This document shows positions 1 through 64,000 of a DNA stretch of 64,000 bases, piece by piece. Within the stretch, counting starts at the first letter, position 1, and each line of letters begins with the position of its first letter. The DNA is taken from sequence record NC_048045.1; one strand, given 5' to 3'. A model generated the notes under the pieces. It was not told the origin of the DNA. It ran no database searches and saw nothing but the letters and a program-made list of their open reading frames with translations. Position numbers and translations under genes: made by a program.

Positions 1-2
1 GG

Positions 3-779
3 GCGCTCGGCGAAGTTTTGTGGGACTACTATGACTTGCATTACTTCAAACGGAAGCGCTCCGAGTGGAAGTACCAAAGATTTGCTTTGGTTTATCAACA
101 ACTTGCGGACGCGGCCTCGGACACGTCCATCGCGTCTAAGTTCCAGACCTATACGCACCTGCCGCATCTGGAGCCCAAGACCCTCAAGGCGCGCATGGAT
201 GCGGGGCATGTCGACGATCGCGGCCGGCCGATCCCGGACCGCAAGGAGCACTTCCGCCGGGTCGTGACCTCGGTCGACGCGGCTCAGAAAAAGGGCGCGC
301 GCAACGACTACACGGTCGTCCAGGTGTGGGGCGAGACCCACGATCGCAAGCACTACCTGATCTACCAGGAGCGCAAGAAGGTCGAGATCAACGACCTGAT
401 CGAGATGGTCGAGCGCATCTCCAAGCGCTTCGACGTCGACTCGATCCTGGTCGAAGACAAGGGCAACGGCACCGCCTACATCCAGGCGCGGGGCCAGACC
501 GACAGCCAGCGCCGGCTCGCGCCGGCCCCGATCGAGGCGATCCAGGTCCCCAGCACCTACTCCAAGGAGTTCCGCTTCAACGAGGTCATCCCGATGATCG
601 AGGCGCAAGAGGTCTACCTGCCTGACAAGGCGCCGTGGCTGGACCTGTTCATCCGCGAAGTCGGGCAGTTCCCCGAAGGCGCCCACGATGACCAAGTCGA
701 CGCCATGACGCAGTACCTCCGCTGGGCCAAGTCCAAGCGCTCGCGGTTCGGCGCGCGCAAGGTCGGCTCGATGGGCTGA
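3..779 (+). CDS. terL: Terminase large subunit, C-terminal nuclease domain (5' truncated by window edge)
   Basis: Frame open from position 3; Terminase_6C-type motifs TSVDAAQK..NDYTVVQVWG, LVEDKGNG, FPEGAHDDQVDAMTQ. Confidence 0.9.
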   Translation, partial: ALGEVLWDYYDLHYFKRKRSEWKYQRFALVYQQLADAASDTSIASKFQTYTHLPHLEPKTLKARMDAGHVDDRGRPIPDRKEHFRRVVTSVDAAQKKGARNDYTVVQVWGETHDRKHYLIYQERKKVEINDLIEMVERISKRFDVDSILVEDKGNGTAYIQARGQTDSQRRLAPAPIEAIQVPSTYSKEFRFNEVIPMIEAQEVYLPDKAPWLDLFIREVGQFPEGAHDDQVDAMTQYLRWAKSKRSRFGARKVGSMG

Positions 780-805
780 TTAACCATCTTCGTTCACCCT
801 GTCCG

Positions 806-975
806 GGCCTGTTAACCTTAACACACCGAGGGTTAACAGGCCAGGGACCCATCGAAATTAACCCTTGGGGACCCAGGGGAATCGTCAGCCGGGGACCCTG
901 GGAAATTAACCCTTGGGGACCCACCAAAATCAACCTTCGGGGACCCTAGCAAATCGTGGCTCGGGGACCCTGGCA
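806..975. repeat. 12-bp inverted repeat plus six GGGGACCC units at a 24-bp period
   Basis: GGCCTGTTAACC 806-817 / GGTTAACAGGCC 831-842; (G/A)GGGACCC at 843, 867, 891, 915, 939, 963. Confidence 0.9.
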
Positions 976-991
976 AATCAAGGAGCCGGCG

Positions 992-1225
992 ATGGCCGAA
1001 CTCATGTCTCTGATGGCCAGCGCCGCGCCGTTCCTGCTGCTGGCGATCGTCGTCTACCACGCCCTGGAGGCCTTCTGGGCGATCAGCCTGTGGGTCTACG
1101 GCCTGCGCACCCTGTGGAAGCTCCACCGCGACGACGTCAGCGAGGCCCTGACCCTGGAGCGGGCCTTGAGCCCCTTCTCCAGCCCTGGCCGCGACCGCAA
1201 CGGCAATCCTGTCCCGCCGGCCTGA
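992..1225 (+). CDS. Small membrane protein, hypothetical
   Basis: AGGAG SD at 981; hydrophobic N-terminal helix. Confidence 0.7.
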   Translation: MAELMSLMASAAPFLLLAIVVYHALEAFWAISLWVYGLRTLWKLHRDDVSEALTLERALSPFSSPGRDRNGNPVPPA

Positions 1226-1297
1226 CGACCTATGTCACGGACTGTAGGTTTCATGACAAGGTGGATTATTCCACAACGAAATCAAAGGCTTATCGCC

Positions 1298-1546
1298 ATG
1301 TCGATCCGCGCGTTCCTCCACGATCTGGCTGTCCGCTTCGTCGTTTTGGGGTGGATTTTTGCTCAAAAACCCCAGAAATGGGCTCCAAAAGGGCATAATT
1401 TTCAGCCCATCCCGCCGGCCCAGGTCGAGCGGCAGGACCTCCGGGGGCGCGTGCTCCTCCTGAGGAGCTTCGGCGTCCTCGCCGCCGCATGCACAACCAT
1501 GGGCCTGTGTCAATACCTGCTCTGGTGCCGCGCGGCCATGTCATAG
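1298..1546 (+). CDS. Hypothetical protein
   Basis: ORF MSIRAFLHDLAVRF..., hydrophobic stretches. Confidence 0.5.
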   Translation: MSIRAFLHDLAVRFVVLGWIFAQKPQKWAPKGHNFQPIPPAQVERQDLRGRVLLLRSFGVLAAACTTMGLCQYLLWCRAAMS

Positions 1547-1593
1547 ACTAGGGCTTTCGTGACAGCTTCACGATCCCGTTACCGGACAACCCC

Positions 1594-1749
1594 ATGCCCC
1601 ACCTCGGTTTCTGGCTCTCCGCCGCCTGCATCGCCCTGGCCTGGGCGATCTGGGCCGGCGCCCGCGTGATCCGCCACGACCGTGCCCGCAGGGCCGCCTT
1701 TGGGCGCCTGGGCCGGCTCACCGCCCGCACCCATATGCGTCATATATGA
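1594..1749 (+). CDS. Small membrane protein, hypothetical (51 aa)
   Basis: Hand-translated MPHLGFWLSAACIALAWAIWAG...; TM helix then basic tail. Confidence 0.5.
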   Translation: MPHLGFWLSAACIALAWAIWAGARVIRHDRARRAAFGRLGRLTARTHMRHI

Positions 1750-1826
1750 GCCCTTAGCCCCTCTAAGGTCTCATATATGCGACCTTACGGTCCTCTTGAC
1801 GCCCTCGTGTTCCTCTGAACGCGGGG

Positions 1827-1955
1827 GCGTTTTGACGTCGGCGCATTTCCAACTCAACGCGGGAGCGTTTTGACGTCCGAGCGTTTTGACGCGAGCGCAT
1901 TTTCGATTCGACGGGCGAGCGTTTTGACGTCCGAACGTTTTTCAACTTGACGTCG
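1827..1955. repeat. GCGTTTTGACG direct repeats
   Basis: Exact copies at 1827, 1865, 1881, 1919, interleaved with GCGCATTT at 1841 and 1895. Confidence 0.9.
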
Positions 1956-1977
1956 TTTCATTTACCACGAGCGCCTT

Positions 1978-2140
1978 AGGGTTAACCGCCGAGCCTGGGA
2001 AGGGTTAAGGCCCGTTAACCATGTTTGTTAACCCTCATACCATTAACCTATCACCCGTTAAGGTTAACGCGCCAGACCCATTAACCCTTAGCGTGTTAAG
2101 GTTAACGCCCCGGCCCAGGCGCCCGGCGTTAACCTTAACG
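1978..2140. repeat. Cluster of about 12 TTAA/GTTAAC sites
   Basis: Dense TTAAC/GTTAA words in 160 bp of intergenic DNA. Confidence 0.8.
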
Positions 2141-2157
2141 GCGCGTCCCCGGCCCAG

Positions 2158-2197
2158 GTCATACCCGGTAGGGCCGTCAGGCCCTACCGGGTATGAC
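2158..2197. repeat. Perfect 18-bp inverted repeat with 4-nt loop
   Basis: GTCATACCCGGTAGGGCC-GTCA-GGCCCTACCGGGTATGAC. Confidence 0.95.
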
Positions 2198-2247
2198 TCC
2201 GCTGGCCAGCGCCAGCCGGCGAGCCCGGCGCCGATTTTCTTTCGGCG

Positions 2248-2280
2248 TTTACTTTTTGTTAAGAATTGGGCTCTAGTGTC
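2248..2280 (+). promoter_or_regulatory. CtrA-box early promoter (one mismatch)
   Basis: TTTA-N7-TTAA followed by TAGTGT. Confidence 0.7.
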
Positions 2281-2322
2281 CTCCTTGCCGGCGCACTTCC
2301 GCGCCGTCTGGAGAACGCCCGC

Positions 2323-2511
2323 ATGATCCCGGCCGAAGTGCTGAACCCCCGCGAGCACTGGACTCCCGTCGCCACCCGCGACGAGGCGGAGTCCATCGCC
2401 ACCGCCTGCAACGCTTCCGACGACGTCGGCCGCTACTACGTCGAGCCCAAGGGCGCGGCCTTCGCCGTGGCCTATGACGACGAGTCCGGCGCGTTCGTCG
2501 CTTACCTCTAG
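2323..2511 (+). CDS. Early hypothetical protein
   Basis: GGAG SD, ATG 2323. Confidence 0.7.
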   Translation: MIPAEVLNPREHWTPVATRDEAESIATACNASDDVGRYYVEPKGAAFAVAYDDESGAFVAYL

Positions 2512-2527
2512 TCCTGGAGCCTTCGCC

Positions 2528-2815
2528 ATGTCTCGACTCACCGGCTACAACGTCAACGGAACCGGGTTCAAGGGCGGGGCGGTTCCGCCCGTCCCCGCCC
2601 AAGGCATGACCGGCCACGCCGACGGGCTGAACCTTTGGGTTCCGGCGCGCGAGCATGTCGCCGCGCTCTTGCCGCACCGCTGGCGCGCCGCCTTCGCCCG
2701 CGCCGTGTTTTGGTACGACAAACACGACAACGCCAAGCCGGCGCGCGCCGACCTCTACGACTCGCGCGGCCGGTACCTGACTCAGGTCTGGGCGCATCCG
2801 GTTTTCGCCGATTAA
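2528..2815 (+). CDS. Early hypothetical protein
   Basis: GGAG SD, ATG 2528. Confidence 0.7.
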   Translation: MSRLTGYNVNGTGFKGGAVPPVPAQGMTGHADGLNLWVPAREHVAALLPHRWRAAFARAVFWYDKHDNAKPARADLYDSRGRYLTQVWAHPVFAD

Positions 2816-2845
2816 CGTTTTGTTAAGACTTGGCCTCTAAACAGG
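2812..2845 (+). promoter_or_regulatory. CtrA-box early promoter
   Basis: TTAA-CGTTTTG-TTAA matches the CtrA consensus TTAA-N7-TTAA. Confidence 0.8.
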
Positions 2846-2876
2846 GGTCAAGTCCAACCCCTGGAGGCCCTGCCCC

Positions 2877-3416
2877 ATGTCCGCTATCGAAACCGTCAAC
2901 CTCTCGCGTGGCCGTGTTCTCACGGTCGAAATCGACGACTGCGCCCAAGAGCCCTACGCCGACGACAAGGGCGTGCGAATCGTCGTCCTGCATCGCCATT
3001 GGACGAACCCCGCCGCCGGCCTGCTGGACACCGTCGAGGACGTCCAAGCCTTCGAGGCGGAGAACGACGCGCCCGACTCCGAATGGGCGATCTTTGAGCT
3101 ATGGGTGATGGACCATAGCGGCCGGACCTTCAAGGCCGGCGCTCTGGGCGCCGGAAACCCGTTCGGCGCCGGACCCTACGCGCAATGGGATAGCGGCCGG
3201 GTCGGAGTCATCGCCCTGGCGCGCGCCGAGTGGCCCGCCGCCGACCTCAAGACCGCCCAAGGCGTCGCCGACACCTACGGCGCATGGGCCGAAGGCGAGG
3301 TTTACCAATTCGTCATTTCGAACCGCCGGGGCGACGTGCTCGACTCGTGCGGCGGGTTCTACAGCGTCGCCGAAGCCCTGGCCACCGGCCGGCAGGAAGC
3401 GAAGGTGAAGGCGTGA
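2877..3416 (+). CDS. Early hypothetical protein
   Basis: GGAGG SD; 179-aa ORF. Confidence 0.8.
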   Translation: MSAIETVNLSRGRVLTVEIDDCAQEPYADDKGVRIVVLHRHWTNPAAGLLDTVEDVQAFEAENDAPDSEWAIFELWVMDHSGRTFKAGALGAGNPFGAGPYAQWDSGRVGVIALARAEWPAADLKTAQGVADTYGAWAEGEVYQFVISNRRGDVLDSCGGFYSVAEALATGRQEAKVKA

Positions 3417-3607
3417 GGGTCGCCCGCGAAAGCTTCGCCGTGTTCTGGACCCGTCCCGGCTGGCGCGTCCAGTTTCACGCCGACATGAAACGGGCGCTGT
3501 ACCCGACCGCCAAGGCCGCCGCCGACGCCTTCGCCGCCATGTTCCCGGCTGATCAGGTCAAGAGCGTGCGCGACGGCTCCGGCCGCTTCCTGGCCTTCAA
3601 GCGCTAG
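3413..3607 (+). CDS. Early hypothetical protein
   Basis: GTGA overlap with upstream stop. Confidence 0.6.
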   Translation: MRVARESFAVFWTRPGWRVQFHADMKRALYPTAKAAADAFAAMFPADQVKSVRDGSGRFLAFKR

Positions 3608-3611
3608 ACCA

Positions 3612-3648
3612 GACGCCCCGGAATCTTTTTCCGGGGCGTTTACTTTTT
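3612..3648 (+). terminator. Intrinsic terminator overlapping the next CtrA box
   Basis: GACGCCCCGGAA/TTCCGGGGCGTT stem plus T-run. Confidence 0.75.
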
Positions 3649-3700
3649 GTTAAGAGTTTGCCTGATAGTGTCCCCTTGCCGCCGGGCAATCCCGCCCGCC
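3639..3700 (+). promoter_or_regulatory. CtrA-box early promoter with conserved leader hairpin
   Basis: TTTA-N7-TTAA, TAGTGT, then CGGGCAATCCCG. Confidence 0.75.
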
Positions 3701-3723
3701 GGCCTTCGTTAGGATCGCACCGC

Positions 3724-4722
3724 ATGACCTCTCACGCCATGGTCGCCCATCGTTGGGCTCAAGACGACGAGAACGCCCGCAACGTCAAGGGCTTCAACAT
3801 GTATTTCGAGCGTTACGGGCGCGGCCCGGACGCGGTCAACGTCATCTTTTCGTATGGGACTCACTTTCCGGCCGCCGCCTTCGTGACCGATGAGCACGGC
3901 CGCCGCGTGGTCCTGATCACCACGAAAGGTTACAGCGTCTCGACCTCTAAGCACATGTCGCACATCCGCCGGGCGATCCCGTCGGGCGTGCCGGTCTTCC
4001 ACGTGCCGCACGTCTCGCGCATGCACAAGCCGGGCGGTTCGTCCGACTTCCACGCCGTCAACCTCGAATCCTACCTCAAGGCCGTCGCCGACACCGCCGC
4101 CAAGGCCAAGCGCGCCCGGACCAATGGCCCTTGGCTGCTGTCGCAGGCCCGCGAAGCTCTGGAGGAAGCCAAGGCTTACGCCGCCGCCTTCAAGCTCAAG
4201 ACCAAGGTTCCGGCCAATCTGGAGGATGTGGCCGGCGCATGGGCGAAGATGACCGCCGCCAAGGCCAAGGCCGAAGCCAAGGCCCGCAAGGAGGCCGAAA
4301 AGCGCGCCCGTGAGGCCGCCGAACAAGCCAAGATGCGCGACGCCGACGCCTTCGCCCGTTGGCAAGCTGGCGAGGGCTATCAAGCCCCCTACAGCTACCG
4401 CACCCGCGACGACGGAACGGTTTACCTCCGCCGCGTCGGGGACGAACTGCAAACCTCGCAAGGCGCAACCGTGCCTTGGGAACACGCGGTTAAGGCCTTC
4501 CGGTTCATCAAGCTTTGCCGTGAACGCGGCGAGGGCTTCAAGACCAATGGGCGGGTTATCCGCGTGGGTCACTTCACCGTCGACTCCATCACCCCGGCCG
4601 GGGACATGGTGGCCGGTTGCCACCGGTTCGCGTGGTCGGAAATCGAACGCCTCGCGCGCGCCGAAGGGGTCCTAGACCTCGCGCCGGCCGCCGACGCCGT
4701 CGAGAGCCGCGAGCACGCCTAA
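3724..4722 (+). CDS. Early hypothetical protein (332 aa, coiled-coil centre)
   Basis: Long ORF, AGGA SD. Confidence 0.85.
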   Translation: MTSHAMVAHRWAQDDENARNVKGFNMYFERYGRGPDAVNVIFSYGTHFPAAAFVTDEHGRRVVLITTKGYSVSTSKHMSHIRRAIPSGVPVFHVPHVSRMHKPGGSSDFHAVNLESYLKAVADTAAKAKRARTNGPWLLSQAREALEEAKAYAAAFKLKTKVPANLEDVAGAWAKMTAAKAKAEAKARKEAEKRAREAAEQAKMRDADAFARWQAGEGYQAPYSYRTRDDGTVYLRRVGDELQTSQGATVPWEHAVKAFRFIKLCRERGEGFKTNGRVIRVGHFTVDSITPAGDMVAGCHRFAWSEIERLARAEGVLDLAPAADAVESREHA

Positions 4723-4727
4723 CACCC

Positions 4728-4760
4728 AAGGCCGCGCCACCCTGGCGCGGCCTTTCTTTT
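4728..4760 (+). terminator. Intrinsic terminator
   Basis: AAGGCCGCGCC/GGCGCGGCCTT plus TCTTTT. Confidence 0.8.
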
Positions 4761-4771
4761 CCGTGTACGCG

Positions 4772-4830
4772 TTAACTTCTTGTTAAGACTTTAGGCCTAG
4801 TGTCCTCTTGCGGCCGGGCAATCCCGCCCC
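4772..4830 (+). promoter_or_regulatory. CtrA-box early promoter with leader hairpin
   Basis: TTAA-CTTCTTG-TTAA, TAGTGT, CGGGCAATCCCG. Confidence 0.8.
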
Positions 4831-4850
4831 GCCGCCCTGGATCAAGTCCG

Positions 4851-5198
4851 ATGCAAAACGTCCCCGTTGGTCACCGCTTCACCCGCTACGGCCAAACCTA
4901 CGTTGTCCGCCCTGGCCTGCGCTATGTGCCGGAGGCGCAAGCCGCCGACGCCTCGCGCCGGGGCTGGACCCTGCAAAACTCCGACCTCAAGGCCTTGTTG
5001 GGCTGGACGCCGAAGCTTCCCCGCGACGCCGTCGCCCCGGTCATGGTCGGGAACGTGTCGGTTTACGTTCTGAGCGCGGCCGAAGCCGCCGCCCGCAAGC
5101 CGAAGAATAACCGGCCGCACCGCGTGACGGCGGTTTGTCCCGGATGCGCCGCCCATGTGCCCGCCGGGCGCATTGGTCAGCACAAGTGCAAGGCCTAA
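4851..5198 (+). CDS. Early protein with a possible C-terminal zinc finger
   Basis: CPGC-x9-HKC at the C-terminus. Confidence 0.7.
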   Translation: MQNVPVGHRFTRYGQTYVVRPGLRYVPEAQAADASRRGWTLQNSDLKALLGWTPKLPRDAVAPVMVGNVSVYVLSAAEAAARKPKNNRPHRVTAVCPGCAAHVPAGRIGQHKCKA

Positions 5199-5259
5199 CC
5201 CCTTTCCCCCTTCCCTGCCCCGGCCGCGCGCCGGGGCGCCCTCTCTGGAGATTTTCCCC

Positions 5260-5880
5260 ATGGCCCGCCTGATCAAAGCCAAGACCGCCGCCGAACAAGC
5301 CGAAGCCCTCGCCAGCCTGCGCAAGATGATCAAGCCGGGCGACACGGTTTATCCCGTGCTTCGCCACGTCTCGACCTCCGGCATGATGCGGGTCATTGAC
5401 CTGATTATCCCGGTCACCGTCACCCAAACCGACACCTTGCCGGCCGATGCGCGCGGCTTCAAGATCGGCGTTCAAGCCTATGCGACCCCGCCGGAGCGCA
5501 ACGCCCCCCGCGCCTTCTCAACCGGTACGGTTTCGGCTTTCGACGCCGACACCGTGACCATTGCCTATCAGGCCACCGCCGACGGCCGGGGCGACGCGGA
5601 GTCGGTGACGTGGCCCCGTGGTCAGGTCAAGTTCTACCGCAAGAGCACGCGCCCCGGCGTCCGCTCGATCGGCTGGCTTGCCGCGAAGGCCATGGGCGAC
5701 ACTTTCGACGCCGACCGCCAAGGAATCAAGGTCGGCGGGTGCGGTATGGATATGGGCTTTCACCTCGTTTACAGCCTGGGCCGCACCTTGTGGCCGAAGG
5801 GGACGAAAAAGCCCCATGGCTCGCGCAATGGCGAGCCCGACCGCGACGGCGGTTATGCGCTGAAACATTCCTGGCTTTAA
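5260..5880 (+). CDS. Early hypothetical protein
   Basis: GGAG SD; 206 aa. Confidence 0.8.
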   Translation: MARLIKAKTAAEQAEALASLRKMIKPGDTVYPVLRHVSTSGMMRVIDLIIPVTVTQTDTLPADARGFKIGVQAYATPPERNAPRAFSTGTVSAFDADTVTIAYQATADGRGDAESVTWPRGQVKFYRKSTRPGVRSIGWLAAKAMGDTFDADRQGIKVGGCGMDMGFHLVYSLGRTLWPKGTKKPHGSRNGEPDRDGGYALKHSWL

Positions 5881-5935
5881 CTTTTTGTTAAGAGTTTAGC
5901 CGCTAATGTCTCCTTGCGGCCGGGCAATCCCGCCC
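5877..5935 (+). promoter_or_regulatory. CtrA-box early promoter with leader hairpin
   Basis: TTAA-CTTTTTG-TTAA, TAATGT, CGGGCAATCCCG. Confidence 0.8.
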
Positions 5936-5958
5936 GGCCGCACTGGAAAGCCAAGCCC

Positions 5959-6231
5959 ATGACCCGCGCTCAAGCCCTCGCCGAAATGAACGCCCTCCCC
6001 GGTATCATCGCCTCTTTCGAGCGCGAGACGGGCGAATATCGCGTCACCCTGCGCTTTGGCCCCCTGCCGGGCGGCCGGGGCGCTCAAGAGTGGATGCACA
6101 AGCGCCGCGAAGCCGTCGCCAGCTACAGCGACGACAAGGCCGACGCCCTGGCCACCGCCCGCGACATGTCGGCCCGCTGGGAAGCCATGACGCCCGCGCA
6201 ACGTGATCACCTGTACCGCCACCCCGCGTAA
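5959..6231 (+). CDS. Early hypothetical protein
   Basis: ORF directly downstream of the promoter. Confidence 0.7.
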   Translation: MTRAQALAEMNALPGIIASFERETGEYRVTLRFGPLPGGRGAQEWMHKRREAVASYSDDKADALATARDMSARWEAMTPAQRDHLYRHPA

Positions 6232-6260
6232 CCCTTCCTTAAGACCTCGCCGCCTAGGGT
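6228..6260 (+). promoter_or_regulatory. Degenerate CtrA-box promoter
   Basis: GTAA-N7-TTAA then TAGGGT. Confidence 0.55.
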
Positions 6261-6295
6261 GGCGGGGTCATCAACCCCCGCAAGGATCGCCCGAC

Positions 6296-6574
6296 ATGCG
6301 CAAGCCCCTCACCCAAGAGCAAAAGGCCCGCCGCCGCGTCCAACGTCGCGCCGCCCGCCTCGCCTGGAGCGACGAACGCCGCGCGGCCGAATACGCCCGC
6401 CAATCGCGCTTTTTCCTGATGATCGCCGAACGCGCCCAAGCGGCGGGCGACGCCAAGGAAGCCGCCCGCCTCGCCACCGTCGCCCAACGCAAGGTCACTA
6501 ACTGGCGCATGGCGCAAGCCTGCGCTCGAATCAACGCCCTGGCGGTTCACGCCTGGGCTTCCGTCGCCGCCTAA
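6296..6574 (+). CDS. Early Arg/Ala-rich hypothetical protein
   Basis: AAGGA SD. Confidence 0.7.
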   Translation: MRKPLTQEQKARRRVQRRAARLAWSDERRAAEYARQSRFFLMIAERAQAAGDAKEAARLATVAQRKVTNWRMAQACARINALAVHAWASVAA

Positions 6575-6586
6575 GGAGCCGCAACC

Positions 6587-6910
6587 ATGCCCCCGATGAC
6601 TCACCCTCACGCCCTGGCCTTGATCGCGCTCGCCGAAAAGGTCTTGCCCCTGACCCGGCTGGACCCGCTGAATCAGCGCGCCGCCGCTGTCGACCTGATC
6701 GGCGATCTTTACAGCCTCGCCGACTCCATCGACGCCACCGCCGGCCACTTGGTCGAGGCCGTCAACGGCGCCTTGCGCGACGGTTGCGAGGGCTACGCGC
6801 CCAAGAGCCGCGCCGCCGCCGCTGTCGCCACCGTCCGCGCCGACGAACTGCGCTCCGCCCTGGAGGCGTACACCGAAGCCGCCGCCCTGGCCCTGCCGAA
6901 GGTCGCCTAA
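6587..6910 (+). CDS. Early hypothetical protein
   Basis: AAGGAG SD. Confidence 0.75.
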   Translation: MPPMTHPHALALIALAEKVLPLTRLDPLNQRAAAVDLIGDLYSLADSIDATAGHLVEAVNGALRDGCEGYAPKSRAAAAVATVRADELRSALEAYTEAAALALPKVA

Positions 6911-6913
6911 GCC

Positions 6914-7582
6914 ATGTCGCAACGCTACCGCCTCGCGCCCTCCGCCCGCGTCTCCAAGACGCTTTCGGACCTGCTTTATGCGGCGTCGGAAGTCGTCGCC
7001 ACGGCGGCGCAATATGAGACGACGCCCGCCGGTCAAACCAAGCTCGCCAAGATGCGCGGCGACCTGATCACCGAAAGCGCCGGCGCCCTTGTGCGCAAGC
7101 CGCCTAGCGCCGTCCTCGCAACCCTCGTTTGGGTTGTCGAACTGGCGCAAGCCCGCGCCACGGAAAACGACTTCGGCAACGCCCAAGAGGCGCTGGACGA
7201 ACACGACGCCTTAGCGTTCGTCGCCGATTGGCTGGAAGCCGAAGGCCTGGACGTGAGCGACATTCGCGGCGCCGCGCCCTCGGCCGAAGCCTTGGCCGAA
7301 CTCGTCGCCCGCCGCGACGCCGAACAAGAGGCGCTGGACGCCCTAGAGCGCCCCGTTCCCCTCATCGCGTCGGATAAGGCCTATGCGCTCGCCGAAGTCT
7401 TCGGCGGGCTGATCCCGGCCGCCCTGGCGTTGGGCTATGAATTCCACGTCAGGCCCGACGGGCTCGCCCCGCCGCACTACGTCAGCCGCAACGGCGTTCC
7501 CGTCGCCGCGTACTACGCCGACAAGGAAGCGCTCGCGCTGGACACCCTCGCCATTCACATCGACCAAGCCAAGGAGGCCTGA
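6914..7582 (+). CDS. Early hypothetical protein
   Basis: 222-aa ORF tightly packed with neighbours. Confidence 0.8.
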   Translation: MSQRYRLAPSARVSKTLSDLLYAASEVVATAAQYETTPAGQTKLAKMRGDLITESAGALVRKPPSAVLATLVWVVELAQARATENDFGNAQEALDEHDALAFVADWLEAEGLDVSDIRGAAPSAEALAELVARRDAEQEALDALERPVPLIASDKAYALAEVFGGLIPAALALGYEFHVRPDGLAPPHYVSRNGVPVAAYYADKEALALDTLAIHIDQAKEA

Positions 7583-7585
7583 GCC

Positions 7586-8074
7586 GTGCGCACCGTGACC
7601 CGCAACGCCGACCCCGCGAAGATCATCGGCGGCTATCTCATGAGCGCGCAACGCTCCGGCGCCCTGACCTCGTCAGACGAGGTTATCGCCACGCTAGAGG
7701 CGGCCGGCTACGTCATCGCCCGCCGCCGCGACGTCTTCACCGATGAGGGCCAAAAGCTGGGCGACGTCCTGGCGGCGCTTTATGACGCCGTCCCGAATTC
7801 GGCCGTCCGAACCCAACGCCTCGCCGACGCCCTCAAGCCGGCTTGCGCGTTCGTCTATCAGCCCCGGTTCCGGGTTGTGCTGGAAGCCGCGCCCGGCGCG
7901 CGCCTGACCGACTGCGAAACTGGCGCTTGCGTCTATTTCCAGCCGGGCGACGACGCCGACACCTTCCGCGAAGAGTTCGGCCCGTGGGTGCGCGACGACG
8001 TCCCCGATACGGCCGAAGGTCAGGCCCTGGCGTCGATGATGAACCCGACGGCGGAAGAGTATTTCTCCGGCTAA
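7586..8074 (+). CDS. Early hypothetical protein
   Basis: AAGGAGG SD, GTG start. Confidence 0.75.
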   Translation: MRTVTRNADPAKIIGGYLMSAQRSGALTSSDEVIATLEAAGYVIARRRDVFTDEGQKLGDVLAALYDAVPNSAVRTQRLADALKPACAFVYQPRFRVVLEAAPGARLTDCETGACVYFQPGDDADTFREEFGPWVRDDVPDTAEGQALASMMNPTAEEYFSG

Positions 8075-8255
8075 GTCATCAAACCTACCGTCTATGACAT
8101 GTCACGGGCTGAATACTTGGCCCGTGACGACTTCCCCTAGTAAAGCTCACGCCTGTTTTCGTGACATAGCACAAGGAACTGAAATCGTTGGAAAAACTCC
8201 TAGAGGGTCACAAAGTTCTGGTTTGGCTGCTGCTGCTGGCCTGCCTCTGGCGCTT

Positions 8256-8315
8256 TTAACCCTTTGTTAAGACTTTACCCGCTAGGGTGATCTTGCGGCC
8301 GGGCAATCCCGCCCC
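8256..8315 (+). promoter_or_regulatory. CtrA-box early promoter with leader hairpin
   Basis: TTAA-CCCTTTG-TTAA, TAGGGT, CGGGCAATCCCG. Confidence 0.8.
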
Positions 8316-8343
8316 GCCGCCTTCCTTCTCTGGAGCCGCTACC

Positions 8344-8784
8344 ATGCAAACCGCTTCCGTGATCCTCCCCGCCCAAACCCTGGCCGGCGCCGATCTTGGC
8401 CCCGTCCTGATGGTCTTCGCCCTGGAACTGTCGCAGCACTTCGGCGACGTCGCCCAAGCCCCGACCGTCGAGCGCTGGACCGATGAGGCCACCGGCGCCG
8501 AATTCGTCGCCGACTGTGTGGCGTTCACGGTGTCGGCGGACTGGACCGCCAAGGGCGGGCGCATGGCGCGCCGCCTGGAGAACATGGCCGCCCGCTACGC
8601 CGCGCCCTGCGAGGCCCCCGCCCTGACCGTCCAGCACGCCGACGGCTCCACCGTGTACGTTGCCGCCCTGGAGGCCCTGGCGCGCCCTGCCCCGGTGCAA
8701 GGCCCCTCGCGCATCGCAGACCCGGCTTTCCTCCCTCGCCAGCGTGAGGACAAGGCCGCCCGCTTCGAGCGCCTGACAGCCTAG
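8344..8784 (+). CDS. Early hypothetical protein
   Basis: GGAG SD. Confidence 0.75.
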   Translation: MQTASVILPAQTLAGADLGPVLMVFALELSQHFGDVAQAPTVERWTDEATGAEFVADCVAFTVSADWTAKGGRMARRLENMAARYAAPCEAPALTVQHADGSTVYVAALEALARPAPVQGPSRIADPAFLPRQREDKAARFERLTA

Positions 8785-8813
8785 GCCCTGGCCTAGCCTC
8801 CCCCGCTTCCCCT

Positions 8814-8847
8814 AGCGCACCGCTTCCCATGCGGTGCGCTTTCTTTT
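8814..8847 (+). terminator. Intrinsic terminator
   Basis: AGCGCACCGC/GCGGTGCGCT plus TTCTTTT. Confidence 0.8.
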
Positions 8848-8852
8848 GCGTA

Positions 8853-8890
8853 TTAACTTGTTGTTAAGAGTTTAGCTGATAGTGTCCCCT
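8853..8890 (+). promoter_or_regulatory. CtrA-box early promoter
   Basis: TTAA-CTTGTTG-TTAA, TAGTGT. Confidence 0.8.
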
Positions 8891-8935
8891 TGTTGGCGGC
8901 GCATCCCGCGCCGCTCCTCTCTTGGATCGCTCAAC

Positions 8936-9328
8936 ATGGCCCGCCCTTCTGACCTGCTCAACGTCAACGCCGCCCGCGTCCTGGCCTGCCTGGAAGCCCT
9001 GGCCGGCGTCGTCAAGACCGCCCCGGAAGCCGACCGCGCCGCCTTCTCCTACCTGCTGGACGCGGCCGAATTCGTCGCTTCCTGGCGCCGCAACCATACG
9101 GAAACCGACCGTCGCCGCGCTTACGGTGCGGCCTGCGCGGCGCAAGCCCTGGCCCTGACCAATGTCTATCAGCCCGCCACCCTGCAAGGCGGTGCGGTGC
9201 GCCGCGCTCTGGGCGCCTATGCCGCCGCCCTTAAGCTCTTGCTCGATGGCGAGCCGGTGCAAGCCGTCCGCGCCGCCGAAGGCGCCGCCCAGAGCGTGCG
9301 CGGACGCTTCGCTAACACCCGCATCTAG
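8936..9328 (+). CDS. Early Ala-rich hypothetical protein
   Basis: ORF downstream of promoter. Confidence 0.75.
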   Translation: MARPSDLLNVNAARVLACLEALAGVVKTAPEADRAAFSYLLDAAEFVASWRRNHTETDRRRAYGAACAAQALALTNVYQPATLQGGAVRRALGAYAAALKLLLDGEPVQAVRAAEGAAQSVRGRFANTRI

Positions 9329-9362
9329 TAACCTTTTGTTAAGACCCCCTGGCCTATAGTCA
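9328..9362 (+). promoter_or_regulatory. Degenerate CtrA-box promoter
   Basis: GTAA-N7-TTAA then TATAGT. Confidence 0.6.
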
Positions 9363-9386
9363 GGGGGTCGCAAGGAGACACCCGAC

Positions 9387-9578
9387 ATGACCCGCCCCGG
9401 CCCCGCCTCGCTCCTCTCGCCCGCCGCCACCTTCTCGGCGCATAACCTCGTTCTTCCGGGCGCTCGCCCTATGCCCCTGCCCAAGGCGCAAGGCCTGACC
9501 TATGGCCAGTGCATCGCCCTGGGCGCTGGCCTGGGCGTGCTGGGCTTCCTCGCCCTGCGCGTCCTTGGTCTGGTCTGA
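9387..9578 (+). CDS. Small protein with C-terminal TM helix
   Basis: AAGGAG SD; GQCIALGAGLGVLGFLALRVLGLV. Confidence 0.65.
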   Translation: MTRPGPASLLSPAATFSAHNLVLPGARPMPLPKAQGLTYGQCIALGAGLGVLGFLALRVLGLV

Positions 9579-9963
9579 CCTCCCCCGGCGCCCCCGTCGG
9601 GCGCGCGGTAGGGCTGTCCCATATTGAGACGGCCCTACCGGGGTAGTGTTTCTTTTTGGGACGAGGGACCCAAAGGCCCCTACGTTAACCATTTTTGGCG
9701 GCGCCCCCCGGCGCCTAAGGACATGTTTGAACTTTTCGGTTGACAAAACCAGTCTCGCCAGCGAAGAAGGCCACCGACCCGCCGATGCGCCCCGACTGCC
9801 GGCCGGTCCAGGCCCTGCCCCTCTCCCCTTGTCCCATGTCCACGGGATAGGGGGACGGGGGTGGGGCCTTTTCATTTTCCGACTGGGGGACCCACGGGCA
9901 AGGCGTTTTCAAAACCGATCCGCCAAATCGACCCTCAAAAAATTTCCAAAATCATAAACCCGG

Positions 9964-9995
9964 TTGACAGAACCAGACTGGCTGTTAAGTGTTGC
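9964..9995 (+). promoter_or_regulatory. Sigma70-type promoter with phased A-tracts upstream
   Basis: TTGACA at 9964; A-tracts at 9906-9958. Confidence 0.6.
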
Positions 9996-10029
9996 TCCAC
10001 GACACGCCAACGCAAGCCCAGGAGGCCCC

Positions 10030-10758
10030 ATGACCGACACCACCACCGCCCGCTTCGCCCCGTTCGACTGGCGCGGCTTCATCGCCTTCCCGGCTGATGT
10101 CGACCTCGCCAAGATCGTCCAGAGCGTCTACGCCCGCAGCGTCCCCAAGGGCCTGGGCATGCTCCACTTCCAGGCCGGCCCGCTGGACGACCAGCGCGTC
10201 ACCGACGCGATCGCCAAGGCGAACGAGAAGTTCACCGCCGAGCAGGCCGGTCCGACCGTCGACTATTCGGGCGAGGGCCGCGAGAGCAAGGCCACCTTCT
10301 TCGACTTCGACTATGTCGACGGCCGCGCCGTGAAGTTCCGCCTCTACCGCGACCTCAACACCGAGGCCTTCTACGCCGATCTGGACTGGTACGATCACGG
10401 CCCCTGGGATGTCCTGGCCCTGGTCGCCGACACCTTCGGCGTCGATGACACCCAGGCCACCGCCATCCTGTCGGCGGCCGACCTCGCCAAGACCGCCAAG
10501 GCCGTCGACGAGTTCAACGCCAAGGCCGCCAAGGCTCTGCCGCTGCTTCGCCAAATCCGTCGCGACGGCCCCTTGCGCTTCCTGCGCGACAGCGACGAGT
10601 TCAAGGCCATCACCGCGCGCCCGAGCGTCGAGTTCGCCTACGACCTGGACGGCGACCCGCTGTTCAAGACCAAGTACAACTACGACGACAACACCTCGAC
10701 CTTCAACATCGACGTCGGCGGCGAAAAGCTGCTGGCCGCTGAAACCGTCTCGGCCTGA
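10030..10758 (+). CDS. Hypothetical protein
   Basis: GGAGG SD; 242 aa. Confidence 0.85.
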   Translation: MTDTTTARFAPFDWRGFIAFPADVDLAKIVQSVYARSVPKGLGMLHFQAGPLDDQRVTDAIAKANEKFTAEQAGPTVDYSGEGRESKATFFDFDYVDGRAVKFRLYRDLNTEAFYADLDWYDHGPWDVLALVADTFGVDDTQATAILSAADLAKTAKAVDEFNAKAAKALPLLRQIRRDGPLRFLRDSDEFKAITARPSVEFAYDLDGDPLFKTKYNYDDNTSTFNIDVGGEKLLAAETVSA

Positions 10759-10766
10759 TCGACACC

Positions 10767-11507
10767 ATGACCACCGCCCCCGACCTCCTGACCTCCGATC
10801 CGAGCGGCTATGCGCTGCTCGCCGCGCGCGAGACCCTGGCGATCGCCCTCTTCCACCAGAGCCAGCTATCGTCCCTCAATGCGCGCGCGGGGGTCGGGGG
10901 CGGCCCCACCCTGACGCTCTGGTCGCAGGTCTCGATCGAGCAGCGTAACGGCTGGCGCCAGATGGCCGACGACTACGTCAACGAGCAGGCCGGCGACCTC
11001 ACCGCCGTGACCAAGAACCAGACGCGTCAACTCGAAGCCTGGGAGCGCGAGATGATGGCCCTGGCCGACGGTCACGATCCGGACGGCTATTTCGACGCCA
11101 AGGACGACCGCGCCGGCAAGACCATCGCCCAGCACTACAGGGAGGAGGTCGCCTTCTCCCACAAGCTGACCGGCGACGAACTCCTCAAGGCCTGGGCGAC
11201 CGCCGACAAGCTCGGCCTGCATCTGCCGGCCTTCCCGACCGACTATTTCGACCCGATCGTCGTCGAGAAGGTCGCGCGCCGGCAGTTGACCGAGTGGGAG
11301 GCCGCCATCATGGCCTTCAAGGTCGGCGCCTCCATCAGCCAGTACGCCGACTACCGGTTCGGCGTGCCATTCGAGTTCCGCTTCTCCCGCGAGGACATCA
11401 AGGCCTTCGAAGCCTACATCGCCACGCCGGGCGGCATGGTCTCCACCATGCCGGCGATGACCGACGCCGACAAGACCCGTCTCGACCGCTTCTGGAGCAA
11501 GGTCTGA
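10767..11507 (+). CDS. Hypothetical protein
   Basis: 246-aa ORF, GC3-rich codons. Confidence 0.85.
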   Translation: MTTAPDLLTSDPSGYALLAARETLAIALFHQSQLSSLNARAGVGGGPTLTLWSQVSIEQRNGWRQMADDYVNEQAGDLTAVTKNQTRQLEAWEREMMALADGHDPDGYFDAKDDRAGKTIAQHYREEVAFSHKLTGDELLKAWATADKLGLHLPAFPTDYFDPIVVEKVARRQLTEWEAAIMAFKVGASISQYADYRFGVPFEFRFSREDIKAFEAYIATPGGMVSTMPAMTDADKTRLDRFWSKV

Positions 11508-11590
11508 TGGATCGTCTCGACCGCGTCCTCCTCGCCGCCCTTGTCATCACCCTCGGCGTGTTCGCCGTCAACTGCTGGACCCTGACCTGA
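11507..11590 (+). CDS. 27-aa membrane peptide
   Basis: TGATG coupling on both sides; single TM. Confidence 0.55.
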   Translation: MDRLDRVLLAALVITLGVFAVNCWTLT

Positions 11591-11685
11591 TGCCCAAGAC
11601 CCTTCCCGGCCGCATCGCCGCCGTGATCATCGCCCTGGCCGTGGGCGGCTTCGCCGGTTACCTGACCGGACTGGCGTTCCGCTGA
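11590..11685 (+). CDS. 31-aa membrane peptide
   Basis: TGATG coupling; single TM. Confidence 0.55.
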   Translation: MPKTLPGRIAAVIIALAVGGFAGYLTGLAFR

Positions 11686-11966
11686 TGCGCTTCTTCGGCT
11701 TCCTCCTCACCGTGGCCCTGGTCAGCCTGCCGTTCACCCTGGCGGCGTGCGGCGGCCCGATCGAGTCCCACGACGAGATCATCGCCACCACCCAGGAAGG
11801 CTGCAAGGTCCACAAAATCTACCGAAGCCAGGGCATCCTCTCCTCGGAGGAGGTCTACACCACGATCTGCCCGGACGGCTCGACCAAGTCGGACTGGAAG
11901 ACCACCCGCATGGTCGGCAAGACCATCTATGTCGATCGCCACCACTCCGAGACCCCGGCCCGCTGA
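11685..11966 (+). CDS. Putative lipoprotein
   Basis: Signal peptide with lipobox LAAC. Confidence 0.7.
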   Translation: MRFFGFLLTVALVSLPFTLAACGGPIESHDEIIATTQEGCKVHKIYRSQGILSSEEVYTTICPDGSTKSDWKTTRMVGKTIYVDRHHSETPAR

Positions 11967-12424
11967 TGCCTGCTCCGCCGTCCAAGTACGACCACGAGCA
12001 GGTCATCGCCCTCTACGCGAGCGGCATGACCTTCATGGAGATCGCCGACAAGATCGGTGGGCGGCACAACTCGCTGCGCACGATCGTCGCCAAGAAGGCG
12101 CCGCACCTGCTGCGCGCGGCCGGCCCGCGCCCGAGGTTCGATCACGCCGAGGCGCTCGACCTCTACCTGAGCGGCGAGGAGAACTACGAGACCCTGGCCC
12201 AGCGCTACGGCGTCTCGCGCTCGGCGGTCCAGCAGATCGTCAGCGGCAAGGCCAAGGGGCGTCGCCCGTCCAAGCGCCGGCCCTCGCCGCGCGCCAAGAT
12301 CAAGATCGACGAACTGCTCGCCCTCAAGGCCAAGGGGATGCGCAACGCCGATCTGGCCCGCCACTTCGGCTGCTCACCGGCCGCCATCTCCAACACCTTC
12401 AAGAAGCTGGAAGCCAAGGCATGA
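11966..12424 (+). CDS. DNA-binding protein with three tandem HTH motifs
   Basis: GMTFMEIADKIG, YETLAQRYGVSRSAVQQIV, GMRNADLARHFGCSPAAIS. Confidence 0.75.
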   Translation: MPAPPSKYDHEQVIALYASGMTFMEIADKIGGRHNSLRTIVAKKAPHLLRAAGPRPRFDHAEALDLYLSGEENYETLAQRYGVSRSAVQQIVSGKAKGRRPSKRRPSPRAKIKIDELLALKAKGMRNADLARHFGCSPAAISNTFKKLEAKA

Positions 12425-12948
12425 ACGCCCTCGCCACCCTGACCCTCCAGAGGGACTTCTCCCTCAACGCCCTGCGCGGCGCCAAGGGCTTCGACTACTT
12501 CCCGGTCATCCTGGCCGATCCTACCGGCTGGAAGAACCTCAAGCACTTCGGGTCGCGGGATAAGCACGACGTGGCCAAGTTCGAGACCCTGATCGACGGC
12601 AGCAAGGTGCTGATCTTCAACGGTGCGCCGGTTTGGATCGAGCCTGAACTGGCCCTGGGCCGCTCCACCGCGCCCGGCAGCGCCCTGCACTTCCTCCTGC
12701 TGGGCAATAAGGGCTCGGAGGCCTACAAAGTCGCGCGCCTGGAAGCCCGCGAGGGTTTGTCACAGGTCCGCTGGCCTAAGGGCGGGGACTTGCAGACCGC
12801 CGGCGCCAACTTCCGCACCGTCCATCCCTGGTTCGAGTTCCCGACGGGCAATCTGTCCGAAGAAGGCGTCGCCCACTTCCTGAACCAGCCCGACAGCCTG
12901 AGCGTGCGCTTCATGCTGCCCTCCGATATTCCTGATCTGGAGGACTAG
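12421..12948 (+). CDS. Hypothetical protein
   Basis: ATGA overlap. Confidence 0.75.
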   Translation: MNALATLTLQRDFSLNALRGAKGFDYFPVILADPTGWKNLKHFGSRDKHDVAKFETLIDGSKVLIFNGAPVWIEPELALGRSTAPGSALHFLLLGNKGSEAYKVARLEAREGLSQVRWPKGGDLQTAGANFRTVHPWFEFPTGNLSEEGVAHFLNQPDSLSVRFMLPSDIPDLED

Positions 12949-12951
12949 GCG

Positions 12952-13146
12952 ATGAGCAGCGAGTTCAGCCGCTCGGCGGAGATCGAGATGATCGCCATCG
13001 CCCTCTACGAAAGCAAGGTGCGCAGCGTCGGCCCCAGCAGCGCCACGCACTGGCCGTCGTGGAAAGGCCAAGCGCCCCTGGAGCGCGCCCGCTGGCGCCA
13101 GGAGGCCAAGACCATGATCCTCGAAAGCCGGGAGCAGAAAATCTGA
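12952..13146 (+). CDS. Hypothetical protein, paralog of the next gene
   Basis: GGAGG SD; EIEMIAIALYES motif. Confidence 0.7.
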   Translation: MSSEFSRSAEIEMIAIALYESKVRSVGPSSATHWPSWKGQAPLERARWRQEAKTMILESREQKI

Positions 13147-13388
13147 TGACCGTCACCTGCCCCGCCTGCGCCGCCCAATGGGACGGCCTGGACGAAGCCG
13201 TCTCGGTCGCCGAGATCGAACTGCTGGCCGTCGCGCTCTACGAAAGCCAGGAGCGCTTGTACGCCCATGGCCTGGACGAGCCCCGCAAGACCTGGGTCGA
13301 GGCGCGCCTCGCCACCCGCCAGATGTACCGCGCCATGGCCCACAAGATGATCGACGAGCACCTGGAACACCGCGAGCCCGCCGCATGA
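13146..13388 (+). CDS. Hypothetical protein, paralog of the previous gene
   Basis: EIELLAVALYES motif; CPAC at N-terminus. Confidence 0.7.
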   Translation: MTVTCPACAAQWDGLDEAVSVAEIELLAVALYESQERLYAHGLDEPRKTWVEARLATRQMYRAMAHKMIDEHLEHREPAA

Positions 13389-13807
13389 ACATCTTCAAGC
13401 GCCTCCTTTACCGGATCGCCGGTGTCGCGCCGATTAGCCTCCCGAAGACTGCCGCCCTAGTCGCGGCCGTCTGGTGGGCGACCCGCATGGACGTCGACAA
13501 GGCCGTCGATCTCGGCACCAGCGACGAGGAGAAGCTGCGGATCGTCGACACCTTCCAGGACGAGCTTTGCCGGCTGATCGACGGCAAGATGCGGCGCTTG
13601 AAGGGTAAGGATTCCGCGCTCTTCCTCGACTTCGACTACGGCCCTGACCCGCTGCTGGGCGAGGCCCTGCGCGTAGCCGGCGTCTCCCGCAGCGTCTGGA
13701 GCGATCTGTGGCCGCGCAAGACCCGCATGACCGTCCAGCGTCACCAATTGAGCGTCAAGCCGGGCTACCACCTGGAGCGCTACACCATCCCCATCGGAGA
13801 ATCCTGA
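13385..13807 (+). CDS. Hypothetical protein
   Basis: ATGA overlap. Confidence 0.75.
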   Translation: MNIFKRLLYRIAGVAPISLPKTAALVAAVWWATRMDVDKAVDLGTSDEEKLRIVDTFQDELCRLIDGKMRRLKGKDSALFLDFDYGPDPLLGEALRVAGVSRSVWSDLWPRKTRMTVQRHQLSVKPGYHLERYTIPIGES

Positions 13808-13808
13808 C

Positions 13809-14291
13809 ATGGCCCTCTACCGCAAGAAGCCCGTCGTCATCGAGGCCATCACCTTCGATGAACTCGTCTTCCACGGGAAGGAAGAAGCCGCCGCCGGGCG
13901 CGGCACCCTGACCAACGGCATGCCCTGGTCGTTCACCTACAAGGGCCAGCCGATCACCCACGAGGACGACGACACCTATCTGGTCCCGACACTGGAAGGC
14001 TCCATGGCCTTCCGGCGCGGCGCCATGCTGATCACCGGCGTCAACGGTGAAATCTACCCCTGCGCCAAGGACATCTTCGACAAGACCTACGAGCCCGCCG
14101 TGGCCGTTCCGCCGATCACTACGCTGGGTGGACTGACGCCCGAGCAGTGGTCGAACGGTGTCCACGACTACCTGGAAGGCTACGAGTTCCGGGGCGACGC
14201 CGGCGACTACACCCCGACTGAGCAGGAGAAGGTTCTGCTGGAGGACGCCTTGCACGGCTTCATCGCCGAGATCAGCGAAGGTCGCCTGTGA
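13809..14291 (+). CDS. Conserved phage protein of the RKKPVVIEA type
   Basis: YRKKPVVIEA...TLEGSM..GAMLITGVNGEIYPCAKDIFDKTYE. Confidence 0.75.
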   Translation: MALYRKKPVVIEAITFDELVFHGKEEAAAGRGTLTNGMPWSFTYKGQPITHEDDDTYLVPTLEGSMAFRRGAMLITGVNGEIYPCAKDIFDKTYEPAVAVPPITTLGGLTPEQWSNGVHDYLEGYEFRGDAGDYTPTEQEKVLLEDALHGFIAEISEGRL

Positions 14292-14542
14292 AGAAGGCCG
14301 ATCTGATCGCGGTCGGCGAGCGCCGGCACGAGACCTGCCGCTTCGGCCGCCTGACCGAGGTCTGGGAGGTCGACCCGCGCACGGGCAAGGAGAAGGCGGG
14401 CGTTGGCCCACTCTGCACCTGGGAACCGGCCGGCGACGTCCCGCCGGGCCTCAAGCGGGTCTGGGGCGGGCTGATCGAGCTTGACCGTGACTGCGCCGTC
14501 TGCCTCGCCCACCGCGAGGTCCCGCTGGAGCCCCTGCCGTGA
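14288..14542 (+). CDS. Hypothetical protein
   Basis: GTGA overlaps. Confidence 0.65.
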   Translation: MKKADLIAVGERRHETCRFGRLTEVWEVDPRTGKEKAGVGPLCTWEPAGDVPPGLKRVWGGLIELDRDCAVCLAHREVPLEPLP

Positions 14543-14949
14543 CCCATGAAGACGCCGACATGTTCGAGGAGTTCTTCCCGGAGAACCGCCCGCCGGTCAA
14601 GTCGTGGGGCTTCTCCAAGCACCCGCGCTACCGCGCCCGCAAGGTGACACAGTACAGCGGCGGCCCGCCGGTGCATTACGAGTGGCGCGTCGAGCGCCGC
14701 CTCCCCCTGCCGTGGATCAACGTCTACTGGCCGCTGCGCCTGTGGGTCGTCGATCAGCCCGGCGCGCGGCCGGACAAGCGCTGGGCGCGCTACAACACCG
14801 CCGAGGGGGCCGAGAAGTTCATCGCCACCAAGCCGGCCTTCTTCCCGAAGAAACCCATCGGCGTCCTCAACGACGTCCTCTACTATGACGAGAAAGGCGC
14901 GGGCGTGATCCTCGGCGCCGCCAAGACCCGCAAGGAGCGCAACTGGTGA
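14539..14949 (+). CDS. Hypothetical protein
   Basis: GTGA overlaps. Confidence 0.7.
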   Translation: MTHEDADMFEEFFPENRPPVKSWGFSKHPRYRARKVTQYSGGPPVHYEWRVERRLPLPWINVYWPLRLWVVDQPGARPDKRWARYNTAEGAEKFIATKPAFFPKKPIGVLNDVLYYDEKGAGVILGAAKTRKERNW

Positions 14950-15623
14950 ACCGCCTCTCCCGTCGTCCCACGTCGCTCCGGATCGGTCAGTTCGATCGCG
15001 ACTACACCACCGAGCAGACCTATTGGGTCCCGCGCGGCTTCTCCAAGCAGTCCGACCGCTACGTCTATCCCAATACCGGCTGGTCGTGGACCGACTGGGG
15101 CTCCGAGGTGCAGGACACCTTCGAGACCCTGGCGGAGGCCAAGGCCGCGATCGCTTCGGGCTATCTGAAGAACATGATCGAGGCTCAGGAGATCGTCGAC
15201 ATCGTCTTCCTGGAGGTCAAGGTCGATCGCCAGATCGTCGAGAAGAAGTCGGTCAAGGCCTACGCCGCCGGCGGTAAGCTCTCCGCCCTGGACGAGCCGA
15301 AGGCTGTTGTCGGTCCGCGCAAGACCGTGGTGTCGACGGGCGACTACGTTTTCGTGCGCAGGCTCAAGGACTCCACCGGCAGCATGCTGTTCGGGCGCGT
15401 CCAGGCCCTGCACAAGGACGTCATCACCATCTGGGTGATCAACGGCGCCTGGACCTTGCTGCTGCGCTACGACGGCGCCGATCTCTTCGTGGCGGCCGAC
15501 GACCGTTCGGCCATGAAGGGCGAGCCCATGATCCTCGAATATGCGGGGCCGCTTCCGGACCCGACCAGCGCGCCGCGCGACTACGCCGCCCAGCGTGACG
15601 CGCTGAGCCACTTGAAGGCCTGA
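14946..15623 (+). CDS. Hypothetical protein
   Basis: 225 aa, GTGA overlap. Confidence 0.75.
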   Translation: MNRLSRRPTSLRIGQFDRDYTTEQTYWVPRGFSKQSDRYVYPNTGWSWTDWGSEVQDTFETLAEAKAAIASGYLKNMIEAQEIVDIVFLEVKVDRQIVEKKSVKAYAAGGKLSALDEPKAVVGPRKTVVSTGDYVFVRRLKDSTGSMLFGRVQALHKDVITIWVINGAWTLLLRYDGADLFVAADDRSAMKGEPMILEYAGPLPDPTSAPRDYAAQRDALSHLKA

Positions 15624-15627
15624 TCTC

Positions 15628-16227
15628 ATGACCGACCAACCGATCGACCCCCTCGACCGCGCTATCCTCGACCTTCTCCAGGAGGAGGGCGGCGAGGTCC
15701 TGATCGAGATGATCGCCTCCATCGGCCGGCTGATCAAGGTCGCCTCCAAGGTCAAGCGCTTTGGCGACGGCAAGAACCCGTTCGAGAAGGACCCCAAGTC
15801 AAACTTCGAGCTTCTCCAGGACGAGGTCGGCGACTTCGAGGCCCTGGTCGACATCCTGATCGAGCGCGGCGTCCTGACCCGCGAGGGCATCGACGCGCGC
15901 AAGGCCTGGAAGCGTGGCATGCTGCGCGAGCACAAGACCCTGCCGGACGCGGCCTTCCTGCCTCCGGTCAGCGTGCCGTCGCCGCTCGACGACTTCCCGC
16001 CCGGCAACCCGATCGTCCAGGCGGCCAAGGCCGCGCGCAACGGTGGCTATGTCGCCCTCTTCGGCGGGCACGCCCCGTCGGCTGAGCCGCCCGGCAAGGC
16101 CCTCTACACGCGCTACTGCGACAGCCAGGGCATCCACTCCAACCGCTTCCCCGGCTGGAGTGAGTTGCCCGCCAATGTCCAGAAGATGTGGGACGAAGCG
16201 GCCGAGGCCGAGCAGGTGCGGTCATGA
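15628..16227 (+). CDS. MazG-like NTP pyrophosphatase domain protein
   Basis: LLQEEGGE..KVASKVKRFG..LQDEVGDFEALVDIL resembles the acidic NTP-PPase motifs. Confidence 0.55.
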   Translation: MTDQPIDPLDRAILDLLQEEGGEVLIEMIASIGRLIKVASKVKRFGDGKNPFEKDPKSNFELLQDEVGDFEALVDILIERGVLTREGIDARKAWKRGMLREHKTLPDAAFLPPVSVPSPLDDFPPGNPIVQAAKAARNGGYVALFGGHAPSAEPPGKALYTRYCDSQGIHSNRFPGWSELPANVQKMWDEAAEAEQVRS

Positions 16228-16460
16228 TCGAAGAGACCCTCGTCACCGCGCCGATCGACCCCGTGGATCGCAAGGAGCGCTTCCGCAAGTACGCCAAGGC
16301 CCGTCACCTGCACGAGACCGACTTTGGTTGCTCGTCCTGGAGCCCCGAGGAGCAGGAGCAGTTCCGCGACGGCGTCAAGGCCCGCATCGCCCGGATTGAG
16401 GCGTCCGATCCGGACTTCCCGGCCCTGTTCGAGGAGACCCGGATGCGGAGGGCGCCGTGA
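16224..16460 (+). CDS. Hypothetical protein
   Basis: ATGA overlap. Confidence 0.65.
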   Translation: MIEETLVTAPIDPVDRKERFRKYAKARHLHETDFGCSSWSPEEQEQFRDGVKARIARIEASDPDFPALFEETRMRRAP

Positions 16461-16675
16461 CGCGCGCCCAGTGCAAGGCCGCCCGGCTCCTCCTGGGCTG
16501 GACCCAGGGCATGCTCGCCGACGCGGCCGGCTGCGCGGTCTCCACGGTCGCTGACTTCGAGCGCCGCGCCCGGCGGACCGATCGCGAGATCGTCGCCCGC
16601 ATGGTCGACGCCTTCTCCCGGCGCGGCGTGCGCTTCACCCGCACCTCCGTCATCCATCCCCCGTTCAAGGCCTGA
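16457..16675 (+). CDS. XRE-family HTH regulator
   Basis: CKAARLLLGWTQGMLADAAGCAVSTVADFER. Confidence 0.85.
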   Translation: MTRAQCKAARLLLGWTQGMLADAAGCAVSTVADFERRARRTDREIVARMVDAFSRRGVRFTRTSVIHPPFKA

Positions 16676-16677
16676 TC

Positions 16678-16836
16678 ATGAGCTACGCTGAGCCCGACCT
16701 GGAGAACGACGTCGATCTCCTTCGCCACGTCGCCGAGCGTCTGATGCACCTTACGCCGGCGGTCATGGGCATGGACGGTTACCACATCGACCGGCTGAAC
16801 GAGATCGCCAGCAAGCTGGAGCGCGGCGAGACGTGA
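16678..16836 (+). CDS. Hypothetical protein (52 aa)
   Basis: Hand-translated; fills the gap between coupled genes. Confidence 0.6.
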   Translation: MSYAEPDLENDVDLLRHVAERLMHLTPAVMGMDGYHIDRLNEIASKLERGET

Positions 16837-17036
16837 GCGACCCCTACGCCCGCATCATGGCGCGCCCGCCGACCGGGTCCTGCGACATGTGCAAGACCGC
16901 GCCGGCGATCCGCTGGTTTGGTCAGACCTCGGTCGCCCACTGCGGCGCCGTGGACTGTCTTGTGGCTTGCGTCGCCCAGGCCAGGGAGACCCAGGAGCGG
17001 ATCGAGCGCGAGCCGCAGCCGCAGGAAGAGCCATGA
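16833..17036 (+). CDS. Cys-rich hypothetical protein
   Basis: CDMC and C-x4-C motifs. Confidence 0.6.
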   Translation: MSDPYARIMARPPTGSCDMCKTAPAIRWFGQTSVAHCGAVDCLVACVAQARETQERIEREPQPQEEP

Positions 17037-17251
17037 TCCCCTACGAGGTCCGCCAGCAGCACGACGAGTGGGGCAACGCCGAGCACCTCCTGGCGCCAGC
17101 CGACGCGGCGGTGCTCGAAGCCGGCTCCTGGCGGCGGGTCTCGGGGGATTGCACTTGCGAGACCTGCGCCAAGCTCTACTATGACCACCCGCCCGTCCTG
17201 GGCGCCCTTTGGCTGAACCGTCTCTGCACGGGCGAACTGGTGAAACTGTGA
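17033..17251 (+). CDS. Cys-rich hypothetical protein
   Basis: CTCETC; ATGA overlap. Confidence 0.6.
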   Translation: MIPYEVRQQHDEWGNAEHLLAPADAAVLEAGSWRRVSGDCTCETCAKLYYDHPPVLGALWLNRLCTGELVKL

Positions 17252-17484
17252 TCAAGATCGTTGAGGCCTACATCCGGCCGTTCCCGTCGAGTGAGCAATC
17301 GGTCGATCTCCAGTACCTGGACGAGCGGGGCTTTCTCAGGATGACCTCCTGTCACCCGCTCGCGGTCGATCTGACCTTGGGACATCTGGAGTCCACCGCG
17401 CAGGAGACACCGTTCCTCCCGACGCCTGCCGAGGATGTGGCAGGCTGGCGCACGCGCATGCAGGCCGCCACGCAGGTGCGCTGA
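17248..17484 (+). CDS. Hypothetical protein
   Basis: GTGA overlap. Confidence 0.55.
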   Translation: MIKIVEAYIRPFPSSEQSVDLQYLDERGFLRMTSCHPLAVDLTLGHLESTAQETPFLPTPAEDVAGWRTRMQAATQVR

Positions 17485-17488
17485 CGCT

Positions 17489-17695
17489 ATGACTGACCTG
17501 CACGCCAAGTTCGAATCCTGGATCGTCGCCAGCACCATGGCCTCGGCCCACCGCAAAGGCATGGACTGGGTCACCGAGGCGAGTGTCCGCGTTGCCCTGC
17601 TCCTCCAGGAGGACAATGGGGAGTACAGCCTCGAACGCATCCAGTCGAGCTTCGTCGGCTTCAAGGCCGGCTACGAAACGAGGTGCGCCGAATGA
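17489..17695 (+). CDS. Hypothetical protein
   Basis: ATG 17489. Confidence 0.6.
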   Translation: MTDLHAKFESWIVASTMASAHRKGMDWVTEASVRVALLLQEDNGEYSLERIQSSFVGFKAGYETRCAE

Positions 17696-18036
17696 TCCTC
17701 CACATTTTTCCCGAAGGCGACTACGGCGTTGAGTGGGAGGTCGGCGATCGCGGGCGGGTGCGCGACGCCACGCCCGAGGAACTCGGCGATCGGCGCAAGA
17801 TGGCCTACCACCGCCTGAAGGGTAGCTTCGGCAAGGAATTCGTCGTCACCGATGTCAATCCGCGTGATTGTCTCCAGGATTCTGGGGTCACCTACTTGAC
17901 CCGCCGCATCCTGGTGGGCTTGCAGCCGGGCAAGTTCAGCAAGGAGGGCTGGCCCTGCCCCATCCTCTACGCCTGGGACATGGAGCCGCTGTTCCCGAAG
18001 CTCCAGCTCGTGATGGAGCCGGCCGATGAACCGTGA
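17692..18036 (+). CDS. Hypothetical protein
   Basis: ATGA overlap. Confidence 0.65.
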   Translation: MILHIFPEGDYGVEWEVGDRGRVRDATPEELGDRRKMAYHRLKGSFGKEFVVTDVNPRDCLQDSGVTYLTRRILVGLQPGKFSKEGWPCPILYAWDMEPLFPKLQLVMEPADEP

Positions 18037-18223
18037 CGGCATCCTGATCAAGACCTGGGAGGTCCACTGCCGGGCCTGTCAGCAGCCCAACCTCGGCATC
18101 CGGGGCGACAACACGGCCGCGCAGGTGCAACTCCGCAAGGAGGGGTGGCGCATCCGGGGCGAGCGCTGGGTCTGCGGCGATTGCGTCGACCACGTGCCAA
18201 TGGGCCACCGGTGGCCAATTTGA
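18026..18223 (+). CDS. Small putative zinc-binding protein
   Basis: CRAC...CGDC. Confidence 0.65.
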   Translation: MNRDGILIKTWEVHCRACQQPNLGIRGDNTAAQVQLRKEGWRIRGERWVCGDCVDHVPMGHRWPI

Positions 18224-18272
18224 GGCCGAATGGCTTACCTGTCGTCCATATGGGGCCAATACGCCTTACCCA

Positions 18273-18479
18273 TCAGGCGCCGGCCATGAACCGGCGGACC
18301 TGGAGGTAGCGGCCGAGCAGGTCGTGCATGACCTCGGCCTCCTTGAGCGTGATGATCTGCTCTCCGAGCGAGGTCGGGCCTTCCAGGGCGACCAGCACCT
18401 GATCGTCGACCGCGTCCTCGACCGTGACCAGGATCGGGTTGCCCAACTCGTTGATGAAGGCCTTCTGGATCGTGCGCAT
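18273..18479 (-). CDS. Hypothetical protein (68 aa)
   Basis: AAGGAG SD on minus strand; MRTIQKAFINELGNP... Confidence 0.65.
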   Translation of the reverse strand: MRTIQKAFINELGNPILVTVEDAVDDQVLVALEGPTSLGEQIITLKEAEVMHDLLGRYLQVRRFMAGA

Positions 18480-18481
18480 GG

Positions 18482-19222
18482 CTACTCCTTGAGGTACCCG
18501 GCCTTGATCGCCTCGGCCCGCGTGTCGGCTTTGCTGAGAATCGTGTCGCCGCCCCGGCGGATGAACTTGACGCCCTCGTAAAGCTGGACCTCCAGCTTGC
18601 CATCCATCTGGATGCGCCCCAGGCGCACCGGCCCGCCGGTATAGGGCTCGGGCGGGTCGCCCACGCCGATCTCGATCATCCCCTTGTCGCTGGTCTGCAC
18701 CAGGAGCGTGGCGTGCCCACCGATCCACGCCGGGTTCCAGATTTCGAGCCACATCGAGGTCCCATCGGCGCCCGCATCGCTCAGCCGGTGCGCCAGGGTC
18801 AGGGCGTAGTCCTCGCAGTCGCCGCAGAAGCCGTTTTCGGCGTAGAAATCGCTCCTCTGGTAGAGGATATCGTCCGAAACGTAGGTGAAATGGCTCCGAA
18901 GAGCAGAATCCTGCGCCAAAACCTCCGAAAACGTCAGTTTTCGGCCAGTTTTTGCCTTGCAAAGCGGATTTTCAGTGAATTTTTGGCAAAAATCAGTGAT
19001 TCCGTCGATCGAGACCTCGACTTTGCCGCCGTAGTCGCGTTTTTCGTCGCCGCTCGCGACGATCGGCTTGACGGGAGGGCAATGGCCTTCATCGCGGGCT
19101 GGCGCGGTGACGATCGGGACGTCCTGGGCGCCAGCGGCGATCTCGTGGGCGCTCCAGGCGAACCATCCGAGCGGGACCAGCAGGCCCAGGCTGAAAAAGA
19201 CGATCGCGAGCCAACGAAACAT
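18482..19222 (-). CDS. Membrane-anchored transglutaminase-like cysteine peptidase (BTLCP, peptidase C93)
   Basis: N-terminal TM; GDCEDYA catalytic motif and downstream GHA. Confidence 0.8.
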   Translation of the reverse strand: MFRWLAIVFFSLGLLVPLGWFAWSAHEIAAGAQDVPIVTAPARDEGHCPPVKPIVASGDEKRDYGGKVEVSIDGITDFCQKFTENPLCKAKTGRKLTFSEVLAQDSALRSHFTYVSDDILYQRSDFYAENGFCGDCEDYALTLAHRLSDAGADGTSMWLEIWNPAWIGGHATLLVQTSDKGMIEIGVGDPPEPYTGGPVRLGRIQMDGKLEVQLYEGVKFIRRGGDTILSKADTRAEAIKAGYLKE

Positions 19223-19237
19223 GGCGACACCCCCAGA

Positions 19238-19254
19238 TGTCATGAATCATGACA
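19238..19254. promoter_or_regulatory. Perfect palindromic operator centred on GAATC
   Basis: TGTCATGA-A-TCATGACA. Confidence 0.7.
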
Positions 19255-19535
19255 CAGGATGTCGTGGCGCGCAACATTCGCGCATAAGAAGAGCCCCGCC
19301 GTCGTGATCGGCGGGGCTCGCTGCTGCTACAGGGAGAGAAACGTGCGGATCGGCCTCCTGGGTATTGGGCCGACCCGCGCGCGGGGATTACTTGAGCATC
19401 TGGGTCTCCTTCCGTGGTCTGTCATTTCTGGAGGACCCCGCAGGGCCTCTGCTTTTCCGATCCCCAAGCTAGAGCGGGGCGAAACGACCGTCAAGGGCAA
19501 AGTGTGTTGCCTCACGACTTTTCCTGCCGGCAAAT

Positions 19536-19575
19536 GTCGTGAATCTTGACAGAAGCCCGTTAACCATGCCATTTT
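19536..19575 (+). promoter_or_regulatory. Portal promoter with GTCGTGAATCTTGAC operator
   Basis: Motif 19536-19550; right arm is the -35 TTGACA. Confidence 0.75.
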
Positions 19576-19658
19576 CCGGCTCACCTGCCTCATCCGGCGG
19601 GCTTCCCACGTCAAACTTCGGGGGGATTCGTCCTCCCCGCTTCTTTCTCGGGCGCCGA

Positions 19659-21566
19659 ATGGCCGGTCAGACTCCGAACTCCACGAACATCTCGCGGGTC
19701 GCCCGCGCGACCTCGCAGGCGATCTATCTGGTCACCCATCCGGAGTACCAATACTGGCGCCCGGAGTGGACGAAGCTGCGCGACGTGATGGCGGGCCAGC
19801 GCGAGATCAAGCGCAAGGCCGAGGCCTACCTGCCGGCCATGAAGGGCGCGGACGGCGACGACTACGCCATCTACCTCCAGCGCGCGACCTTCTTCAACAT
19901 GCTCGCCCAGACCCGCGACGGCATGACCGGGATGGTCTTCCGCCGCGACCCGATCATCAAGAACCTGCCGCCCAAGTTCAAGGACGCGGTGCGCCGCTTC
20001 GCCAAGGACGGCTCCTCGCACGCCACCTTCGCCAAGGCCGTGCTCTCCGAGCAGGCCGGCGTCGGGCGCTTTGGCGTCCTGGTCGACGTCGCCGACAGCC
20101 CGGTCCGGGGTGCGCCCCCGTCCAGCTTCGCCGTCGGCTACTCGGCCGAGAACATCCTCGACTGGGACGAGGTCGTCGACATGGGCGGCTTCTACGTCCC
20201 CAGCCGCGTCCTGCTGCGCGAATTCGTGCGCGACCTGCGCTGGAAGACCGACATCGAGCCCCTGACCACCGCCCAGGCCCGCAAGGCGCGTGCGGCGGCT
20301 CTGGCCTCGGGCGGCTCCAGCAGCCCGATGGTCCGTCAGACCGCCCGCACCCTGGGCGGCTACAGCTACATCACCGTCTACCGCGAACTCAAGCTCGAAG
20401 AGATCGAGTGGCCGTCCGGCGAGGTCAAGCCCGCCTACGTCCAGTACCTCTACGAAGAGGACCCCGAGAGCCGGCCGATCGCGCGCATCGTCCCGAACGT
20501 CCGGGGCGAGCCGCTCGACTTCATCCCCTTCAAGTTCTTCGGCGCCTCGGGCAACACCGCCGACGTCGAAAAGCCGCCGCTGCTCGACATCTGCGATCTG
20601 AACCTGTCGCACTACCGCACCTACGCCGAACTCGAATACGGCCGCCTGTTCACGGCCCTGCCCGTCTACTACGCGCCGGGCACCGACAGCGAGGGCACGG
20701 GCGAATACCACATCGGCCCGAACATGGTCTGGGAAGTCCCTCAGGGCTCCGAGCCCGGCATCCTGGAGTACACCGGCCAAGGGCTGAAAGCCCTCGAAAC
20801 GGCGCTCAACGACAAGGAGCGGCAGATCGCCGCGATCGGCGGCCGGATGATGCCGGGCGCCTCCAAGTCGGTCTCCGAGAGCAACAACCAGACCGTCCTT
20901 CGCGAGGCCAACGAGCAGTCGCTGCTCCTCAACATCATCCAGGCCTGCGAGGGCGGGATGACCGACATCGTGCGCTGGTGGCTGATGTGGCGCGACGTGC
21001 CGCTGGTCGAGACCCAGGACCTGCGCTACGAGGTCAACACCGACTTCCTGTCGACGCCGATCGGCGCGCGCGAGATGCGCGCCATCCAGCTTATGGCCAA
21101 CGACGGCCTGCTGCCCGACCCGGTCTTCTACGAGTACATGCGCAAGGCCGAGGTCATCTCGTCCGACATGACCTTCGAGGAATTCCAGTCCCTGCGCGCC
21201 GACGAGAACTCGTTCCTCAACAACCCCGACGCCCAGGCGCGTCAGCGCGGCTTCACCAACCGTGGCCAGGAACTGGAACAATCGCGCATGGCGCGCGAAG
21301 CCGACTTCACCCAGCAGAAGATCGACATCCAGGAACGCAGCGTCGCGGTCCAGGAAGGCCACGCCGAGGTCGCCCACTCGGTTGGCTCGACCTCGGTCTC
21401 CGCCTCGCGCAAGCTGGGCGATCCCGAGCAGGCCAAGCCGGCGCAGGCCGAGCAAGCCCAGATCGCCAACCAGCGCAAGCAGATCGCCAACGCGGCCAAG
21501 ACTCCTGCCCAGCCGGCGGCTCCGGCCGCGCCCGCTTCGCAGCCGGGCAACCGGCGTCCGACCTGA
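19659..21566 (+). CDS. Portal protein (DUF4055/SPP1-like)
   Basis: 635 aa; YLPAM..DDYAIYLQRATFFN, PPLLDICDLNLSHY motifs; position in the phiCbK-like gene order. Confidence 0.85.
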   Translation: MAGQTPNSTNISRVARATSQAIYLVTHPEYQYWRPEWTKLRDVMAGQREIKRKAEAYLPAMKGADGDDYAIYLQRATFFNMLAQTRDGMTGMVFRRDPIIKNLPPKFKDAVRRFAKDGSSHATFAKAVLSEQAGVGRFGVLVDVADSPVRGAPPSSFAVGYSAENILDWDEVVDMGGFYVPSRVLLREFVRDLRWKTDIEPLTTAQARKARAAALASGGSSSPMVRQTARTLGGYSYITVYRELKLEEIEWPSGEVKPAYVQYLYEEDPESRPIARIVPNVRGEPLDFIPFKFFGASGNTADVEKPPLLDICDLNLSHYRTYAELEYGRLFTALPVYYAPGTDSEGTGEYHIGPNMVWEVPQGSEPGILEYTGQGLKALETALNDKERQIAAIGGRMMPGASKSVSESNNQTVLREANEQSLLLNIIQACEGGMTDIVRWWLMWRDVPLVETQDLRYEVNTDFLSTPIGAREMRAIQLMANDGLLPDPVFYEYMRKAEVISSDMTFEEFQSLRADENSFLNNPDAQARQRGFTNRGQELEQSRMAREADFTQQKIDIQERSVAVQEGHAEVAHSVGSTSVSASRKLGDPEQAKPAQAEQAQIANQRKQIANAAKTPAQPAAPAAPASQPGNRRPT

Positions 21567-21592
21567 TGACCTTCCAGCAGCCCTGAGTTCCG

Positions 21593-21775
21593 ATGCCGCG
21601 TTCCTACGATTCCTTCGAAGACCTGATCCATGACCTCGATCACGAGGGGATCGTCGACGCCGACGGCATTGCCGAACTGGACGACGAGGACCTGTCCTTG
21701 CTCGCCCCGCCGGTGATCCGCAAGGCGCCCGCCGCGCCTCCCAAGAAGCGCGGTCGGCCCAAGAAGGCGGCCTGA
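21593..21775 (+). CDS. Small acidic protein with AT-hook-like tail
   Basis: KKRGRPKK at the C-terminus. Confidence 0.65.
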   Translation: MPRSYDSFEDLIHDLDHEGIVDADGIAELDDEDLSLLAPPVIRKAPAAPPKKRGRPKKAA

Positions 21776-22179
21776 TGCGTCACGCCACCGCCCGCTGGAG
21801 CGTCTTGACCGTTCGCCTGGACGGCATCGCCCACTGGATCGACGAGGTCGACGTCTCGATCATCGACCTGGAGACGGGCGAGCATCCGCGCGGCGAGGAT
21901 GGCGAGTTCCTCCCAATCCTGTCGGCGACGCCCCAGACCATCAACCTCTACAACGGCCACGCCATCGACGGCCGCTACGAGATCACCTCCAGCCTTCCCG
22001 AGGCCCCCATGTCCGAGCCCGTCCTCATCGGCGACCCCGCCGCCGAGCGCACCATAGAAGTCCTGGCCATGCACCCCGACGAGGCGGCCCAGTTCGTCCC
22101 CACGCCCGAGCAGGGCGCCAAGATCGCGGCGGGCGACATGATCATCGGCATCATCCGCTACGGTGCGCCGCCGTCGTGA
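21775..22179 (+). CDS. Hypothetical protein
   Basis: TGATG coupling. Confidence 0.7.
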   Translation: MRHATARWSVLTVRLDGIAHWIDEVDVSIIDLETGEHPRGEDGEFLPILSATPQTINLYNGHAIDGRYEITSSLPEAPMSEPVLIGDPAAERTIEVLAMHPDEAAQFVPTPEQGAKIAAGDMIIGIIRYGAPPS

Positions 22180-22235
22180 ATCTTGACACCCAGAGTCAGG
22201 TGTGATGACATCGCCCTCGTTAACCACGAGGGCTT
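22173..22235 (+). promoter_or_regulatory. Promoter with tandem 15-bp operators
   Basis: GTCGTGAATCTTGAC 22173-22187 and GTCAGGTGTGATGAC 22195-22209. Confidence 0.75.
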
Positions 22236-22239
22236 TTTC

Positions 22240-22500
22240 ATGACCACCGCCGTCACCATCGCCGCTGCGGGCCACAACATCATCGTCTACCTGAACGACG
22301 CCTACGAGCCCTCGAACGGCGGCGAACTGGTCGAGACCGAGACCATCGAGTTCGTGACCAAGAACACCCAGCGCACCTTCCACGTCCACCAGACGCGCGA
22401 CATCTACATCACCGAAGTCCGCGACGGCGAGACCGACCTCAACGACCTGATCGAAAGCGGCGCCTTCGAGGCCGCGCGCCAGTACATCCAGGCCGGCTAA
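22240..22500 (+). CDS. Hypothetical protein
   Basis: GAGG SD. Confidence 0.7.
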   Translation: MTTAVTIAAAGHNIIVYLNDAYEPSNGGELVETETIEFVTKNTQRTFHVHQTRDIYITEVRDGETDLNDLIESGAFEAARQYIQAG

Positions 22501-22686
22501 CGTTCTACGGCGCCCTAATTGCCAGCCGGCGCATACGGACACGGGCTGGATAAATCGGCAGCGATGCGAAGCGCTTGGGGCGAGGGGCCACGGGCGTGAG
22601 TCAAAGGAGGGGGCGCCGCTGGGTCACCGGCCCGGTCCTTTCACCTCCCAATCGCCGCAAGTCCGCACCCTTCCAAGAGGCCCTTG

Positions 22687-23313
22687 ATGAGCGACGATTT
22701 CGACAAGCAGTTCGACGACAAGGTCCGCGCGCGCGACGCCGGCATCGTCGAAGAGCAGCTTCGCCTTGCCCTCCCCCTGCCGCCCGAGCCGCCCAAAATC
22801 GAGCATCTGCTGGAACTGGCCAAGCGGATCAACCTGACCGCCGACCACGAGATCATCTTCGAGGTCGACGAGCCCTATGAGGCCGAGGCTGAGCAGGCCG
22901 TGGCGATCGAGACCGCCCAGCGCCGCGACGGCAAGCCGGACGCGGTGTTCAACGAGCAGGACTTCCTCGACCAGATCAAGGACCGTGCCGGCAAGCCGTT
23001 CGGCTGGCCCTACTTCAAGCCGATGCCGGACGGTAAGGGCTACGTCTACGCGCGCGAGTTGGCCGAGACAGCGGCGCCCAAGATCACGATTTCGGTCTAC
23101 CTCAACAATGGCACGGTGCGCGAATACGACGTCGCCGACGCGGCGACCGCGCGCGAGCACGCCTTCGAGATCATCCAGACCGGCTACCGCAGCGTCGACC
23201 AGGATCAGCCCAACGTGCTCGTCCACTGGCCGCCGCACGAGATCAAGAAGGTCAAGCTGACCGGCAGCGAACCCTTCAAGTCCAACTATTTCGACCGCGT
23301 CCGGGGGACCTGA
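22687..23313 (+). CDS. Hypothetical protein
   Basis: GAGG SD; 208 aa. Confidence 0.75.
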   Translation: MSDDFDKQFDDKVRARDAGIVEEQLRLALPLPPEPPKIEHLLELAKRINLTADHEIIFEVDEPYEAEAEQAVAIETAQRRDGKPDAVFNEQDFLDQIKDRAGKPFGWPYFKPMPDGKGYVYARELAETAAPKITISVYLNNGTVREYDVADAATAREHAFEIIQTGYRSVDQDQPNVLVHWPPHEIKKVKLTGSEPFKSNYFDRVRGT

Positions 23314-23316
23314 CCC

Positions 23317-23709
23317 ATGCCTACCATCCAATTTGATTCGCTGGACCTGATGCCCGAGGGCCTGCGCAGCTACGCCAAGGCCGCCGGCGCCTACGAGGGC
23401 GAAGCCGTTTCGGTCGATGTCGTGCCGGCCGTCTGCCTCGACGAATTCCGCGACAACGCCATCCGCCTGGGCAAGGAGCGCGACGAGCTTGCCGGGCGCC
23501 TCGCCCAGGCTAACCTCAACGCTCAGGCCCTGGCCCAGGAACTCGTCGAGGCCGACGAGCGCATCCAGGTCCTCACGGCCGATCTGGAAGTGAGCGCCCG
23601 GCAGGCGACGCTCCTGGCGGAATACATCGACGCCAACATCGATCTCAAAGCCGCGCGTAGTCATCTCGACGCGGTAATTACGATCGTCGACGCCTGCATC
23701 GAGGCCTGA
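23317..23709 (+). CDS. Short paralog of the scaffold protein N-terminus
   Basis: MPTIQFDSLDLMPEGLRSYAK..DEFRDNAIRLGKERD aligns by eye with 30052 MPVLTYDTLDMVPEGLREVAK..DEFRDNNIKISKERD. Confidence 0.75.
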   Translation: MPTIQFDSLDLMPEGLRSYAKAAGAYEGEAVSVDVVPAVCLDEFRDNAIRLGKERDELAGRLAQANLNAQALAQELVEADERIQVLTADLEVSARQATLLAEYIDANIDLKAARSHLDAVITIVDACIEA

Positions 23710-23711
23710 TC

Positions 23712-24077
23712 ATGTGCGTCGTCTCCGCCGTCATGGATCACGGCCGCCAGCAGTGGCCTCACCTCATGGAGCCCAAGTTCTGGCCGCTCCCCACGCCGGT
23801 CGTCCCGGCGCATCCGGGAATGAAGATTTGGCCGCCGCAGGAGCCCAAGCTCCCGACCAAGGCCGAGATCGAAGCGTTCCTGGCGCTCTACAAGGCCGCC
23901 CAGGAGTACGACGCCAAGACCGGCCAGCCGCACTGCGAGGACCCCGAGAAGATCAAGCTCCTCGACGCCATCACCCGGCTCGCCGACCGCCTGGAGGCGA
24001 TCGAAAAGCGTCTTGGTGCCCAGGATGCCGCAGAGGCCGAGGACGCGGCGGCGATCGCCGCCTCCGTCAAGACGTGA
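23712..24077 (+). CDS. Hypothetical protein
   Basis: GAGG SD. Confidence 0.75.
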   Translation: MCVVSAVMDHGRQQWPHLMEPKFWPLPTPVVPAHPGMKIWPPQEPKLPTKAEIEAFLALYKAAQEYDAKTGQPHCEDPEKIKLLDAITRLADRLEAIEKRLGAQDAAEAEDAAAIAASVKT

Positions 24078-24322
24078 GCGTCTTCGACCTGCCGGCCGAC
24101 GGCTTTGACCGCCGCAAGCCGCTGTTTCGCGTCTTCAACATCGACGGCGAGACCCAGTGGTGGACGGTGATCGCCGCGCTCAACGCGCCCGGCCGCCGCT
24201 GCACCCCGGAGGAAGAAGCGCGGATCGTCGAGCGCCTCCAGGCCCAGCCTTGGGCCGACAAGTTCTGGACCTGCTACCACCTGAGCGGCAAGGCCACCAT
24301 CTACGAAAGCACCCCAGAATGA
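24074..24322 (+). CDS. Hypothetical protein
   Basis: GTGA overlap. Confidence 0.65.
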   Translation: MSVFDLPADGFDRRKPLFRVFNIDGETQWWTVIAALNAPGRRCTPEEEARIVERLQAQPWADKFWTCYHLSGKATIYESTPE

Positions 24323-24603
24323 AGCTCACCGTCAGCGGCCAGGACATGAGCGGCGAGGCCACCGTCTACCTGATGCTGGTCCCGCGCGCGGGCGTGCGGC
24401 TGCAAAACGATGTGCCCGTGGCCCTCACCTTCGAGGCCTTACCGGGCGCGGCCGGTGACGTGCGCCTGGACGCCATGACCGAGGTCCATCTGTCGGACGC
24501 TCCGCCGCCGGGCACGCTCGTCTTCTTGCCGGGCGAGGCCGAGAAGGTCTTCTTCATCAACACCGCCGGCCCGTGGAAGCTGACGTTCCGGGAGACGCCG
24601 TGA
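24319..24603 (+). CDS. Hypothetical protein
   Basis: ATGA overlap. Confidence 0.65.
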   Translation: MKLTVSGQDMSGEATVYLMLVPRAGVRLQNDVPVALTFEALPGAAGDVRLDAMTEVHLSDAPPPGTLVFLPGEAEKVFFINTAGPWKLTFRETP

Positions 24604-24839
24604 ACGCCCACCAGCACATGCCCGACAACATGCCGTTCGGCCTGAAGGGATTTCCCAAGGTCGAGCGGATCGACGGCGTGCGCAACATCGTCTATCTGAC
24701 CTGCGGCGACAGCGTGCCGATCGTTCACTACATGGCGGGCGGCGAGGAGTGCGGCAATCCGCTGCGGGCTGACACCCTGGTCGCCGGCCCCTATCAGGAC
24801 AAGTGGCTGGTCCTGCCGATCCCGGACGGCGCCCTGTGA
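24600..24839 (+). CDS. Hypothetical protein
   Basis: GTGA overlap. Confidence 0.65.
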   Translation: MNAHQHMPDNMPFGLKGFPKVERIDGVRNIVYLTCGDSVPIVHYMAGGEECGNPLRADTLVAGPYQDKWLVLPIPDGAL

Positions 24840-25078
24840 CCCGGCCGCTCAACGCCACCGAGGTTCTCTGCGACGCCTTCCGCGACCTTTTGACCAAGGG
24901 CTTCTACGTCACCGACGAGCACGGCGAGATTCATGGGCCGGACACCCCGCTCGGCGATGCGGCCCTGGCGGCGACCAAGGCGTGGCGCGGCGACCTCTGG
25001 AAGGCCTTCCGCCCGATCGACGACAGCATGTGCCCCGTGCGGGTCCACGAGCGCGAAGCGGCCAAGCGCGCGGGCTGA
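24836..25078 (+). CDS. Hypothetical protein
   Basis: GTGA overlap. Confidence 0.65.
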   Translation: MTRPLNATEVLCDAFRDLLTKGFYVTDEHGEIHGPDTPLGDAALAATKAWRGDLWKAFRPIDDSMCPVRVHEREAAKRAG

Positions 25079-25091
25079 GCATGGCCGGATG

Positions 25092-25185
25092 TGTCCGGCA
25101 AATGTCCAGCAATCTGCGCCACTCTTTGAATTCATTGAGCTTTTAGCACCGACCGACGTCCAGCAAATGTCCGGCAATGTCCGGA
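25092..25185. repeat. TGTCC(G/A)GCAA iteron-like repeats flanking an AT-rich core
   Basis: Copies at 25092, 25103, 25157, 25168; partial copy at 25178. Confidence 0.8.
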
Positions 25186-25233
25186 TTAAGGTTTGGCCGG
25201 ATGACCGGATCGGTGGCCGGACTCGAAAGTGGT

Positions 25234-25295
25234 GTCGTGATTCTTGACACCCCATGTCGTCTGTGGTGACATCCCCTCGTTAACCACGACGGGCT
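25234..25295 (+). promoter_or_regulatory. Promoter with tandem 15-bp operators
   Basis: GTCGTGATTCTTGAC 25234-25248 and GTCGTCTGTGGTGAC 25256-25270. Confidence 0.75.
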
Positions 25296-25300
25296 CCCCG

Positions 25301-25642
25301 ATGATCCGCCTCACCCAGACCAAGCACATGAGCAACGAGGCCTCCAGCGACCAGCGCTGGTTCCTCGACAGCACCCTGCGCTTTGAGGTGCATCCGGTCC
25401 GCAACGAGGCTCAGGTCAAGGCTTGGCCGGGCGCCAAGGCGGCGGTCGTGATCAACGGCGAGGCCCACTACGTCGACGAGACGCCCGAGCAGGTCATGAC
25501 CCTGTTGAAGGTCTCTCGCTTCCCGCACGCCTACCGCTTCCAATCCGAACCCGGTCATCTGATCGCGCCGGACGATCTGATCTGGATCGGCTGCGACGCC
25601 GAGGGCGGCCTGGAATTTGGCTTCACCGAAATCAAGGTCTGA
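25301..25642 (+). CDS. Hypothetical protein
   Basis: First ORF after the promoter. Confidence 0.7.
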   Translation: MIRLTQTKHMSNEASSDQRWFLDSTLRFEVHPVRNEAQVKAWPGAKAAVVINGEAHYVDETPEQVMTLLKVSRFPHAYRFQSEPGHLIAPDDLIWIGCDAEGGLEFGFTEIKV

Positions 25643-25646
25643 GCCG

Positions 25647-26345
25647 ATGACCTTCAACCGCTTTGCGAACGACTACCCGGTCGCGCTCGATATCGCCCGC
25701 GAACTCATCAAGCGCCATGACGCCGGCGAGACGTTCTCCGCCGTGCCGGACGATGTGCTGCATCTGGCCGAGGCGCTGCTGACGGAATCGTCCCGCTACG
25801 ACGACAAGCGCCTCGCCTTCATGCACCCGTCGATCCTCTGCGCGAACGGGGAGTATTACGACTTCACCGATCCGGATGCGTTCTCCTGGGACATCCAGGT
25901 GATCGCCGCCGGGCTGCGCGCGCCGCGCTTCACGGCTCAGACGCGGTCGACCGGCACCTACTCCATCGCCCAGCACTCGCTCCTGGCCAGCTACATCGTC
26001 CCCAAGGGCTTCGAACTGGAGGCCCTGCTGCATGACGCCCAGGAGAGCGTGCTGGGCGACAAGGCCACGCCGTTCAAAATCCTGCTGCCCGACTACAAGC
26101 ACTACGAGGACATCGCCGAGGCCGCCGTGCGCCGCAAGTATGGCCTGCCGCCGACGATGAGCCCGGAGGTCAAGCACGCCGACCTCGTCATGCTCGCCTC
26201 CGAGAAGCGCGACATCATGCCCAACCCTGAGGACGAGTGGGCGATGCTCAAGGGCGTCGAGACCCTTCCGTTCGAGATCGAGGTCTGGGACGTCGAGCGC
26301 GCTCGCGACGCCTTCCTCGCCCGCTTCGCCGATCTGACGGCCTGA
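25647..26345 (+). CDS. HD-domain 5'-deoxynucleotidase (YfbR-like)
   Basis: RF..Q....YSIAQHS, ALLHDAQES..GD..TPFK. Confidence 0.85.
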   Translation: MTFNRFANDYPVALDIARELIKRHDAGETFSAVPDDVLHLAEALLTESSRYDDKRLAFMHPSILCANGEYYDFTDPDAFSWDIQVIAAGLRAPRFTAQTRSTGTYSIAQHSLLASYIVPKGFELEALLHDAQESVLGDKATPFKILLPDYKHYEDIAEAAVRRKYGLPPTMSPEVKHADLVMLASEKRDIMPNPEDEWAMLKGVETLPFEIEVWDVERARDAFLARFADLTA

Positions 26346-26383
26346 CGTCCGTTCCTGACGTAGAACGATACGAGAACATACCC

Positions 26384-26716
26384 ATGATCCCCGCCCTGAC
26401 CGATCAGCCTGCCATTCTTTCCGCCGAGCAGGCCCGCGAACTGACGGCCGGCATTTCGACCGACCGCCTGATCGAGGCGATCAAGAACGCGGTCATCACC
26501 GCCGCGACCGCCGGCATGAGCCGCGCGGTGATCGGCAAGGACATCGTGCGCGGCGTGCCCGACTGGAACGGCGACGCCGACGACACCGTGATCGGCCGCG
26601 CCGCCAAGCAGGTGCGCGCCGCTGGCTACACGGTCAAGAAGGGCATGGATGGCGACCTCGTCATCGAGTGGAAGACCAAGCCCGCGTCGAGCGGCTTGGG
26701 CTATCTCGGCCGTTGA
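26384..26716 (+). CDS. Hypothetical protein
   Basis: 110-aa ORF. Confidence 0.7.
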   Translation: MIPALTDQPAILSAEQARELTAGISTDRLIEAIKNAVITAATAGMSRAVIGKDIVRGVPDWNGDADDTVIGRAAKQVRAAGYTVKKGMDGDLVIEWKTKPASSGLGYLGR

Positions 26717-26720
26717 TCCG

Positions 26721-26924
26721 ATGTCCACCCGCGTCCAGCCCCATGACCTGCGTCTGGAGTCGGCTTTCGCCAACTTCCACGAGCGCAACCTGATGTGTCC
26801 GGAGCCGGATTGCGACTGGGGCGTGATCGACACCGGCGAGACCGACCCCGACACCTGCATCCCTATCACCAAGTCCTGCGCCGTCTGCGGCGGCAAGGGC
26901 TTCATGCCCCGGAAGGCCGCCTGA
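26721..26924 (+). CDS. Small zinc-finger-like protein
   Basis: CPEPDC...CAVCGGKG. Confidence 0.65.
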   Translation: MSTRVQPHDLRLESAFANFHERNLMCPEPDCDWGVIDTGETDPDTCIPITKSCAVCGGKGFMPRKAA

Positions 26925-27859
26925 TGACCGACGTCTACGCCCCTGATCTCTGCCTCTACCACGGCAACTGCGCCGACGGCTTCACCGCCGCCTGGGCGGT
27001 CTACCAGCGCTTCGGCGGTCTGACCCAGTACCTGCCCGCCACCTACGGCCGGCCGATCAGCGATGACGTCGTCCTGGGCCGGCACATCCTGCTGGTCGAT
27101 TTCTCCTTCAAGAAGGAGGAGTTGAAGCGCATCGCCCGGATCGCCGCCTCGGTGACGATCATCGACCACCACAAGTCGGCGGCCGAGGACCTGCGCGAGT
27201 TCATCGTCACCGACGCGCTGATGGACCTGACCCCCAACGAGTACGCCGAACTGAGCCACTTCGCCGGCAAGCTGCCGATCCGCGCGATGTTCGATATGGA
27301 TCGCTCGGGCGCGGGTATGGCCTGGGACTTCTTCATGCGGGGCAGTCCGCGCATGAAGATCATCAACTATGTCGAGGATCGCGATCTCTGGCGCTTCGTC
27401 GAGCAAGGCTCGCGCGAGGTCTCGGCCTATATCTTCGCCCACGACTACACGTTCGACAACTGGAACGCCCTGGCCGGCGAGATCGAGATCGACCTGCCGA
27501 CGGTGATCGCGGCGGGCGCTGCCATCGAGAAGAAGCACCACAAGGATATCGGCGAGCTTCTGCGCCAGACCGCCCGCGAGATGACCATCGGCGGCTACCG
27601 CGTGCCGGTCGCCAACATGCCCTACACCCTGGCCAGCGACGCGGCCAACCTGATGGCGTCGACGCCGCGCGCCGACGGCACCATGCCGGCCTTCGCCGCC
27701 TGCTACTTCGACAACAACGCCGGCAAGCGGGCCTTCTCGCTGCGGGCGATCGACGGCGGCGCCGACGTTTCTCAGGTCGCGTCCGGCTATGGCGGTGGCG
27801 GCCATGCCAAGGCCGCTGGCTTCTCGGCCCCGCAGGGCTGGGAGGGCGAGGATGCCTGA
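26924..27859 (+). CDS. DHH/DHHA1 family phosphoesterase
   Basis: YHGNCADGF, IIDHHKS, GGGGHAKAAGF. Confidence 0.9.
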   Translation: MTDVYAPDLCLYHGNCADGFTAAWAVYQRFGGLTQYLPATYGRPISDDVVLGRHILLVDFSFKKEELKRIARIAASVTIIDHHKSAAEDLREFIVTDALMDLTPNEYAELSHFAGKLPIRAMFDMDRSGAGMAWDFFMRGSPRMKIINYVEDRDLWRFVEQGSREVSAYIFAHDYTFDNWNALAGEIEIDLPTVIAAGAAIEKKHHKDIGELLRQTAREMTIGGYRVPVANMPYTLASDAANLMASTPRADGTMPAFAACYFDNNAGKRAFSLRAIDGGADVSQVASGYGGGGHAKAAGFSAPQGWEGEDA

Positions 27860-28022
27860 CGCGGTCCCCGCGCTCTCGGACGCGGCCAAGGCAGTGATGG
27901 TCCTGGAGGACCGCTACGCCTGCAATGAGGTCAAGAAGGTGGCGCTGCGGCAGTTCCGCAGCGCCATCGGTGAACTCGGCCGGGTCGCCAACCAGTTTGA
28001 GCAGGAGGTCGGCGGTGGCTGA
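27852..28022 (+). CDS. Hypothetical protein
   Basis: GGAGG SD; overlaps both neighbours. Confidence 0.6.
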   Translation: MPDAVPALSDAAKAVMVLEDRYACNEVKKVALRQFRSAIGELGRVANQFEQEVGGG

Positions 28023-28485
28023 CGAACGCCTGCCGGCGCCGCCCGAGCCGCCGGCCTACGATTTCCGCACCGATCCGACCCTGCTGGCGCGGGGCCGCAC
28101 GATCGCCGCCAGCCTGCTGGCGGGCCAGAGGATCATGCACGGCGACGAGCACACCCTGGCCCGCGCCCTGATCGTCCTGGACGAGAAGGAGGACCTGCGC
28201 GCCAAGGAAACGCTCGCCGCGCCCTGCCACCTGCTGGTCGTCGAGGGCGCGGTAGAACGCCGCCTCCTCCAGGAGATGCTCGACCCGACCACGCGCCGCA
28301 TCCACGTCACCACCGCCATGGAGCATCACGCCGTGATCGGCCGGCGGTACGCGGCGATCTTCCTGCGCTACCCGTCGATCGCGTGGTTCGAGGCCAAGAA
28401 GGTCGAGACCCATGAGTTCCAGGCCTGGGAGCGCCAGCACCTTTACCCTCGCCTCATCCGGGGCGGTCTCTATCAGCACATCTGA
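28015..28485 (+). CDS. Hypothetical protein
   Basis: GGAGG SD, GTG start. Confidence 0.7.
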   Translation: MADERLPAPPEPPAYDFRTDPTLLARGRTIAASLLAGQRIMHGDEHTLARALIVLDEKEDLRAKETLAAPCHLLVVEGAVERRLLQEMLDPTTRRIHVTTAMEHHAVIGRRYAAIFLRYPSIAWFEAKKVETHEFQAWERQHLYPRLIRGGLYQHI

Positions 28486-28491
28486 GGTCCC

Positions 28492-28653
28492 ATGGAACCC
28501 GAAGTCTTCACCGTCGACGCCACCCCGGCTAACATCCCCGCCCCGAAGCCCAAGCCGCGCGCCCGGCCCTACGAGCCCCAGCGCTTCAACAGCTTCAAGG
28601 CTGCGCTGTTCGGCACCTCGTCGCTGGTCCAGATCACCTTCTACGCCGGATGA
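28492..28653 (+). CDS. Hypothetical protein (53 aa)
   Basis: GAGG SD; ATGA overlap with the next gene. Confidence 0.6.
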   Translation: MEPEVFTVDATPANIPAPKPKPRARPYEPQRFNSFKAALFGTSSLVQITFYAG

Positions 28654-28919
28654 CCCCTTCCCGCCGCAAGGCGCTCCAAGCCCAGATCGAGACGTGCAAG
28701 GAGTCGAGCTTGGTGGTCGAGGAGTCCACCAAGCACTGGCGGCGCGACTACGAGGCCTACCACCACATCATGGTCTCGGGCGAGGTGGGGCGCTATTCCG
28801 ACGAGGCCCTGAAGGCGATCAGCTTGCGGGCCTCCGCCACCTACGAGGCGCTCTTGGACGCGCTCCGTGTACACGCCAACAACCTGGACCGCCTGAGGTC
28901 CATCAAGGGCTCCTTCTGA
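28650..28919 (+). CDS. Hypothetical protein
   Basis: Coupled on both sides. Confidence 0.7.
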   Translation: MTPSRRKALQAQIETCKESSLVVEESTKHWRRDYEAYHHIMVSGEVGRYSDEALKAISLRASATYEALLDALRVHANNLDRLRSIKGSF

Positions 28920-29362
28920 TGCGCTACTTCCTCGACACCGAGTTCAACGCGTTCGGCGGCGACCTGATCTCGCTGGCCCTGGTCCGCGAGGACGGGGCCT
29001 ACATCTACCTCATCTACCCCAGGCTCGACGAGTACGACCCCTGGGTCGCCGAGAACGTGCTGCCCAAGCTGCGCCCGACGGGCATCGCCTGCACCGAGGT
29101 CGATCAGGCGCAGGGGGCCGTCCACATCGCTGAGTTCCTGAAGGGCGACCCCTCGCCGATGATCGTCACCGACTGGCCCGACGACATCCGCTATTTCTGC
29201 GCCGCGATCATCACCGGCCCTGGCCAGATGGCGCCGATCCCCGGTCTGGCGTTCCAGATGATCCGCATCGACGCCTACCCGACCAAGCTGGCGGGCGCGA
29301 CCGAGATGCAGCACAACGCCCTGTGGGATGCGCGCGCCCTGCGCTATCTGCTGCTGTCGTGA
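28919..29362 (+). CDS. DEDDh 3'-5' exoribonuclease (Rv2179c/DUF5051-like)
   Basis: YFLDTEF..LISLALV; HNALWDARAL. Confidence 0.8.
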   Translation: MRYFLDTEFNAFGGDLISLALVREDGAYIYLIYPRLDEYDPWVAENVLPKLRPTGIACTEVDQAQGAVHIAEFLKGDPSPMIVTDWPDDIRYFCAAIITGPGQMAPIPGLAFQMIRIDAYPTKLAGATEMQHNALWDARALRYLLLS

Positions 29363-29409
29363 GGCCGACCAGCCGGCGGGGGCGCAAGAAGCCTCCGCGC
29401 AACTACCGG

Positions 29410-29891
29410 ATGATGGCGGCGACCTCCACGGCGGGGGCGTCCGCCACCCACCGCACCTATCCGGGCAAGCTGATCGCCCCCGCGCCCGGTCACTGCCGCT
29501 GGTGCAACGCCGGCATCTTCAAGCCGGACGGCACCATCAACCGGCGCAAGACCTTTTGCTCGCAGGTCTGCGTCTCCCACTACCTGCTGCGCGCCGACCC
29601 GACCGAGATGCGCCGCCACGTCTTCTTCCGCGACCAGGGGTCTGCGGCATGTGTGGACGCCGCTGGCTCTACCTGGATGATAAGTGGCAAGCCGACCACA
29701 TCGAGCCGTTGTTTATGGCGTTCGGGGACATCGCCTACTGGGAGCCCGAGAACGTCCAGGTCCTCTGCACCGATCCCTGCCACAAGCAGAAATCGGCTGA
29801 AGACATGAGGAAATACGGCTTCGTCCTGAAGCTGACCAAGCCTGCCAAGCAGGCGCAGCCCCATCGGCGCCTAGCCGAAAGGTTGGGGTGA
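29410..29891 (+). CDS. HNH endonuclease, broken by a -1 frameshift at G4 29637-29640 (probable sequence error)
   Basis: CRWC..FCSQVC; after the shift DQGVCGMC..WQADHIEPL..NVQVLCTDPCHKQKS. Confidence 0.75.
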
Positions 29892-29906
29892 GTCAAGCGC
29901 GAAAAA

Positions 29907-29945
29907 GTCGTGAATCTTGACATTCCACGAATTTTTTGCTAGAAC
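29907..29945 (+). promoter_or_regulatory. Scaffold promoter with GANTC operator
   Basis: GTCGTGAATCTTGACA-N15-GCTAGAAC, a Caulobacter sigma70-like -10. Confidence 0.8.
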
Positions 29946-30051
29946 TCCCAGCATCCCGATTGAGGCTGGCACCTCCCCGACAAAGCCAGTCGTCTCGCAA
30001 CGCGACGGGTCGTCGCCCACTCCACGGGGTCCGTGGTTAAGAGAGAAACCT

Positions 30052-30843
30052 ATGCCTGTTCTTACGTATGACACCCTCGACATGGTCCCCGAGGGCCTGC
30101 GCGAGGTGGCGAAGCAAGTCGACGGCAGCGACAAGTTCAGCGTGAACGTCGTGGCGGCCAAGACGATCGACGAGTTCCGCGACAACAACATCAAGATTTC
30201 GAAGGAGCGTGACGCGCTCCTGGAAAAGCTGGGCATCTACGAGCCGATCGTCGGCGAAGACCCCGCAGCTTTCACGACCCGGCTGGCTGAACTCCAGTCG
30301 ATCGCTCAACGGGTGGCCGACGGCGACCTGAAGGAAGGCCGCAGCCTCGACGAAGCGCTTCAGAAGCGCACCGAGGAAATGCGGAAGCAGTACGACGAGC
30401 AGCTTCAGAAGACGGGCAAGGACCGCGCCGCGTGGCAGGCCAAGCACGACGACCTGGAGAAGCGCTTCAAGCAGTCGCTGGTGTCGAACGCGATCACCGC
30501 CGCTGCCATGGCGCAGGGCTCGGGCGTCGATCCGACGGCCATCAGCGACGTGGTCCGTTCGGGCCTCGACGTCTTCAAGGTCGACGATCAGGGCCGCCTG
30601 ACCCCCTACGCGGGCGATGCTCCGATCTACGGCGCCGACGGCGTCACGCCGATGACCGCCAAGGAGTGGCTGGCCAAGCTGAAGGAGGAGAAGCCCTACT
30701 TCTTCTTCAACAGCAGCGGCGGCGGCGCCGGTGGCGACAAGACCAAGACGGTCCATGGCGTCACGGCCGAAAAGCTGAAGGGCATGTCGGCGGCCGAACG
30801 GCTGGCGATCGCCAACAACGAGAAGTCGGCGCGCCTGCGCTAA
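30052..30843 (+). CDS. Capsid scaffold protein
   Basis: Coiled-coil protein directly upstream of the MCP; GGGAGG linker. Confidence 0.7.
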   Translation: MPVLTYDTLDMVPEGLREVAKQVDGSDKFSVNVVAAKTIDEFRDNNIKISKERDALLEKLGIYEPIVGEDPAAFTTRLAELQSIAQRVADGDLKEGRSLDEALQKRTEEMRKQYDEQLQKTGKDRAAWQAKHDDLEKRFKQSLVSNAITAAAMAQGSGVDPTAISDVVRSGLDVFKVDDQGRLTPYAGDAPIYGADGVTPMTAKEWLAKLKEEKPYFFFNSSGGGAGGDKTKTVHGVTAEKLKGMSAAERLAIANNEKSARLR

Positions 30844-31005
30844 GTCACGAAACCCTGGTTTTGTGAGATGCGCCCTTCGGGGCAGGAGTTCTCCGGGCTC
30901 TCCTAAAAAGCCCGGACCCTATTCGCCCGCACGGGCATCGGAGCTTGAGCGCCTCGCTGGCGATCGCTCGAACAAGTCAAGTCACGAAACCCTGGTTTTG
31001 TGACA
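30843..31005. promoter_or_regulatory. Duplicated GTCACGAAACCCTGGTTTTGTGA site upstream of the MCP
   Basis: Copies at 30844 and 30981. Confidence 0.75.
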
Positions 31006-31103
31006 AGAAAATTCCCTCGGTGACAGCCGGTCGACCGAGGGACAGACCGAGACGGGGTCCGTCTCTCAACACGACCGGCGCGAACACCAAAAGGAGCAAG
31101 CCA

Positions 31104-32039
31104 ATGGCTGCTGTGACCCTGCTGCAAGCGTCCGAAATGGCGCTCGGCAACGACGAAGTCAAGCGCGCCGCGATCATCGAGCTTTTCGCGACGCCCGACA
31201 TCCTGCGCGTGATCCCGTTCCTGGACATCCAGGGCGGCGCGTACACCTACCTGCAAGAAGGCCAGCTCTCGGGCGTTGCCTTCCGGGGCATCAACGAGTC
31301 CTACGACACGTCGACCGGCGTGATCAACCCGCAAGTCGAGCGCCTGCGCATCGTCGGCGGTGACCTGGACGTCGACAAGGCCCTGCTGAAGACCCACGGC
31401 GCCAACGTTCGCTCGCAGCAGGAGCGCATGAAGGTCAAGGCTCTGAGCCTGTACCTCGCCGGCAAGATCGTCAACGGCGACTCGGAAAACGACCCGCGTG
31501 AGTTCGACGGTCTGCGCAAGCGCATCACCGGCTCGCAACTCTTCCCGGCCGGCAACACCGCCGGCGGCGACGCCCTGTCGCTGGCCGTCCTGGACGAAGC
31601 CATCGACGCGGTCGACGGTGCGACGCACCTGATCATGTCGAAGCGCATGCGTAACCTGCTCGCGCAGTCGGCCAACAACCCCAACGTCACCGGCTACGTG
31701 ACCTGGGACAAGGACGAGTTCGGCATGCGCGTCATGCGCTACGCCGACCTGCCGATCCTGGTGACCGACTACGACGACAAGAACCAGCAGGTCATCGACT
31801 TCAACGAAGCCAACCCCGGCGGTGGCGCCGCTGTCGGCACCTCGATCTACGTCGTCAACATCGGCGACGAAGGCGTGGTCGGCCTCCAGAACGGCATCAT
31901 GGAGATCGACGACCTGGGCGAGATCGACGCCAAGCCCGTTCTGCGCACCCGCGTCGAATGGCTGGTCTCGCTGGCCGTCCTGAGCGGCCGTGCCGCCGCT
32001 CGCGTCTGGGGCATCAAGAAGGCCGCTGTCACCCGCTAA
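31104..32039 (+). CDS. Major capsid protein
   Basis: 311 aa, AAGGAG SD; PREFDGLRKRI motif; matches phiCbK-like order scaffold-MCP-minor capsid. Confidence 0.9.
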   Translation: MAAVTLLQASEMALGNDEVKRAAIIELFATPDILRVIPFLDIQGGAYTYLQEGQLSGVAFRGINESYDTSTGVINPQVERLRIVGGDLDVDKALLKTHGANVRSQQERMKVKALSLYLAGKIVNGDSENDPREFDGLRKRITGSQLFPAGNTAGGDALSLAVLDEAIDAVDGATHLIMSKRMRNLLAQSANNPNVTGYVTWDKDEFGMRVMRYADLPILVTDYDDKNQQVIDFNEANPGGGAAVGTSIYVVNIGDEGVVGLQNGIMEIDDLGEIDAKPVLRTRVEWLVSLAVLSGRAAARVWGIKKAAVTR

Positions 32040-32049
32040 GGGTGATGGC

Positions 32050-32071
32050 TCAGGGGGCTTCGGCCCCCTGA
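32050..32071 (+). terminator. UUCG hairpin after the MCP (weak terminator or mRNA stabiliser)
   Basis: TCAGGGGGC-TTCG-GCCCCCTGA without a long T-run. Confidence 0.6.
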
Positions 32072-32115
32072 CCTTCCTGGACCTCTTCAACCCCATCTAA
32101 GCAGGAACTCCCCAG

Positions 32116-32562
32116 ATGGAATCCAAGATTCGTCACCAGTACGATGCGCTCCTGGCGCTTCAGCCGGTCGGCACCGCTGCGGTCACCGCTGACGGTTCGT
32201 CCGTGAATTCGGTCGACCTGTACCGCATCGCCAACGGTCGCGGCGACATCGCCGGCCGTTACGGCATCGGTTCGTTCGACATCGTCTTCAACTTCAAGGC
32301 GATCACCACCGGCGGCGCCAGCGCTGAGACCTACTCGGTCTCGGTCGTCACCACCGACGCGGCCGGCGCCAACCCGGTTGTCCAGCACACCTTCACGGTG
32401 GACGCTGGCCTGATCGGCGACCCCTACGTCCTGGCCTTCCACCCGGCTTCGCTGAAGCTGAAGGATGCCGACGCGGCCAAGGTGAAGCTGACCATCGACG
32501 TCGCGGGCACCGCCCCGTCGCTCGACTTCTTCGCCTTCGTGGCTCCGCACTCGCACCAGTAA
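32116..32562 (+). CDS. Minor capsid/decoration protein
   Basis: 148-aa beta-rich ORF after the MCP; AGGA SD. Confidence 0.7.
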   Translation: MESKIRHQYDALLALQPVGTAAVTADGSSVNSVDLYRIANGRGDIAGRYGIGSFDIVFNFKAITTGGASAETYSVSVVTTDAAGANPVVQHTFTVDAGLIGDPYVLAFHPASLKLKDADAAKVKLTIDVAGTAPSLDFFAFVAPHSHQ

Positions 32563-32597
32563 TGGGCGAGCCGGACCACCGGCAAGTCGACCAAGTC

Positions 32598-32632
32598 AAA
32601 CCCCGGACCTCGCGGTCCGGGGTTTTTCTTTG
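32598..32632 (+). terminator. Intrinsic terminator
   Basis: AAACCCCGGACC/GGTCCGGGGTTT plus TTCTTT. Confidence 0.85.
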
Positions 32633-32658
32633 GACCCAGCCCGGAGGCCCTCCGGACT

Positions 32659-32700
32659 GTCGTGAATCTTGACACAACGCGTGTTTCATGCCAGAAGTCA
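32659..32700 (+). promoter_or_regulatory. Promoter with GANTC operator
   Basis: GTCGTGAATCTTGACA-N15-GCCAGAAG. Confidence 0.75.
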
Positions 32701-32761
32701 AGGTCTCTTTTGCGCGGTCCTTTCAAAGGCCGCCGGCCTTCCCCGAAACGGATATTTCCCC

Positions 32762-33130
32762 ATGAGCAACAAGAACCTCGTCGAAGTCTTCTCGCCCGAA
32801 GGCAAGCGCGAACTCCACACCCGCCTGAACGCCAACGATCTGGTCAACGGCGCCGGCTGGACCTGGAAGAAGAACGCCAGCCCGGACTTCACCCCGGCCG
32901 CCCACGCGCCCTATCGCTCGACCGCCAAGAACGGCCCCGAGCCGGCCCAGGCCGTCCTCGACATGGCGGGTCACCGCAACGATCGCACGATCGAAGAAGT
33001 CACCGGCGGTGACGAAGCCGACGCCGAGGTCGAAGCTGAAGTCGAGGACGAAGTCGTCGAGCCGGCCGCCGAGGAAGCCCCGGCTCCCGCTGCTCCGGCG
33101 CGCGGTCGCGGTCGCAAGGCGGGCGCCTAA
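32762..33130 (+). CDS. Hypothetical protein, acidic C-terminus with RGRGRK
   Basis: Architecture resembles 47004-47273. Confidence 0.75.
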   Translation: MSNKNLVEVFSPEGKRELHTRLNANDLVNGAGWTWKKNASPDFTPAAHAPYRSTAKNGPEPAQAVLDMAGHRNDRTIEEVTGGDEADAEVEAEVEDEVVEPAAEEAPAPAAPARGRGRKAGA

Positions 33131-33133
33131 GCC

Positions 33134-33415
33134 ATGCTGGAACTCGGCTACTTCGCAAAGACCTGGGTGCTCGACGTGACGTCGACCTCGGACGTGTTCG
33201 ACAATCCGGGCAATGGCCAGACGTTCGTCGTCCGGGCCGACCGCAAGGTGCATCTGGCGCGCTCGAACGATGCGGGGGCCGAGGCCACCACGGACGACTG
33301 TCCGCTGCTGGAAAACGAAGCCGCGCGCTTTGCGATGGAGGCTGGCGGTTCGCTGGCCTTCATCCTGGCGGACGGCGAGACCGACGGCAAAATCTACATC
33401 ACCCAGGTGAACTAA
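33134..33415 (+). CDS. Small putative virion protein
   Basis: Beta-rich, in the structural block. Confidence 0.7.
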   Translation: MLELGYFAKTWVLDVTSTSDVFDNPGNGQTFVVRADRKVHLARSNDAGAEATTDDCPLLENEAARFAMEAGGSLAFILADGETDGKIYITQVN

Positions 33416-33418
33416 CCC

Positions 33419-33811
33419 GTGGCCAATCAGTCCTACAAGCTCCACGACGTCATCATCGCCTACGTCAAGGCCGGCAACCCGGAACTGGGGTTGCTGACCG
33501 CTGCCCCTAATCCGGACGGCACTGGCGTGGTCGAGCCCAACAGCGTCTTCGGCTATGGACGCCAAGCCATCTCGTTCGGTTCGACGGTCCGCATGACCGG
33601 CGTCGACGCCGGCAAGTCCTCGATCTCCAACACCGTTCCGATCGTCTTCGGCCCGACCGTCACCGATGGCTGGCCGACCGTCACCCACTGGGGCGTGTTC
33701 AACGAAGACGGCGACCTGCTTGATTACGGCCCGCTGCCGGCCACCCGCACCCTGCCGGTCGGGGACTCGATCTCGTTCGGCGTGGGCGCGGTGCAACTGC
33801 GCTACGCCTAA
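33419..33811 (+). CDS. Putative fibre-associated structural protein
   Basis: YGRQAISF..ISNT..IVF...GWPTVTHWGVF motif typical of small virion fibre/collar proteins. Confidence 0.7.
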   Translation: MANQSYKLHDVIIAYVKAGNPELGLLTAAPNPDGTGVVEPNSVFGYGRQAISFGSTVRMTGVDAGKSSISNTVPIVFGPTVTDGWPTVTHWGVFNEDGDLLDYGPLPATRTLPVGDSISFGVGAVQLRYA

Positions 33812-33814
33812 CCC

Positions 33815-35758
33815 ATGGCCCGCGTCTGGACCGCACGCGCCGGCGCCGTTGTCCGCTCCGAAGCGGTCCTGGTGTCGAACATCGAGCAGGCGACGGCGTT
33901 CGTCGGCGAGATCGCGTTCGAGGCCTCGCTCCAGGGCCAAGGCGCTCAGACCTCCGCCTTCGTCGCCGAGTTCGGCATCGACGGTGACTCGGTCTGGTGG
34001 CCCGGCTACCCGGTCGCCTTCGATCCGCCGTTCCGGATCATCGGCGAATTCGGGCTCAGCCTGTCCAAGAGCGGCGGCACGATCTTCCCGTTCGAGTTCG
34101 ACCGGGGCATCGACGACAAGGACGCCCTGGTCCAGGCCCTCAACGACGCGGGCTATGAGGGCGGTGGCGGGGGCACCCCGTTCGACGACAGCTTCGACAT
34201 CGTCCTGAGCGACGGCAACGAGGATGTCTCGCAAGGGGCCATCGATCTGACGGGGCTGTCGGTCGGCGAATCGATCGTCAACCTCGACGTCCTCCTGGGC
34301 AAGCTGATCCCGCCGCAGCCGGCGGCCTTCCCGAACGGGACGCTTTCGATCAGCAACGTCGCCGGCAACGATCCGCGCTTGGCGACGGGCTTCACCGACA
34401 ACGTCGCCTCGGGTCTGGCGGCGGGGACCTCGATCACCCGGATCACCTCCGCCAACGTCACGACCTTCGCCTTCAACGATGTCGGTCCGGGCAACAGCGG
34501 CACGATCGCCGCGCTCCTCAACGGCGCCGAGGCCGCCAGCCGCATCCTCACCGGGACCGACGAGGGCAACTACTCGGGTCTGATCATCTCCGATCAGAAG
34601 GACTATCCGAGCGACCGCCCTGGCTTCTGGAAGTCGATCGACGTCAGCCTGAACCTGCCGACGGTTCCGGTCGGCGTCGACAAGATCAAGCTGACCCACT
34701 CCGCAGCGGGTCAGACCAACGAGGTGGTGTTCATCCGCGACACCCTGACGGCGGTCCCGACGGTCTCGGCCGGCAGCGTCGTCCAGGAAGTCGCCGGCTC
34801 CCTGGCCTACTCGTCGAGCGTCCCCCACTACGGCACGGGCGCATCGCTGACGGTCGGGATGTCGTACAACAACCTCGCGGGCGAGACCTATTACGGCGGG
34901 TCCGACCCGGTGACGATCTCGGGCTCCAACTCGATCATCGCCGCCAAGACCCTGAGCTACGGCTCGATCGGCTTCGTCACGCCGTTCGCGCGCAACACCA
35001 CCGCCGCCCAGGCGATCAGCGCCCAGTCGATCGCCATCGACGGGACCAACGTCCACACCTCGGGCGTCATCCAGGGCGTCGCGCGCAACGTCAACGGCGC
35101 GTCCGCCACGGTCACCCTGTCGTCGACCATCATCCTGGTCAAGCGCGGGACCGCGACGGGCAAGATCGACGAGCTTTCGGTGCCGGTCACCGGCATGGGC
35201 TCGACGCCCAACGGCCTCAACGCCCTGCGCGTGGGTCTGGGCGCAGGCGACACGCCGGCCGGGACGCCCCAGTCCTGGGATCAGACGGCGGCTCTGGCGA
35301 CCCATGAAGCGGCCTGCGTCGCCGGCATCATGGGGCACAACCAGAACAACTACGCCACCGGCTATCTGCCCCAGGGGCCGAACCTGTCGGTGGGGCGCTC
35401 GGGCGCGCAGTACGTCACCCTGTCGTTCAAGCGCGCGGCGCGCTCGACCTTCAGGATCGCCATCACCGGCTCCTATGCCGGCTGCTGGGTCAAGCTGCCG
35501 GGCGTCTCCACCGCCCAGCCCAACGCCCCGAACGGCTGGTGGAACGGCTTCCAGGCCTACGACGGCGCCGGTATTCCGGGCGAGGCCGGGGACCCCAACG
35601 CCGGCTGCGCCCTGGGCGCGGTCATGAACGGGACCTCCGGGACCTTCCAGATCACCTTCGGTACGGAGTCGTCGACCAACGCGACCAACAACGAAATCCT
35701 GGTCCGCCTGAAGTTCGTCGCCGGGCAGACGCTCACGGCCCTGAGCTTCACGAACTAA
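33815..35758 (+). CDS. Large putative virion structural protein (647 aa)
   Basis: Thr/Ser/Gly-rich beta protein in the structural block. Confidence 0.75.
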   Translation: MARVWTARAGAVVRSEAVLVSNIEQATAFVGEIAFEASLQGQGAQTSAFVAEFGIDGDSVWWPGYPVAFDPPFRIIGEFGLSLSKSGGTIFPFEFDRGIDDKDALVQALNDAGYEGGGGGTPFDDSFDIVLSDGNEDVSQGAIDLTGLSVGESIVNLDVLLGKLIPPQPAAFPNGTLSISNVAGNDPRLATGFTDNVASGLAAGTSITRITSANVTTFAFNDVGPGNSGTIAALLNGAEAASRILTGTDEGNYSGLIISDQKDYPSDRPGFWKSIDVSLNLPTVPVGVDKIKLTHSAAGQTNEVVFIRDTLTAVPTVSAGSVVQEVAGSLAYSSSVPHYGTGASLTVGMSYNNLAGETYYGGSDPVTISGSNSIIAAKTLSYGSIGFVTPFARNTTAAQAISAQSIAIDGTNVHTSGVIQGVARNVNGASATVTLSSTIILVKRGTATGKIDELSVPVTGMGSTPNGLNALRVGLGAGDTPAGTPQSWDQTAALATHEAACVAGIMGHNQNNYATGYLPQGPNLSVGRSGAQYVTLSFKRAARSTFRIAITGSYAGCWVKLPGVSTAQPNAPNGWWNGFQAYDGAGIPGEAGDPNAGCALGAVMNGTSGTFQITFGTESSTNATNNEILVRLKFVAGQTLTALSFTN

Positions 35759-35768
35759 GGGGGCGGCC

Positions 35769-36467
35769 ATGGCGATCAATAGCACGGAACTCGTCGACCG
35801 CCTGATCAAGCTGGTCGCCTTCGGGGTCACCAAGACCGGCAAGGCTTCCGACAAGAGCGGCTCGAACGAATCGATCCCCTCCCCGTCCGTGGTGTTCCCC
35901 GAGAACATCTGGAACGAGAAGGGCCTTCTGCCGGCGCTGCCGCCGACCAGCGACAGCGCCCAGGTCAAGGTCTACTCGGGCGCCACGCGCATCCGAGCGA
36001 CTGCTGACCCCACGGCCCAGCCCAACGAGACGTGGCTGGCCACCTCGACCTTCGGAACGCCGTCGACGCGGCTGACCAACTTCATCGCCCCCTCGGTGGG
36101 CGGCTCGGGCTACGCGGCCCGCGTCTTCATCGGGGACCCCAATACCGGCCCGGCCGCCCGCATCTTCCCCGACACCACCGGGGAGGAGTGGACCTTCGAC
36201 TACATGGCCGGCGTCCTCAACTTCCCGACCGCCGTGCCGGGGTCCAAGACCGCCACCATTGGCTCTGGGTCCGTCAGCATCGCGGCCAACGGCATCTATC
36301 TCGAACTCTACCGCTACATCGGCGCGACCGGCGGCGGCGGAGGCGGGGTCGACCCCGACAGCCTGGGCACCATGGCGTACCAGGATGCCGATGACGTCGA
36401 CATCACCGGCGGAGCCATCCGCAACGTCGTCTTCACCAACGTCACCATCGACGGCGGTACCTTCTAA
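35769..36467 (+). CDS. Putative virion structural protein
   Basis: 232 aa; ends in LGTMAYQDADDV..IDGGTF, a fibre-type motif. Confidence 0.7.
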   Translation: MAINSTELVDRLIKLVAFGVTKTGKASDKSGSNESIPSPSVVFPENIWNEKGLLPALPPTSDSAQVKVYSGATRIRATADPTAQPNETWLATSTFGTPSTRLTNFIAPSVGGSGYAARVFIGDPNTGPAARIFPDTTGEEWTFDYMAGVLNFPTAVPGSKTATIGSGSVSIAANGIYLELYRYIGATGGGGGGVDPDSLGTMAYQDADDVDITGGAIRNVVFTNVTIDGGTF

Positions 36468-36485
36468 CCCTCAGGAGCCCCAACC

Positions 36486-36902
36486 ATGGCCTCGCTCGTC
36501 TACAACTCCATGCTGCACGATCTGGTCAATGGCGACATCGCCTTTGACACCGACACCTTCAAGGTCATGCTGGTGACCTCGGCCTACACGCCGAACAAGG
36601 ACACCCACACCCGCAAGAACCAAGTCACCAACGAGGTGACCGGCGCGGGCTACACCGCCGGCGGTCAGGCCTCGGCCGTGACCATCACGCCTGACACGGC
36701 CAACGACCGCGAGGACCTGTCCTTCGCGACCGTGACCTGGACCAGCGCCACCATCACCGCCCGCGCGGCCGTGATCTACAAGGACACCGGCACGGCCTCG
36801 ACCTCGCCGCTGATCGCCTATGTCGACTTCGGCACGGACGTGTCGTCGACCAACGCGAACTTCGCCGTGTCGTTCTCGTCGCCGCTGCGCTTCCAGAACT
36901 AA
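36486..36902 (+). CDS. Putative fibre-associated structural protein
   Basis: AGGAG SD; DTFKVMLV..GAGYTAGG..VTWTSATITARAAVIY. Confidence 0.75.
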   Translation: MASLVYNSMLHDLVNGDIAFDTDTFKVMLVTSAYTPNKDTHTRKNQVTNEVTGAGYTAGGQASAVTITPDTANDREDLSFATVTWTSATITARAAVIYKDTGTASTSPLIAYVDFGTDVSSTNANFAVSFSSPLRFQN

Positions 36903-36905
36903 TCC

Positions 36906-36937
36906 CTAAGTCACGATCCCAGCGGATCGTGACTTAG
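36906..36937. promoter_or_regulatory. Perfect 14-bp inverted repeat (GTCACG-N12-CGTGAC)
   Basis: CTAAGTCACGATCC-CAGC-GGATCGTGACTTAG. Confidence 0.8.
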
Positions 36938-36973
36938 TTCTCCCCGTCCGCCCTCTCGTAAAGGTCTCCCGCG

Positions 36974-39900
36974 TTGGTCGATCTCGTCGCCGGCACGCCT
37001 GCTACCGTTGCCTATACCGGCAGCGCGGTGGACTATGTCGTCAAGGCGAAGGGACAGGTGGAAATCCACCTGTGGGGCGGCGCGGGCGCGGGCGGCTATT
37101 ATGCCAACGGCTCGGGCAACGCCGGCAAGTACGGTGGCGCCGGCGGTTGGTCCAACGTCCGCTTCATGGCGGACGTCAACGACATCATCACCGTCGAAGT
37201 CGGGCAAGGCGGGCGGGTTCCCACGGGGTCTGGCACGACGACCTCGGCTGGCGGTCTGGGCGGCTGGCCCGATGGTGGTTTCGGCGCGCCCAACTCCGCC
37301 GCTGCCTGGGTTGCTCCCGGCGGCGGCGGCGGCTCGACGCGCATCTATAAGAACGGTGACCTGATCGCCGTCGCGGGCGGCGGCGGCGGCGCGACCGGGT
37401 TCTACAGCGGCGGCAACGGCGGCGGCGCTTTGGGCCTCGCCTCGACCGATGCGAGTTCCGGCGCCGGCGGCACCCAGTTGGCTGGTGGCACCGCCGGTTC
37501 GGGCACCCTGGCCGTTCAATCGGGCAGCTACTTCAAGGGTGGTCAAGCCAGCACCACCAATACGACGTCCAACGCCTTCACGGGCGGCGGCGGCGGCGGC
37601 GGCTACTATGGTGGGGCCTCGAACGGCGGCGGCTCTGGCGCGCACGGCTCTGGTGGTGGCGGCTCGGGCTTTGTCCTTCAAACCACCGATGTCGCGGGCT
37701 CCTGCCGCGCCGCGCCGCAGGACGGTCTAGGCGCGCCGCTGAACCCGGCGGGCATCACCCTGCCCTCGAACACGGCTCAGGGCGGAACCGGCCCGACCGT
37801 CGCGAGCACCGGCTGGGGCTCGATCACGCCGGGCGGCGACGGCTACGTCTACATGGCGCTGACCGATGTCACTGCCACGGCCACCACGCTGTCCTCGGGC
37901 CTGACCTCGCTCAACTATAGCGGCTCGCGTCAGGTCTATAAGGTGGCTGAGTTGTGCTCGGTCGACTTCGAGATGTGGGGCGGCGGCGGCGGCGGCGGCT
38001 TCTACACCTCGGGCGGCAACGCGGCGCGCTTCGGCGGCGCGGCCGGCTACACCAAGCTCACCAAAATCCTGTACCCCGGCGATATCGTCGAGATCGAGGT
38101 CGCCCAGGGCGGTCAAGCCCCGAGCGGCGTCAACCAGACGGGCGGCGCGGGCGGCTGGCCCAACGGCGGTGCCGGTGGACGTCCGGCGCGCCCAACTTCG
38201 GCGGCGGCGGCGGCTCGACCAATATCTGGGTGAACGGGCGACTGCTGGCGATCGCGCCCGGCGGCGGCGGCTCCACGGGCTTCTACTATGGCGGCGCCGG
38301 CGGCGGGCGCTATGGTCTCCAGTCCACGGATCAGACGACCAACAATGGCACCGGCGGGACCTGGGGCGGCATCAACCTCGTCTCCAGCCAGGGTCGCGGC
38401 TATTTCCTGCAAGGCGGCCACGGCTCGCCGATTGAATCCCCGACCATTGCCATCGCCACGGCGGGCGCTGGCGGCGGCGGCGGCTACTATGGCGGCGGCG
38501 GCGCCAAGGGCGGCTCGGGCACGCATGGCTCGGGCGGCGGCGGCTGCGGCTACGTCTCGGGCGACAACACCTATAACCGCGTCATGCAGCAGGGCACGCC
38601 CAACACCGGCGCGCCCTACGATCCCGGCACCAAGCCGGCCGGCGTCGGCGTCGGCGGCACGGGCGGCAACTCGGCGGGGACGACCACCGCCGGCGGCGAC
38701 GGCGCCTGCCTGATCACCAAGACCAACATCACCGGCCTTGCGAACCTGCCGACCGGCAAGACGGTCTTCAGCTTTTCCAACGCGCCTGAACACTATGTCG
38801 CCGCCACCGACGGCGTCATGGCCCTGAAGGTTTGGGGCGGAGGCGGGGCTGGCTGCGTCCGTTCGACGGGCACCCTGCGTCGCGGCGGCGGCGGCGGCTT
38901 CTTCAAGATCGACCTGATCAAGGTCAACCAGGGCGACATCGTCACCTTCGTCGTGGGCGAGGGCGCCAAGGGCATGCCCGGCGCTAACCTGGGCGGTCGC
39001 GGCGGTTTCCCGAACGGCGAGGGCGGCAATGCCGGTGACGCGACCGGCGGCAACGGCGGCGGCGGTGGCTCCTCGCACGTCTATCTGAACGGCGTGCTCG
39101 TGGGCGTCGCGGGCGGCGGCGGCGGCGGCGCAATCTCGTTTGATGGCCAGACGGCGGGCTATGCCGGCTATCCCCCGAGCGGCGATGGTTTCGACAAGAG
39201 CGGGGCCTCGCTCTTCGCCGGCGGCTACTCGCCCCAGCGCGGCGCGGAAGGCAACAACCGTGGCGTCTTCATGCTGGGCGGCATGGGGCAAGTCGACGGC
39301 AACCTGACCATCGACACGCCCAACAACCTCTGCGGCGGCGGCGGCGGCGGCGGGTACTGGGGCGGCGCGGGGGCGGTTCCGCTCAACTCGCGCTTCCAGG
39401 GCGGCGGCGCCGGCACCACCTTCATCAATTCCGACTATGTGGGCACCCAGCAGGCCGGCACCACCAGCGGCACCAACATCACCGACGCCGACTGGGGCTC
39501 GTCGGCCAGCGTTGGGGGCCAGGGCTCGAACACGGTCGGCAGCAGCGTCACCGCCGGTGGGCATGGCCGCATCGTCTGCCAGTTCGATATCCCGACTCTG
39601 CTGAACGAGAGCGCCAGTTCCAACGTCACGCCGACGAGCGCCGTCCAGACCTACATGGCGGGCGCGGACGGCACCTTCACGCTGAAGGCCTGGGGCGGCG
39701 GCGGCGGCGGTTCGATGATGTCCTCCAACGGCGGCGCCGAGCTTGCCGGCGGCGGCGGCTATGCGACCGCGACGCTCGACCTCAAGAAGGGTCAGATCGT
39801 CCGCTTCTACAATGGGCGCGGCGGCGGCGGGGCCAACTATACCAGCGGCGCGGGCGGTGCCTATGTCGGCACGGGCGGCACGGGCGGGTGGCCCGACGGC

Positions 39901-42900
39901 GGCACGGGCGGCATGCACGTCTCGGGCATCTTCGGCGGTGGTGGCGGCTCCTCGCGCGTCTATGTCGACGACAACTTGGTCCTTGTGGCGGGCGGCGGCG
40001 GCGGCCTGGGGATCGCGACGGCAACGACGACGCCCGGCGGCGGCGGCGGCCTCACGGGCGGCAATTCCGATACGGTCACGGTGTTCAACACCGGCGGCTC
40101 GGCCTCTCGCGGTGGCGTGAATACCGGCCGGCCGACCGATACCAGCACCACCGGCGGGCCGTTCCAGGGCGGCAACGGCTATCTGGTCGGCAGCACGTCG
40201 GGGACCAGCAACATCAGCCACGGCGGCGGCGGCGGCGGCGGCCTTTATGGCGGCTCCGGCTCGGGCTCGACCAACAGTTCCTCGACGGGCTGGTTGGGCG
40301 GCGCGGGCGGCTCCGGTTTCATCGCCGACGGCAAGGGTGTCCTGGCCGACGACTGGCTGCGCGACTATGTCGCCCTGCAATATAGCTGGGAGACGTCGGG
40401 CGACGTCGCCGATGACGCGCGTGCGGTGAATACGCAGCTTCTCGACACCGTGCCGACCACGACGACCTCGGGACCCAAGTTTGGTACCAAGTGCCTCACC
40501 ATGAATGGCGGTCACTTGACCGCGACCATCCCGGCGATTGGAACCCAGGACTTCACCCTGGAGGGCTGGTTCAACCCCTCGTCGCTGGCGACCGGGGTCA
40601 TGATGATCATCGGCGACCAGAGCATCAACGGCCTGTCGCTGCACTACTATCCCAGCGCCACGGTCCTGGCTCTGCGCTACAACAACACCGCTGGCGACGG
40701 CTCGGCTGACTACAAGTACACCGACAGCGCGCGCGCCGCGAACGTCTGGGCGCACTACGCGGTCGTGCGCGACTCCGCCGGCACGCGCGTCTATAAGGAT
40801 GGCATCCTGGTCACGACGGTGACCGGCTCGCCACTGAACATCACCGCCAACACCCTGACGCTGGGCAACTACCGCGCGATCGCGGGCGCCAGTACGCGGT
40901 TCGTCGGCAAGATCGACGAAGTCCGTTTGACGGTTGGCGTTGCGCGCTATCGCCAGAACTTCAAGCCGGCGGCCTTCCGCAACAGCTACACGACCGGCCT
41001 GTCGGCGACCTCGACGGCCCAGGCTCCCAACACCGGTACCGGCCTTCCGGCGTCTAACGGCGTGTCGGGTTATCTCGCCGGACGCGGCGTTGGCGCGGCG
41101 CTGCGCAACACCAACGGCAACGGCAACCCCGGCGGCGACGGCCAGATCAACTACTTCTTCGCCACCACGACGGTCGCGGCAGTGGGATCGCTCCCGACCA
41201 TCACCGTGTCGGGTCTCGACAGCGCCTCCGCCGGCGCCTTCTATCCGCTGCCGGCGGCGGGCACCACCGTCGTCCACTCCTACACGGGCGCCAAGTACAA
41301 CTATTCGGTCGATGACCCTGCGGGCGCGCGGATCAAGGTCGAGATGTGGGGCGCGGGCGGTGGCGGCTGCTCGGCGACCAACTCCAGCACCTCGACGGGC
41401 GGCGGCGGCGGCGGCTACACCGTCTTTGAGGTCGACCTCACCCAGGGCGATACGGTCACCGTGCAGACGCCGTCCGGTGGTTTCGGCTCCGTGAACGCGG
41501 GCGGCAGCGACGCCTCCGGGATCAACGCCGGTGGCTATCCGGACGGGGGCAACGGTTATCGCCCCGCCTTCACCGCCTTCAACGGCGGCGGCGGCGGCTC
41601 GGCGCGGTTGTGGGCGCGGGGCTATCTGGCGGCCGTGGCGGGCGGCGGCGGCGGTGGCGCCTATGGCTCGGTCGCCTACGACTTCGCGGGCGGCCCCGGC
41701 GGCGGCTCCTCGGGCGGCTCGGGTGGCTATGACGGGGTCAACGCGACCTTCCCCAACACCGGCGGCACGCAAAGCGTCGGCGGCACGGGCACGCCTAATG
41801 GGCAGAGCGGCTCCTTCTTGCAGGGCGGCGTCGGTGGCTCCACGGTCAGCATCGCCAACAATGGTCCTGGCGGCGGCGGCGGCTACTACGGCGGCGGCGG
41901 TGGCGGGGCCTATAAGGGGGCCGGCGGCGGCGCGGGCTTCATCAACACGACCATGCCCGGCTACCGCACGGGCTCGACCAGTGGCGGCTCGGGCAACCTG
42001 CCGGGCGGCACCGGCTCGCCCAACTACGTCTCGGGCATCGGTGTGGGCTCGAACGGCAAGGCCGGCGTGCGCGATGGCGGCAACGGGCGTATCGTCCTCA
42101 CCGTCATCACTCCGACGCCCGGCAACGCCTCGGGCCTGATCGGCACGGTTAACGTCTCGGGTCTGAATACCTTCGGCACCCTGATTGGCACGCCGACCGG
42201 GGCGGTAGGCACCATCAACGTCGTCGTGCCCGTCGGCACGTCCGGCCAGCCTGCCTTCCCTTCCGGCGCCCTGCCGGTCATTGGTGTTGGTCCGCCCGAG
42301 GTTATCCCTCAGGCGACGGCGATCGTCATCGTCCCGATCAACGACCAATCCTCGATCCTGGTCGTCCCGCCTGATCACGCACCGTTCGAAATCGACGGTG
42401 ACGGCGCGGGCGATCTGGGCACGATCACCGTCTCGTCGTTCAATTCGACTCAGACGGCTGGTGCCAACGCCACGTCCGCCCTGCTGGACATCACGGTCAC
42501 CGCGCCCGACGCCACGGCGGTCGAAATTCCGCCGGTCCAGGCGACGGGCGCGCTCGTCACCATCCCGGTCACTGCCCCCGAGGCGACGACGCAGGTCATC
42601 CCGCCGGTCCAAGCCAGCGGCGACATCGGCACGATCACGCTCGTTACCATCAACGGCGACGCCTCGACCAACAACAACGTCGCCACCTCGGGCGATATCG
42701 GGACGATCACCGTCACGGCGCTGGATGGCAGCGCCCAGGGCGATGATCTGGCCGAAGGCCTGATCGGCACGATCACGGTCACCGTCCCCACGGCGGTCGT
42801 CCAGCAGAGCGCCGAAGCTACCGGCGACATCGGCACCATCTCGATCTACGCGATCGAAGGCGGCCAGCCGGCCGAGGCCAGCGGCGACATTGGCTCGGTC

Positions 42901-45384
42901 CAGGTCGTCCCGCTCGGCGTGTCGGTCAACGCCAGCAGCGGCGACGACGTCAATCTCTTCGTCGATCCGGGCCTCATCTACGTCGTGGCCCCGTTCGGCC
43001 AGGGCTTCTGGATTTCCGAAGACAACTTCGTCCACGCCCTGCCCGATCCGCTGGTGGTCACCACCACCGCGCCGGACGCGACCGCGCGCGGCGATGTGCG
43101 CATGGTCGGCTCGTTCGATCCGATCGTCCTCACCAAGCTCGACGGCGCGGCGGGCGGCGACGCCTTGGCCGAGGCCTACACGGGCGACTTCATCATCCTG
43201 GTGGCGCCGCCGGTTCCGCAAACGGAACTGAACGCCAACATCAACGTGGCGATGCCGCCCCCGATCGTCATCAACGGCAATGACGCGGAAGCCTCGCTCG
43301 ACGTCACCGTGCCGTTCAGCGACACGGCGGTGTTCATCACTGGCCCCGAGGCGCTGGGCCTGGGCTTCCATGGCGGCGAGTTGGGACCGCCGATCCTGGT
43401 CACGCCCCCGGCGGGCGGCCCGGAGATCAGCGCCAACGGTATCGGGCAGATCGGCACGATCGGCATCGAGCCGCCGCGCTTCCACTACATCCCGCCGATC
43501 ACCGTCTTCCCGCCCGAAGGCGTGGCGCTGGACGCCAAGTCGGCCCAGGCGTCCGGCTCGCTGGGCACGATCACCATCGGCGTGCCGACGGGTGGCTATC
43601 AAGCCGCCGTCGCCATCAACCTGCCGCTGCCGACGATCTTCGTCACCACGCCGCAGGCCATGGTCTTCGCCTCCGTCGCGGTCAGCGGCGACGTCGGAAC
43701 GATCACGCTTACCCCGCCGGTCGCCAGCCTGACGGCCGGTGCGAACGCCAGCTTCACCCTGCCCGGCCCCATCGTCCTGACCTCGCCCGAGGCGACGGCG
43801 ACGGCCGGCACGGCGGCCTCGACCTCCGGTGCGCTGACCACCATCACCGTGACCGCGCCCACCGGCTCGGTCGCGACCGGCAGCGCGGCTTCCGCCAGCG
43901 GCTCGATCGGTACGATCACGGTCACGCCGTTTGACGGCAGCGTCTTCATCTCCTACCCCGGCTTCGCGACGGGCGCGATCGGGACGATCACGCTCACCCC
44001 GCCGGCCGCGACCGTCAGCAACGGCCGCAACCTCTCGATCGCGTTCCCCGGCCCGATCGTCGTCACGCCGCCGGTCGCTGCGCCCCACGCCGCCGTTGCG
44101 ATCAGTGGTGACATCGGAACGATCACGCTCACCGGTCCGAACGGTACGGCGACCGGCGACACCATTTTCGGCACCGGCGACATCGGCACGATCACCGTCA
44201 CGGGTGTCAATGGCGCGGCGACTGGGCGCGGCCTGGGCACGGGGGCGATCGGCACGATCGTCGTCACTCCGCCGGCCGCGACGCTCACCACCGGCGCCAA
44301 CAAGTCCGTCGCCCTGCCCGGCCCGATCGTCGTCACCGCCCCGACGGGCGTGGGCCGCGTGCCCAGCGCCACCTCGGGCGCGATCGGTACGATCACGATC
44401 ACCAGCACGCCCGAGGCCACGGTTTCGGCGGGCCAGGGGCTGTCTGGTCAGATCGGCACGATCTCGGTCTTCCCGCCCGAGGCGCAAGGCCAGGGCGCGG
44501 TCTTCGTCCAGGCCACCGACGAACTCGTCGTCCAGACCCTGCCGCCGCAGGCGATCCTCTTCCAGGAAGCCACGGTCATCGTCGGCTTCCCGACGATTTA
44601 CCTTGTCTCGCCTGAGGCGATCACCTACTCGCTGGCCGAGTTCGCCTCGATCACCCTGTTGCCGCCGGACGCCTATGTGACCGTGCCGTTGCCGCTGGGC
44701 AAGAACCGCATCCGCTACCGCCGCAACAACACGGCGGGGCATGCTCCCGCGACCCTGCTGCCCAACGAGATCGCGCTCAACGAGACTGACGGCCTGCTGT
44801 TTACCCGCGATGGAGCCGGCGCGGTCAAGTCCACGCCGTTGGGCTTCCTGCACGGCGAAGGCCTGCCGCCGCCGGCCACGGACGATGGCAAGGTGCTGTC
44901 GGGCGGCATGTCCTGGGAAACGCCGTTCACCCAGTACCTGCTTCCGGTGCGCAATGCTCCGCCGGCCGGCGCGCGCATCGCCCTGGCCGAGGGTGTGGTG
45001 GGCTCCACGACCTTCACGCCGACGCTCGACGTCACCTACACCCGCCCGTTCTTCGTGGCCAAGACCATCGACATCCAGGCGCTGTCGATCGAGGTCGTGG
45101 GCACGGCCGTCGCAACGGCCGAACTAGGCCTGATCGGTTGGTCGCTCGCCGGAACGCCGGGCGCGGCGATCGTCACTGGAACGGTGAGCACCAGCACGGC
45201 GGGCGTCAAGTCCGCCGCTGGCACCGCCACGATCTTGACGCCGGGCTGGTACGCCGCCACCTTCAAGGTCACCGGCGCGGCGGGGGCTTCGTTCCGGGCT
45301 CCCACTACCCCGACGGCGATCGCGCCGGACTTCACCACCGCGCCGGGCGCGCCCGCGCCGGTCATGGCGACCCTGGAGACCTAA
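36974..45384 (+). CDS. Giant glycine-rich fibre protein (about 2,800 aa) with LamG/ConA-like domain; split by a -1 shift near 38178 (probable sequence error)
   Basis: Five WG(G/A)GG modules, LamG-like block about 40430-40960, IGTITVT repeats, Mtd_N-like motif; ORFs 36974-38233 and 37954-45384 join seamlessly if one G is added. Confidence 0.8.
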
Positions 45385-45387
45385 GGC

Positions 45388-46056
45388 ATGTCGACCGACA
45401 TCACCATGCCGCCTGACACGACGGTGTTCGCTGACGTCAAGATCAATGGCGGCGCCGGCGCGCCCGTCGATCTGGCTGACGGCGAACTCTACATCGACGA
45501 GGCGGGGCGCACGCTCTATGTCGAGACCGTGGTCGGCGTCCAACCGATCCCGCTCGACGTCGGCTATATCCCGCGCCGGCCCAGCGGTACGCCGCTCGAC
45601 CACGTGGTCACCAAGACCCCCACCGGAGCCGAGTGGGGTCCGCTCCAGGGCGGCGCGGGCGGCTCGCCGTTCGATGCGGCAGAGTTCCGCGTGCCGGGCC
45701 TCGCGCCCACGGGCCTGGACACGGTCGTACTGCCGGGCGCGTCCGGTGGCATGGCTCTCTTCGAGATGCCGCTCCAGGACGTCCTCCTGAGCGTGCGTGT
45801 ACACGCCTCCGCCGGCGCCGGCGCGGTGACCCTGGGGCTCTACCCGTTCAACGGCTCCCTGGGCTCGGAAATCTTCGCCCAGACCCTGACGTTTACCGCG
45901 CCCGAGACCCAACTGGTGCCTGTCTCCCTGGCCCTGACGCCGGGGGTGTACGCCTGGGTCTGGACGGGGGCGTCCTCCGTGACCCTGGACGCGGTCAAGG
46001 GCTCCCTGCCCTGGGCGACGAGCGAGCAGGTCCATCCCGTGGCGATGAAGTTCTAA
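45388..46056 (+). CDS. Fibre-associated protein with Mtd_N-like motif
   Basis: LADGELYIDEAGRTLYV. Confidence 0.7.
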   Translation: MSTDITMPPDTTVFADVKINGGAGAPVDLADGELYIDEAGRTLYVETVVGVQPIPLDVGYIPRRPSGTPLDHVVTKTPTGAEWGPLQGGAGGSPFDAAEFRVPGLAPTGLDTVVLPGASGGMALFEMPLQDVLLSVRVHASAGAGAVTLGLYPFNGSLGSEIFAQTLTFTAPETQLVPVSLALTPGVYAWVWTGASSVTLDAVKGSLPWATSEQVHPVAMKF

Positions 46057-46832
46057 TGGCCATCCAGAACCCCCACTCCACCACGCCGGGCGTCATGCCC
46101 CACCTGACGCCGGGCGAGATCGGCGTCAACAAGGCCGACGACATCCTCTGGTTCCGGTCCGAGGGCCGCCGCGTGCCGATCATCCTGAGCGATCTGGATC
46201 GGGCTCCGCCGCTCGACGGCCTGACGGGCGCGCCGCTGACCCTGGAAGGCGGACAGCCGATCTGGAACGCGCATCTGGCCCCGTCCTCCGTGGTCAATGG
46301 TCAGGTCAAGGTCGATCTGCCGCCGGCGACGGGCCTGCACGCCATGCCCAGCGTCCTGCTGCAAGGCCTGGGCGCCGATCGCGCCCTGGCGGCCAACGAT
46401 CTGGACCTCTCGCCCTTCTACGTCCGGTCCGACTCCATCACCCTGACCCAGTTGGCGTTCAGCGTGCGCTCGGCCGGCGCGCCGGCGATGCGGGTGGGGA
46501 TCGTCGACAGCTTCGGTGTGGTCCAGGCCGACATTCTCGTCGCCGCGCCCGTGGTCGGGGCCAATGTGGTCAATCTCTCGCCGGTGCTGACGCTCCAGCG
46601 CGGGGTCTACCGCACGATCCTGGCGACCACCGGCGCGGTGACGATCGGCGTGGTCACGGGCGCGCGCATGGAGCAGGGCTGGGACATCATCGGGGACACG
46701 CCGTCCTTCATCCACGGCTACAGCGGCTCGAAGAACACCGGCGGCGGGATCGGCAGCTTGCCGGGCCTGACCGCGCGTCGCTCCGGTGTGCCGGGGCAGG
46801 ATCATGCGGTTCTGATGCGCTGGACGGCGTAG
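46056..46832 (+). CDS. Fibre-associated protein with Mtd_N-like motif
   Basis: LTPGEIGVNKADDILWF; TAATG coupling. Confidence 0.7.
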   Translation: MAIQNPHSTTPGVMPHLTPGEIGVNKADDILWFRSEGRRVPIILSDLDRAPPLDGLTGAPLTLEGGQPIWNAHLAPSSVVNGQVKVDLPPATGLHAMPSVLLQGLGADRALAANDLDLSPFYVRSDSITLTQLAFSVRSAGAPAMRVGIVDSFGVVQADILVAAPVVGANVVNLSPVLTLQRGVYRTILATTGAVTIGVVTGARMEQGWDIIGDTPSFIHGYSGSKNTGGGIGSLPGLTARRSGVPGQDHAVLMRWTA

Positions 46833-46934
46833 CGGGGAGAACCTGATGGGGCTTTGTATCGCCGGAGGGCGAGGGACGGGTCGCTCCCCGGCGGCCCACC
46901 CGCTTCCTATAGACCGGCTCGCCTCGGCCCGCAA

Positions 46935-46980
46935 GACGTGAATCTTGACATGGTGGAAGATCGAGGTTAACCTACGCGCT
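46935..46980 (+). promoter_or_regulatory. Promoter with GANTC operator
   Basis: GACGTGAATCTTGACA-N15-GTTAACCT. Confidence 0.7.
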
Positions 46981-47003
46981 AATCTGGAGTTTCGAGCGCC
47001 ACC

Positions 47004-47273
47004 ATGGCCGAGCTTGTCCGCATCTATCACCCCGAGACGAACGAGCCGTTCGACGTGATTCCGTCGACCGCCGAACGTCTGCGCCTGGGTGATGGGCACG
47101 ACGGGCTGGTCTGGCTCTCGCAGCCCTTCGAGCGCGTCGCCGTCGAAGCCGCGCCGGAAGCCCCCAAGGGGCGAGGTCGTAAGCGCGTCAGCGCGATCGT
47201 CGAGGCGGAAGACGCCGAATCCGACGGGTCGTGGCGTGATGCGCCGACCGAGGAAGACCTCGAAGCCGCGTAA
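47004..47273 (+). CDS. Hypothetical protein, acidic with RGRGRK-like patch
   Basis: GGAG SD. Confidence 0.75.
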   Translation: MAELVRIYHPETNEPFDVIPSTAERLRLGDGHDGLVWLSQPFERVAVEAAPEAPKGRGRKRVSAIVEAEDAESDGSWRDAPTEEDLEAA

Positions 47274-47317
47274 GGCGCTTCGACTTCCACTCTGCTGAAA
47301 TTCGGTCTCAGTCCCAT

Positions 47318-47393
47318 GTCGGTCTAGCTCATGGGGTAGAGCGGCGGTCTCCAAAACCGCGCGTGGCAGGTTCGAGTCCTGCGTCCGGCGCCA
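47318..47393 (+). tRNA. tRNA-Trp(CCA)
   Basis: Anticodon loop CT-CCA-AA, TTCGAG T-loop, CCA end. Confidence 0.9.
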
Positions 47394-47397
47394 TTTC

Positions 47398-47472
47398 GCA
47401 TCCGTAGTATATAGGTGATTACAGCGCGTTGCCAACGCGTAGAGTCGGGTTCGAGTCCCGACGGATGCTCCA
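47398..47472 (+). tRNA. tRNA-Gly(GCC)
   Basis: TT-GCC-AA loop, U73, CCA. Confidence 0.9.
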
Positions 47473-47478
47473 ATCCAT

Positions 47479-47552
47479 GCGGGTATAGCTCAAAGGGAGA
47501 GCTACTGCCTTCCAAGCAGAAGATGCGAGTTCGAGCCTCGCTATCCGCTCCA
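47479..47552 (+). tRNA. tRNA-Gly(TCC)
   Basis: CT-TCC-AA loop, U73, CCA. Confidence 0.9.
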
Positions 47553-47555
47553 AAC

Positions 47556-47850
47556 TCGTGGTGAGGTGAGAACGCCCTCCTCATGCACCGCTTCGGCGGT
47601 AAAGTAGGCTCCGGCCGAAGAGATGCGGGAACAGGGGACCCCGCCACCACGAACGAAGTGCGCCCCAGGTGCGCCTCTGACCGAGAAAGCCCGCTGGCCG
47701 TGGGTGAAGCGTAGGGTCAAGCGTCTGGGTCCCCGTCCTCCAGGACCGGCGAAGGCCATATGCGCCGAATTCCTGGTCAGGATCGCATGAGGGGAGCGCT
47801 GGCGCCGGCCCAGCAGGGGAGGGTTAAAAGCCCAGCCGGCATTTTTCTTC
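47556..47850 (+). ncRNA. Candidate structured RNA
   Basis: TCGTGGTG/CACCACGA closing helix, UUCG hairpin, terminator-like end; family not recognised. Confidence 0.4.
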
Positions 47851-47860
47851 AACAACAAGC

Positions 47861-47895
47861 TTGACAGCCGTCGAGTTTCGTGAGAGCCTCTTCAA
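47861..47895 (+). promoter_or_regulatory. Promoter of the Glu/Asp tRNA unit
   Basis: TTGACA-N15-GAGAGCCT. Confidence 0.65.
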
Positions 47896-47899
47896 CATT

Positions 47900-47962
47900 A
47901 TGACGCACCTCCTGACCCGTTACGAACGCGAGGCCACCGGCCTCGATACCACCACCGCCTAA
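47900..47962 (+). CDS. Putative leader peptide MTHLLTRYEREATGLDTTTA
   Basis: ATG just after the promoter; alternative CGAGGCC/GGCCTCG pairings. Confidence 0.55.
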   Translation: MTHLLTRYEREATGLDTTTA

Positions 47963-47994
47963 AAGCGGTTTTGGTCCGAGGCCTCTTGTCATGT

Positions 47995-48072
47995 GGCCCG
48001 GTCGTCTAGCGGTTTGCAGGATACCTGACTTTCAATCAGGTGAGCGGAGTTCGAGTCTCCGTCGGGCTTCCA
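47995..48072 (+). tRNA. tRNA-Glu(TTC)
   Basis: CT-TTC-AA loop, CCA. Confidence 0.9.
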
Positions 48073-48093
48073 TCCCCAACTCCTTCTGAGCTT

Positions 48094-48168
48094 GGTGCGT
48101 TCGTATATCGGTTAATACTCCCGCCTGTCGAGCGGAGAAGAGGGGTTCGACTCCCCTACGCACCGCCA
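48094..48168 (+). tRNA. tRNA-Asp(GTC)
   Basis: CT-GTC-GA loop, G73, CCA. Confidence 0.9.
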
Positions 48169-48220
48169 GCTTCCCTCGTATCAATCCAGGTTCCCAGCGC
48201 CGGCTTTTCCGCGCGCCTGG

Positions 48221-48457
48221 ATGCACGAGGCTTCCATGTTCTTCGATACCTCCTCGCAGTCGAGCGCCGCGCTCCTGCGTCACGTCTCCACCCAATCTCC
48301 GTATGCGGAAGCGGCTCGCACCGAGTTGCTGTCCCGAGGCCTCGTTCCGCTCCTGACGCGGTTCAACGGCTGGCGCCTCGCCCCGAGCGTGCCGTTTCCG
48401 CAGCACCTCATCCCGCGCCCCGATCCGCTCGCGAAGTTCACGTGGCGGGCGGGATGA
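48221..48457 (+). CDS. Hypothetical protein (start may be 48236)
   Basis: ORF between tRNA units; GAGG SD before 48236. Confidence 0.55.
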   Translation: MHEASMFFDTSSQSSAALLRHVSTQSPYAEAARTELLSRGLVPLLTRFNGWRLAPSVPFPQHLIPRPDPLAKFTWRAG

Positions 48458-48476
48458 AAAATATTCACCACGACAC

Positions 48477-48527
48477 TTGACATCCGTTGGGAGTTGTGAG
48501 AGCTTATGGACTGTCACGGATCACGAC
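48477..48527 (+). promoter_or_regulatory. Promoter of the Pro-to-Ser tRNA unit, with a 15-bp operator variant at the start site
   Basis: TTGACA-N15-GAGAGCTT; GTCACGGATCACGAC 48513-48527. Confidence 0.65.
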
Positions 48528-48598
48528 ACTCCTCGGAGTGCAAAAGCGTGATCCTTCGTTATTCACGGCCGCCAGCGGGTGGCCAGTCGAGAGTTGTC

Positions 48599-48736
48599 AT
48601 GTTCGCCTTGTCGCATCTCAGCCTGAGCACGAAAGCCGCCTCCCCGGCGTCGCTTTCGCTTGCCCTGCTGGCGACGGCCACGAAGCCCTCGACCAAGCCG
48701 ACCACCTCGGCCTCGCACTCGACGGAAACCCTCTAG
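48599..48736 (+). CDS. Putative attenuator leader peptide (45 aa; 42 residues S/L/A/T/K/P/H)
   Basis: Composition mirrors the 14 downstream tRNAs; followed by competing helices and a terminator. Confidence 0.8.
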   Translation: MFALSHLSLSTKAASPASLSLALLATATKPSTKPTTSASHSTETL

Positions 48737-48801
48737 GGTTTTTCGTCTCGGGTGCAGGCCTTGGAGCCGCACCCGCTACCTACATCCTGTAGACCTAGCG
48801 C

Positions 48802-48839
48802 AAGGCGGCTCCTCACCAGGGAGACCGCCTTTTCTTTTT
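48802..48839 (+). terminator. Attenuator terminator
   Basis: AAGGCGG-CTCC/GGAG-A-CCGCCTT plus TTCTTTTT; 5' arm can instead pair with GGAGCCGC 48763-48770. Confidence 0.85.
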
Positions 48840-48851
48840 CGCGTTGATCAT

Positions 48852-48927
48852 CGGGGTGTAGCTCAGTCGGTAGAGCGCTCGGTTCGGGACCGAGAGGCCG
48901 TGGGTTCAAGTCCCGCCACCCAGACCA
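48852..48927 (+). tRNA. tRNA-Pro(CGG)
   Basis: TT-CGG-GA loop. Confidence 0.9.
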
Positions 48928-48934
48928 ACGCCAT

Positions 48935-49011
48935 CGGGATGTAGCTCAGTTTGGGAGAGCGCGCGGCTGGGGGCCGCGAGGCCGCAGGTTCAAGTCCTGC
49001 CACCCCGACCA
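48935..49011 (+). tRNA. tRNA-Pro(GGG)
   Basis: CT-GGG-GG loop. Confidence 0.9.
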
Positions 49012-49016
49012 ACAAC

Positions 49017-49089
49017 GCTGTTGCGCGTGGTTTCGCGCCCACCCCTTGGTATGGGGTGGTAGAAGGTTCAATTCCTTCCAGCAGCACCA
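49017..49089 (+). tRNA. tRNA-Thr(GGT), short atypical D-arm
   Basis: TT-GGT-AT loop, G1-C72/C2-G71, A73, CCA. Confidence 0.7.
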
Positions 49090-49094
49090 GCAAC

Positions 49095-49164
49095 GCCGAT
49101 GCCTCTGGGAGGACGCGCCTTTCGTAAGGGTGCGAGGTGGGTTCAATCCCCACTTTCGGCTCCA
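49095..49164 (+). tRNA. tRNA-Thr(CGT), short atypical D-arm
   Basis: TT-CGT-AA loop; 70 nt; CCA. Confidence 0.65.
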
Positions 49165-49205
49165 GCATAGCGAGATCAAGGAGAAATCGCAAGCAGACAG
49201 AACAT

Positions 49206-49288
49206 GGATCGGGAACGTAAAGCTAGGCCGGGCCAGCAGTGGGCTCTTAATCCACGCGTAAGGGGTTCGACTCCCTCCCGATTCTCCA
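49206..49288 (+). tRNA. tRNA-Lys(CTT), 8/4-type fold
   Basis: CT-CTT-AA loop; GGATCGGG/CCCGATTC acceptor, 4-bp T-stem. Confidence 0.7.
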
Positions 49289-49293
49289 ACAAT

Positions 49294-49383
49294 GCACAAG
49301 TGACCCGAGCGGCGAAGGGCGTCGACTTTTAATCGACTAGGCGTCCAGCCTCACCGAGGGTTCGAGTCCCTCCTTGTGCTCCA
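49294..49383 (+). tRNA. tRNA-Lys(TTT) with long variable arm
   Basis: CT-TTT-AA loop; AGGC/GCCT V-arm; 90 nt. Confidence 0.8.
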
Positions 49384-49386
49384 TGT

Positions 49387-49473
49387 GCGAATGTGGCGGA
49401 ACTGGTAGACGCGCCGGCCTCAGGTGCCGGTACCCTTCGGGGCGTGTGGGTTCGAGTCCCACCTTTCGTACCA
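49387..49473 (+). tRNA. tRNA-Leu(CAG)
   Basis: CT-CAG-GT loop, long V-arm. Confidence 0.9.
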
Positions 49474-49480
49474 ACGACAT

Positions 49481-49568
49481 GCCTTGCTGGCGGAAGTGGT
49501 AGACGCACTGTTCTCAAAAAGCAGGCCGGGCGACCGGGCTCTGGGTTCGATCCCCAGGTGAGGCACCA
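49481..49568 (+). tRNA. tRNA-Leu(CAA)
   Basis: CT-CAA-AA loop, long V-arm. Confidence 0.9.
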
Positions 49569-49575
49569 AGACTGA

Positions 49576-49663
49576 TGCGAAGTGGCGGAAACTGGTAGAC
49601 GCACCGGCATGAGAGGCCGGCGCCCTTCGGGGCGTGAGGGTTCGAGTCCCTTCTTCGCGACCA
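49576..49663 (+). tRNA. tRNA-Leu(GAG)
   Basis: AT-GAG-AG loop, long V-arm. Confidence 0.85.
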
Positions 49664-49665
49664 AT

Positions 49666-49731
49666 GTCCCGATCGGGAAGATTCCAGGCGGCGCGGCGCG
49701 CGCGACACCGGAATCGTCCCGATCGGGAAGA
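49666..49731. repeat. 16-bp direct repeat GTCCCGATCGGGAAGA with palindromic core
   Basis: Copies at 49666 and 49716; GATTCC/GGAATC stem between them. Confidence 0.85.
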
Positions 49732-49743
49732 CGACGAGATTAT

Positions 49744-49814
49744 GCTGATCGCCGCTGGGCGGGGAGCGGGTTGTGTCCCCGCTAGGCACGGTTCGATCCC
49801 GTGGGTCAGTACCA
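49744..49814 (+). tRNA. tRNA-His(GTG), compact D-arm, A73
   Basis: TT-GTG-TC loop; 7/5 stems; A73 as in alphaproteobacterial tRNA-His. Confidence 0.65.
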
Positions 49815-49819
49815 GATAC

Positions 49820-49890
49820 GGGGTATGCGCAGGGCGCAGCCATCCTTTGCAAGGACGGCGGGGTGGGTTCGAGTCCCACATACTCCACCA
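49820..49890 (+). tRNA. tRNA-Ala(TGC), compact D-arm
   Basis: G3:U70 pair, TT-TGC-AA loop. Confidence 0.8.
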
Positions 49891-49894
49891 ACAT

Positions 49895-49984
49895 GGAAGG
49901 TCAACCGGACAGGCGCGCCGGGACTGCCTCGAAAGCAGATCGCACTCTCCGGGGTGTGGGGATCGAGACCTCGGCCTTCCTCCA
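49895..49984 (+). tRNA. tRNA-Ser(CGA), 8/4 fold
   Basis: CT-CGA-AA; GGAAGGTC/GGCCTTCC acceptor. Confidence 0.85.
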
Positions 49985-49988
49985 ACAT

Positions 49989-50078
49989 GGTGAGCGAACG
50001 GGACAGGCGTGCCCGGTCCGCCTGGAAAGCGCGACGCACTCTCCGGGGTGTGGGATTCGAGTTCTCCGCTCACCGCCA
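49989..50078 (+). tRNA. tRNA-Ser(GGA), 8/4 fold
   Basis: CT-GGA-AA; GGTGAGCG/CGCTCACC acceptor. Confidence 0.85.
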
Positions 50079-50082
50079 ACAT

Positions 50083-50172
50083 GGTAGGCGAACCGGACAG
50101 GCGTGCCGGCGCCGTTTGCTAAACGAGCGGCACTCTCCGGGGTGTGGGATTCAAGCTCTCCGCCTACCGCCA
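50083..50172 (+). tRNA. tRNA-Ser(GCT), 8/4 fold
   Basis: TT-GCT-AA; GGTAGGCG/CGCCTACC acceptor. Confidence 0.85.
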
Positions 50173-50214
50173 TTTTGATGTTGACGCCGGCCCCTGCCGA
50201 TGTCATACGTCACG

Positions 50215-50460
50215 ACAGAGCGAACGCCCTTGGCCGGGTTGGTGGATGTGCCGGTTGCATCACGCCCCGTCGAGCCCTAGTAGCTCTTGAGTGGAGTTTT
50301 CCGCCTCCCTCCCTAACAAGGAGGCGGACCCCAACATCGCGATCCAGTGATCGTCGGCGACGGGCGCCGTTAGAGCCCCCTTGCGCGCGGAAACGCTGCG
50401 GAGGGGATCGTCCCGACCACATTCGCTCGCCGGCAAAAATCTTCGCCGGCGTTAACTTTT
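50215..50460 (+). ncRNA. Candidate ~215-nt structured RNA with its own promoter and terminator
   Basis: TTGACG 50181; GAGCGAA/TTCGCTC closing helix; GCCGGC hairpin plus T-run. Confidence 0.45.
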
Positions 50461-50464
50461 CTTC

Positions 50465-50500
50465 TTGACCTTTGAAAGGTCCTGGTGTAGTTTCCCCGTC
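50465..50500 (+). promoter_or_regulatory. Promoter of the Tyr-to-Arg tRNA unit
   Basis: TTGACC-N15-TGTAGTTT; ATG 7 nt later suggests a leaderless mRNA. Confidence 0.7.
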
Positions 50501-50596
50501 ATGAGCAAGTCGTACCGCCAATTCGTGCAGATTCAGGTCGTCCGGAATTTCCGGGCGGGCCGTTCGCGCATGGATGATGGCGGGACCTTTATCTAG
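50501..50596 (+). CDS. Putative attenuator leader peptide MSKSYRQFVQIQVVRNFRAGRSRMDDGGTFI
   Basis: Codons 5-18 are all read by the downstream tRNAs; contains an 18-nt antiterminator strand. Confidence 0.85.
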   Translation: MSKSYRQFVQIQVVRNFRAGRSRMDDGGTFI

Positions 50597-50622
50597 GTCC
50601 AGACACCTCAACCCAATTCGCG

Positions 50623-50660
50623 AAAGGCCCGCCTGGACACCCAGGCGGGCCTTTTTCTTT
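50623..50660 (+). terminator. Attenuator terminator
   Basis: AAAGGCCCGCCTGG-ACAC-CCAGGCGGGCCTTT plus TTCTTT. Confidence 0.9.
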
Positions 50661-50717
50661 TCCGTTTCGCTGATCCGAGGAGATCGCAGATGAACAACGG
50701 GGGCTAGTCCTCCACAT

Positions 50718-50802
50718 GGATGCTTAAAGCTGGAGGGCTCCAGCCGGGGGCTGTAAACCCCCTCTCTTCGGAGGAGTGGTTCGATCCCACAAGCATCCAC
50801 CA
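50718..50802 (+). tRNA. tRNA-Tyr(GTA), 8/4-type fold
   Basis: CT-GTA-AA; GGATGCTT/AAGCATCC acceptor; GTGG/CCAC T-stem. Confidence 0.75.
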
Positions 50803-50803
50803 T

Positions 50804-50878
50804 GGTCATGTAGCTGAGACAGATTAGCGCCGGCGTGAAATCCCGGAGACGAGGATGCGAGCACCTCCTAGACCACCA
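50804..50878 (+). tRNA. tRNA-Phe(GAA), degenerate T-loop
   Basis: GT-GAA-AT loop, CCA. Confidence 0.65.
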
Positions 50879-50883
50879 ACAAC

Positions 50884-50959
50884 GCCCGATGAGCCAGATG
50901 GGAAGGCACCGCTTTGACATGGCGGCATTGAGAAGGTTCGATTCCTTCATCAGGCACCA
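50884..50959 (+). tRNA. tRNA-Val(GAC)
   Basis: TT-GAC-AT loop. Confidence 0.85.
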
Positions 50960-50964
50960 ACCAC

Positions 50965-51040
50965 GCAAGTGTAGCTCAGTTGGTAGAGCAGCGGACCGAT
51001 AATCCGCCCGTCCCTGGTTCGAGTCCAGGCATTTGCACCA
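50965..51040 (+). tRNA. tRNA-Ile(GAT)
   Basis: CC-GAT-AA loop. Confidence 0.85.
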
Positions 51041-51047
51041 TTTCTGA

Positions 51048-51122
51048 TGTGGCATAGCTCAGGGGTAGAGCGTCCGCTTGATAAGCGGGAGGTCGTGGGT
51101 TCGAAACCCCCTGCCACTACCA
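51048..51122 (+). tRNA. tRNA-Ile(GAT)
   Basis: TT-GAT-AA loop. Confidence 0.85.
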
Positions 51123-51153
51123 ATTCCAGGCCGGCGGAGAGAGCCGGTCCTGT

Positions 51154-51227
51154 AGGCGATTAGCTCAATGGTAGAGCGGGGGTGCCACAAACCTCAGGCG
51201 TAGGTTCGATTCCTACATCGCCCACCA
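51154..51227 (+). tRNA. tRNA-Val(CAC)
   Basis: GC-CAC-AA loop (C33 atypical). Confidence 0.75.
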
Positions 51228-51232
51228 ATTGT

Positions 51233-51306
51233 TGAGGGTTCGTCTAATGGTAGGACGCCTGGGTCTGGTCCAGGTAATCTAGGTTCGAGTCCTAGCTCCT
51301 CATCCA
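51233..51306 (+). tRNA. tRNA-Gln(CTG)
   Basis: GT-CTG-GT loop; U1-A72. Confidence 0.85.
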
Positions 51307-51312
51307 AGTTGT

Positions 51313-51386
51313 TCTCGGGTGGTCTAATGGTAGGACGGCTGGTTTTGGTCCAGCAGGTTGGGGTTCGATTCCTTGGCCGAGAGCCA
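51313..51386 (+). tRNA. tRNA-Gln(TTG)
   Basis: TT-TTG-GT loop; U1-A72, G73. Confidence 0.85.
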
Positions 51387-51403
51387 ACTGCTTTTGAGTT
51401 TAT

Positions 51404-51478
51404 TCCAGTCAATGCACAAGGTGTGCAGCGGCACTGTTAATGCCTGTGAGCCCGGTTCGATTCCGGGGTCTGGAGCCA
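51404..51478 (+). tRNA. tRNA-Asn(GTT)
   Basis: CT-GTT-AA loop; G73. Confidence 0.85.
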
Positions 51479-51503
51479 ACACGCCGGCCTAGGCCGGTCA
51501 TGC

Positions 51504-51586
51504 GCCCTGGTAACCGAGGGGGATTACGAATCCCTTAGTCGTAGCAGGAGTTGAAAAGGGTGGTTCGAATCCACTCCAGGGTGCCA
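51504..51586 (+). tRNA. tRNA-Arg(ACG)-like, D-arm absent, long variable region
   Basis: TT-ACG-AA loop; acceptor, T-arm and CCA intact. Confidence 0.55.
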
Positions 51587-51593
51587 AATCTAT

Positions 51594-51676
51594 AGCGCGC
51601 AGGCCGAGCAGGATCATCGTCAGGCGTCGCCCTCCGAAGGCGAAGAGGCCCGGTTCGAGTCCGGGGCGCGCTGCCA
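51594..51676 (+). tRNA. tRNA-Arg(CCG), expanded D region
   Basis: CT-CCG-AA loop; 7/5 stems; CCA. Confidence 0.7.
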
Positions 51677-51679
51677 CAT

Positions 51680-51757
51680 GCGCGGGTAGCTCAATGGAGC
51701 CAGAGCAGCCGTCTTCTACACGGTGGGTTGGGGGTTCGAGTCCCTCCCCGCGTGCCA
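51680..51757 (+). tRNA. tRNA-Arg(TCT)
   Basis: CT-TCT-AC loop; CCA. Confidence 0.8.
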
Positions 51758-51789
51758 AACTTGACGGGCGATGCCGAATCGCTCAACGT

Positions 51790-52080
51790 CGACCCTGGCT
51801 CTCGGTGGGCCACGATTGCACGTCGCCGGTGCCCTGGCCGTACACCCAGGGAGCAGCCCGGCGGCGTTCCAACACGGTTTCTGGACGATCTTCGAACGCG
51901 GCTTGCCGTGGAGGGGTGCTGGATGGGGCCGAGGTAGGAGGAACCATCGAGCATCTCCTCATCCTGGACTGGGCCTCCTGGGGGCTCCTCCGGGTCAAAC
52001 AGGGCCTGACCCGACCCCGGAGATGCGCCGACCTTGATCACCCAGGATCGCTGGGTCGGTGGAAAGGGTCTGAAATTTTT
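51790..52080 (+). ncRNA. Candidate ~280-nt structured RNA
   Basis: TTGACG 51761; GACCCT/AGGGTC closing helix; several internal hairpins; T-run after. Confidence 0.4.
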
Positions 52081-52124
52081 CTGGCTCTTATGTGTTGACA
52101 CGCATTTCAGAGCCGGCTACAACC

Positions 52125-52260
52125 CTCCTCGTAGAGCGGCGCTGGGGCCAGGAGGCCCCGTCGTTGAGCCTCTGCGTTGTCGTCAGAAACGGCCCGCCGG
52201 CTTCCCGCCGCGCGGGCCGTTTCGTCATGGGCGTCATGCGACCTTGAGTCCACCGTGGGT
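52125..52260 (+). ncRNA. Candidate small RNA or structured leader
   Basis: TTGACA-N15-GCTACAAC promoter at 52095; 12-bp stem 52186-52223. Confidence 0.35.
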
Positions 52261-52263
52261 AGT

Positions 52264-52305
52264 GTCGTGAATCTTGACTTTCGACCACCTTTCCGGTAGC
52301 TTCCC
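52264..52305 (+). promoter_or_regulatory. Promoter with GANTC operator
   Basis: GTCGTGAATCTTGAC 52264-52278. Confidence 0.7.
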
Positions 52306-52347
52306 CTTCATCACCAACGCTCATAAGTCGGGGACTAGAGAGCCGCA

Positions 52348-52746
52348 ATGTCGCAAGACCACACCGGCTCCGCAACGCAGGGCCAAGAACACATCTTCCG
52401 TAAGCTGGATGAGCTTGGCGCAATGCACATGCGTACCCGCGAGGACATGGCCGAGGTCAAGGAGAAGGTGAAGACCATCGCCTCCTCTCAGGAGCGCTTT
52501 GAGCGCGACGTCTGGCGTGAAATGGATATTCGCCACACCGAGACCAAGCAGGCCCTGGCCGATATCAAGGATCACACCAACGAGCGGATCAGCGAGATCG
52601 AGTCCAAGGTGAACACCATCCGCGAGGAGCGGATCGCCGAAAAAGCCCAATGGCGCGGCCCCGAAAAGGTCATCGCCGCCATCGTCGCCCTGGCGGGCGG
52701 CGTCACGGCGATCGGCGTGCTCTGGAGCATCTTCAAGCCGCACTAA
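52348..52746 (+). CDS. Coiled-coil protein with C-terminal TM (holin/XhlA-like candidate)
   Basis: Long coiled coil then VIAAIVALAGGVTAIGVLWSIF. Confidence 0.6.
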   Translation: MSQDHTGSATQGQEHIFRKLDELGAMHMRTREDMAEVKEKVKTIASSQERFERDVWREMDIRHTETKQALADIKDHTNERISEIESKVNTIREERIAEKAQWRGPEKVIAAIVALAGGVTAIGVLWSIFKPH

Positions 52747-52780
52747 TCCTACAGTCAAGCTTGTTCCCCTGCGGCCAGAA

Positions 52781-52825
52781 GTCGCGCTTCTTGACACCCC
52801 TGGTCGGCCCGAGCTAACCATATGC
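52781..52825 (+). promoter_or_regulatory. Promoter with an operator variant lacking GANTC
   Basis: GTCGCGCTTCTTGACA-N16-GCTAACCA. Confidence 0.6.
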
Positions 52826-52849
52826 CATCTGTTCCTGGGGAGTTCCTAG

Positions 52850-53071
52850 ATGGCTGCTGCGCTTACCCTCGTCTCGCGTGAGACGGATTATTCGACCACC
52901 ACGGAAATCGATCCGGACGCGGCGCATCAGCGCCTCATCCTGGTCCTGAACACCGCCGCAGAAGCGGGCCTTGGTGACATGACGTTGGAAGTCAAAGAGG
53001 AGATCGAGGCCCTGCTCAAGCAGGCGTCTATCGAACTCTCGAATTGCCGGATCGTGGGGGGAGTTCCTTAA
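52850..53071 (+). CDS. Hypothetical protein
   Basis: GGGAG SD. Confidence 0.7.
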   Translation: MAAALTLVSRETDYSTTTEIDPDAAHQRLILVLNTAAEAGLGDMTLEVKEEIEALLKQASIELSNCRIVGGVP

Positions 53072-53093
53072 TCGCCATCCCAGAGGGAGCGAC

Positions 53094-53960
53094 GTGTCCG
53101 AGTCTTCCGAATTCAACCCGCTCGACGAAACCCAGTTCCCTCCTCGCCTCACCAAGGCGGCTGCGCGGCAAGCGCGGCGCCTGGAGAAAAGCCAGAAAAA
53201 GGACCCCACGGCGAACAAGCCGAACTACAAGGCGCTCGAAGCCAAGACTGAACGCCAGAAGCGCTACATCCAGGCGCTGAAGGCCGGCGAGAGCGCCATC
53301 GCTATCGGTGGGGCCGGCACGGGAAAGACCTACATCCCGTCCCGGCTCTTCGCCAAGAAGCTGATCGAAGGCAAGACCGAACGCCTGATCATCGCCCGCG
53401 TTACCGCCTCGCGGGCCAAACACGCCCTGGGCTTCCTGCCCGGCAAGCTCGAAGCCAAGCTGGCCCCCTGGCTGGTCCCGGTGATCGAGGGCGTCAAGGC
53501 GGAAATGAACGCCCAGACCTACACGCAGTTGCAAGAGGCCGGCAAGATCGAGTTCGCCTCCTTCGAGCACATGCGTGGCCGGACCTTCGGCGAGTGCTGC
53601 GTCCTCCTGGACGAGGCGCAGAACGCCGACTACAAGGACCTGAAGATGGTCCTGACCCGCTGGGGTGAAAACGCCCAGTACGCGGTCACCGGCGACGTCG
53701 ACCAGATCGACGTGGACGACTCCGGGCTGGACACGGTCATCGACATCGTCGAGGCCAACGACATCCCCATCCACGTCATTGAGTTCACCGACGAGGACGT
53801 CGTGCGCTCGCCCATGGCTAAGGCCTGGGTCAAGGCCTTCTCCGCCCATGAGGGCAAGGACGGCCGCCCCCGGCGCTTCCACCGCCCGGCTGTCAGGAAT
53901 CTTGACGCTTTGCCGGTGTTCATCGATAATGGCCATGTCACGAAATCCGTGGCATCGTGA
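53094..53960 (+). CDS. phoH: PhoH-like ATPase
   Basis: GGAGTGKT Walker A, LGFLPGKLEAKLAPW, EHMRGRTF, LLDEAQN, VTGDVDQID. Confidence 0.95.
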   Translation: MSESSEFNPLDETQFPPRLTKAAARQARRLEKSQKKDPTANKPNYKALEAKTERQKRYIQALKAGESAIAIGGAGTGKTYIPSRLFAKKLIEGKTERLIIARVTASRAKHALGFLPGKLEAKLAPWLVPVIEGVKAEMNAQTYTQLQEAGKIEFASFEHMRGRTFGECCVLLDEAQNADYKDLKMVLTRWGENAQYAVTGDVDQIDVDDSGLDTVIDIVEANDIPIHVIEFTDEDVVRSPMAKAWVKAFSAHEGKDGRPRRFHRPAVRNLDALPVFIDNGHVTKSVAS

Positions 53961-53962
53961 CA
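53892..53962 (+). promoter_or_regulatory. Neck-operon promoter inside the phoH 3' end, carrying both operator types
   Basis: GTCAGGAATCTTGAC 53892-53906; TGTCACG-N13-CGTGACA 53936-53962. Confidence 0.65.
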
Positions 53963-53977
53963 AAGACGTAGAGCACC

Positions 53978-54499
53978 ATGGCCTTCACCTTCGTTGTTGA
54001 GACCGGCGCCGGCGACCCGGCCGCGAACTCGTACTGCGATGTGCAGTTCGCGGACGACTACATCTACGCCAACGTCTACTCGAACACCGCCTGGGCCGCC
54101 TTGGAGGACGAGGACAAGGAACGCTTCCTTGTCCGCGCCTCCAAGTACCTGGACCGGACGGTGCAATGGGCGGGGGAGAAGGTCGAGGAGGACTCCGGCC
54201 TGCGCTGGCCGCGCGCCGGGGTCTACGATGTCGATGGCTTCCTGATCCCCAGCGATGCCATCCCGCAGCAGTTGATGGAGGCCACCGCCGAAATGGCGGC
54301 GGCGCTCCTCAACAACGACTGGACGTCGCCGCAGACCACGCGCGGCATGAAGGAAATCCAGGTCGACGTCATCGAACTGAAGTTCGACACCGAGGTCCAG
54401 CGCGGCTCGATGCCGGACATCGTCATGCAAATCCTGGAGGGCCTGGGCGTGGTCAAGACCGGCCAGCGCCCGGCCTTCAAGAAGATCATCCGTCACTAA
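53978..54499 (+). CDS. Head-tail connector/adaptor (DnaT-like domain type)
   Basis: FVVETGAG..ANSY..ADDY; LRWPR. Confidence 0.75.
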   Translation: MAFTFVVETGAGDPAANSYCDVQFADDYIYANVYSNTAWAALEDEDKERFLVRASKYLDRTVQWAGEKVEEDSGLRWPRAGVYDVDGFLIPSDAIPQQLMEATAEMAAALLNNDWTSPQTTRGMKEIQVDVIELKFDTEVQRGSMPDIVMQILEGLGVVKTGQRPAFKKIIRH

Positions 54500-54891
54500 T
54501 GGCGCTCGAAGCGTTCATCCAGTCGCAGGTCCTGGTCGCCTTCAACCAGCTTGACGACCTCTGCAAGCGCTGGACCTACGTCCAGCGTTCGGGAGTCGGG
54601 GTGCGCGACATCGAGAGCGGCAAGACGACCTATCCGACCACCGAGATCGACATCCCCAAGGCGGTCCGGGTGCGCTTCAAGAAGGACGAGAAGGACAAGA
54701 CCGGGCAGGTCCTGGTCGGCGAGAAGCTCCTCTTCCCGCGCGTCTATCTGCCCAAGGCCTTCGAAACCAAGACGTCCGACTACCTGATCGACGAAGCCGG
54801 CGTGGTCTGGGAGATCATGAGCGACCTGTCGGACCCGGCCAAGGCCGTGGCGATCCTCCAGGTGCGGTCCTCGCGGATCGTGACGCCGTGA
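54499..54891 (+). CDS. Putative head closure/neck protein
   Basis: Size and position in the neck cluster. Confidence 0.6.
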   Translation: MALEAFIQSQVLVAFNQLDDLCKRWTYVQRSGVGVRDIESGKTTYPTTEIDIPKAVRVRFKKDEKDKTGQVLVGEKLLFPRVYLPKAFETKTSDYLIDEAGVVWEIMSDLSDPAKAVAILQVRSSRIVTP

Positions 54892-55360
54892 AGGTTGGCG
54901 GCGCCAAGCTGAACTTCTACACCGACGGGAACCTGGAGGCGGCCTTCAAGCGCTTCTTCGCCACCGCCGAGAAGCGTTACGACGAGCGCGCCGACCGGCT
55001 GCTGATCCGGCTGAACGAATTGATCCTCTCGCGGACCCCGGTGTGGGAAGGCGATACGATCCACAACTGGCGCTGGTCCACCCGCGCGCCCGACATGCGT
55101 CACGAAGACCCGGTTGGGGCGTTGATCCCGGCCGGACGAGCGAGATGCCCCTGGGCACCGAACCTCGTCGCCATGCCAACGAGACCCGCCCCCGTCAATC
55201 GCTGGCCGGCGCTCTGCGCGCCAAGGAGCCGATCGACATCTACCTGACCAACACCGCCGAGAGCGCCGTTGATCTGGAATATGGCCTGCTGCCGACCAAG
55301 GCCCAGAGCCGTAACAGCATGGGGATGGTTCGAATCTCGGTTAAAGAGGTGTTCGGGTGA
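54888..55360 (+). CDS. Putative tail completion/neck protein (HK97 gp10-like), -1 shift at G4 55116-55119 (probable sequence error)
   Basis: RTPVWEG..NW and IYLTNTA..AVDLEYG motifs lie in different frames. Confidence 0.6.
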
Positions 55361-55431
55361 TCCCCGCGTTCATCATTCTGCCGCGCGTCTATCTCGCGGC
55401 GTGGCTTTCGTTCTGGCTCGGGGAGGACTAG
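55357..55431 (+). CDS. 24-aa hydrophobic peptide
   Basis: GTGA overlap; abuts the next ATG. Confidence 0.35.
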   Translation: MIPAFIILPRVYLAAWLSFWLGED

Positions 55432-55887
55432 ATGCTCGAACATGACATGCTCCGTCAAGTCCTGGAGCAGCAGGCGATCGCCGCCGCTGTCCTGGCCAGC
55501 CTCGACCTGAAGTTCGACAATTCCGAGTTCGTGCAGCCCGCCGACGGCCGCCATTGGGCCGAGTTTTGGCATCGCACCGGCGCGACCAAGGCCTGCGAGG
55601 TCGCCGGACCGAAGGGCTACGAAAAGACCGCCGGGCTGTTGCAGTTCACCCTAAAGGCTCCCGAGGAAGAGGGCAATGGCGCGATCATCCGCGCCGGCGG
55701 CCTCGTCAAGCGGGCACTGAACCGCAAGCAGTTGGTGATTCCGCCCGACGGCTGGGTCACGCTCGATCCGATCTCGGTCGACGCCCACGGCAAGCCGATC
55801 GACGGCTTCTTCAACGTCATCGTCTGGGCGACGTTCGATTTCTACCACCGCGATCCCGACGCGCCCGATCATTGGCTCCGGGGTTGA
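55432..55887 (+). CDS. Putative tail terminator protein
   Basis: GGAGG SD; directly upstream of the tail tube gene. Confidence 0.65.
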   Translation: MLEHDMLRQVLEQQAIAAAVLASLDLKFDNSEFVQPADGRHWAEFWHRTGATKACEVAGPKGYEKTAGLLQFTLKAPEEEGNGAIIRAGGLVKRALNRKQLVIPPDGWVTLDPISVDAHGKPIDGFFNVIVWATFDFYHRDPDAPDHWLRG

Positions 55888-55911
55888 CGGCAGCGCTTCA
55901 CGGCTGCTATA

Positions 55912-56027
55912 GTCGTGAATCTTGACATTCCGCGAAGTCTAGGGTAGGTTCACCACACTTGCGATGCAGGGCCGGGTCGGCGCGCTCGCTACCCTTCCTT
56001 TTGTCACAAAACCCTGGATTGGTGACC
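55912..56027 (+). promoter_or_regulatory. Tail tube promoter with both operator types
   Basis: GTCGTGAATCTTGAC 55912-55926; TGTCACA-AAACCCTGGATT-GGTGAC 56002-56026. Confidence 0.7.
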
Positions 56028-56032
56028 TGCAC

Positions 56033-57865
56033 ATGGCTGCATCGTTCTTCGCCGACTCCAACCGCGCGCGGATGCGCTACATCAAGGAAAACAACGTCAT
56101 CTGGGGTGTCACCCCGGCGACGGGCGTTTCCCGCGAACTGCGGTACACCGGCTCCACCGTCAACGCCCAGAAGGACACGACCCTCTCGGAAGAAATCCGT
56201 GCTGACCGCATGGTGTCCGAGATCGTCGAGGTCGCTGCGCGCACCACTGGCGAAATCAACGTCGAATTCTCGGCTGGCTCGCATGACGACCTGCTCGAAG
56301 CCTTCATGTACGGCGCGTGGACGCGCCCGATGACCTTCGACTCGGTCCAAGGCGTTTCGCTCGAATGGTCCGACACCGACACCCTGTACGTCAAGGGCAA
56401 GGACGTCACCCCCTACTTCTTCGCCGGCCGCCGTGTCCGCACCCAAGGCTTCGTCAACGTCGCCAACAACGGCTACTGGCAGATCGCCTCGATCACGTTC
56501 AATGCCGGCGCCAACCGCACCGAACTGAACATGAGCGCGTCGACGGCCGTCGCCGAGCGCGGCACCGCCTACTCGGCGATGTACGACGCCAACGACGTCA
56601 TCGTCCTGAACAACACCGCCATCCGGGCGGGCACCTCGGGCGAAGCCGCGTTCGACTCCAACGGCACCAACGCCTTCGCCGCCGCGATCGCCGCTGGCCA
56701 ACTGCTGGTCGGCCAGAAGATTTTCGTCGAGGGCCTGGGCTTCGAGACGGGCACCGTCACCCTGGCGGACCTGCCGACGGCCGGCGCGCGCGTCAAGGTC
56801 GCCGACGGCGCCAAGGACGTCACCTTCCAGTTCGGCGGCAGCGCCTCGCAGCCGATCGTCGTCGTGCCCCTGGGCACCGACGAAGTCGACACCGCCCAGA
56901 ACCTCGCTGACGCCATCAACAAGCTGCGCGTCCGCAAGCAGATCGAAGTGGGGGCCTCGGCCGCCGCCGGCGTCGTGACGCTGCGCAACCTGCTGTCGAC
57001 CGGCGGCTCGATCACCGAGGCCGTCAACGACGCCAACGTGACCGTCGCCAACTTCTCGGGCGGCAACGCCACGGTGCGCGGCATCTTCACCATCGAGTCG
57101 CTGACCGATGACAAGATCGGCGTCAACCCGGCTCCGACCACGCTGAACAACACGACGGCCAAGGTCAACATCAAGGCCTCGACGCTCCGCAACCCGTCCG
57201 ACCCGGACGTCATCACGGCGCAGTCGTTCACCTTCGAGACCGGCTTCGAAGACGTCGACCAATACTACCTCGCCGACGGCATGCGGATCGGCACGATCGC
57301 GCTGAACATCGCGGCCAACTCGATCCTGACGGGCTCCTACGGCCTGCAAGGTCGCGCCTCGACCCGCCAGAACGAGTCCAAGCTGGGCGCCTCGCCCTAC
57401 GTTGCGCTCCAGACGACCGCGACCCCGGTGGCCAACGCCACGGTCAACGTCGGCAAGATCGCGATGAACGGCGAAGAACTCTCGACGGCCGTCCAGTCGA
57501 TCGCCATCAACGGCACGAACAACCTGCGCGACCAGATGGCCGTGGGCTACAAGTTCCCCGCCGGCATCGGCGCGGGCCGGATGGAAATCTCGGGCTCGCT
57601 GGTCGCCTACTTCGCCGACGGCAACCTGTGGGACAAGTTCATCAACCACGAGACCGTGTCCGTCAGCTTCCCGCTGACCGACGTGCTGGGCAACCACTAC
57701 GAGTTCACGATCCCGGCGGCGAACTTCTCCACCGATACCGTGAACCCGGCCGGCGGCAACCAGGACATCATGGAGAACCTGGAATACACCGCCAAGCGCG
57801 ACCCGGTCACCGACTGCCAGTTCCAGATCGACCGCTACTCCTCGATCTTCGCGAACACGAACTAA
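56033..57865 (+). CDS. Major tail tube protein (610 aa, inserted central domains)
   Basis: SEEIRADRMV..GEINVEFS N-terminus; ISGSLVAYFAD C-terminus. Confidence 0.85.
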   Translation: MAASFFADSNRARMRYIKENNVIWGVTPATGVSRELRYTGSTVNAQKDTTLSEEIRADRMVSEIVEVAARTTGEINVEFSAGSHDDLLEAFMYGAWTRPMTFDSVQGVSLEWSDTDTLYVKGKDVTPYFFAGRRVRTQGFVNVANNGYWQIASITFNAGANRTELNMSASTAVAERGTAYSAMYDANDVIVLNNTAIRAGTSGEAAFDSNGTNAFAAAIAAGQLLVGQKIFVEGLGFETGTVTLADLPTAGARVKVADGAKDVTFQFGGSASQPIVVVPLGTDEVDTAQNLADAINKLRVRKQIEVGASAAAGVVTLRNLLSTGGSITEAVNDANVTVANFSGGNATVRGIFTIESLTDDKIGVNPAPTTLNNTTAKVNIKASTLRNPSDPDVITAQSFTFETGFEDVDQYYLADGMRIGTIALNIAANSILTGSYGLQGRASTRQNESKLGASPYVALQTTATPVANATVNVGKIAMNGEELSTAVQSIAINGTNNLRDQMAVGYKFPAGIGAGRMEISGSLVAYFADGNLWDKFINHETVSVSFPLTDVLGNHYEFTIPAANFSTDTVNPAGGNQDIMENLEYTAKRDPVTDCQFQIDRYSSIFANTN

Positions 57866-57871
57866 GGGCTA

Positions 57872-57897
57872 TGTCACGATTCCCCCGAATCGTGACA
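57872..57897. promoter_or_regulatory. Perfect 11-bp inverted repeat with two GANTC sites
   Basis: TGTCACGATTC-CCCC-GAATCGTGACA. Confidence 0.8.
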
Positions 57898-58018
57898 GCC
57901 CCACCCAGCTTCCCCCGATAGACGAAGGTCCCCAGGACAGTTGTCTCAGCGCTGAGCACGGGCCGCCCGGAAATCGGGGCCGGGCGGCCCACCCTCCCCG
58001 ATACATGGACTCCCCGAA

Positions 58019-58447
58019 ATGACCGACAAGATCAAGATCGACATGCTGGACCTCTTCTCGACCGACCGCGAGTCGGAAGAAGCCGGCACCTGGATTTTCC
58101 TGGACGAGGCCGAGGAAGTCGGCTTCAAGATTCGCGCTCTGGGCGCCAAGGCCGTCCTGGACCTGCGCGACGACCTCACCAAGAAGTACCAGTCCCTGCT
58201 CCGGGCCGGCGGCAAGCTGCCCGACGAGAAGGTCGAGGAAATCAACCTGAAGGTCATCGCCGGCGGCGTGCTGGCGGACTGGAAGGGCATCGTGGTCGGT
58301 GGGGAGGAAATCCCCTACAGCGCCGACAACGCCTACGCGGTCCTGAGCAACCCGAAGCTGGGCAAGATGGCCGGCTTCATCGCCCAGCACTCGACGGACG
58401 CCCAGAACTATCGTGACGGCACCCGCGAGGACGCCGCAAAAAACTAA
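58019..58447 (+). CDS. Tail assembly chaperone (gpG-like)
   Basis: Between tube and TMP; ends in A-AAA-AAC-TAA. Confidence 0.85.
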   Translation: MTDKIKIDMLDLFSTDRESEEAGTWIFLDEAEEVGFKIRALGAKAVLDLRDDLTKKYQSLLRAGGKLPDEKVEEINLKVIAGGVLADWKGIVVGGEEIPYSADNAYAVLSNPKLGKMAGFIAQHSTDAQNYRDGTREDAAKN

Positions 58448-58899
58448 CGGCGGCTCTTGAGTTCGCGCTGAACCAGAAGCAGGGCGGCGGCGGCCGGGTC
58501 AAATCGGCCGCCAAGTCCAACGAGTCCACCGACGAATGGCTCGCCCGCATCAAGCAGCAGAAGGCCTCGGGACCTAACCCCGAAGAGGAGGCCGAGAACG
58601 TCGAGCCGCAGGGGGTTCAGCCCTATCCCGACCTCATGTGGGTCTGGGATGGCTTCTGGCGCCTCTCCAACAAACGCCCCCAGGGCATGGGTGGCCCGGC
58701 GCGGGTTCCGACCTCGGAGATCGAGGCCTTCACGAGAATCCGCCGCTGGGGCTACGCCAAGAGCAACGAGTTCCTCTACTTCGTTGACCTGATGGATGAG
58801 GTCTACATGGCCTACGTCGCCAAGGTCCTCGAAGAGCAGGAGCGGCAAAGAGAAACCGCCAACCAGAAGCCCCAGACCCATAGACGGGGCCGCCGATAG
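58438..58899 (+). CDS. -1 frameshift extension of the chaperone (gpGT-like)
   Basis: Slippery heptamer 58438-58444; -1 frame open to 58899 (..LMWVWDGFWRLS..). Confidence 0.8.
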   Translation, partial: KKLTAALEFALNQKQGGGGRVKSAAKSNESTDEWLARIKQQKASGPNPEEEAENVEPQGVQPYPDLMWVWDGFWRLSNKRPQGMGGPARVPTSEIEAFTRIRRWGYAKSNEFLYFVDLMDEVYMAYVAKVLEEQERQRETANQKPQTHRRGRR

Positions 58900-58904
58900 G
58901 ACCA

Positions 58905-61900
58905 ATGGACAGCGAAGCCCTCAAGCTTAAGATCGACTCTTCGCAGGCGCGCCAGGACCTGGACGCGCTTGCGAAGAGCCTCGACCGTGCTTCCAAGGCC
59001 GCCGGCTCCATGCAGTCGAACCTCGCCAAGGGGGTCGACAAATCCAACGACGCGCTGGTGCGCGGCGCTAAGAACATCGAGAAGTTCGCTCGCGTCACCG
59101 CCGAACTCTCGAAGGTCAAGCTGTCGGGCGATCCCGCCAAGCAGTTGACCGAATTCGCCAACGCCGTCTCGGCCGTGGCGCGCGCGCGGGAAATCTCCGC
59201 CGCCAAGCTGACCGGCCTGTCGAAGTTTGTCCAGGTCGGCGCCCAAATCTCCAAGCTCAAGTTCAGCGCCGAGTCGTTCTCTGGGCTGCGCGCCTTCACC
59301 CAGGCGATGGATGAGGCTGGCCGCGCGCGCGCCGTCTCGGGCGCCAAGCTGAAGGCCTGGGTCGACTTCATCGACGTGTCGGCGCGCGCCTCGCGCCTGC
59401 GCTTCCCCTCGCAGACCACCGCATCGATCAAGGCCCTGGCCGAAGCCATGGACGCCGTCGCCAAGGTGCGCACGCTCAGCCCCGCGCGGCTGGCCTCGAT
59501 CAAGGACATGTTCACCGTCCTGGCCTCGGCCAAGGGTATCAACGGCGCCAACGGCATCGCCCGTGATCTCGACGCCATCGCCGGCGCGGCGACGCGCGCG
59601 GCCAAGGCGATGAACGAACTGAAGGGCGCGCGCTCGGGCATGGGCTCCTCGCGCGGCTCGGGCGGTGGCGGCGGGATCAGCGCCGGCTCGGCCGCCACGG
59701 TCAAGCGCTTCAACGAGGAGGTCGCCAAGACCTCCCAGCACACCGACACCGCCAAGAAGGGCATCGCGGGCCTGGGCGAGGGCCTCAAGGGGCTGTCTGG
59801 CCGCTTCAACCTCGCCTATCAGGCCGGGACGCTGTTCAGCGCCATCTTCTCCTCGTTCACCTTCGGCGGCCTGATCAAGGGCATTTACGACACCTCGGTC
59901 TCGTTCCAGAAGCTGAACAAGGCCATGCTGTTCGTCACCGGCACCTATGATGGGGCCAAGAAGGCGTCTCAGGACTTCATCGACATCTCGGTGCAACTGG
60001 GCGCGTCCGTCGAGGACAACGCCGACGCCTACTCGCGCTTCGCCATCTCGTCGGCCGCCGCCGGCCTGAAGCTGAACGACGTCAACAAAATCTACAAGTC
60101 GACCCAACTCGCCCTGACCGCCGTCGGCGCCAACAGCGAGCAGGTCGGCTATGCCTTCTACGGCCTGTCGCAAGCCATGGCCAAGGGCAAGATTTCTTCC
60201 GAAGAATTCAACCGCCAGATCGGCGAGCAAATCCCCGGCAACGCCCAGGCGGGGGCGCGCGCCCTGTCGAAGCTGACGGGCCAGCAGAAGTCGGTCGCCG
60301 ACCTGTTCGACGAGATGCGCAAGGGCACGCTCCAGTCCGCGCCGTTCCTCAAAGCCTGGGCCGACGAAGTCAGCCGCATGTTCGCGCCGCTGCTGCCCGA
60401 AGCCGAGAAGCGTCCCGACTTCCAACTGAACAAGGTCAAGACCGCCTTCTCCCTGTGGAAGAAGGAAGTGGGCCAGTCGCAGTTCATCGGCGCCCTGACC
60501 TCGCAGTTCAAGCACCTGTCGGACATGCTGATCGTCGTCAAGGACGATCACTACGTCCTGACCGAGCGCGGCAAGAAGCTGGCGGACTCGTTCGGCAAGG
60601 GTCTGGCCCAGGCCGTCAACGTCCTGGGTAACGCCCTGGCGTGGCTGGCGGACAACCTGGACAAGGTCGTCTCGGTGATCAAGATCATCGGCGCCCTGGC
60701 GATCGGCAACGAGTTCGCCAAGTGGGGCCGGCAGGTCGCCGCGTTCGCCGACAACATGCTGGGCGTCAAGAAGGCGATCGAGGAAGTCTCGGCCGCCGAG
60801 ACCACCGCCCAGGGCAAGCGTGCGATCACCGGCAAGGCGGGAGCCGTCAACGCCGTCTCCTCGCTGGCGACCGACCGCATGGCCATGGCGACCAATCGTA
60901 GCCGCGACGCGGTCATGGGCGGCACCTTCGTGGGCTCGGCAACCGCGCCGGCCGTCCGGCAAGCCCCCGCCTTCTCGCAACTGTCCTACCTGACCGGCGC
61001 CCCGACCGAGTCCGTGCGCGGGCGCGCGACGTTTGGCCAGCGCCAGCCCTACACCGGCAATTCGACCTTCGACGCGCGCCCCGCCGCACGCGGCAACCTG
61101 CTGGGCGGCCTGATGGGCGCGGCCGGCGCGGGCGCTGCCTCGGCGGCGACCACCGCGTTCGGCGGCCTGCGTAAGGCCATCAACATCCTGCCGGGTGTGG
61201 CGCTGGGCGCTGCCGTCGCCCTGGCGATCTTCGGCAACAGCATCACCAAGCTGAACGACAAGGCCGTCTCCTACAACAACATCGCCGCCGGCGCCCTGGG
61301 CACGGCGGGCGACTCGATCGGCAGCGGCCTTACCGGTCTCTTCAACGGCATCCGTGGGCTTCTGGGGGCCGAGCAGAAGGCCTCCGGCACCGGCGACTGG
61401 TTGGTCGACCTCTCGGCTTCGATCATCGTCTTCGGCAAGGCGGTCTTCACGCTGGCCTCGACGGTGGGCAAGGTGCTGGGCACCCTGGTCGCCAACACCA
61501 TCATTCCCTGGATCGAACTGGGCCAGAAGGTCGCCTCGGGCGACCTCAAGGGCGCCGCTGGCAAGGCTGGCGAAGTCCTGATGGGTCAAATCGGCAAGGG
61601 CAACCGCGATCGCTGGGCCGAACTGGGCAAGACGCTGAACCAGGACTGGGGCAAGGCCCTGGACTATGCCGGCACGCGCCAGTCGATCGTCAACGGCGCT
61701 CTGAAGTCGGCGGCGGGCGACACGGCCGCCACGCAAGGCGCCAACGCCGCCCAGAAGCTGACCGAAGCCGCCCTCGCCCAGATGAAGGCCGCCGATGATC
61801 AGGCCCTGGCCGCCGCCGATCTGAAGGACGCCACGGCGAACTTCAAGAAGGACCTCGCGCCGCTCAACTTCAACGACCTCTTCAAGCGCGCCCAGGCCCT

Positions 61901-64000
61901 GGCCGATGGCACCTTCCAGCGCACGGCCGCCGCCTCCAAGCCCGGCAGCGCGCTGATGGCTCCGTCGCCGGCGCAGACCCAGGCCAATGCCGCCGCCGTC
62001 AAGGCGACCATCGCCTCCATGGGCGATCGCGTGTACGCGACGGCGGGTCAGCACCTGGGCCAGACCGAGAGCAAGGACGCCGCGTCGCTGCAAGCCTACT
62101 TCAAGGCCAACGGCGTCACCATCGACCCCAAGAAGCTGTCCTGGTGCGCGGCCTTCGTCAACGCCGTTCTGAACCAGAACGGTTTGGCGGGCACGGGCGA
62201 CCTGCGCGCCTCCTCGTTCAAGGATTACGGCTCGGAAGTTTCGCGCCAGGACGCCCGCAAGGGCGACATCGTCGTGCTCAAGCCCCAGGCTCCGGGCGCG
62301 ACCGGTCATGTGGGCTTCCTCGACAGCTTCGACAAGAACGGTCGCGTCAACATCCTGGGCGGCAACCAAAGCGATTCGGTCAAGGTCTCGTCGTTTGCCG
62401 CCGATCAGGTCGTGTCGTTCCGTCGCACGGGCTCGGGCGGCGCAGCCGGCGGCATGGACCCCAACTTCCTGGGCGGCGCGATCAAGGACGGCCAGGGCGA
62501 AGAGGGCGGCTCGCGCTACGAGCGCCGCATGAACGCCTTCAAGTCGCTCGGCACCATCACCGGGCAGGCCTCCCCGGCGGCCGATGCCCTGGCCGACTAC
62601 CAGAGCAACCTCGAAAAGCTGCGCGACATCATCGTCTCGGAAGAGAAGCTGATGAAGGACGTCGGCGGCGACGGGGAGTCGTTCTTCAACAAGACCAACC
62701 TGGAGGCGCTGGCCGCCGCCCAGAAGAAGTGGAACCGGTCGATCACCGAGGCGCTGAACCCGATCGCCAAGGAAGCCCGCACCCTGGCGGAAGGCAATGA
62801 CGTCCTGGAACTGCGCGCCAAGGGCCTGTCGCAGGAAGCCGACTGGCAAGAGCGCCTGACGGAACTGCGCAACTCCGGCCTGAACGTCGACCTCATGCAG
62901 GACGAGGCCAAGTGGACCCAGTACCTGAACGAGTTGAAGAAGCAGGGCCTGGAGATCGACGTCAAGGCCCTGCAACTGAAGCCGGACGAACTGCGCTACC
63001 AGCAGGGCCGCCAGGACGCGCTCCAGGCTGAACTCGACCTGACCAAGGCGCTGAACGACGCCAAGCAGGCTCAGGTCGCGCGCACCGGCTCCAGCTACGA
63101 TCGGACCCTGTCGGGCCTGATCGGCGGCAAGAGCAAGGACGGCGAAAGCCTGATGCAAACCCAACAGCGTCTGGCCGGCTCCGTCGGTTCGGACGGCCGT
63201 AACGCCCTGGAGGCTCTGCAAGAGACCGCCGGCGTGATGGAAAGCTCGCGCTTGGCCGACGCCAAGGCCAGCATGCAGTCGCAGCTTCAGATCATGCGCG
63301 AAAGCGCGCGCCTGAACAACAGCCAGCGCGGCGTCTACGAGGACTATCGCAACATCCTGGGCGAACTGCTCAACAAGCAGGGCGCCTCGCTGAAGGAACT
63401 GCTCGACTCCGCCGACGAGCAGACCAAGCAGCTTGCCCAATCGTTCGTCAAGGCCAAGCAGGAGTTCGAGAACCCGCCGGGCTTCCAGAAGTGGGCGGAC
63501 GCCCTGGAGCCGCTCGACAAGCGCCTCCAGGACATCAAGTCGCAGTTCATGGACGATCTGGGCGGCGGCATCACCGACGCGCTGCTCGGCGAGAAGGTTG
63601 ATTGGCGCGGCATGCTCCACGAGACCTTCAAGAAGCAGCTTCGCGCTCAGGTCGACGAAGGCTTGAAGAACGTCACCTACCTGCTGACCGGCCAGGACCC
63701 CAACGCGGCTGCGGCCAAGACGCCGGAAGCCCAGGCCCTGGTCTCGGCGGCCGACGTCCAGAAGCAGGCTGGTGACACGCTTCAGCAGGCCGCCAATAGC
63801 CTGCTCCAGGTCGCTCAGGGCGGAACGCCCGGCGCGCCGGGCATGATGCCGGGCGCCACGGGTCCCATGGGGGCGATGACCTCGGCGATCCAGCCGGGCA
63901 TGACCCCGATGCAGGGCCTCGCCGCGCAAGGCATCAACAGCGCGGTCCAGGGCGTGGGCTCGCTGATCGGCGGCGACCCGACCCAGCACACCGGCGCGCG
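58905..64000 (+). CDS. Tape measure protein (3' truncated by window edge)
   Basis: AGGA SD; tape-measure motif GLSQAMAKGKISSEEFNRQIGEQIPG; internal WCAAFV..GHVGF..GGNQ domain. Confidence 0.9.
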   Translation, partial: MDSEALKLKIDSSQARQDLDALAKSLDRASKAAGSMQSNLAKGVDKSNDALVRGAKNIEKFARVTAELSKVKLSGDPAKQLTEFANAVSAVARAREISAAKLTGLSKFVQVGAQISKLKFSAESFSGLRAFTQAMDEAGRARAVSGAKLKAWVDFIDVSARASRLRFPSQTTASIKALAEAMDAVAKVRTLSPARLASIKDMFTVLASAKGINGANGIARDLDAIAGAATRAAKAMNELKGARSGMGSSRGSGGGGGISAGSAATVKRFNEEVAKTSQHTDTAKKGIAGLGEGLKGLSGRFNLAYQAGTLFSAIFSSFTFGGLIKGIYDTSVSFQKLNKAMLFVTGTYDGAKKASQDFIDISVQLGASVEDNADAYSRFAISSAAAGLKLNDVNKIYKSTQLALTAVGANSEQVGYAFYGLSQAMAKGKISSEEFNRQIGEQIPGNAQAGARALSKLTGQQKSVADLFDEMRKGTLQSAPFLKAWADEVSRMFAPLLPEAEKRPDFQLNKVKTAFSLWKKEVGQSQFIGALTSQFKHLSDMLIVVKDDHYVLTERGKKLADSFGKGLAQAVNVLGNALAWLADNLDKVVSVIKIIGALAIGNEFAKWGRQVAAFADNMLGVKKAIEEVSAAETTAQGKRAITGKAGAVNAVSSLATDRMAMATNRSRDAVMGGTFVGSATAPAVRQAPAFSQLSYLTGAPTESVRGRATFGQRQPYTGNSTFDARPAARGNLLGGLMGAAGAGAASAATTAFGGLRKAINILPGVALGAAVALAIFGNSITKLNDKAVSYNNIAAGALGTAGDSIGSGLTGLFNGIRGLLGAEQKASGTGDWLVDLSASIIVFGKAVFTLASTVGKVLGTLVANTIIPWIELGQKVASGDLKGAAGKAGEVLMGQIGKGNRDRWAELGKTLNQDWGKALDYAGTRQSIVNGALKSAAGDTAATQGANAAQKLTEAALAQMKAADDQALAAADLKDATANFKKDLAPLNFNDLFKRAQALADGTFQRTAAASKPGSALMAPSPAQTQANAAAVKATIASMGDRVYATAGQHLGQTESKDAASLQAYFKANGVTIDPKKLSWCAAFVNAVLNQNGLAGTGDLRASSFKDYGSEVSRQDARKGDIVVLKPQAPGATGHVGFLDSFDKNGRVNILGGNQSDSVKVSSFAADQVVSFRRTGSGGAAGGMDPNFLGGAIKDGQGEEGGSRYERRMNAFKSLGTITGQASPAADALADYQSNLEKLRDIIVSEEKLMKDVGGDGESFFNKTNLEALAAAQKKWNRSITEALNPIAKEARTLAEGNDVLELRAKGLSQEADWQERLTELRNSGLNVDLMQDEAKWTQYLNELKKQGLEIDVKALQLKPDELRYQQGRQDALQAELDLTKALNDAKQAQVARTGSSYDRTLSGLIGGKSKDGESLMQTQQRLAGSVGSDGRNALEALQETAGVMESSRLADAKASMQSQLQIMRESARLNNSQRGVYEDYRNILGELLNKQGASLKELLDSADEQTKQLAQSFVKAKQEFENPPGFQKWADALEPLDKRLQDIKSQFMDDLGGGITDALLGEKVDWRGMLHETFKKQLRAQVDEGLKNVTYLLTGQDPNAAAAKTPEAQALVSAADVQKQAGDTLQQAANSLLQVAQGGTPGAPGMMPGATGPMGAMTSAIQPGMTPMQGLAAQGINSAVQGVGSLIGGDPTQHTGA

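Follow-up and report, generated by a model that had tools for sequence, protein, structure and literature searches.

A predicted composite promoter-operator motif in Caulobacter phage CcrBL10, with half of a dyad operator next to a -35 box

A recurrent motif in the structural gene region of CcrBL10

The window analysed here comprises bases 1-64000 of the genome of the phiCbK-like Caulobacter phage CcrBL10 (NC_048045.1). It includes the portal, scaffold/capsid and tail tube operons, a head-tail adaptor gene, a PhoH-like gene and a tRNA region (Table 1). A 15-bp motif recurs in this region, which an earlier note described as a palindromic operator centred on GANTC, the target of the CcrM methyltransferase. 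Our motif scan of the window found it at every coordinate listed there. The copy at 19239 is a perfect palindrome, those at 19536, 22173, 25234, 29907, 32659, 52264, 53892 and 55912 fit the degenerate pattern exactly, the one at 46935 has one mismatch, and 48513 (in the minus-strand reading), 50202 and 52781 are non-GANTC variants. With at most one mismatch allowed, there are 21 strand matches in the window against 0.82 expected (100 dinucleotide-preserving shuffles, sd 1.28, maximum 6). Since GANTC itself is rarer in the window than expected (129 vs. 299), the motif is not a by-product of GANTC abundance.

The 15-bp palindrome is real, but it is only the core of a 17-mer, with a T before and an A after it. 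The motif family also extends past the range initially noted (19238-55926) and past the window. About 23 copies in the whole genome are of the type that we call hybrid, and they are located only at 19.5-117 kb and 205.7 kb; all are directed at the gene that follows, and 22 of the 23 have annotated same-strand gene starts 39-298 bp downstream. Among the matches listed for the exact 15-mer in bacterial genomes there were only scattered single chance matches, which are uninformative about host promoters. Scanning of IMG/VR found contigs with multiple motif copies only for CcrBL10, Rogue and Karma.

Table 1. Dyad sites and predicted hybrid promoters in the window (window coordinates)
Position	Strand	Feature	Context
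19238..19254	.	near-perfect 17-bp dyad, 15-mer core perfect	16 bp from the minus-strand peptidase start codon; no consensus -35
19260..19276	.	partner dyad	GANTC absent, outer arms retained; spaced exactly 22 bp from 19238
19503..19519	.	weak dyad, 3 mismatches	portal promoter lies 32 bp downstream
19535..19574	+	hybrid promoter, portal operon	17-mer 19535-19551; -10 zone near 19567-19574
22172..22211	+	hybrid promoter before gp045	hairpin with U-tract downstream, 22213-22233
25233..25272	+	hybrid promoter before gp053, GATTC variant	partner dyad 25255-25271 over the -10 zone
29906..29945	+	hybrid promoter, scaffold/capsid operon	best -10 within the class
32658..32697	+	hybrid promoter before gp067	just 3' of a strong terminator, 32598-32625
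46934..46973	+	hybrid promoter before gp077 and the first tRNA block	one left-arm mismatch
48512..48528	.	full dyad without GANTC	tRNA region; positioned around the start site of an ordinary -35/-10 pair
50201..50217	.	full dyad without GANTC	overlaps the -10 zone of the promoter at 50181 (TTGACG)
52263..52302	+	hybrid promoter before gp334	
52780..52819	+	hybrid promoter, GANTC-less variant	PhoH-like gene downstream
53891..53930	+	hybrid promoter upstream of the head-tail adaptor gene	within the 3' end of the PhoH-like gene
55911..55950	+	hybrid promoter, tail tube operon	

Anatomy of the predicted hybrid promoters

In each hybrid copy a fixed left arm runs into a consensus -35 box, with a conserved -10 zone further downstream. 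The underlying operator is a 17-bp dyad with the arms TGTCGTG and CACGACA separated by three bases. The left ten bases of the hybrid motif correspond to one arm of this operator, while the second arm is minimally altered in the approximately 23 copies into TTGACA, the -35 consensus of the host housekeeping-sigma promoters (taken here as that of the E. coli-type promoter scan). Of the 23 copies, 22 have TTGAC and only that at 86782 differs (CTGAC); an A comes next in most of them. Every copy has the site directly against the upstream end of the -35 box, with register and orientation invariant. As claimed previously, TTGAC closes all nine sites from 19536 on. A -10-like zone is located about 17 bp further. 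The E. coli-type promoter scan detected no hybrid promoter, because the -10 boxes differ here from the E. coli consensus; a full -10 score is reached by only two of 22 hybrids. The sites at 19239, 48513 and 50202, which were originally grouped with the others, do exist but form a separate class of full dyads without a consensus -35 box.

GANTC is found in 20 of 22 hybrid promoters and its middle base is nearly always A. As the half-site ends in GA and TC precedes the -35 box, a central GANTC arises from their arrangement. Judging from the sequences, the GANTC of the hybrids is probably incidental, a by-product of the half-site/-35 fusion. However, central GAATC is kept more strictly in the hybrids than in other operator classes, and the fusion accounts for this only in part.

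A spacing-specific dyad family with tandem partners

Scanning with the dyad, which was needed as hexamer counting for a second fixed motif of additional half-sites near the promoters was uninformative, found 22 17-bp sites with up to two mismatches compared to 0.85 in shuffled sequences, and 55 compared to 7.9 with up to three. The symmetry is spacing-specific: in CcrBL10 there are 22 sites with the 3-base gap and 0-6 with other gaps, and in Colossus, scanned with its own arms, 12 with a 5-base gap and 0-4 with others. Pairs of dyads exactly 22 bp apart occur seven times in CcrBL10 and eight times in phiCbK; none were found in 20 shuffles. The partner operators of these pairs contain no GANTC. 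Full dyads lacking a -35 box are placed either at exactly 22 bp from hybrids or over the -10/start region of other promoters.

The pairs have counterparts in phiCbK, where the orthologues of 19238/19260 and 25233/25255 are located at 19167/19189 and 25476/25498, respectively, and the portal promoter has a partner dyad at 22 bp (19430/19452). The 17-mer of the 50201 dyad is repeated identically in phiCbK at 51057. Both phiCbK and Bajun keep the outer arms of the 19238 dyad and lack its central GANTC.

Over 17 orthologous promoter pairs of CcrBL10 and phiCbK, identity is 0.98 for the 17-mer, 0.92 for the -10 zone (conserved and at the right distance, though heterogeneous in sequence), 0.77 for the spacer and 0.47 for the upstream flank. 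The portal 17-mer is identical in CcrBL10, phiCbK and Bajun, and its flanks drift. Related phages of the same host keep the architecture with different arms, both arms being changed together: GTCGT in the CcrBL10/phiCbK/Bajun group, GCCAG in Colossus and PW, GMCGC in BL9. The outer-position T, G and C are universal across the lineages compared. The proposal of a dyad-symmetric operator overlapping the -35 box of structural gene promoters thus holds, in the form of a spacing-specific family with 22-bp tandem partners and lineage-covarying arms.

Overall, we regard it as reasonably likely, on the strength of these sequence comparisons, that the motif is a composite promoter-operator in which half of a 17-bp dyad operator is joined to an ordinary -35 box. 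Both the promoter activity of the hybrid sites and the protein that reads them are predictions.

Operons served and the question of timing

The hybrid promoters head every non-early operon, with functions in morphogenesis, the tRNA block, lysis, terminase, nucleotide metabolism and replication; the motif is located upstream of the ribonucleotide reductase, helicase, DNA polymerase, endolysin and terminase operons. These promoters had been proposed to be late ones. They do precede structural operons, but the nucleotide/replication, endolysin and terminase operons are served too, and since DNA replication operons are included the class is better called non-early than late. Early operons have a separate promoter class with a strong -10 box and at most a half-site of the operator. 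The available part of an RNA-seq study of phiCbK describes replication genes as early and structural genes as middle to late (PMC10688885). As the same motif precedes both groups, the motif alone cannot set the timing.

Candidate regulators and a possible mode of action

Since the arms are lineage-specific and change together, the sites are most likely read by a phage-encoded dimeric regulator, for which we expect a helix-turn-helix protein. Its dimers would bind the sites cooperatively. The best candidate is a CI-like protein encoded at 79811-80605 of the genome, with matches to Pfam HTH_3 (2e-6) and the PHROG 'transcriptional repressor' (1e-11) and a C-terminal region judged by eye to be LexA/CI-like. 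Its orthologues are confined to the subfamily, where all genera have them. An early TgrL-like XRE protein is the second candidate. Across lineages, the recognition-helix residues of the CI-like protein track the half-site imperfectly: Bajun has the CcrBL10 half-site, yet three likely contact positions differ in its CI-like protein.

The most likely action would be negative: a dimer on the hybrid site would compete with region 4 of sigma, and the repression would be reinforced from partner sites over the -10 box. A close second would be activation resembling that of lambda PRM, in which the subunit bound to the left arm would contact sigma. The gene of the CI-like candidate is itself located in a hybrid-driven operon, which fits feedback and not a primary switch.

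Alternative explanations

The invariant register and orientation of all copies would also be expected of a pure extended promoter, with the ten bases upstream of the -35 box read by polymerase or by a monomeric polymerase-bound phage factor. We consider this unlikely. The -10 boxes are indeed weak and heterogeneous compared to the early class, the phage encodes a GcrA homologue with a conserved sigma-binding domain and a diverged DNA-binding domain, and host GcrA stimulates open-complex formation (PMC4647560, PMC5887438, PMC9976885). However, an extended promoter leaves unexplained the full dyads without a -35 box and their -10/start positions on other promoters, the 22-bp tandem pairs and the two-arm co-variation in Colossus, and the architecture is also present in lineages that have no GcrA homologue. 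One example of a polymerase-bound factor would be the GcrA homologue with a re-tuned DNA-binding domain, guiding polymerase to phage promoters with weak -10 boxes.

It is similarly doubtful that the sites form a stoperator-like silencing network, in which a CI-like protein would keep an episome quiet (carrier state or pseudolysogeny) and would not control lytic timing. The approximately 23 co-oriented sites in intergenic regions, together with the dyads located on other promoters, and a CI-like protein kept across the whole subfamily, are consistent with silencing. Episomal pseudolysogeny has been reported for CbK- and Rogue-like phages, and stoperators are numerous, oriented, repressor-bound sites across a phage genome (PMC9283540). 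Against silencing, a conserved -10 zone accompanies the consensus -35 box of every hybrid site, several sites head divergent units with no upstream transcription to stop, and early-class promoters have a half-site at most. Moreover, carriers are still sensitive to the same phage, and the pseudolysogeny report suggests that no immunity repressor is made.

GANTC and the CcrM/GcrA pathway

The earlier note read the motif as a methylation switch of the late promoters, set by newly replicated DNA. In such a switch, CcrM would methylate the central GANTC and GcrA, that of the host or of the phage, would read it. We find this quite improbable. Several observations are compatible with it. The hybrids keep GANTC in spite of its overall depletion; the exact motif and the GcrA homologue (Pfam 2.7e-20; sigma-binding domain conserved at 56 bits with the zinc ligands kept) share one clade, composed of Poindexter- and Shapiroviruses and Bajun, although this correlation is a single evolutionary contrast. 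The phage also encodes a likely N6-adenine methyltransferase with an NPPY motif, gp295; it matched a PHROG entry, FAGNG as well as NPPY is visible in its sequence, and there was no match in Pfam, NCBIfam or PDB. Host ccrM mRNA has been published to persist through phiCbK infection.

As in GcrA/CcrM promoters, GANTC would be just less than 40 bp from the predicted housekeeping-sigma start and a GcrA homologue is available, encoded here by the phage. Flanks, position, GANTC-less partners and the altered methyl- and base-reading residues of the homologue are all different. The sites are TGAATCT (AGATTCA on the other strand) and not the GcrA consensus YGAKTCK. The AGATTCA class ranks 32nd of 32 for host GcrA, and swapping in sites of this type cut GcrA binding to the unmethylated level; GcrA boxes are known at -20 ± 1, -30 ± 2 or +5 to +30, and linker length was given as the reason why none lie further upstream (PMC4647560, PMC5887438, PMC9976885). 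The centre of the phage sites is at about -38 from the predicted start, outside these positions and at the edge of the approximately 40-bp start-proximal window used for GcrA promoters. Host residues N34, I37, K39 and H41, which read the base or the methyl group, are S, C, M and D in the phage homologue. GcrA is monomeric, yet the sites belong to a dyad family with tandem partners that lack GANTC. The 19239 site has no GANTC in phiCbK and Bajun, and relatives without GcrA keep the architecture with few or no GANTC (none in the promoters of CcrBL9, two of five in Colossus). A GANTC near a promoter should not automatically be taken for a CcrM/GcrA signal.

There is a slim chance that central GAATC is a true methylation sensor working via sigma region 4 competition or via a re-tuned phage GcrA homologue. 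Methylation by CcrM or the phage NPPY methyltransferase would then change how the dimeric regulator and sigma region 4 compete, and the whole non-early programme would be linked to the host cell cycle and to the state of replication and methylation of phage DNA.

Relation to known regulatory systems

No description of promoters of phiCbK-like phages was found in the literature searched. These phages are standard tools for Caulobacter cell-cycle research, and the composite promoter-operator reading offers a testable map of two promoter classes, an early one and a hybrid one for everything else. It also provides a genome-wide operator network with lineage-specific half-sites and named candidate regulators, which gives a handle on the ordering of the programme in large "lytic" phages, on how they could persist as quiet episomes and on the role of the phage GcrA homologue.

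The OR and OL operators of lambdoid phages are 17-bp dyads with a central base pair, bound by CI/Cro-type repressors, and a site at about -40 can activate while its neighbour over the -10 box represses. The CcrBL10 sites share with them the 17-bp dyads, the tandem copies about two helical turns apart and the -35/-10 overlap, and the candidate reader resembles lambdoid CI in having an N-terminal XRE-type helix-turn-helix and a putative LexA/CI-like C-terminal domain. Unlike in lambdoid phages, one half-site is replaced by a -35 box in more than 20 promoters across a genome of about 220 kb, the phage is regarded as lytic and there is no single immunity region. As the CcrBL10 hybrid dyad is centred at about -38, a full dimer would clash with sigma.

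In T4 middle promoters an element, the MotA box, takes the place of the -35 box, with remodelling of sigma region 4 (AsiA). There, and by prediction here, a phage-specific element marks a temporal class and is read with the host primary sigma. Unlike in T4, the -35 box of CcrBL10 is a perfect consensus and the extra element is located directly upstream of it.

Stoperators of Cluster A mycobacteriophages are described as asymmetric, monomer-bound sites that block elongation and co-evolve with the phage's own repressor (PMC9283540, PMC6550527). The CcrBL10 motif resembles them in being lineage-specific and in the dozens of short, mostly intergenic copies with orientation tied to the direction of transcription. 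It differs in its dyad symmetry and tandem partners, and in that every oriented copy is a predicted promoter with a -35 box and a conserved -10 zone.

A probable promoter element of the non-early operons

The window matches bases 1-64000 of Caulobacter phage CcrBL10 (NC_048045.1, 220,934 bp) exactly, and positions are the same in both. This siphophage is phiCbK-like and belongs to the Dolichocephalovirinae. The window was compared with the rest of this genome, with bases 1-125,000 of phiCbK and with parts of the Colossus, CcrBL9, CcrPW, Bajun and Kikimora genomes. All sites of the 15-bp palindromic operator listed in the earlier note were recovered at their places by a motif scan of the window. 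The degenerate 15-mer has 21 strand matches with at most one mismatch there, versus 0.82 expected and a maximum of 6 in 100 shuffles; the bare GANTC sequence is under-represented there (129 vs 299 expected). Alignment of the copies gave a longer unit, usually T + GTCGTGAATC + TTGAC + A, in which the left arm of a dyad operator is joined to a -35 box (hereafter, the hybrid site). Next come a spacer of 17 bp and a -10 zone that is weakly defined. No prior description of this motif was found in the literature searched.

CcrBL10 and phiCbK are about 84% identical overall; the 15-mer is exact at orthologous places and its flanks drift. Hybrid sites of phiCbK include 19453, 22396, 25477, 30465 and 33212. 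In 17 orthologous pairs the 17-mer is best kept (identity 0.98), followed by the -10 zone (0.92), the spacer (0.77) and the upstream flank (0.47). That the two most conserved parts stand at promoter spacing supports a promoter function, as does the location of sites such as 32659 straight after a strong terminator.

There are about 23 hybrid copies in the CcrBL10 genome, 11 of them inside the window (see the table for the others), and 22 of the 23 have a same-strand annotated gene start 39-298 bp downstream. Hybrids head the operons for portal, scaffold/capsid, adaptor, tail tube, tail and fibre. The late class of the earlier note needs widening: hybrids also stand before ribonucleotide reductase, helicase, endolysin, the terminase block and the operon that runs from methyltransferase to DNA polymerase. 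The genome-wide scan found no hybrid copies in the 1-19 kb and 120-205 kb regions. The motif accordingly marks all non-early operons, late ones included.

The same two regions carry instead a second, presumably early, promoter class of about 26 copies. In these, GTG stands before the same -35 box as in the hybrids, a strong -10 box resembling TAGAAG lies at 17-18 bp, and a conserved 10-base leader containing an operator half-site comes before a strong ribosome-binding site. Many of the copies share a TGGCG element, placed some 10 bp upstream or, in mirror form, within the spacer.

Positions of the features discussed (CcrBL10 genome coordinates unless stated)
Feature	Position	Strand	Remarks
Hybrid sites outside the window	65420, 71568, 77324, 79446, 85827, 86782, 92902, 100179, 102276, 107998, 114188, 116933, 205747		CcrBL10 genome scan
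Second promoter class	115-201 kb; near 52095		Genome segments L003/L004; one copy in the window
Non-hybrid dyads in the window	19238, 19260, 48512, 50201		
Non-hybrid dyad	96911		One mismatch; between genes, ahead of those for cytosine methyltransferase and polymerase
22-bp pairs in the window	19238/19260; 25233/25255		
Full dyads close behind the -10 of promoters of early type or in the tRNA region	48512, 50201, 127153, 133319, 139736, 155240		
Strong terminator	32598-32625		Directly before hybrid site 32659
Strong terminator-like hairpin	19291-19319	-	Between portal promoter region and peptidase gene
Stretch without annotated gene	49888-50883		About 1 kb, within tRNA region
Promoter plus dyad	50181-50217		In the stretch at 49888-50883; conserved in phiCbK
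Borderline tRNA match	50804-50875		In the stretch at 49888-50883; unannotated
CI-like protein	79811-80605		264 residues
Annotated DNA methyltransferase	99463-100077 (35463-36077 of segment L002)	-	204 residues
GcrA homologue of Bajun	973-1680 of L246		235 residues
Skipping-rope RNA match (RF02924)	47556-47652	+	48.6 bits vs gathering score 36.7
Hairpins with GTTAACCA loop	22213-22233; after 25234; after 107998 (L002)	+ (first)	
ORF named 'major tail tube protein' in RefSeq	55907-56032	-	126 nt; overlaps hybrid promoter
Gene named 'minor tail protein' in RefSeq	56033-57865	+	1.8 kb

The dyad family

Counting the T and A on its flanks, the unit spans 17 bases, and six of its eight mirror positions pair. 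The idealised dyad (TGTCGTG, 3-base gap, CACGACA) has 22 sites in the CcrBL10 genome at up to two mismatches versus 0.85 in shuffles, and 55 versus 7.9 at up to three. Twelve of these 22 sites do not belong to the hybrid promoters. Enrichment is seen only with the 3-base gap (22 sites vs 0-6 at the other gaps from 0 to 9).

The commonest distance between sites is exactly 22 bp, found for seven pairs in CcrBL10, eight in phiCbK and none in 20 shuffles. Partners of hybrids are centred either near -60, some 22 bp upstream, or near -16, 22 bp downstream and over the -10 zone of the hybrid. Partner sites keep the outer arms and do not keep the central GANTC.

The terminator-like hairpin near the portal promoter region leaves only about 68 bp for the peptidase gene's own promoter, and this space is fully covered by two tandem dyads.

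Candidate readers of the arms

The Colossus and CcrPW phages, which infect the same host as CcrBL10, have the same architecture with another distal arm: GCCAG, five variable A/T-rich bases and the -35 box. Both arms of their full dyads are changed together, and enrichment is again limited to one gap. The CcrBL9 arm is GMCGC, and the T-rich stretch behind it lacks GANTC; the Kikimora arm is different again, and that of Bajun equals the CcrBL10 arm. Since the arms differ among phages of one host and co-vary within the dyad, the simplest reader would be a dimer encoded by the phage, rather than a host protein such as CcrM, GcrA or CtrA.

Two XRE-type proteins are candidates for this role. The CI-like one has an XRE-type HTH (Pfam HTH_3, 2e-6), matches the PHROG family 'transcriptional repressor' (1e-11) and, judged by eye, has a LexA/CI-like C-terminal region. 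Its orthologues were found in every genus of Dolichocephalovirinae and in no other phage record. Residues of its recognition helix do not cleanly track the half-site across lineages. The TgrL-like protein, also found in every genus of the subfamily, is described as early and abundant in phiCbK (PMC10688885).

Possible mode of control

Full dyads over -10 and start regions, and partners over the -10 of hybrids, would permit repression only. At the hybrid itself, the dimer could compete with sigma region 4, which is favoured by the retention of six of the eight right-arm bases, including the TC absent from the early class. Alternatively, one subunit on the left arm could help sigma in the manner of lambda CI at PRM, a reading favoured by the weakness of the -10 boxes and the unvarying geometry. 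We lean, loosely, towards negative control at hybrids. An episomal carrier state has been reported for these phages, and a link of hybrid sites and dyads to it is possible by analogy with stoperators as outlined in PMC9283540.

The central GANTC

The earlier note had proposed a late switch in which methylation of GANTC by CcrM is read by GcrA. Host GcrA prefers YGAKTCK and ranks the AGATTCA class last of 32, such sites cutting binding to the unmethylated level; it works as a monomer, and its boxes lie at -20, -30 or +5 to +30, their absence further upstream being ascribed to linker length (PMC4647560, PMC5887438, PMC9976885). The phage site TGAATCT reads AGATTCA on the opposite strand, i.e., it falls into the last-ranked class, and its centre lies at about -38 relative to the predicted start. 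In the phage GcrA homologue the sigma-binding domain is kept, and four of the seven residues that read bases or methyl groups in the host protein are different. The 19239 palindrome lacks GANTC in phiCbK and Bajun, where its arms are kept. In favour of the proposal, the clade with the exact motif is the clade with the GcrA homologue, and GAATC is kept more strictly in hybrids than in other operator classes. From the sequence alone, we consider methylation sensitivity of the central GANTC unlikely. The simplest account is that GANTC is spelled by three parts: a half-site with GA at its end, a single central base, and the TC found before the -35 box in hybrids of the lineages sampled, apart from one exception in Colossus.

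The GcrA homologue of the Brevundimonas phage Bajun is longer, and two of its stretches match the Pfam GcrA model, which suggests a duplicated N-terminal DNA-binding domain.

Other features beside the promoters

The annotated DNA methyltransferase contains FAGNG and then NPPY motifs and is likely an N6-adenine methyltransferase; searches of Pfam, NCBIfam and PDB returned no match. Its gene is the first of a hybrid-driven operon. CcrBL10 also encodes a C5-cytosine methyltransferase. The 7-mers most over-represented relative to Markov expectation in the whole genome are GCCAGGG/CCCTGGC (198 vs 97) and GCCTGGG/CCCAGGC (218 vs 134).

Hairpins with the loop GTTAACCA, which we take to resemble a CtrA half-site, stand immediately 3' of several hybrid promoters. 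The one at 22213 has a U-tract, sits before the first gene and resembles a terminator or attenuator.

The Rfam match to skipping-rope RNA lies right after the tRNA-Gly genes and is absent from the GenBank annotation. The RefSeq naming of the two tail genes at 55907-57865 is probably an annotation error, as the phiCbK orthologue of the longer one is annotated as major tail tube protein.

Follow-up and report, generated by a model that had tools for sequence, protein, structure and literature searches.

A candidate ribosome-mediated transcription attenuator upstream of a tRNA gene cluster in Caulobacter phage CcrBL10

We analyzed a 64-kb window (64,000 nucleotides, one strand) of the genome of Caulobacter phage CcrBL10 (hereafter BL10; NC_048045.1) and consider it reasonably probable that positions 48477–48840 form a ribosome-mediated transcription attenuator, which would gate read-through into a 14-gene tRNA sub-operon (Table 1). 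The case is entirely computational and no experimental data are available: what is said below of translation, the start of transcription, terminator efficiency and read-through is inference from sequence. An array of the same kind, comprising promoter, small ORF, hairpins, terminator and tRNA order, is conserved in eight clades of phages infecting Caulobacter and Brevundimonas. The element is treated here as a variant of the leader-peptide attenuators; since the genes to be regulated are tRNAs rather than biosynthesis or synthetase genes, no named operon family is assigned. A scan of IMG/VR and metagenomes for further relatives returned only known isolates and one 1.2-kb contig. Comparable leaders were not found in the distant syntenic phage DSS3P8, whose small ORFs adjoining tRNAs resemble, by motif alone, the DUF1127 family.

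Table 1. Features of the leader and tRNA region in the BL10 window (positions are those of the window).
Feature	Position	Strand	Description
Leader 1b	47861..47994	+	Promoter motif at 47861; ORF 47900-47962 (MTHLLTRYEREATGLDTTTA); precedes tRNA-Glu and tRNA-Asp
Probable promoter of leader 2	48477..48505	+	TTGACA, 13 nt, then GTGAGAGCTT; no experimental mapping
Two 5' UTR hairpins	48518-48554, 48567-48584	+	From the minimum free energy (MFE) fold
Leader 2 ORF	48599..48736	+	45 codons, ATG to TAG; proposed decoding-speed sensor
Extended stop-codon hairpin	48709..48760	+	Segment A 48709-48731, segment B 48736-48760; stop codon in loop; predicted to sequester GGGTGCAGGCC
Hairpin P2, putative anti-antiterminator	48750..48774	+	GGGTGCaGGC...GCCGCACCC; would hide GGAGCCGC
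Putative antiterminator	48763..48812	+	GGAGCCGC (48763-70) with GCGGCTCC (48805-12); encloses P3 (48775-48799)
Intrinsic terminator	48802..48840	+	12-bp GC-rich stem (48802-48831), then TTTTCTTTTT; -19.5 kcal/mol
tRNA cluster, putatively gated	48852..50172	+	14 units, from ARAGORN, GenBank and alignment to relatives' tRNAs
Cluster order (units uncalled by tools in parentheses)			Pro-CGG, Pro-GGG, Thr-GGT, (Thr-CGT), (Lys-CTT), Lys-TTT, Leu-CAG, Leu-CAA, Leu-GAG, His-GTG, Ala-TGC, (Ser-CGA), (Ser-GGA), (Ser-GCT)
Thr-CGT unit	~49093-49165		By eye only: anticodon loop and acceptor stem
Lys-CTT unit	~49205-49290		Anticodon loop, acceptor stem and T arm aligned to relatives' called tRNAs
Three Ser-like units	49895-50170		Anticodon loops, acceptor stems and T arms aligned to relatives' called tRNAs
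Leader 3	50466..50664	+	Promoter TTGACC-N17-TAGTTT; ORF 50501-50596; terminator 50622-50655 with T-run
Leader 3 antiterminator segment	50550-50562		Inside the ORF, codons 17-21

The leader 2 ORF translates as MFALSHLSLSTKAASPASLSLALLATATKPSTKPTTSASHSTETL and coincides with the annotated hypothetical coding sequence HOT99_gp335 in NC_048045.1, a member of PHROG 12742 (function unknown). A preliminary description of this DNA had singled out its bias toward seven amino acids, and a recount agrees: Ser10, Leu8, Ala8, Thr8, Lys3, Pro3 and His2 make up 42 of the 45 residues. Among 62,071 stop-free six-frame windows of 45 residues in the 64 kb, this one ranked first for content of the seven, and the next independent locus reached 39/45. 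The binomial check proposed in that description, run against a proteome proxy (set frequency 0.452), gave ~1e-11. Random sequence with the base composition of the ORF had a mean in-set fraction of 0.59, and none of 20,000 such sequences reached 0.93.

The bias persists in relatives. Across 15 phages from eight clades, with nucleotide differences of up to ~48%, the in-set fraction is 82–93%; codons 2 to N-10 are 86–100% in set, and composition is relaxed in Brevundimonas phages over the final 10 codons, where ORF and RNA switch overlap. The ORF is open in each of the 15 phages, with an ATG or GTG start preceded by SD-like motifs. Three-base periodicity was detected in every clade (p = 7e-7 to 4e-4), GC3 is 0.82–0.95 against a GC1 of ~0.5, and G is nearly absent from codon position 2. 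When drift was simulated blind to codon phase but with base composition kept, 0.65–0.71 of the residues remained in set and a stop codon arose in ~50% of runs; the observed values have p = 0.0004–0.003 per lineage under this expectation. These comparisons support the view that the ORF behaves as a translated frame, which has not been shown experimentally.

Two other frames over the same DNA were rejected. ORF 48487–48792 (101 aa) is also open in Bajun, Gurke, Bambus and CcrSC; it is closed in Colossus, its GC3 is only 0.64, and stop codons are rare in it by construction because its codon position 1 is the G/C-rich position 3 of the leader. The antisense ORF 48563–48772 (GC3 0.47) shares the leader's codon register and is merely its shadow.

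The preliminary description placed 14 tRNAs behind leader 2. ARAGORN called only nine, within 48852–49890. The other five (5/14, non-canonical), namely Thr-CGT, Lys-CTT and the three Ser-like units, were not called by ARAGORN, Rfam or GenBank and stand only as tRNA-like units recognized by alignment to relatives or by eye. The D regions of the Lys-CTT and Ser-like units are unusual; CcrSC has an annotated tRNA-Thr (CGT) at the place matching the Thr-CGT unit of BL10. Cluster order is kept in Colossus, CcrPW, CcrSC, C1, Bajun, Gurke, Kikimora, Bambus and Kabachok, and no protein gene lies between leader 2 and 50200. A match between leader codons and cluster anticodons had also been claimed. It is borne out in that the leader holds one or more cognate codons for every one of the 14 anticodons and that, under strict wobble rules, 36 of the 45 codons are read by the cluster (exceptions: ATG, TTC, GAA and six GCC); it falls short for the six GCC (Ala) codons, which tRNA-Ala(UGC) does not normally read. 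ARAGORN detected neither tRNA-His nor tRNA-Thr in phiCbK-type phages, though His and Thr codons are kept in their leaders. A covariation involving Trp, suggested by Bertelyvirus phages in which a tRNA-Trp ends the cluster and the leader carries a Trp codon, was discarded as not significant because the Bambus leader has a Trp codon without a tRNA-Trp.

Transcription of leader 2 is inferred to start near 48512. The motif TTGAC-N14-GTGWGA occurs twice in the 64 kb (47861 and 48477), where 0.05 sites are expected. The homologous leaders of Colossus, CcrPW and Bajun are preceded by it, those of CcrSC and Gurke by variants; sequence conservation starts at the 48477 promoter. The second of the two 5' UTR hairpins, which are confined to the phiCbK-like group, carries a compensatory C-G to A-U change in Ccr5 and Swift as well as a G-U to G-C change.

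The helices of the proposed switch lie at and beyond the end of the ORF. Their positions had been given correctly in the preliminary description, including TAG at 48734, GGGTGC at 48750-55, GCACCC at 48769-74 and both arms of the antiterminator. A helix at the ORF end that competes for GGGTGC had been proposed there as well, and is recovered as the stop-codon hairpin, the MFE structure of both 48700–48845 and 48702–48816. Complementarity between segments A and B (the relay helix) exceeded that of shuffled sequences in BL10 (p = 0.008) and Gurke (p = 0.046); in the Colossus, CcrSC, Bajun, Bambus and Kabachok leaders it was no better than chance. BL10 and phiCbK types differ by compensatory changes in the inner stem, and in Bajun, Gurke and CcrSC the stop codon likewise falls within a hairpin loop. 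P2 appears in the MFE structure of the full leader and again when a ribosome occupies the stop codon; its sequence does not vary in the phiCbK group, and a GGGTGC/GCACCC hairpin is also found in CcrSC.

The antiterminator pairing of GGAGCCGC with GCGGCTCC proposed earlier withstood comparison with shuffled sequences and with other clades. The pairing is the MFE structure of the partial transcript 48702–48816, and that of the full phiCbK leader when segment A is free. In BL10 the duplex was calculated at -18.8 kcal/mol, against -12.3 +/- 2.2 for dinucleotide shuffles (p = 0.006); the same p value was obtained for Bajun and Gurke, Bambus gave 0.036, and the Fisher combination over six clade representatives is 8e-6. 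Equivalent pairings in other clades have different sequences but keep complementarity to the 5' arm of the terminator, and P3, which the antiterminator encloses, has a compensatory U-A to A-U change. The terminator is canonical in six of eight clade representatives, with equivalents in phages including Bajun, Gurke, Bambus and Kabachok and a weak U-tract in Colossus and CcrSC; a rho-independent terminator is annotated here in phiCbK, Swift and Karma. Only 11 nt separate its end from tRNA-Pro, and there is therefore no room for a promoter between them. P2, antiterminator and terminator are invariant within the phiCbK group, hence no within-group covariation could be found for them. An Rfam E-value search of 46500–53000 placed no family on 48477–48840 except a chance-level microRNA match (E = 0.99), and ARAGORN found no tmRNA in the window.

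In the mechanism that we propose, a host-type promoter would produce a ~330-nt leader RNA carrying the 45-codon ORF. That this ORF is written near-exclusively in codons of the downstream tRNAs can be read from the DNA; the later steps are inferred. A fast ribosome reaching the last ~10 codons or the stop codon would unwind the stop-codon hairpin, leaving GGGTGCAGGC free to form P2 with GCCGCACCC. P2 would then hide GGAGCCGC, the terminator would fold, and transcription would end 11 nt before tRNA-Pro. Were aminoacyl-tRNAs for Ser, Leu, Ala, Thr, Lys, Pro or His scarce, the ribosome would lag in the first ~33 codons, the hairpin would persist with GGGTGCAGGC tied up, and GGAGCCGC could pair with the emerging 5' arm of the terminator, allowing RNA polymerase to enter the tRNA genes. 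The long leader would in effect act as a speedometer for the full codon panel, with tRNA synthesis driven by demand.

The same tRNA region holds two sister leaders. Leader 3 shares with leader 2 the plan of promoter, small ORF, terminator and tRNAs, and its codons likewise match its own tRNA set. Its ORF, 50501–50596 (MSKSYRQFVQIQVVRNFRAGRSRMDDGGTFI), is rich in F/V/I/Q/N/R and is followed by tRNAs for Phe, Val, Ile, Ile, Val, Gln, Gln, Asn (identity uncertain), Arg and Arg. Leaders 2 and 3 each match their own tRNA set with Fisher p values of 6e-6 to 2e-9 in four clades; the BL10 row of this test used a frame-shifted leader 3, and a hand count with the correct 50501–50596 peptide gives 42/1 versus 6/17. 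Unlike leader 2, leader 3 has a classical four-segment layout with the antiterminator inside the ORF, a leaderless or nearly leaderless mRNA, only 31–32 codons, a core run of YRQFVQIQVVRNFR, and normal synonymous divergence together with an in-frame codon insertion. Its antiterminator (11–13 bp) and the two terminator arms covary (p <= 0.002 for every clade; Fisher 4e-9), and the four-segment switch would serve the F/V/I/Q/N/R tRNAs in a like manner. In leader 1b, the stop codon is in the loop of a long hairpin immediately ahead of tRNA-Glu and tRNA-Asp. phiCbK and Gurke retain the leader 1b ORF, in which the ERE codons have changed synonymously; its enrichment in Glu/Asp is not significant.

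It had been inferred beforehand that a ribosome at the end of the leader 2 ORF favors the terminator and one held upstream the antiterminator. A ribosome-mask scan reproduced this behavior, as a model, in BL10, phiCbK, RBC57, BL57 and Colossus, and gave no clean switch in Bajun, Gurke or Kikimora; equilibrium modelling does not recover this sign in the Brevundimonas phages. With the A site among the final 11 codons, terminator probability exceeded 0.85 in four phiCbK-like phages, and in Colossus this held for the final six codons; with the ribosome upstream the probability was mostly <0.4, with excursions to ~0.9 in BL57 at some mid-ORF positions. The folds of the partial transcript and of phiCbK contain the predicted alternative structures. 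At equilibrium, full-length BL10 RNA keeps the terminator in both states, therefore the switch must be kinetic. With a ribosome at the stop codon, the partial-transcript MFE structure is still the antiterminator. Shuffling segment A altered terminator probability modestly (5–11 of 60 shuffles were as low as native), which makes this equilibrium test a weak one.

The same parts might work with the opposite sign, which we hold to be unlikely. A ribosome near the stop codon would in that case block the 5' arm of P2, or its refolding, and so permit the antiterminator, whereas a lagging ribosome would lead to termination, with tRNA output following translation capacity. The Brevundimonas phages lend this some weight: their P2 5' arm starts only 9–15 nt past the first stop-codon base, which puts it within a ribosome footprint or at its margin, Bajun favors the antiterminator under any mask, and in Gurke and Kikimora terminator probability drops with the A site 5–7 codons before the stop. 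The leader 1b ORF, moreover, ends within a terminator hairpin. In BL10, however, the P2 5' arm begins 16 nt past that base, narrowly clear of the footprint; stalling leads to read-through in the mask scans of the five Caulobacter phages and in the classical geometry of leader 3, and positive feedback on tRNA supply would have no obvious use.

Should the ORF instead encode a small, low-complexity functional protein or peptide (PHROG 12742), the terminator would be leaky or a processing signal and the tRNA match would follow merely from biased composition. All relatives have the ORF annotated as a coding sequence, it has its own PHROG family, the motifs LSH and TET recur across clades, and attenuator leader peptides can act in trans, as peTrpL is reported to do (PMC7298713). 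The pattern of substitution nevertheless points elsewhere. Between BL10 and phiCbK, leader 2 has zero synonymous changes, against a pS of 0.37 in neighboring gp076, while its residues are freely replaced within the seven-amino-acid set; in the phiCbK group, dN/dS is 1.3–3 for the leader 2 ORF against 0.2 for gp076. Between distant clades leader 2 dN/dS is ~1, but the gp076 control is saturated there too (0.6–0.9), so only comparisons within the phiCbK group are informative. The switch helices also overlap the ORF end, with the conserved TET codons inside the stop-codon hairpin, and leader 3 independently matches a different tRNA set. As judged from these alignments, selection acts on the seven-amino-acid composition of leader 2 and not on its peptide sequence, and we regard a peptide function as quite improbable.

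Rho-dependent polarity is likewise a poor, and in our view very unlikely, account of the region. The C-rich, G-poor RNA of the ORF (C 43%, G 24%) would load Rho unless shielded by translation, and stalling or a lack of translation would lower transcription of the tRNAs. Base composition is alike in all clades, and Colossus and CcrSC lack a strong U-tract. Yet C-richness alone explains neither the periodicity nor the in-set fraction (0.59 in composition-matched random sequence, as noted above), the RNA of the ORF has a highly structured predicted fold (z = -5) and would thus be a poor Rho loading site, and a canonical intrinsic terminator and an antiterminator are conserved. Least credible, to the point of being highly improbable, is a structured non-coding RNA with an incidental ORF, whether as a stable sRNA that ends with the terminator or as an element for processing or spacing: the leader fold is very stable (z = -5.05), three hairpins have compensatory changes, the leader is 92% conserved at the nucleotide level and the whole cluster ~85%, and phage tRNA clusters can carry small stable RNAs such as T4 species 1 and 2, but the region has no Rfam family, periodicity and high GC3 are kept in every clade despite turnover, and phase-blind drift would have closed in about half of all runs a frame that is open in 15/15 phages.

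As a proposed attenuator in which stalling would give read-through, leader 2 resembles the leader-peptide systems (trp, his, leu, thr, ilvGMEDA, ilvBN, pheA, pheST) in having a promoter-proximal short ORF rich in relevant codons, mutually exclusive antiterminator and terminator, an intrinsic terminator before the regulated genes and a stop codon beside the switch. Sensing of several amino acids is known from the thr leader (Thr and Ile) and the ilv leader (Ile, Val and Leu), and a multi-helix relay from the his leader. The element differs in being phage-encoded and in that the genes it would regulate are tRNA genes rather than enzymes or synthetases. Its 39–48 codons are nearly all 'regulatory' and cover seven amino acids and 14 anticodons, in place of a run of one to three; its antiterminator lies downstream of the ORF, in a relay from stop-codon hairpin through P2 and antiterminator to terminator; and the untranslated RNA is predicted to read through, not to super-attenuate. 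T-box riboswitches, too, sense the state of the tRNA pool and set a choice between terminator and antiterminator. They differ in binding uncharged tRNA directly, without translation, through a specifier loop and T-box sequence, and in regulating synthetase, biosynthesis and transport genes, mostly in Firmicutes; the T-box covariance model had no match in the Rfam search of 46500–53000.

The E. coli tRNA-Phe genes pheU and pheV were reportedly described in Nucleic Acids Research in 1983–85 as having a Phe-codon leader and a putative attenuator-like structure; to our knowledge, attenuation was never established experimentally. If so described, these leaders would be the nearest conceptual precedent, differing in that they concern one amino acid and one chromosomal tRNA gene. 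Our literature searches found nothing on attenuator-like leaders of pheU/pheV, and no published precedent for attenuation logic at tRNA genes.

Why phages carry tRNA genes, and how the levels of those tRNAs are set, is an open question; the explanations generally offered are that they match codon usage, make up for the decay of host tRNAs or allow escape from anticodon nucleases. It seems to us about an even chance that the Dolichocephalovirinae phages possess a family of 'codon-panel' attenuators, in which each tRNA sub-operon has a leader ORF written in the codons of its own tRNAs, so that decoding speed is sensed per codon group and tRNAs are made on demand. This would be the first documented ribosome-mediated attenuation of tRNA genes. 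Comparing the codon content of small ORFs with downstream anticodons offers a search rule for similar elements, and the leader could be a compact part for synthetic circuits reporting decoding capacity for chosen codons. The idea is testable in C. crescentus and phiCbK, a standard model system. If it is true, the leader, by spelling out in its codons the tRNAs that follow, would provide direct, demand-sensing feedback on tRNA supply, and this built-in sensor could raise phage tRNA when starvation or tRNA-cleaving defence nucleases deplete the host pool.

The coordinates used here are identical to those of bases 1–64000 of Caulobacter phage CcrBL10 (NC_048045.1, Poindextervirus). The phage tRNA region, in which ARAGORN called 22 tRNAs, contains the leader that precedes an array of 14 tRNAs for Pro, Thr, Lys, Leu, His, Ala and Ser (leader 2). 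Its ORF, a hypothetical CDS in the annotation (HOT99_gp335), is a member of PHROG 12742, of unknown function; the original phiCbK genomics paper lists the tRNAs and reports no regulatory element at this region (PMC3556154). The parts of leader 2, their order, conservation and pairing potential are established at the level of sequence. Its reading as an attenuator is well supported in silico, and there are no bench data.

Coordinates of features in and around the tRNA region
Feature	Position	Content
tRNA region	47318–51757	
Skipping-rope RNA	47556–47652 (+)	Rfam RF02924
Leader 1b	47861–47994	20-codon ORF, MTHLLTRYEREATGLDTTTA
Leader 2 start-codon helix	48586–48601/48680–48693	
Leader 2 ORF	48599–48736	MFALSHLSLSTKAASPASLSLALLATATKPSTKPTTSASHSTETL
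Segment A/segment B (stop-codon hairpin)	48709–48731/48736–48760	
P2	48750–48774	GGGTGC/GCACCC
Antiterminator	48763–48770/48805–48812	GGAGCCGC:GCGGCTCC
P3 (inside antiterminator)	48775–48799	
Leader 2 terminator	48802–48831	followed by TTTTCTTTTT
Thr(CGT)-like unit	49093–49165	
tRNA-Lys genes	49198–49383	CTT-like, TTT
Ser-like units	49895–50172	three, in tandem; loops CGA, GGA, GCT
Leader 3	50466–50664	
Leader 3 promoter	directly 5' of ORF	TTGACC-N17-TAGTTT
Leader 3 ORF	50501–50596	31 codons, MSKSYRQFVQIQVVRNFRAGRSRMDDGGTFI
Leader 3 terminator	50622–50655	strong
Mini-ORF	50691–50708	ATG AAC AAC GGG GGC TAG (MNNGG)
tRNAs behind leader 3		Phe, Val, Ile, Ile, Val, Gln, Gln, Arg, Arg, and one Ile(aat) by ARAGORN
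tRNA called Ile(aat)	51404–51478	anticodon loop CT-GTT-AA

The preliminary description had claimed that 42 of the 45 residues of the leader 2 peptide come from S, L, A, T, K, P and H, the amino acids of the 14 tRNAs (hereafter the set), and this count was exact. The binomial test that it had proposed gave a probability of ~1e-11 relative to a proxy for the proteome, in which the set has a frequency of 0.452. Of the 62,071 stop-free 45-residue windows that the 64 kb holds in its six frames, the peptide ranked as the most extreme; the runner-up independent locus had 39 set residues. Random sequence with the C-rich base composition of the ORF had a mean of 0.59 in the set, and none of 20,000 trials reached 0.93. 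Each of the 14 anticodons has a cognate codon in leader 2, in line with the codon–anticodon match that had been claimed, and 36 of the 45 codons are read under strict wobble rules (unread: ATG, TTC, GAA and six GCC).

The figure of 14 tRNAs comes with a caveat. ARAGORN called only nine. The other five, which are tRNA-like sequences with odd D regions, are Thr-CGT, Lys-CTT and three Ser-like units. Lys-CTT and the Ser-like units were identified by alignment with called tRNAs of relatives, and Thr-CGT by eye only, on the basis of anticodon loop and acceptor stem. The Thr(CGT)-like and Ser-like units, whose D regions are non-canonical, were missed in CcrBL10 by ARAGORN, Rfam and GenBank annotation alike. 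Both tRNA-Lys genes are 87–90 nt long with a long extra arm as in class II tRNAs, a form that is unusual for Lys and common to all relatives. We also noted a skipping-rope RNA (48.6 bits vs a gathering score of 36.7) within the tRNA cluster, directly 3' of tRNA-Gly(tcc); phiCbK has none at the corresponding place. Skipping-rope RNAs are tRNA mimics according to a 2026 preprint. A phiCbK tRNA with anticodon tcc (sequence L002, 6114–6191), called Gly by ARAGORN, occupies the position of tRNA-Arg(tct) in relatives and may represent a one-base anticodon switch. In the Brevundimonas phages Gurke (L012, 4512–4729) and Bambus (L021, 3878–4009), Rfam tmRNA matches below threshold (~32 bits vs a gathering score of 47; E ~2e-9) lie between Ser tRNAs.

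The region was found in 26 phage records at 86–100% identity, and the same architecture is present in far more distant Dolichocephalovirinae, where blastn matches the tRNAs only. Leader 2 peptides were recovered from Colossus and CcrPW (MTFSTHKPSTLKPATGAASLAHASLLTPATSKPSLSRSL), from Bertelyvirus CcrSC and C1 (MTRIHTTLPTAKPASTGALTLASWPASSKPLLRHSAVLA) and from Brevundimonas phage Bajun (MTTLSHKLSLKSAPSALLSLAHAPATLKSTPATVASTSETFS); Gurke and Kikimora, and Bambus and Kabachok, also have the architecture. Over the 15 phages compared, the set fraction is 82–93%, with GC3 of 0.82–0.95 and GC1 of ~0.5. Three-base periodicity is strong in every clade (chi-square p 7e-7 to 4e-4), codon position 2 being nearly without G and position 3 nearly without A. 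When drift away from the BL10 ORF was simulated until the observed divergence was reached, with base composition retained and phase ignored, the set fraction dropped to 0.65–0.71 and about half of the runs gained a stop codon (observed fractions vs drift, p=0.0004–0.003 per lineage).

Between BL10 and phiCbK, the ORF carries six non-synonymous and no synonymous changes; the adjoining comparison gene gp076 has a pS of 0.37 and a dN/dS of 0.2. Within the phiCbK-like group, the inferred evolution of the ORF is unlike that of a normal protein. Replacements remain within the set (T/L, S/T/K, L/P/S, A/P, K/S/T, T/H), and the set share is 86–100% at codons 2 to N-10; the RNA switch overlaps the final ten codons, and these are looser in Brevundimonas phages (4–7/10 in the set). 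We conclude from these sequence patterns that the frame is read as codons, with selection on codon choice and not on peptide sequence.

The leader 2 terminator is canonical and ends 11 nt 5' of tRNA-Pro; the tRNAs are therefore reachable only via read-through from the upstream promoter. The promoter motif TTGAC-N14-GTGWGA occurs only twice in the window, 5' of leader 2 and 5' of the Glu/Asp leader (leader 1b), vs 0.05 expected, and is also found in Colossus, CcrPW and Bajun. The leader 2 RNA fold is unusually stable (-145.6 kcal/mol, z=-5.05). In the MFE fold, an SD-like GAGAG and the start codon are paired with codons 29–32 of the ORF itself, which could be translational self-occlusion after RNA completion; changes in this helix among relatives are one-sided only.

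The helix coordinates in the preliminary description were all correct. The antiterminator has a pairing energy of -18.8 kcal/mol vs -12.3 ± 2.2 in dinucleotide-shuffled sequence (p=0.006). At the equivalent place, segments of different sequence that are likewise complementary to the terminator 5' arm are present in Bajun (CUGGGGCCU, p=0.006) and in Gurke and Bambus (both GGGGCC, p=0.006 and 0.036), with weaker support in Colossus (p=0.11) and CcrSC (p=0.14); the Fisher combined p over clades is 8e-6. Pairing of the ORF 3' end (GGCCTCGCACTC) with GGGTGCAGGCC, which competes with P2, was significant in BL10 (p=0.008) and Gurke (p=0.046) and not in the other clades (combined p 0.013). In the phiCbK group, P2, antiterminator and terminator are invariant, so compensatory changes there are limited to three other helices: a 5'-UTR hairpin, the stop-codon hairpin and P3.

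The proposed helix logic was borne out by partial-transcript folds only for a lagging ribosome, with the ORF end free, when the extended stop-codon hairpin and the antiterminator formed; with a ribosome at the stop, the MFE was still the antiterminator. In full-length folds, a ribosome mask at the stop codon did yield P2 and the terminator, and the MFE of phiCbK RNA with a free ORF end comprised stop-codon hairpin and antiterminator. For full-length BL10 RNA, the MFE contains the terminator in either state, which means that the switch has to be kinetic. We slid a 28-nt mask over the ORF and computed terminator probability, which was mostly <0.4 with the mask upstream and >0.85 with the A site in the last 11 codons (BL10, phiCbK, RBC57, BL57). 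Colossus showed the same switch with the A site in the last 6 codons; this profile was not seen in Bajun, Gurke or Kikimora. Shuffling segment A provided a weak control only.

Leader 3 precedes tRNAs for F, V, I, Q, N and R. The tRNA called Ile(aat) by ARAGORN and GenBank is, from its anticodon loop, probably tRNA-Asn(GTT); its homologues in Colossus and CcrSC are annotated Asn. F, V, I, Q, N and R residues make up 17/30 of the leader 3 peptide (background 0.274, p=7e-4) and 13/14 of its core YRQFVQIQVVRNFR (hand count). The peptides of leaders 2 and 3 are each rich in amino acids of the tRNAs that follow them and poor in those of the other group (Fisher p 6e-6 to 2e-9; phiCbK, Colossus, Bajun, CcrSC), and BL10 counts go in the same direction (42/1 vs 6/17, hand count). 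Codons 17–21 (TCCGGGCGGGCCG) can form an 11–13 bp duplex with the terminator 5' arm. In Colossus, Bajun and CcrSC, this segment and the two terminator arms change together (p<=0.002 in each, Fisher 4e-9), giving three-way covariation over four clades. Synonymous divergence of the ORF is ordinary (pS 0.34, dN/dS 0.37), and the phiCbK group has an in-frame CGC insertion. By its predicted pairings, leader 3 is a textbook four-segment attenuator and adds greatly to the credibility of the proposed reading for leader 2. A mini-ORF with an AGGAG Shine-Dalgarno lies between the leader 3 terminator and tRNA-Phe; Rogue, BL57 and Colossus conserve it, and the phiCbK group has lost it by deletion.

Leader 1b shares the leader 2 promoter motif. 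A long hairpin directly 5' of tRNA-Glu and tRNA-Asp, annotated as a terminator in phiCbK, has the stop codon of its ORF in the loop. The ORF is conserved in Gurke, with ERE codons that differ synonymously from BL10; Glu/Asp enrichment of its peptide was not significant.

We propose that translation speed over ~33 set codons of leader 2 races RNA polymerase. A fast ribosome would melt the stop-codon hairpin, so that P2 could form and termination would follow; one that lags would leave that hairpin in place, and the antiterminator would capture the terminator 5' arm and let the tRNA genes be transcribed. The sign of this response is the least secure step, and a model of opposite sign is the main rival. 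Three further rivals, namely a small peptide with a function of its own, polarity through Rho acting on the C-rich RNA, and a non-coding RNA, fit the data less well: the periodicity, synonymous sites that are frozen while residues are exchanged freely within the set, a match specific to each cluster, and conservation of the terminator together with its antiterminator.

On this reading, leader 2 works like the leader-peptide attenuators that control pheST and the trp, his, thr and ilv operons, and it has four of their defining features. For a further feature, control by ribosome position, the modelling gave mixed results, with the switch seen in some phages and not in others. Its proposed targets are tRNA genes, a kind of target outside every named family. 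Leader 2 had no T-box or other Rfam match, and full-text literature searches yielded no account of tRNA-gene attenuation in phages or bacteria; attenuator-like leaders were reportedly proposed in the 1980s for the E. coli tRNA-Phe genes pheU and pheV. If leader 2 is an attenuator of the sign that we propose, the outcome would be negative feedback on tRNA supply.

Follow-up and report, generated by a model that had tools for sequence, protein, structure and literature searches.

We identified in Caulobacter phage CcrBL10 a candidate ribosome-mediated (leader-peptide) transcription attenuator that likely gates an operon of 12 tRNA genes through the very codons that these tRNAs read. Judging from the sequence and from modelled RNA folds, we estimate the probability of this reading at roughly 0.7. 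The window analyzed is a stretch of 64,000 nucleotides of record NC_048045.1, corresponding to bases 1-64000 of CcrBL10, in which a promoter-like site, a leader ORF without annotation, an intrinsic terminator and the 12 tRNA genes follow one another in this order. The 14 codons of the regulatory run in the leader are those that the tRNAs read, which suggests that the tRNAs are probably made only when decoding slows.

The predicted tRNA operon (50718..51757, + strand), whose regulation by the leader is our proposal, carries in order Tyr(GTA), Phe(GAA), Val(GAC), two copies of Ile(GAT), Val(CAC), Gln(CTG), Gln(TTG), Asn(GTT), Arg(ACG), Arg(CCG) and Arg(TCT). These genes represent seven identities: Tyr, Phe, Val (two genes), Ile (two), Gln (two), Asn and Arg (three). 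The 12 genes announced by the original prediction were all recovered, from Tyr at 50718 through Arg(TCT); ARAGORN at its default threshold reported only 8 of the 12. The first two genes are tRNA-Tyr(GTA) (50718-50802, +) and tRNA-Phe(GAA) (50804-50878, +), and the tRNA-Arg(ACG) gene (51504-51586, +) is non-canonical. The gene at 51404-51478 (+) is called Ile-AAT by ARAGORN and in GenBank; we rejected this assignment, since the cloverleaf and the alignment to relatives indicate the anticodon GTT and therefore tRNA-Asn. All relatives carry the identical seven tRNA identities behind the leader. A sequence scan found no promoter-like site between the terminator and 51757, which argues against a bypass into the tRNAs. 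The next promoter-like sites after the operon are at 52095 and 52274, and the stretch from the terminator to there holds tRNA genes only. We also observed, between the terminator and the first tRNA gene (50677..50707, +), a Shine-Dalgarno-like GAGGAG followed by a mini-ORF (ATG AAC AAC GGG GGC TAG; 50690-50707). Most other lineages present a mini-ORF at the equivalent place, encoding MNNGG, MTGGD, MTGG or MTGN, with a longer ORF in CcrSC and no ATG at this position in Bajun.

The promoter-like site (50465..50493, +) is composed of a -35 hexamer TTGACC (50465-50470), a 17-nt spacer and a -10 hexamer TAGTTT (50488-50493), and the ATG at 50501 begins 7 nt past the -10 hexamer. This layout, with a TTGAC-type -35, a spacer of about 17 nt, a variable -10-like hexamer and about 7 nt before the ATG, was found in 16/16 loci from phage records (L001-L016); the intervening sequence differs among them and the spacings shift by 1-2 nt in a few. 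The pattern TTGAC-N18-TA was observed nine times in the window (1.26 expected). No purine-rich Shine-Dalgarno sequence was found ahead of the leader ATG. The geometry of the promoter suggests that transcription starts at or near the ATG at 50501 and that the leader mRNA is probably leaderless. Leaderless mRNAs are efficiently translated in Caulobacter (PMC4117421, PMC8459731).

The leader ORF (50501..50596, +), which encodes MSKSYRQFVQIQVVRNFRAGRSRMDDGGTFI, has no GenBank annotation and extends over 31 codons plus a TAG stop (ATG 50501-50503, TAG 50594-50596). Its start, its frame and its length of 31-32 codons are kept in 16 phage loci and three metagenomic viral contigs. Differences among relatives consist of synonymous changes and in-frame indels only, and the stop codon is TAG, TAA or TGA. 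The synonymous third-position changes and an in-frame insertion of CGC (Arg) constitute a coding signature.

Codons 5-18 of this ORF form the regulatory run YRQFVQIQVVRNFR (50513..50554, +), in which 14 of 14 codons fall within the seven downstream tRNA identities. The run reads TAC CGC CAA TTC GTG CAG ATT CAG GTC GTC CGG AAT TTC CGG, as had been predicted, and it does cover all seven identities: under standard wobble rules, the operon has a tRNA for each of the 14 codons. The further claim that Arg(TCT) alone is left without a run codon also held, with 10 of the 11 distinct anticodons being used. In-set amino acids (those of the seven identities) represent 30% of residues, and the run of 14 is the longest in the six frames of the window, the runner-up reaching 9. 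We estimated the chance of a run of 14 at P ~5e-8 per position, or ~0.002 such runs expected in the six-frame 64 kb window. Using 200,000 dinucleotide-preserving shuffles of the leader ORF, the probability of a run of at least 14 in any frame was 1.5e-5. Given the peptide, the coverage of 10 of the 11 anticodons does not exceed chance (P = 0.19) and we therefore dropped individual-anticodon coverage as evidence. Wobble codons ending in A or T are over-used in the run, and ATT is invariant there although it represents 6.7% of the Ile codons in phage genes. The scans of metagenomes (120 loci) and of bacterial genomes (23 loci) returned chance matches without tRNAs and no additional relatives; these matches served as negative controls. 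The best in-set runs were of 2-8 codons at ~166 unrelated GC-rich loci matching the RNA sequence patterns by chance. A search anchored on PhoH returned 4 loci only.

We further analyzed the conservation of the run. The holders of the leader are Caulobacter phages, Brevundimonas phages and metagenomic contigs, and an in-set run of 14-15 codons was present in all 19 relatives examined, with variation in both order and residues. The run variants, among them YRQFVQIQVVRNFR, YRNNVRQIRVRQFN, YRQNVQNIRVVRFYR and YQIVQQIVVRRNFR, are reordered and retain their membership of the set. Among the residue states at variable columns, 23 of 24 belong to the set within the run vs 12 of 38 just downstream (Fisher P = 2.6e-7). 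Even radical replacements in the run (F/N, V/R, N/V) remain in-set. These relatives belong to one subfamily, so that the sequence counts do not represent independent events.

A second leader was found in the same window. In gp078 (48599-48736), 40 codons in a row fall within the set {A,L,S,H,T,K,P}. These are the seven identities represented by the 14 tRNAs downstream of gp078, and the second-longest run of this set in the window has 20 codons. Its relatives show in-set substitutions as well as an in-set insertion. Searches of the gp078 peptide against PHROGs and Pfam gave phrog_12742, of unknown function, as the sole match. Folding of this leader gave no clear attenuator structure, and Colossus has no obvious T-run there. 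No matched leader was found upstream of the Trp/Gly/Gly or Glu/Asp tRNAs, for which the best run within {W,G,E,D} is 4. A small ORF at 47901-47963 (MTHLLTRYEREATGLDTTTA) was considered as a leader and rejected, since its codons are unmatched and no terminator follows it.

We then considered the RNA structures of the CcrBL10 leader region. A terminator scan identified an intrinsic terminator (50622..50661, +) composed of a 15-pair stem (50622-50636 / 50641-50655), an ACAC loop and a T-run TTTTTCTTTT extending to 50661. It lies 57 nt ahead of tRNA-Tyr, and the hairpin alone has a predicted energy of -30.8 kcal/mol. In the comparison of relatives, 99% of cells are paired and four pairs are changed on both sides. 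Terminators are annotated at the equivalent position in phiCbK, Swift, Karma and Colossus, the phiCbK one lying at 51465-51502 of JX100813. The segment R3, CGCGAAAGGCCCGCCTGG (50619..50636, +), is common to the terminator, in which it pairs with R4, and to a predicted antiterminator, in which it pairs with R2, CCGGGCGGGCCGTTCGCG (50550..50567, +). An 18-nt antiterminator had been proposed from the sequence: its pairing with 50619-50636 stands, with one G-U and one G-A mismatch, but its position was off by one nucleotide, the arm being at 50550-50567. The core of R2:R3 is made of 11 pairs, which are 98.2% paired across 15 sequences with three pairs changed on both sides, a score reached by 1/500 shuffles.

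The minimum-free-energy fold and the RNAalifold consensus both predict an anti-antiterminator ('1:2') hairpin, P1 (50536..50561, +), whose 5' arm (50536-50546) lies in codons 12-16; its 3' arm (50550-50561) coincides with the 5' half of R2. P1 shows compensatory changes, from G-C to A-U at two pairs and from U-G to U-A at a third. Taken jointly, P1 and the terminator are 97.7% paired with six pairs changed on both sides, and 0/500 shuffles reach the observed score. For these helices and the antiterminator, pairing collapses to 24-62% in all the slid registers. When the transcript ends before R4, the minimum-free-energy fold is the antiterminator in 15/15 leaders, with 15-17 R2:R3 pairs. The full-length fold is the terminator with R1:R2 in 14/15 leaders, CcrSC instead keeping the antiterminator. 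The folding z-scores were -7.06 and -3.97. Non-conservative in-set substitutions occur in the part of the run outside the conserved helices.

Two further elements were predicted. An outer helix joins codons 6-10 of the run to 50564-50582; its register differs from lineage to lineage and its support comes from per-sequence folds only. A small hairpin, P2 (50583..50600, +), has the stop codon of the leader within its loop or next to it, and per-sequence folds show such a stop-codon hairpin in most leaders, with a new sequence each time (GGGAC/GTCCC, CAGAU/AUCUG, GAGGG/CCCUC, GUGGGC/GCCCAC). The original prediction had further singled out GGCGGGACCTTT as a second competitor. This segment is at 50578-50589, one nucleotide away from where it had been placed, and the phiCbK and Colossus lineages lack it. 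We rejected it as a functional element because it is not conserved and falls in P2 and the outer helix of the predicted folds; it is probably no functional element. Finally, the Rfam leader families (Trp, His, Leu, Thr and others) and the T-box gave no match at gathering thresholds or at E <= 1. The matches of the leader region to Rfam were sub-threshold and attributable to chance only (ctRNA_p42d, 22.8 bits; HepC_CRE, 21.6 bits).

These features could alternatively reflect an independent small gene that has a promoter and a terminator of its own and encodes a 31-aa peptide or an sRNA of ~160 nt. Constitutive leak-through or processing would then supply the tRNAs, and the match of the codons would be a coincidence or a by-product of constraints on RNA structure. 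The C-terminal half of the peptide is indeed conserved (AGRSRM.DGG), and an attenuator RNA and its leader peptide can act in trans in the alphaproteobacterium S. meliloti (rnTrpL and peTrpL; PMC6614838, PMC7298713). However, the conserved C-terminal codons overlap the covarying RNA arms, and neither Pfam nor PHROGs yielded a match to the leader peptide. The probability obtained for the run with local composition preserved, the occurrence of non-conservative in-set substitutions outside the conserved helices and the independent existence of a second matched leader in gp078 also speak against this possibility, which we regard as highly improbable. A role in trans could nonetheless be compatible with attenuation.

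The textbook attenuator layout that had been proposed is thus supported at the sequence level, as the ORF, the run, the terminator, the antiterminator and the anti-antiterminator hold across the 19 relatives. We infer where transcription starts, that the ORF is translated, which way the switch works and what physiological signal it answers. In the proposed mechanism, host RNA polymerase would start at or adjoining the A of the ATG at 50501, giving a leaderless mRNA onto whose 5' AUG a 70S ribosome would load. The transcript could then adopt either of two folds. In the first, R2 would be locked to the run through P1 and the outer helix, the R3:R4 terminator would form and transcription would stop at ~50661. 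In the second, R2 would pair with R3, which would exclude the terminator and allow the polymerase to enter the tRNA genes. If Tyr, Arg, Gln, Phe, Val, Ile and Asn codons are decoded fast, the ribosome would pass over R2 to the stop codon, located in the R2-R3 loop, as R3 and R4 emerge, and termination would follow. If an aminoacyl-tRNA is scarce, the ribosome would linger on codons ~5-15 and melt P1 and the outer helix, leaving R2 free; R2:R3 would then form first and the tRNA operon would be transcribed. The outcome would be a negative feedback on these tRNAs, with synthesis driven by demand during infection and possibly in response to the depletion of host tRNAs.

In simulations of the RNA masked by a ribosome, A-site positions at codons 2-15 left the antiterminator available, and positions at codons 16-25 blocked it. 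Stalling on codons 16-18 (AAT TTC CGG) would mask R2; under the simple model, these codons therefore cannot act in the direction of codons 5-15, and a stall there should favour termination. The sole Asn codon of the CcrBL10 run sits within codons 16-18. Once the A site is on codons 26-32, and also when the ribosome has reached the stop codon, unconstrained thermodynamic folding again permits R2:R3. The polarity of the switch relies on kinetic and steric arguments. Both observations could be read in favor of the reversed polarity, in which fast translation to the stop codon would free R2 and lead to antitermination, stalling or a lack of translation would lead to termination, and tRNAs would be made when translation is healthy. 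The location of the stop codon in a conserved small hairpin, adjoining the pairing partners of the 3' part of R2, also fits such a scheme. We consider it quite improbable: the antiterminator loop would have to accommodate a ribosome positioned between R2 and R3, with linkers of just 11-12 nt per side, and a tRNA supply under positive feedback would bring no evident benefit. Moreover, the hairpin that sequesters R2 takes its 5' arm from most of the run codons (5-15), as in the classical design where a stall gives read-through.

The attenuator that we favor would read through upon stalling. The identical hardware might instead sense amino-acid charging, or translational capacity and infection stage, acting as a timer or a starvation sensor; the match to the tRNAs would then matter only as codons that the phage cares about. 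A shortage of aminoacyl-tRNA of any cause stalls the ribosome, as in the trp, his and thr attenuators (PMC1183508), and the two leaders jointly cover 14 of the 20 amino acids. Host tRNAs decode all the run codons and starvation would stall the ribosome equally, so that the sensor itself would be blind to the difference between a shortage of tRNA and a shortage of charging. However, a generic speed sensor needs no two leaders split along the tRNA identities of their operons with zero overlap. In addition, extra tRNA does not cure amino-acid starvation, and the feedback loop is therefore sensible only for tRNA supply. We thus view a sensor of charging or translational capacity as unlikely.

Taken together, we find it reasonably probable that the two operons form a viral homeostat of tRNA supply, in which each would be gated by its own leader, written in the codons of its tRNAs. 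The decoding speed of each codon set would then set transcription on demand, maybe including under host defence that depletes or cleaves tRNAs. If true, these would be the first tRNA genes under leader-peptide attenuation and, with seven amino acids covered by each leader, no other known attenuator would be as multivalent. In cells as in viruses, little is understood of how tRNA gene expression follows codon demand. The element would let decoding speed feed back directly, in cis, on tRNA transcription, through a textbook mechanism until now tied to amino-acid metabolism. For phage tRNA arrays, it adds the question of when tRNAs are made to that of which ones are carried, and it offers a testable link to two ideas on phage tRNAs, namely their support of translation late in infection and their action against tRNA-targeting defences. 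The two leaders would also offer, in a host amenable to genetics, natural orthogonal reporters of the supply of 14 aminoacyl-tRNA families. For annotation, our results suggest that short ORFs before tRNA clusters and terminators "in the wrong place" should be re-inspected.

The class of mechanism is known, and its target (tRNA genes) and its codon set of seven amino acids are new; our full-text literature search found no prior description of leader-peptide control of tRNA genes. Phage tRNA arrays, large gene clusters viewed as a codon supplement or as counter-defence, are thought to sustain late translation or to offset attack on host tRNAs (e.g., PMC10264068; phiCbK genomics, PMC3556154). These studies address which tRNAs are carried, and none concerns codon-matched leader control of transcription; in the phiCbK genomics work, Gill et al. 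annotated the terminators and mentioned neither attenuation nor a leader (PMC3556154). In mycobacteria, leaderless polycysteine short ORFs are Cys-responsive attenuators (bioRxiv 10.1101/834739). These likewise place an ORF at the 5' end of the transcript and control an operon through ribosome speed on given codons, but they respond to a single amino acid, have protein-coding targets, belong to another host phylum and differ in design from the terminator/antiterminator switch proposed for CcrBL10. T-box riboswitches are also cis leaders that sense the state of specific tRNAs through a terminator/antiterminator switch. However, a T-box binds uncharged tRNA directly and without translation, it controls synthetase or amino-acid genes, and a conserved ORF would have no role there.

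To our knowledge, all described leader-peptide attenuators target proteins of amino-acid biosynthesis or transport, or aminoacyl-tRNA synthetases. In E. coli pheM-pheST, a leader with Phe codons attenuates phenylalanyl-tRNA synthetase. This attenuator resembles ours in controlling a decoding component for the codons of its own leader; it differs in that the product is a protein and a single amino acid is concerned, whereas the CcrBL10 leader would control the tRNAs themselves for seven amino acids. The multivalent attenuators of amino-acid operons (enterobacterial thr, ilvGMEDA, ilvBN, his, leu and trp; Corynebacterium ilvBNC) likewise present a short leader ORF with regulatory codons that are slowly decoded, hairpins 1:2, 2:3 and 3:4 with an intrinsic terminator, and several amino acids per leader (Thr+Ile; Ile+Leu+Val). 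Those attenuators control biosynthetic enzymes, whereas the CcrBL10 operon is composed of tRNA genes only. The candidate attenuator of CcrBL10 further differs from them in being viral, in covering seven amino acids, in having an ORF that runs through R2 into the antiterminator loop, and in being apparently leaderless.

The window matches MH588544 / NC_048045 with 100% identity and identical coordinates; its source, the Caulobacter phage CcrBL10, is a jumbo siphophage, phiCbK-like and placed in the subfamily Dolichocephalovirinae. The leader ORF and its attenuator-like region lie within the tRNA array (47318-51757), where GenBank presents no feature from the last tRNA of the previous group up to tRNA-Val at 50884. 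The leader ORF (plus strand, ATG at 50501, TAG at 50594-50596) encodes MSKSYRQFVQIQVVRNFRAGRSRMDDGGTFI, and its regulatory run, codons 5-18 (50513-50554), agrees with the codons listed in the original prediction. The predicted 12 downstream tRNAs of seven identities (Tyr, Phe, Val, Ile, Gln, Asn and Arg; hereafter the set) were borne out: ARAGORN found eight by default, Rfam added Phe(GAA) (50804-50878), and a relaxed scan, covariation and cloverleaf folds gave the remainder, including Tyr(GTA) (50718-50802). As had been claimed, these tRNAs fit the run: all 14 codons are readable under standard wobble rules and the sole unused anticodon is Arg(TCT).

The gene at 51404-51478, named Ile(AAT) in GenBank, folds and aligns as Asn(GTT). 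ARAGORN forced the tRNA-like gene at 51504-51586 into Arg(CCT), but its covarying anticodon stem encloses the loop YUACGAA, giving a non-canonical Arg(ACG). This gene is kept across the subfamily, with normal acceptor and T arms, about 8 nt in place of the D arm and a conserved 24-nt segment 3' of the anticodon arm. GenBank leaves Tyr(GTA), Phe(GAA), Thr(CGT), Lys(CTT) and three Ser genes unannotated; the missed or misnamed tRNAs lie at 50718-50802, 50804-50878, 49094-49163, 49208-49284, 49895-50172 and 51404-51478. According to the 2012 phiCbK paper, these phages have neither a Tyr nor a Thr tRNA (Gill et al., PMC3556154). The Lys tRNAs are unusually long (77-90 nt), and a skipping-rope RNA (Rfam RF02924; 48.6 bits, gathering score 36.7) occupies 47556-47652 within the array, directly after tRNA-Gly(TCC).

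The 14-codon in-set run is not due to chance. The seven amino acids represent 30% of the residues in CcrBL10, and this run is the longest in the six frames of the window (the next is 9), where about 0.002 such runs are expected. Shuffles of the ORF with its local dinucleotide composition retained gave P = 1.5 × 10−5 for a run of at least 14 in any frame, and the best in-set runs were 2-8 in about 166 unrelated GC-rich loci that match the RNA patterns by chance. Anticodon coverage (10 of 11) was not above chance once the peptide is given (P = 0.19). Wobble codons ending in A or T are over-used in the leader runs, and ATT is invariant although it represents 6.7% of Ile codons in the phage genes. 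This bias recalls the slow codons of classical leaders but, because the leader sequences are related, we consider it suggestive only.

Comparison with relatives provides the strongest evidence. We examined Caulobacter phages (the CcrRogue/phiCbK/Ccr10/BL57/Magneto group; Colossus and PW; the Bertelyvirus members SC, BL9 and BL47), the Brevundimonas phages Bambus, Kabachok, Bajun, Kikimora and Gurke, and three metagenomic viral contigs. All of them present the promoter-leader-terminator-tRNA layout and the same seven tRNA identities. The leaders read MSKS-YRQFVQIQVVRNFR-AGRSRM... in CcrBL10, MSKT-YRQFVRQIQVVRNIR-... in phiCbK, MMT-YRNNVRQIRVRQFN-L... in Colossus, MMT-YRQNVQNIRVVRFYR-... in Kikimora and MSKT-YQIVQQIVVRRNFR-... 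in a metagenomic contig. Where columns of the run vary, 23 of 24 residue states belong to the set (the lone exception is a Ser in BL9), against 12 of 38, the background rate, in the columns directly 3' of the run (P = 2.6 × 10−7; Fisher test). Replacements including F/N, V/R and N/V would be radical for a protein and neutral for a sensor of the codon set. The remaining leader differences are synonymous (TAC/TAT, CGC/CGT, TTC/TTT, CAG/CAA) or in-frame, with one inserted Arg codon. These relatives form a single subfamily, so their leaders are not independent. A search with a specific pattern did not detect the element in 185,579 representative bacterial genomes and the data so far place it in this phage subfamily alone.

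We further analyzed the RNA switch. R2, the 5' arm of the antiterminator (CCGGGCGGGCCGTTCGCG), pairs as predicted with R3 (50619-50636; one G-U, one mismatch), but its true site is 50550-50567, one base to the left of the predicted one. R3 can alternatively pair with R4 in the terminator, which the terminator scan placed at 50622-50655 (a 15-pair stem followed by TTTTTCTTTT). The 5' arm of P1, the anti-antiterminator hairpin (50536-50546 / 50550-50561), lies in codons 12-16 and its 3' arm is the start of R2. Across an alignment of 15 distinct leaders, P1 and the terminator are 97.7% paired, with six pairs changed on both sides and an observed score reached by none of 500 shuffles. For the R2:R3 core the figures are 98.2% paired and three such pairs, as in the change from GGGCGGG/CCCGCC to GGACGGG/CCCGTCC in SC, BL9 and Bajun. 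When the helices were slid by 1-3 columns, pairing dropped to 24-62%. An independent RNAalifold consensus recovered P1, the terminator and a small hairpin sequestering the 3' part of R2. The conserved C-terminal AGRSRM.DGG is explained by these codons being RNA arms. The proposed second competitor, a rival pairing partner at 50578-50589, is not conserved among relatives.

For all 15 leaders, the transcript truncated before R4 takes the antiterminator fold, and complete transcripts form the terminator together with R1:R2, the pairing of a run segment with R2, in 14 of 15; the exception is SC, whose full-length minimum-free-energy fold retains the antiterminator. For CcrBL10, the fold z-scores are -7.06 (full transcript) and -3.97 (pre-R4 transcript), and one long hairpin in the full fold has codons 6-15 as its 5' arm and, as its 3' arm, R2 with the bases that follow.

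Codon match, conservation and covarying, mutually exclusive helices support the attenuator reading originally proposed. Leader and terminator would act as a ribosome-mediated attenuator on a tRNA operon of the phage, with a regulatory run that spans seven amino acids. In footprint-masked folding, R2:R3 is available with the A site on codons 2-15 and blocked on codons 16-25. Once the ribosome stands between the two arms (codons 26 to stop), R2:R3 is permitted again on thermodynamic grounds alone; we judge it sterically and kinetically unlikely that this helix would enclose a ribosome on linkers of 11-12 nt, and we therefore infer that stalling gives read-through. Slow decoding within codons ~5-15 would keep the anti-antiterminator melted and R2 free, R2:R3 would pair before R4 emerges, and the polymerase would enter the tRNA genes. 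Under fast decoding, the ribosome would pass R2 and reach the stop codon, and the terminator would form. Such a loop would be homeostatic, because its products are tRNAs for the same codons as the run. Stalling at codons 16-18, which in CcrBL10 include the only Asn codon of the run, should favour termination. Possible triggers are a rise in codon demand with the takeover by phage mRNAs, decaying tRNA synthesis in the host, or tRNA-attacking host systems (PMC10264068); the sensor would respond indistinguishably to shortage of tRNA and of amino acid. The model is directly testable in laboratory Caulobacter.

One layout recurs at all 16 phage-record loci (L001-L016): a -35 of the TTGAC type, about 17 nt of spacer, a -10-like hexamer, about 7 nt more and the ATG, with spacings differing by 1-2 nt in a few. 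The hexamer is variable (TAnnnn in most loci, GACACA in Colossus and PW), the intervening bases are unrelated and pyrimidine-rich, and none of the 16 presents a Shine-Dalgarno sequence before the leader ATG. We infer a leaderless mRNA starting at the A of the ATG; such mRNAs are translated well in Caulobacter (PMC4117421, PMC8459731). The motif TTGAC-N18-TA occurs at nine sites in the window (1.26 expected), including 46945, 50465, 52095, 52274, 55922 and 29917. These are likely host-type promoters, including those before both ends of the tRNA region, and no site was found from the terminator to the end of the tRNA operon. In CcrBL10 only (CcrRogue differs there), the leader promoter has a perfect palindrome (GACCTTTgAAAGGTC, 50467-50481) overlapping its -35 and spacer, which could be an operator or chance. 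Directly 5' of this promoter, a hairpin CGCCGGC...GCCGGCG followed by a T-rich tract (50428-50466) is probably the terminator of the preceding 14-tRNA operon, overlooked by the terminator scan because of its 10-nt loop. Between the attenuator terminator and tRNA-Tyr, a Shine-Dalgarno-like GAGGAG precedes a 5-codon mini-ORF, MNNGG (together 50677-50707), which might load a ribosome on read-through transcripts. Most other lineages carry MNNGG, MTGGD, MTGG or MTGN at the equivalent position; CcrSC has a longer ORF and Bajun lacks the ATG.

Annotated as a hypothetical gene, gp078 (48599-48736, MFALSHLSLSTKAASPASLSLALLATATKPSTKPTTSASHSTETL) precedes a terminator-like hairpin (together 48599-48840), after which come 14 tRNAs (48852-50172: Pro x2, Thr x2, Lys x2, Leu x3, His, Ala and Ser x3). 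Of the gp078 codons, 40 in a row belong to {A,L,S,H,T,K,P}, a set identical to its downstream tRNA identities; the runner-up in the window is 20 codons long. With few exceptions, this set is kept through substitutions and an in-frame insertion in Rogue, phiCbK, Ccr10, BL57, Magneto, Colossus and Bajun: the insertion in Ccr10 is in-set, and the Colossus and Bajun counterparts are very different peptides with the same amino-acid set. The runs of gp078 and the leader ORF have no amino acid in common. By its sequence, gp078 is a second codon-matched leader and an independent replicate in the same genome. No matched ORF was found upstream of the Trp/Gly and Glu/Asp tRNA groups, which do not appear to be attenuator-controlled. 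A small ORF (MTHLLTRYEREATGLDTTTA, 47901-47963) lies 3' of a promoter-like site, just upstream of tRNA-Glu and tRNA-Asp; we rejected it as a matched leader, its codons being unmatched to these tRNAs and no terminator following it.

No Rfam family matches the leader, which is not a T-box, and its peptide matches no Pfam or PHROG family. The phiCbK genome paper annotated terminators without mentioning attenuation or a leader (Gill et al., PMC3556154), and tRNAs go unmentioned in the paper on the phiCbK infection transcriptome. A full-text literature search of incomplete coverage turned up no account of tRNA genes being controlled by a leader peptide, and a prior description is possible. The leader has the same architecture as classical leader-peptide attenuators, among which the multivalent thr and ilv leaders come closest. 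In its target it most resembles the pheM-pheST attenuator. To our knowledge, the regulated genes of every described leader-peptide attenuator encode proteins, whereas those of the CcrBL10 leader are tRNAs. What is new here would be the application of a known mechanism, ribosome-mediated attenuation, to a viral tRNA operon through a regulatory run drawn from seven amino acids.
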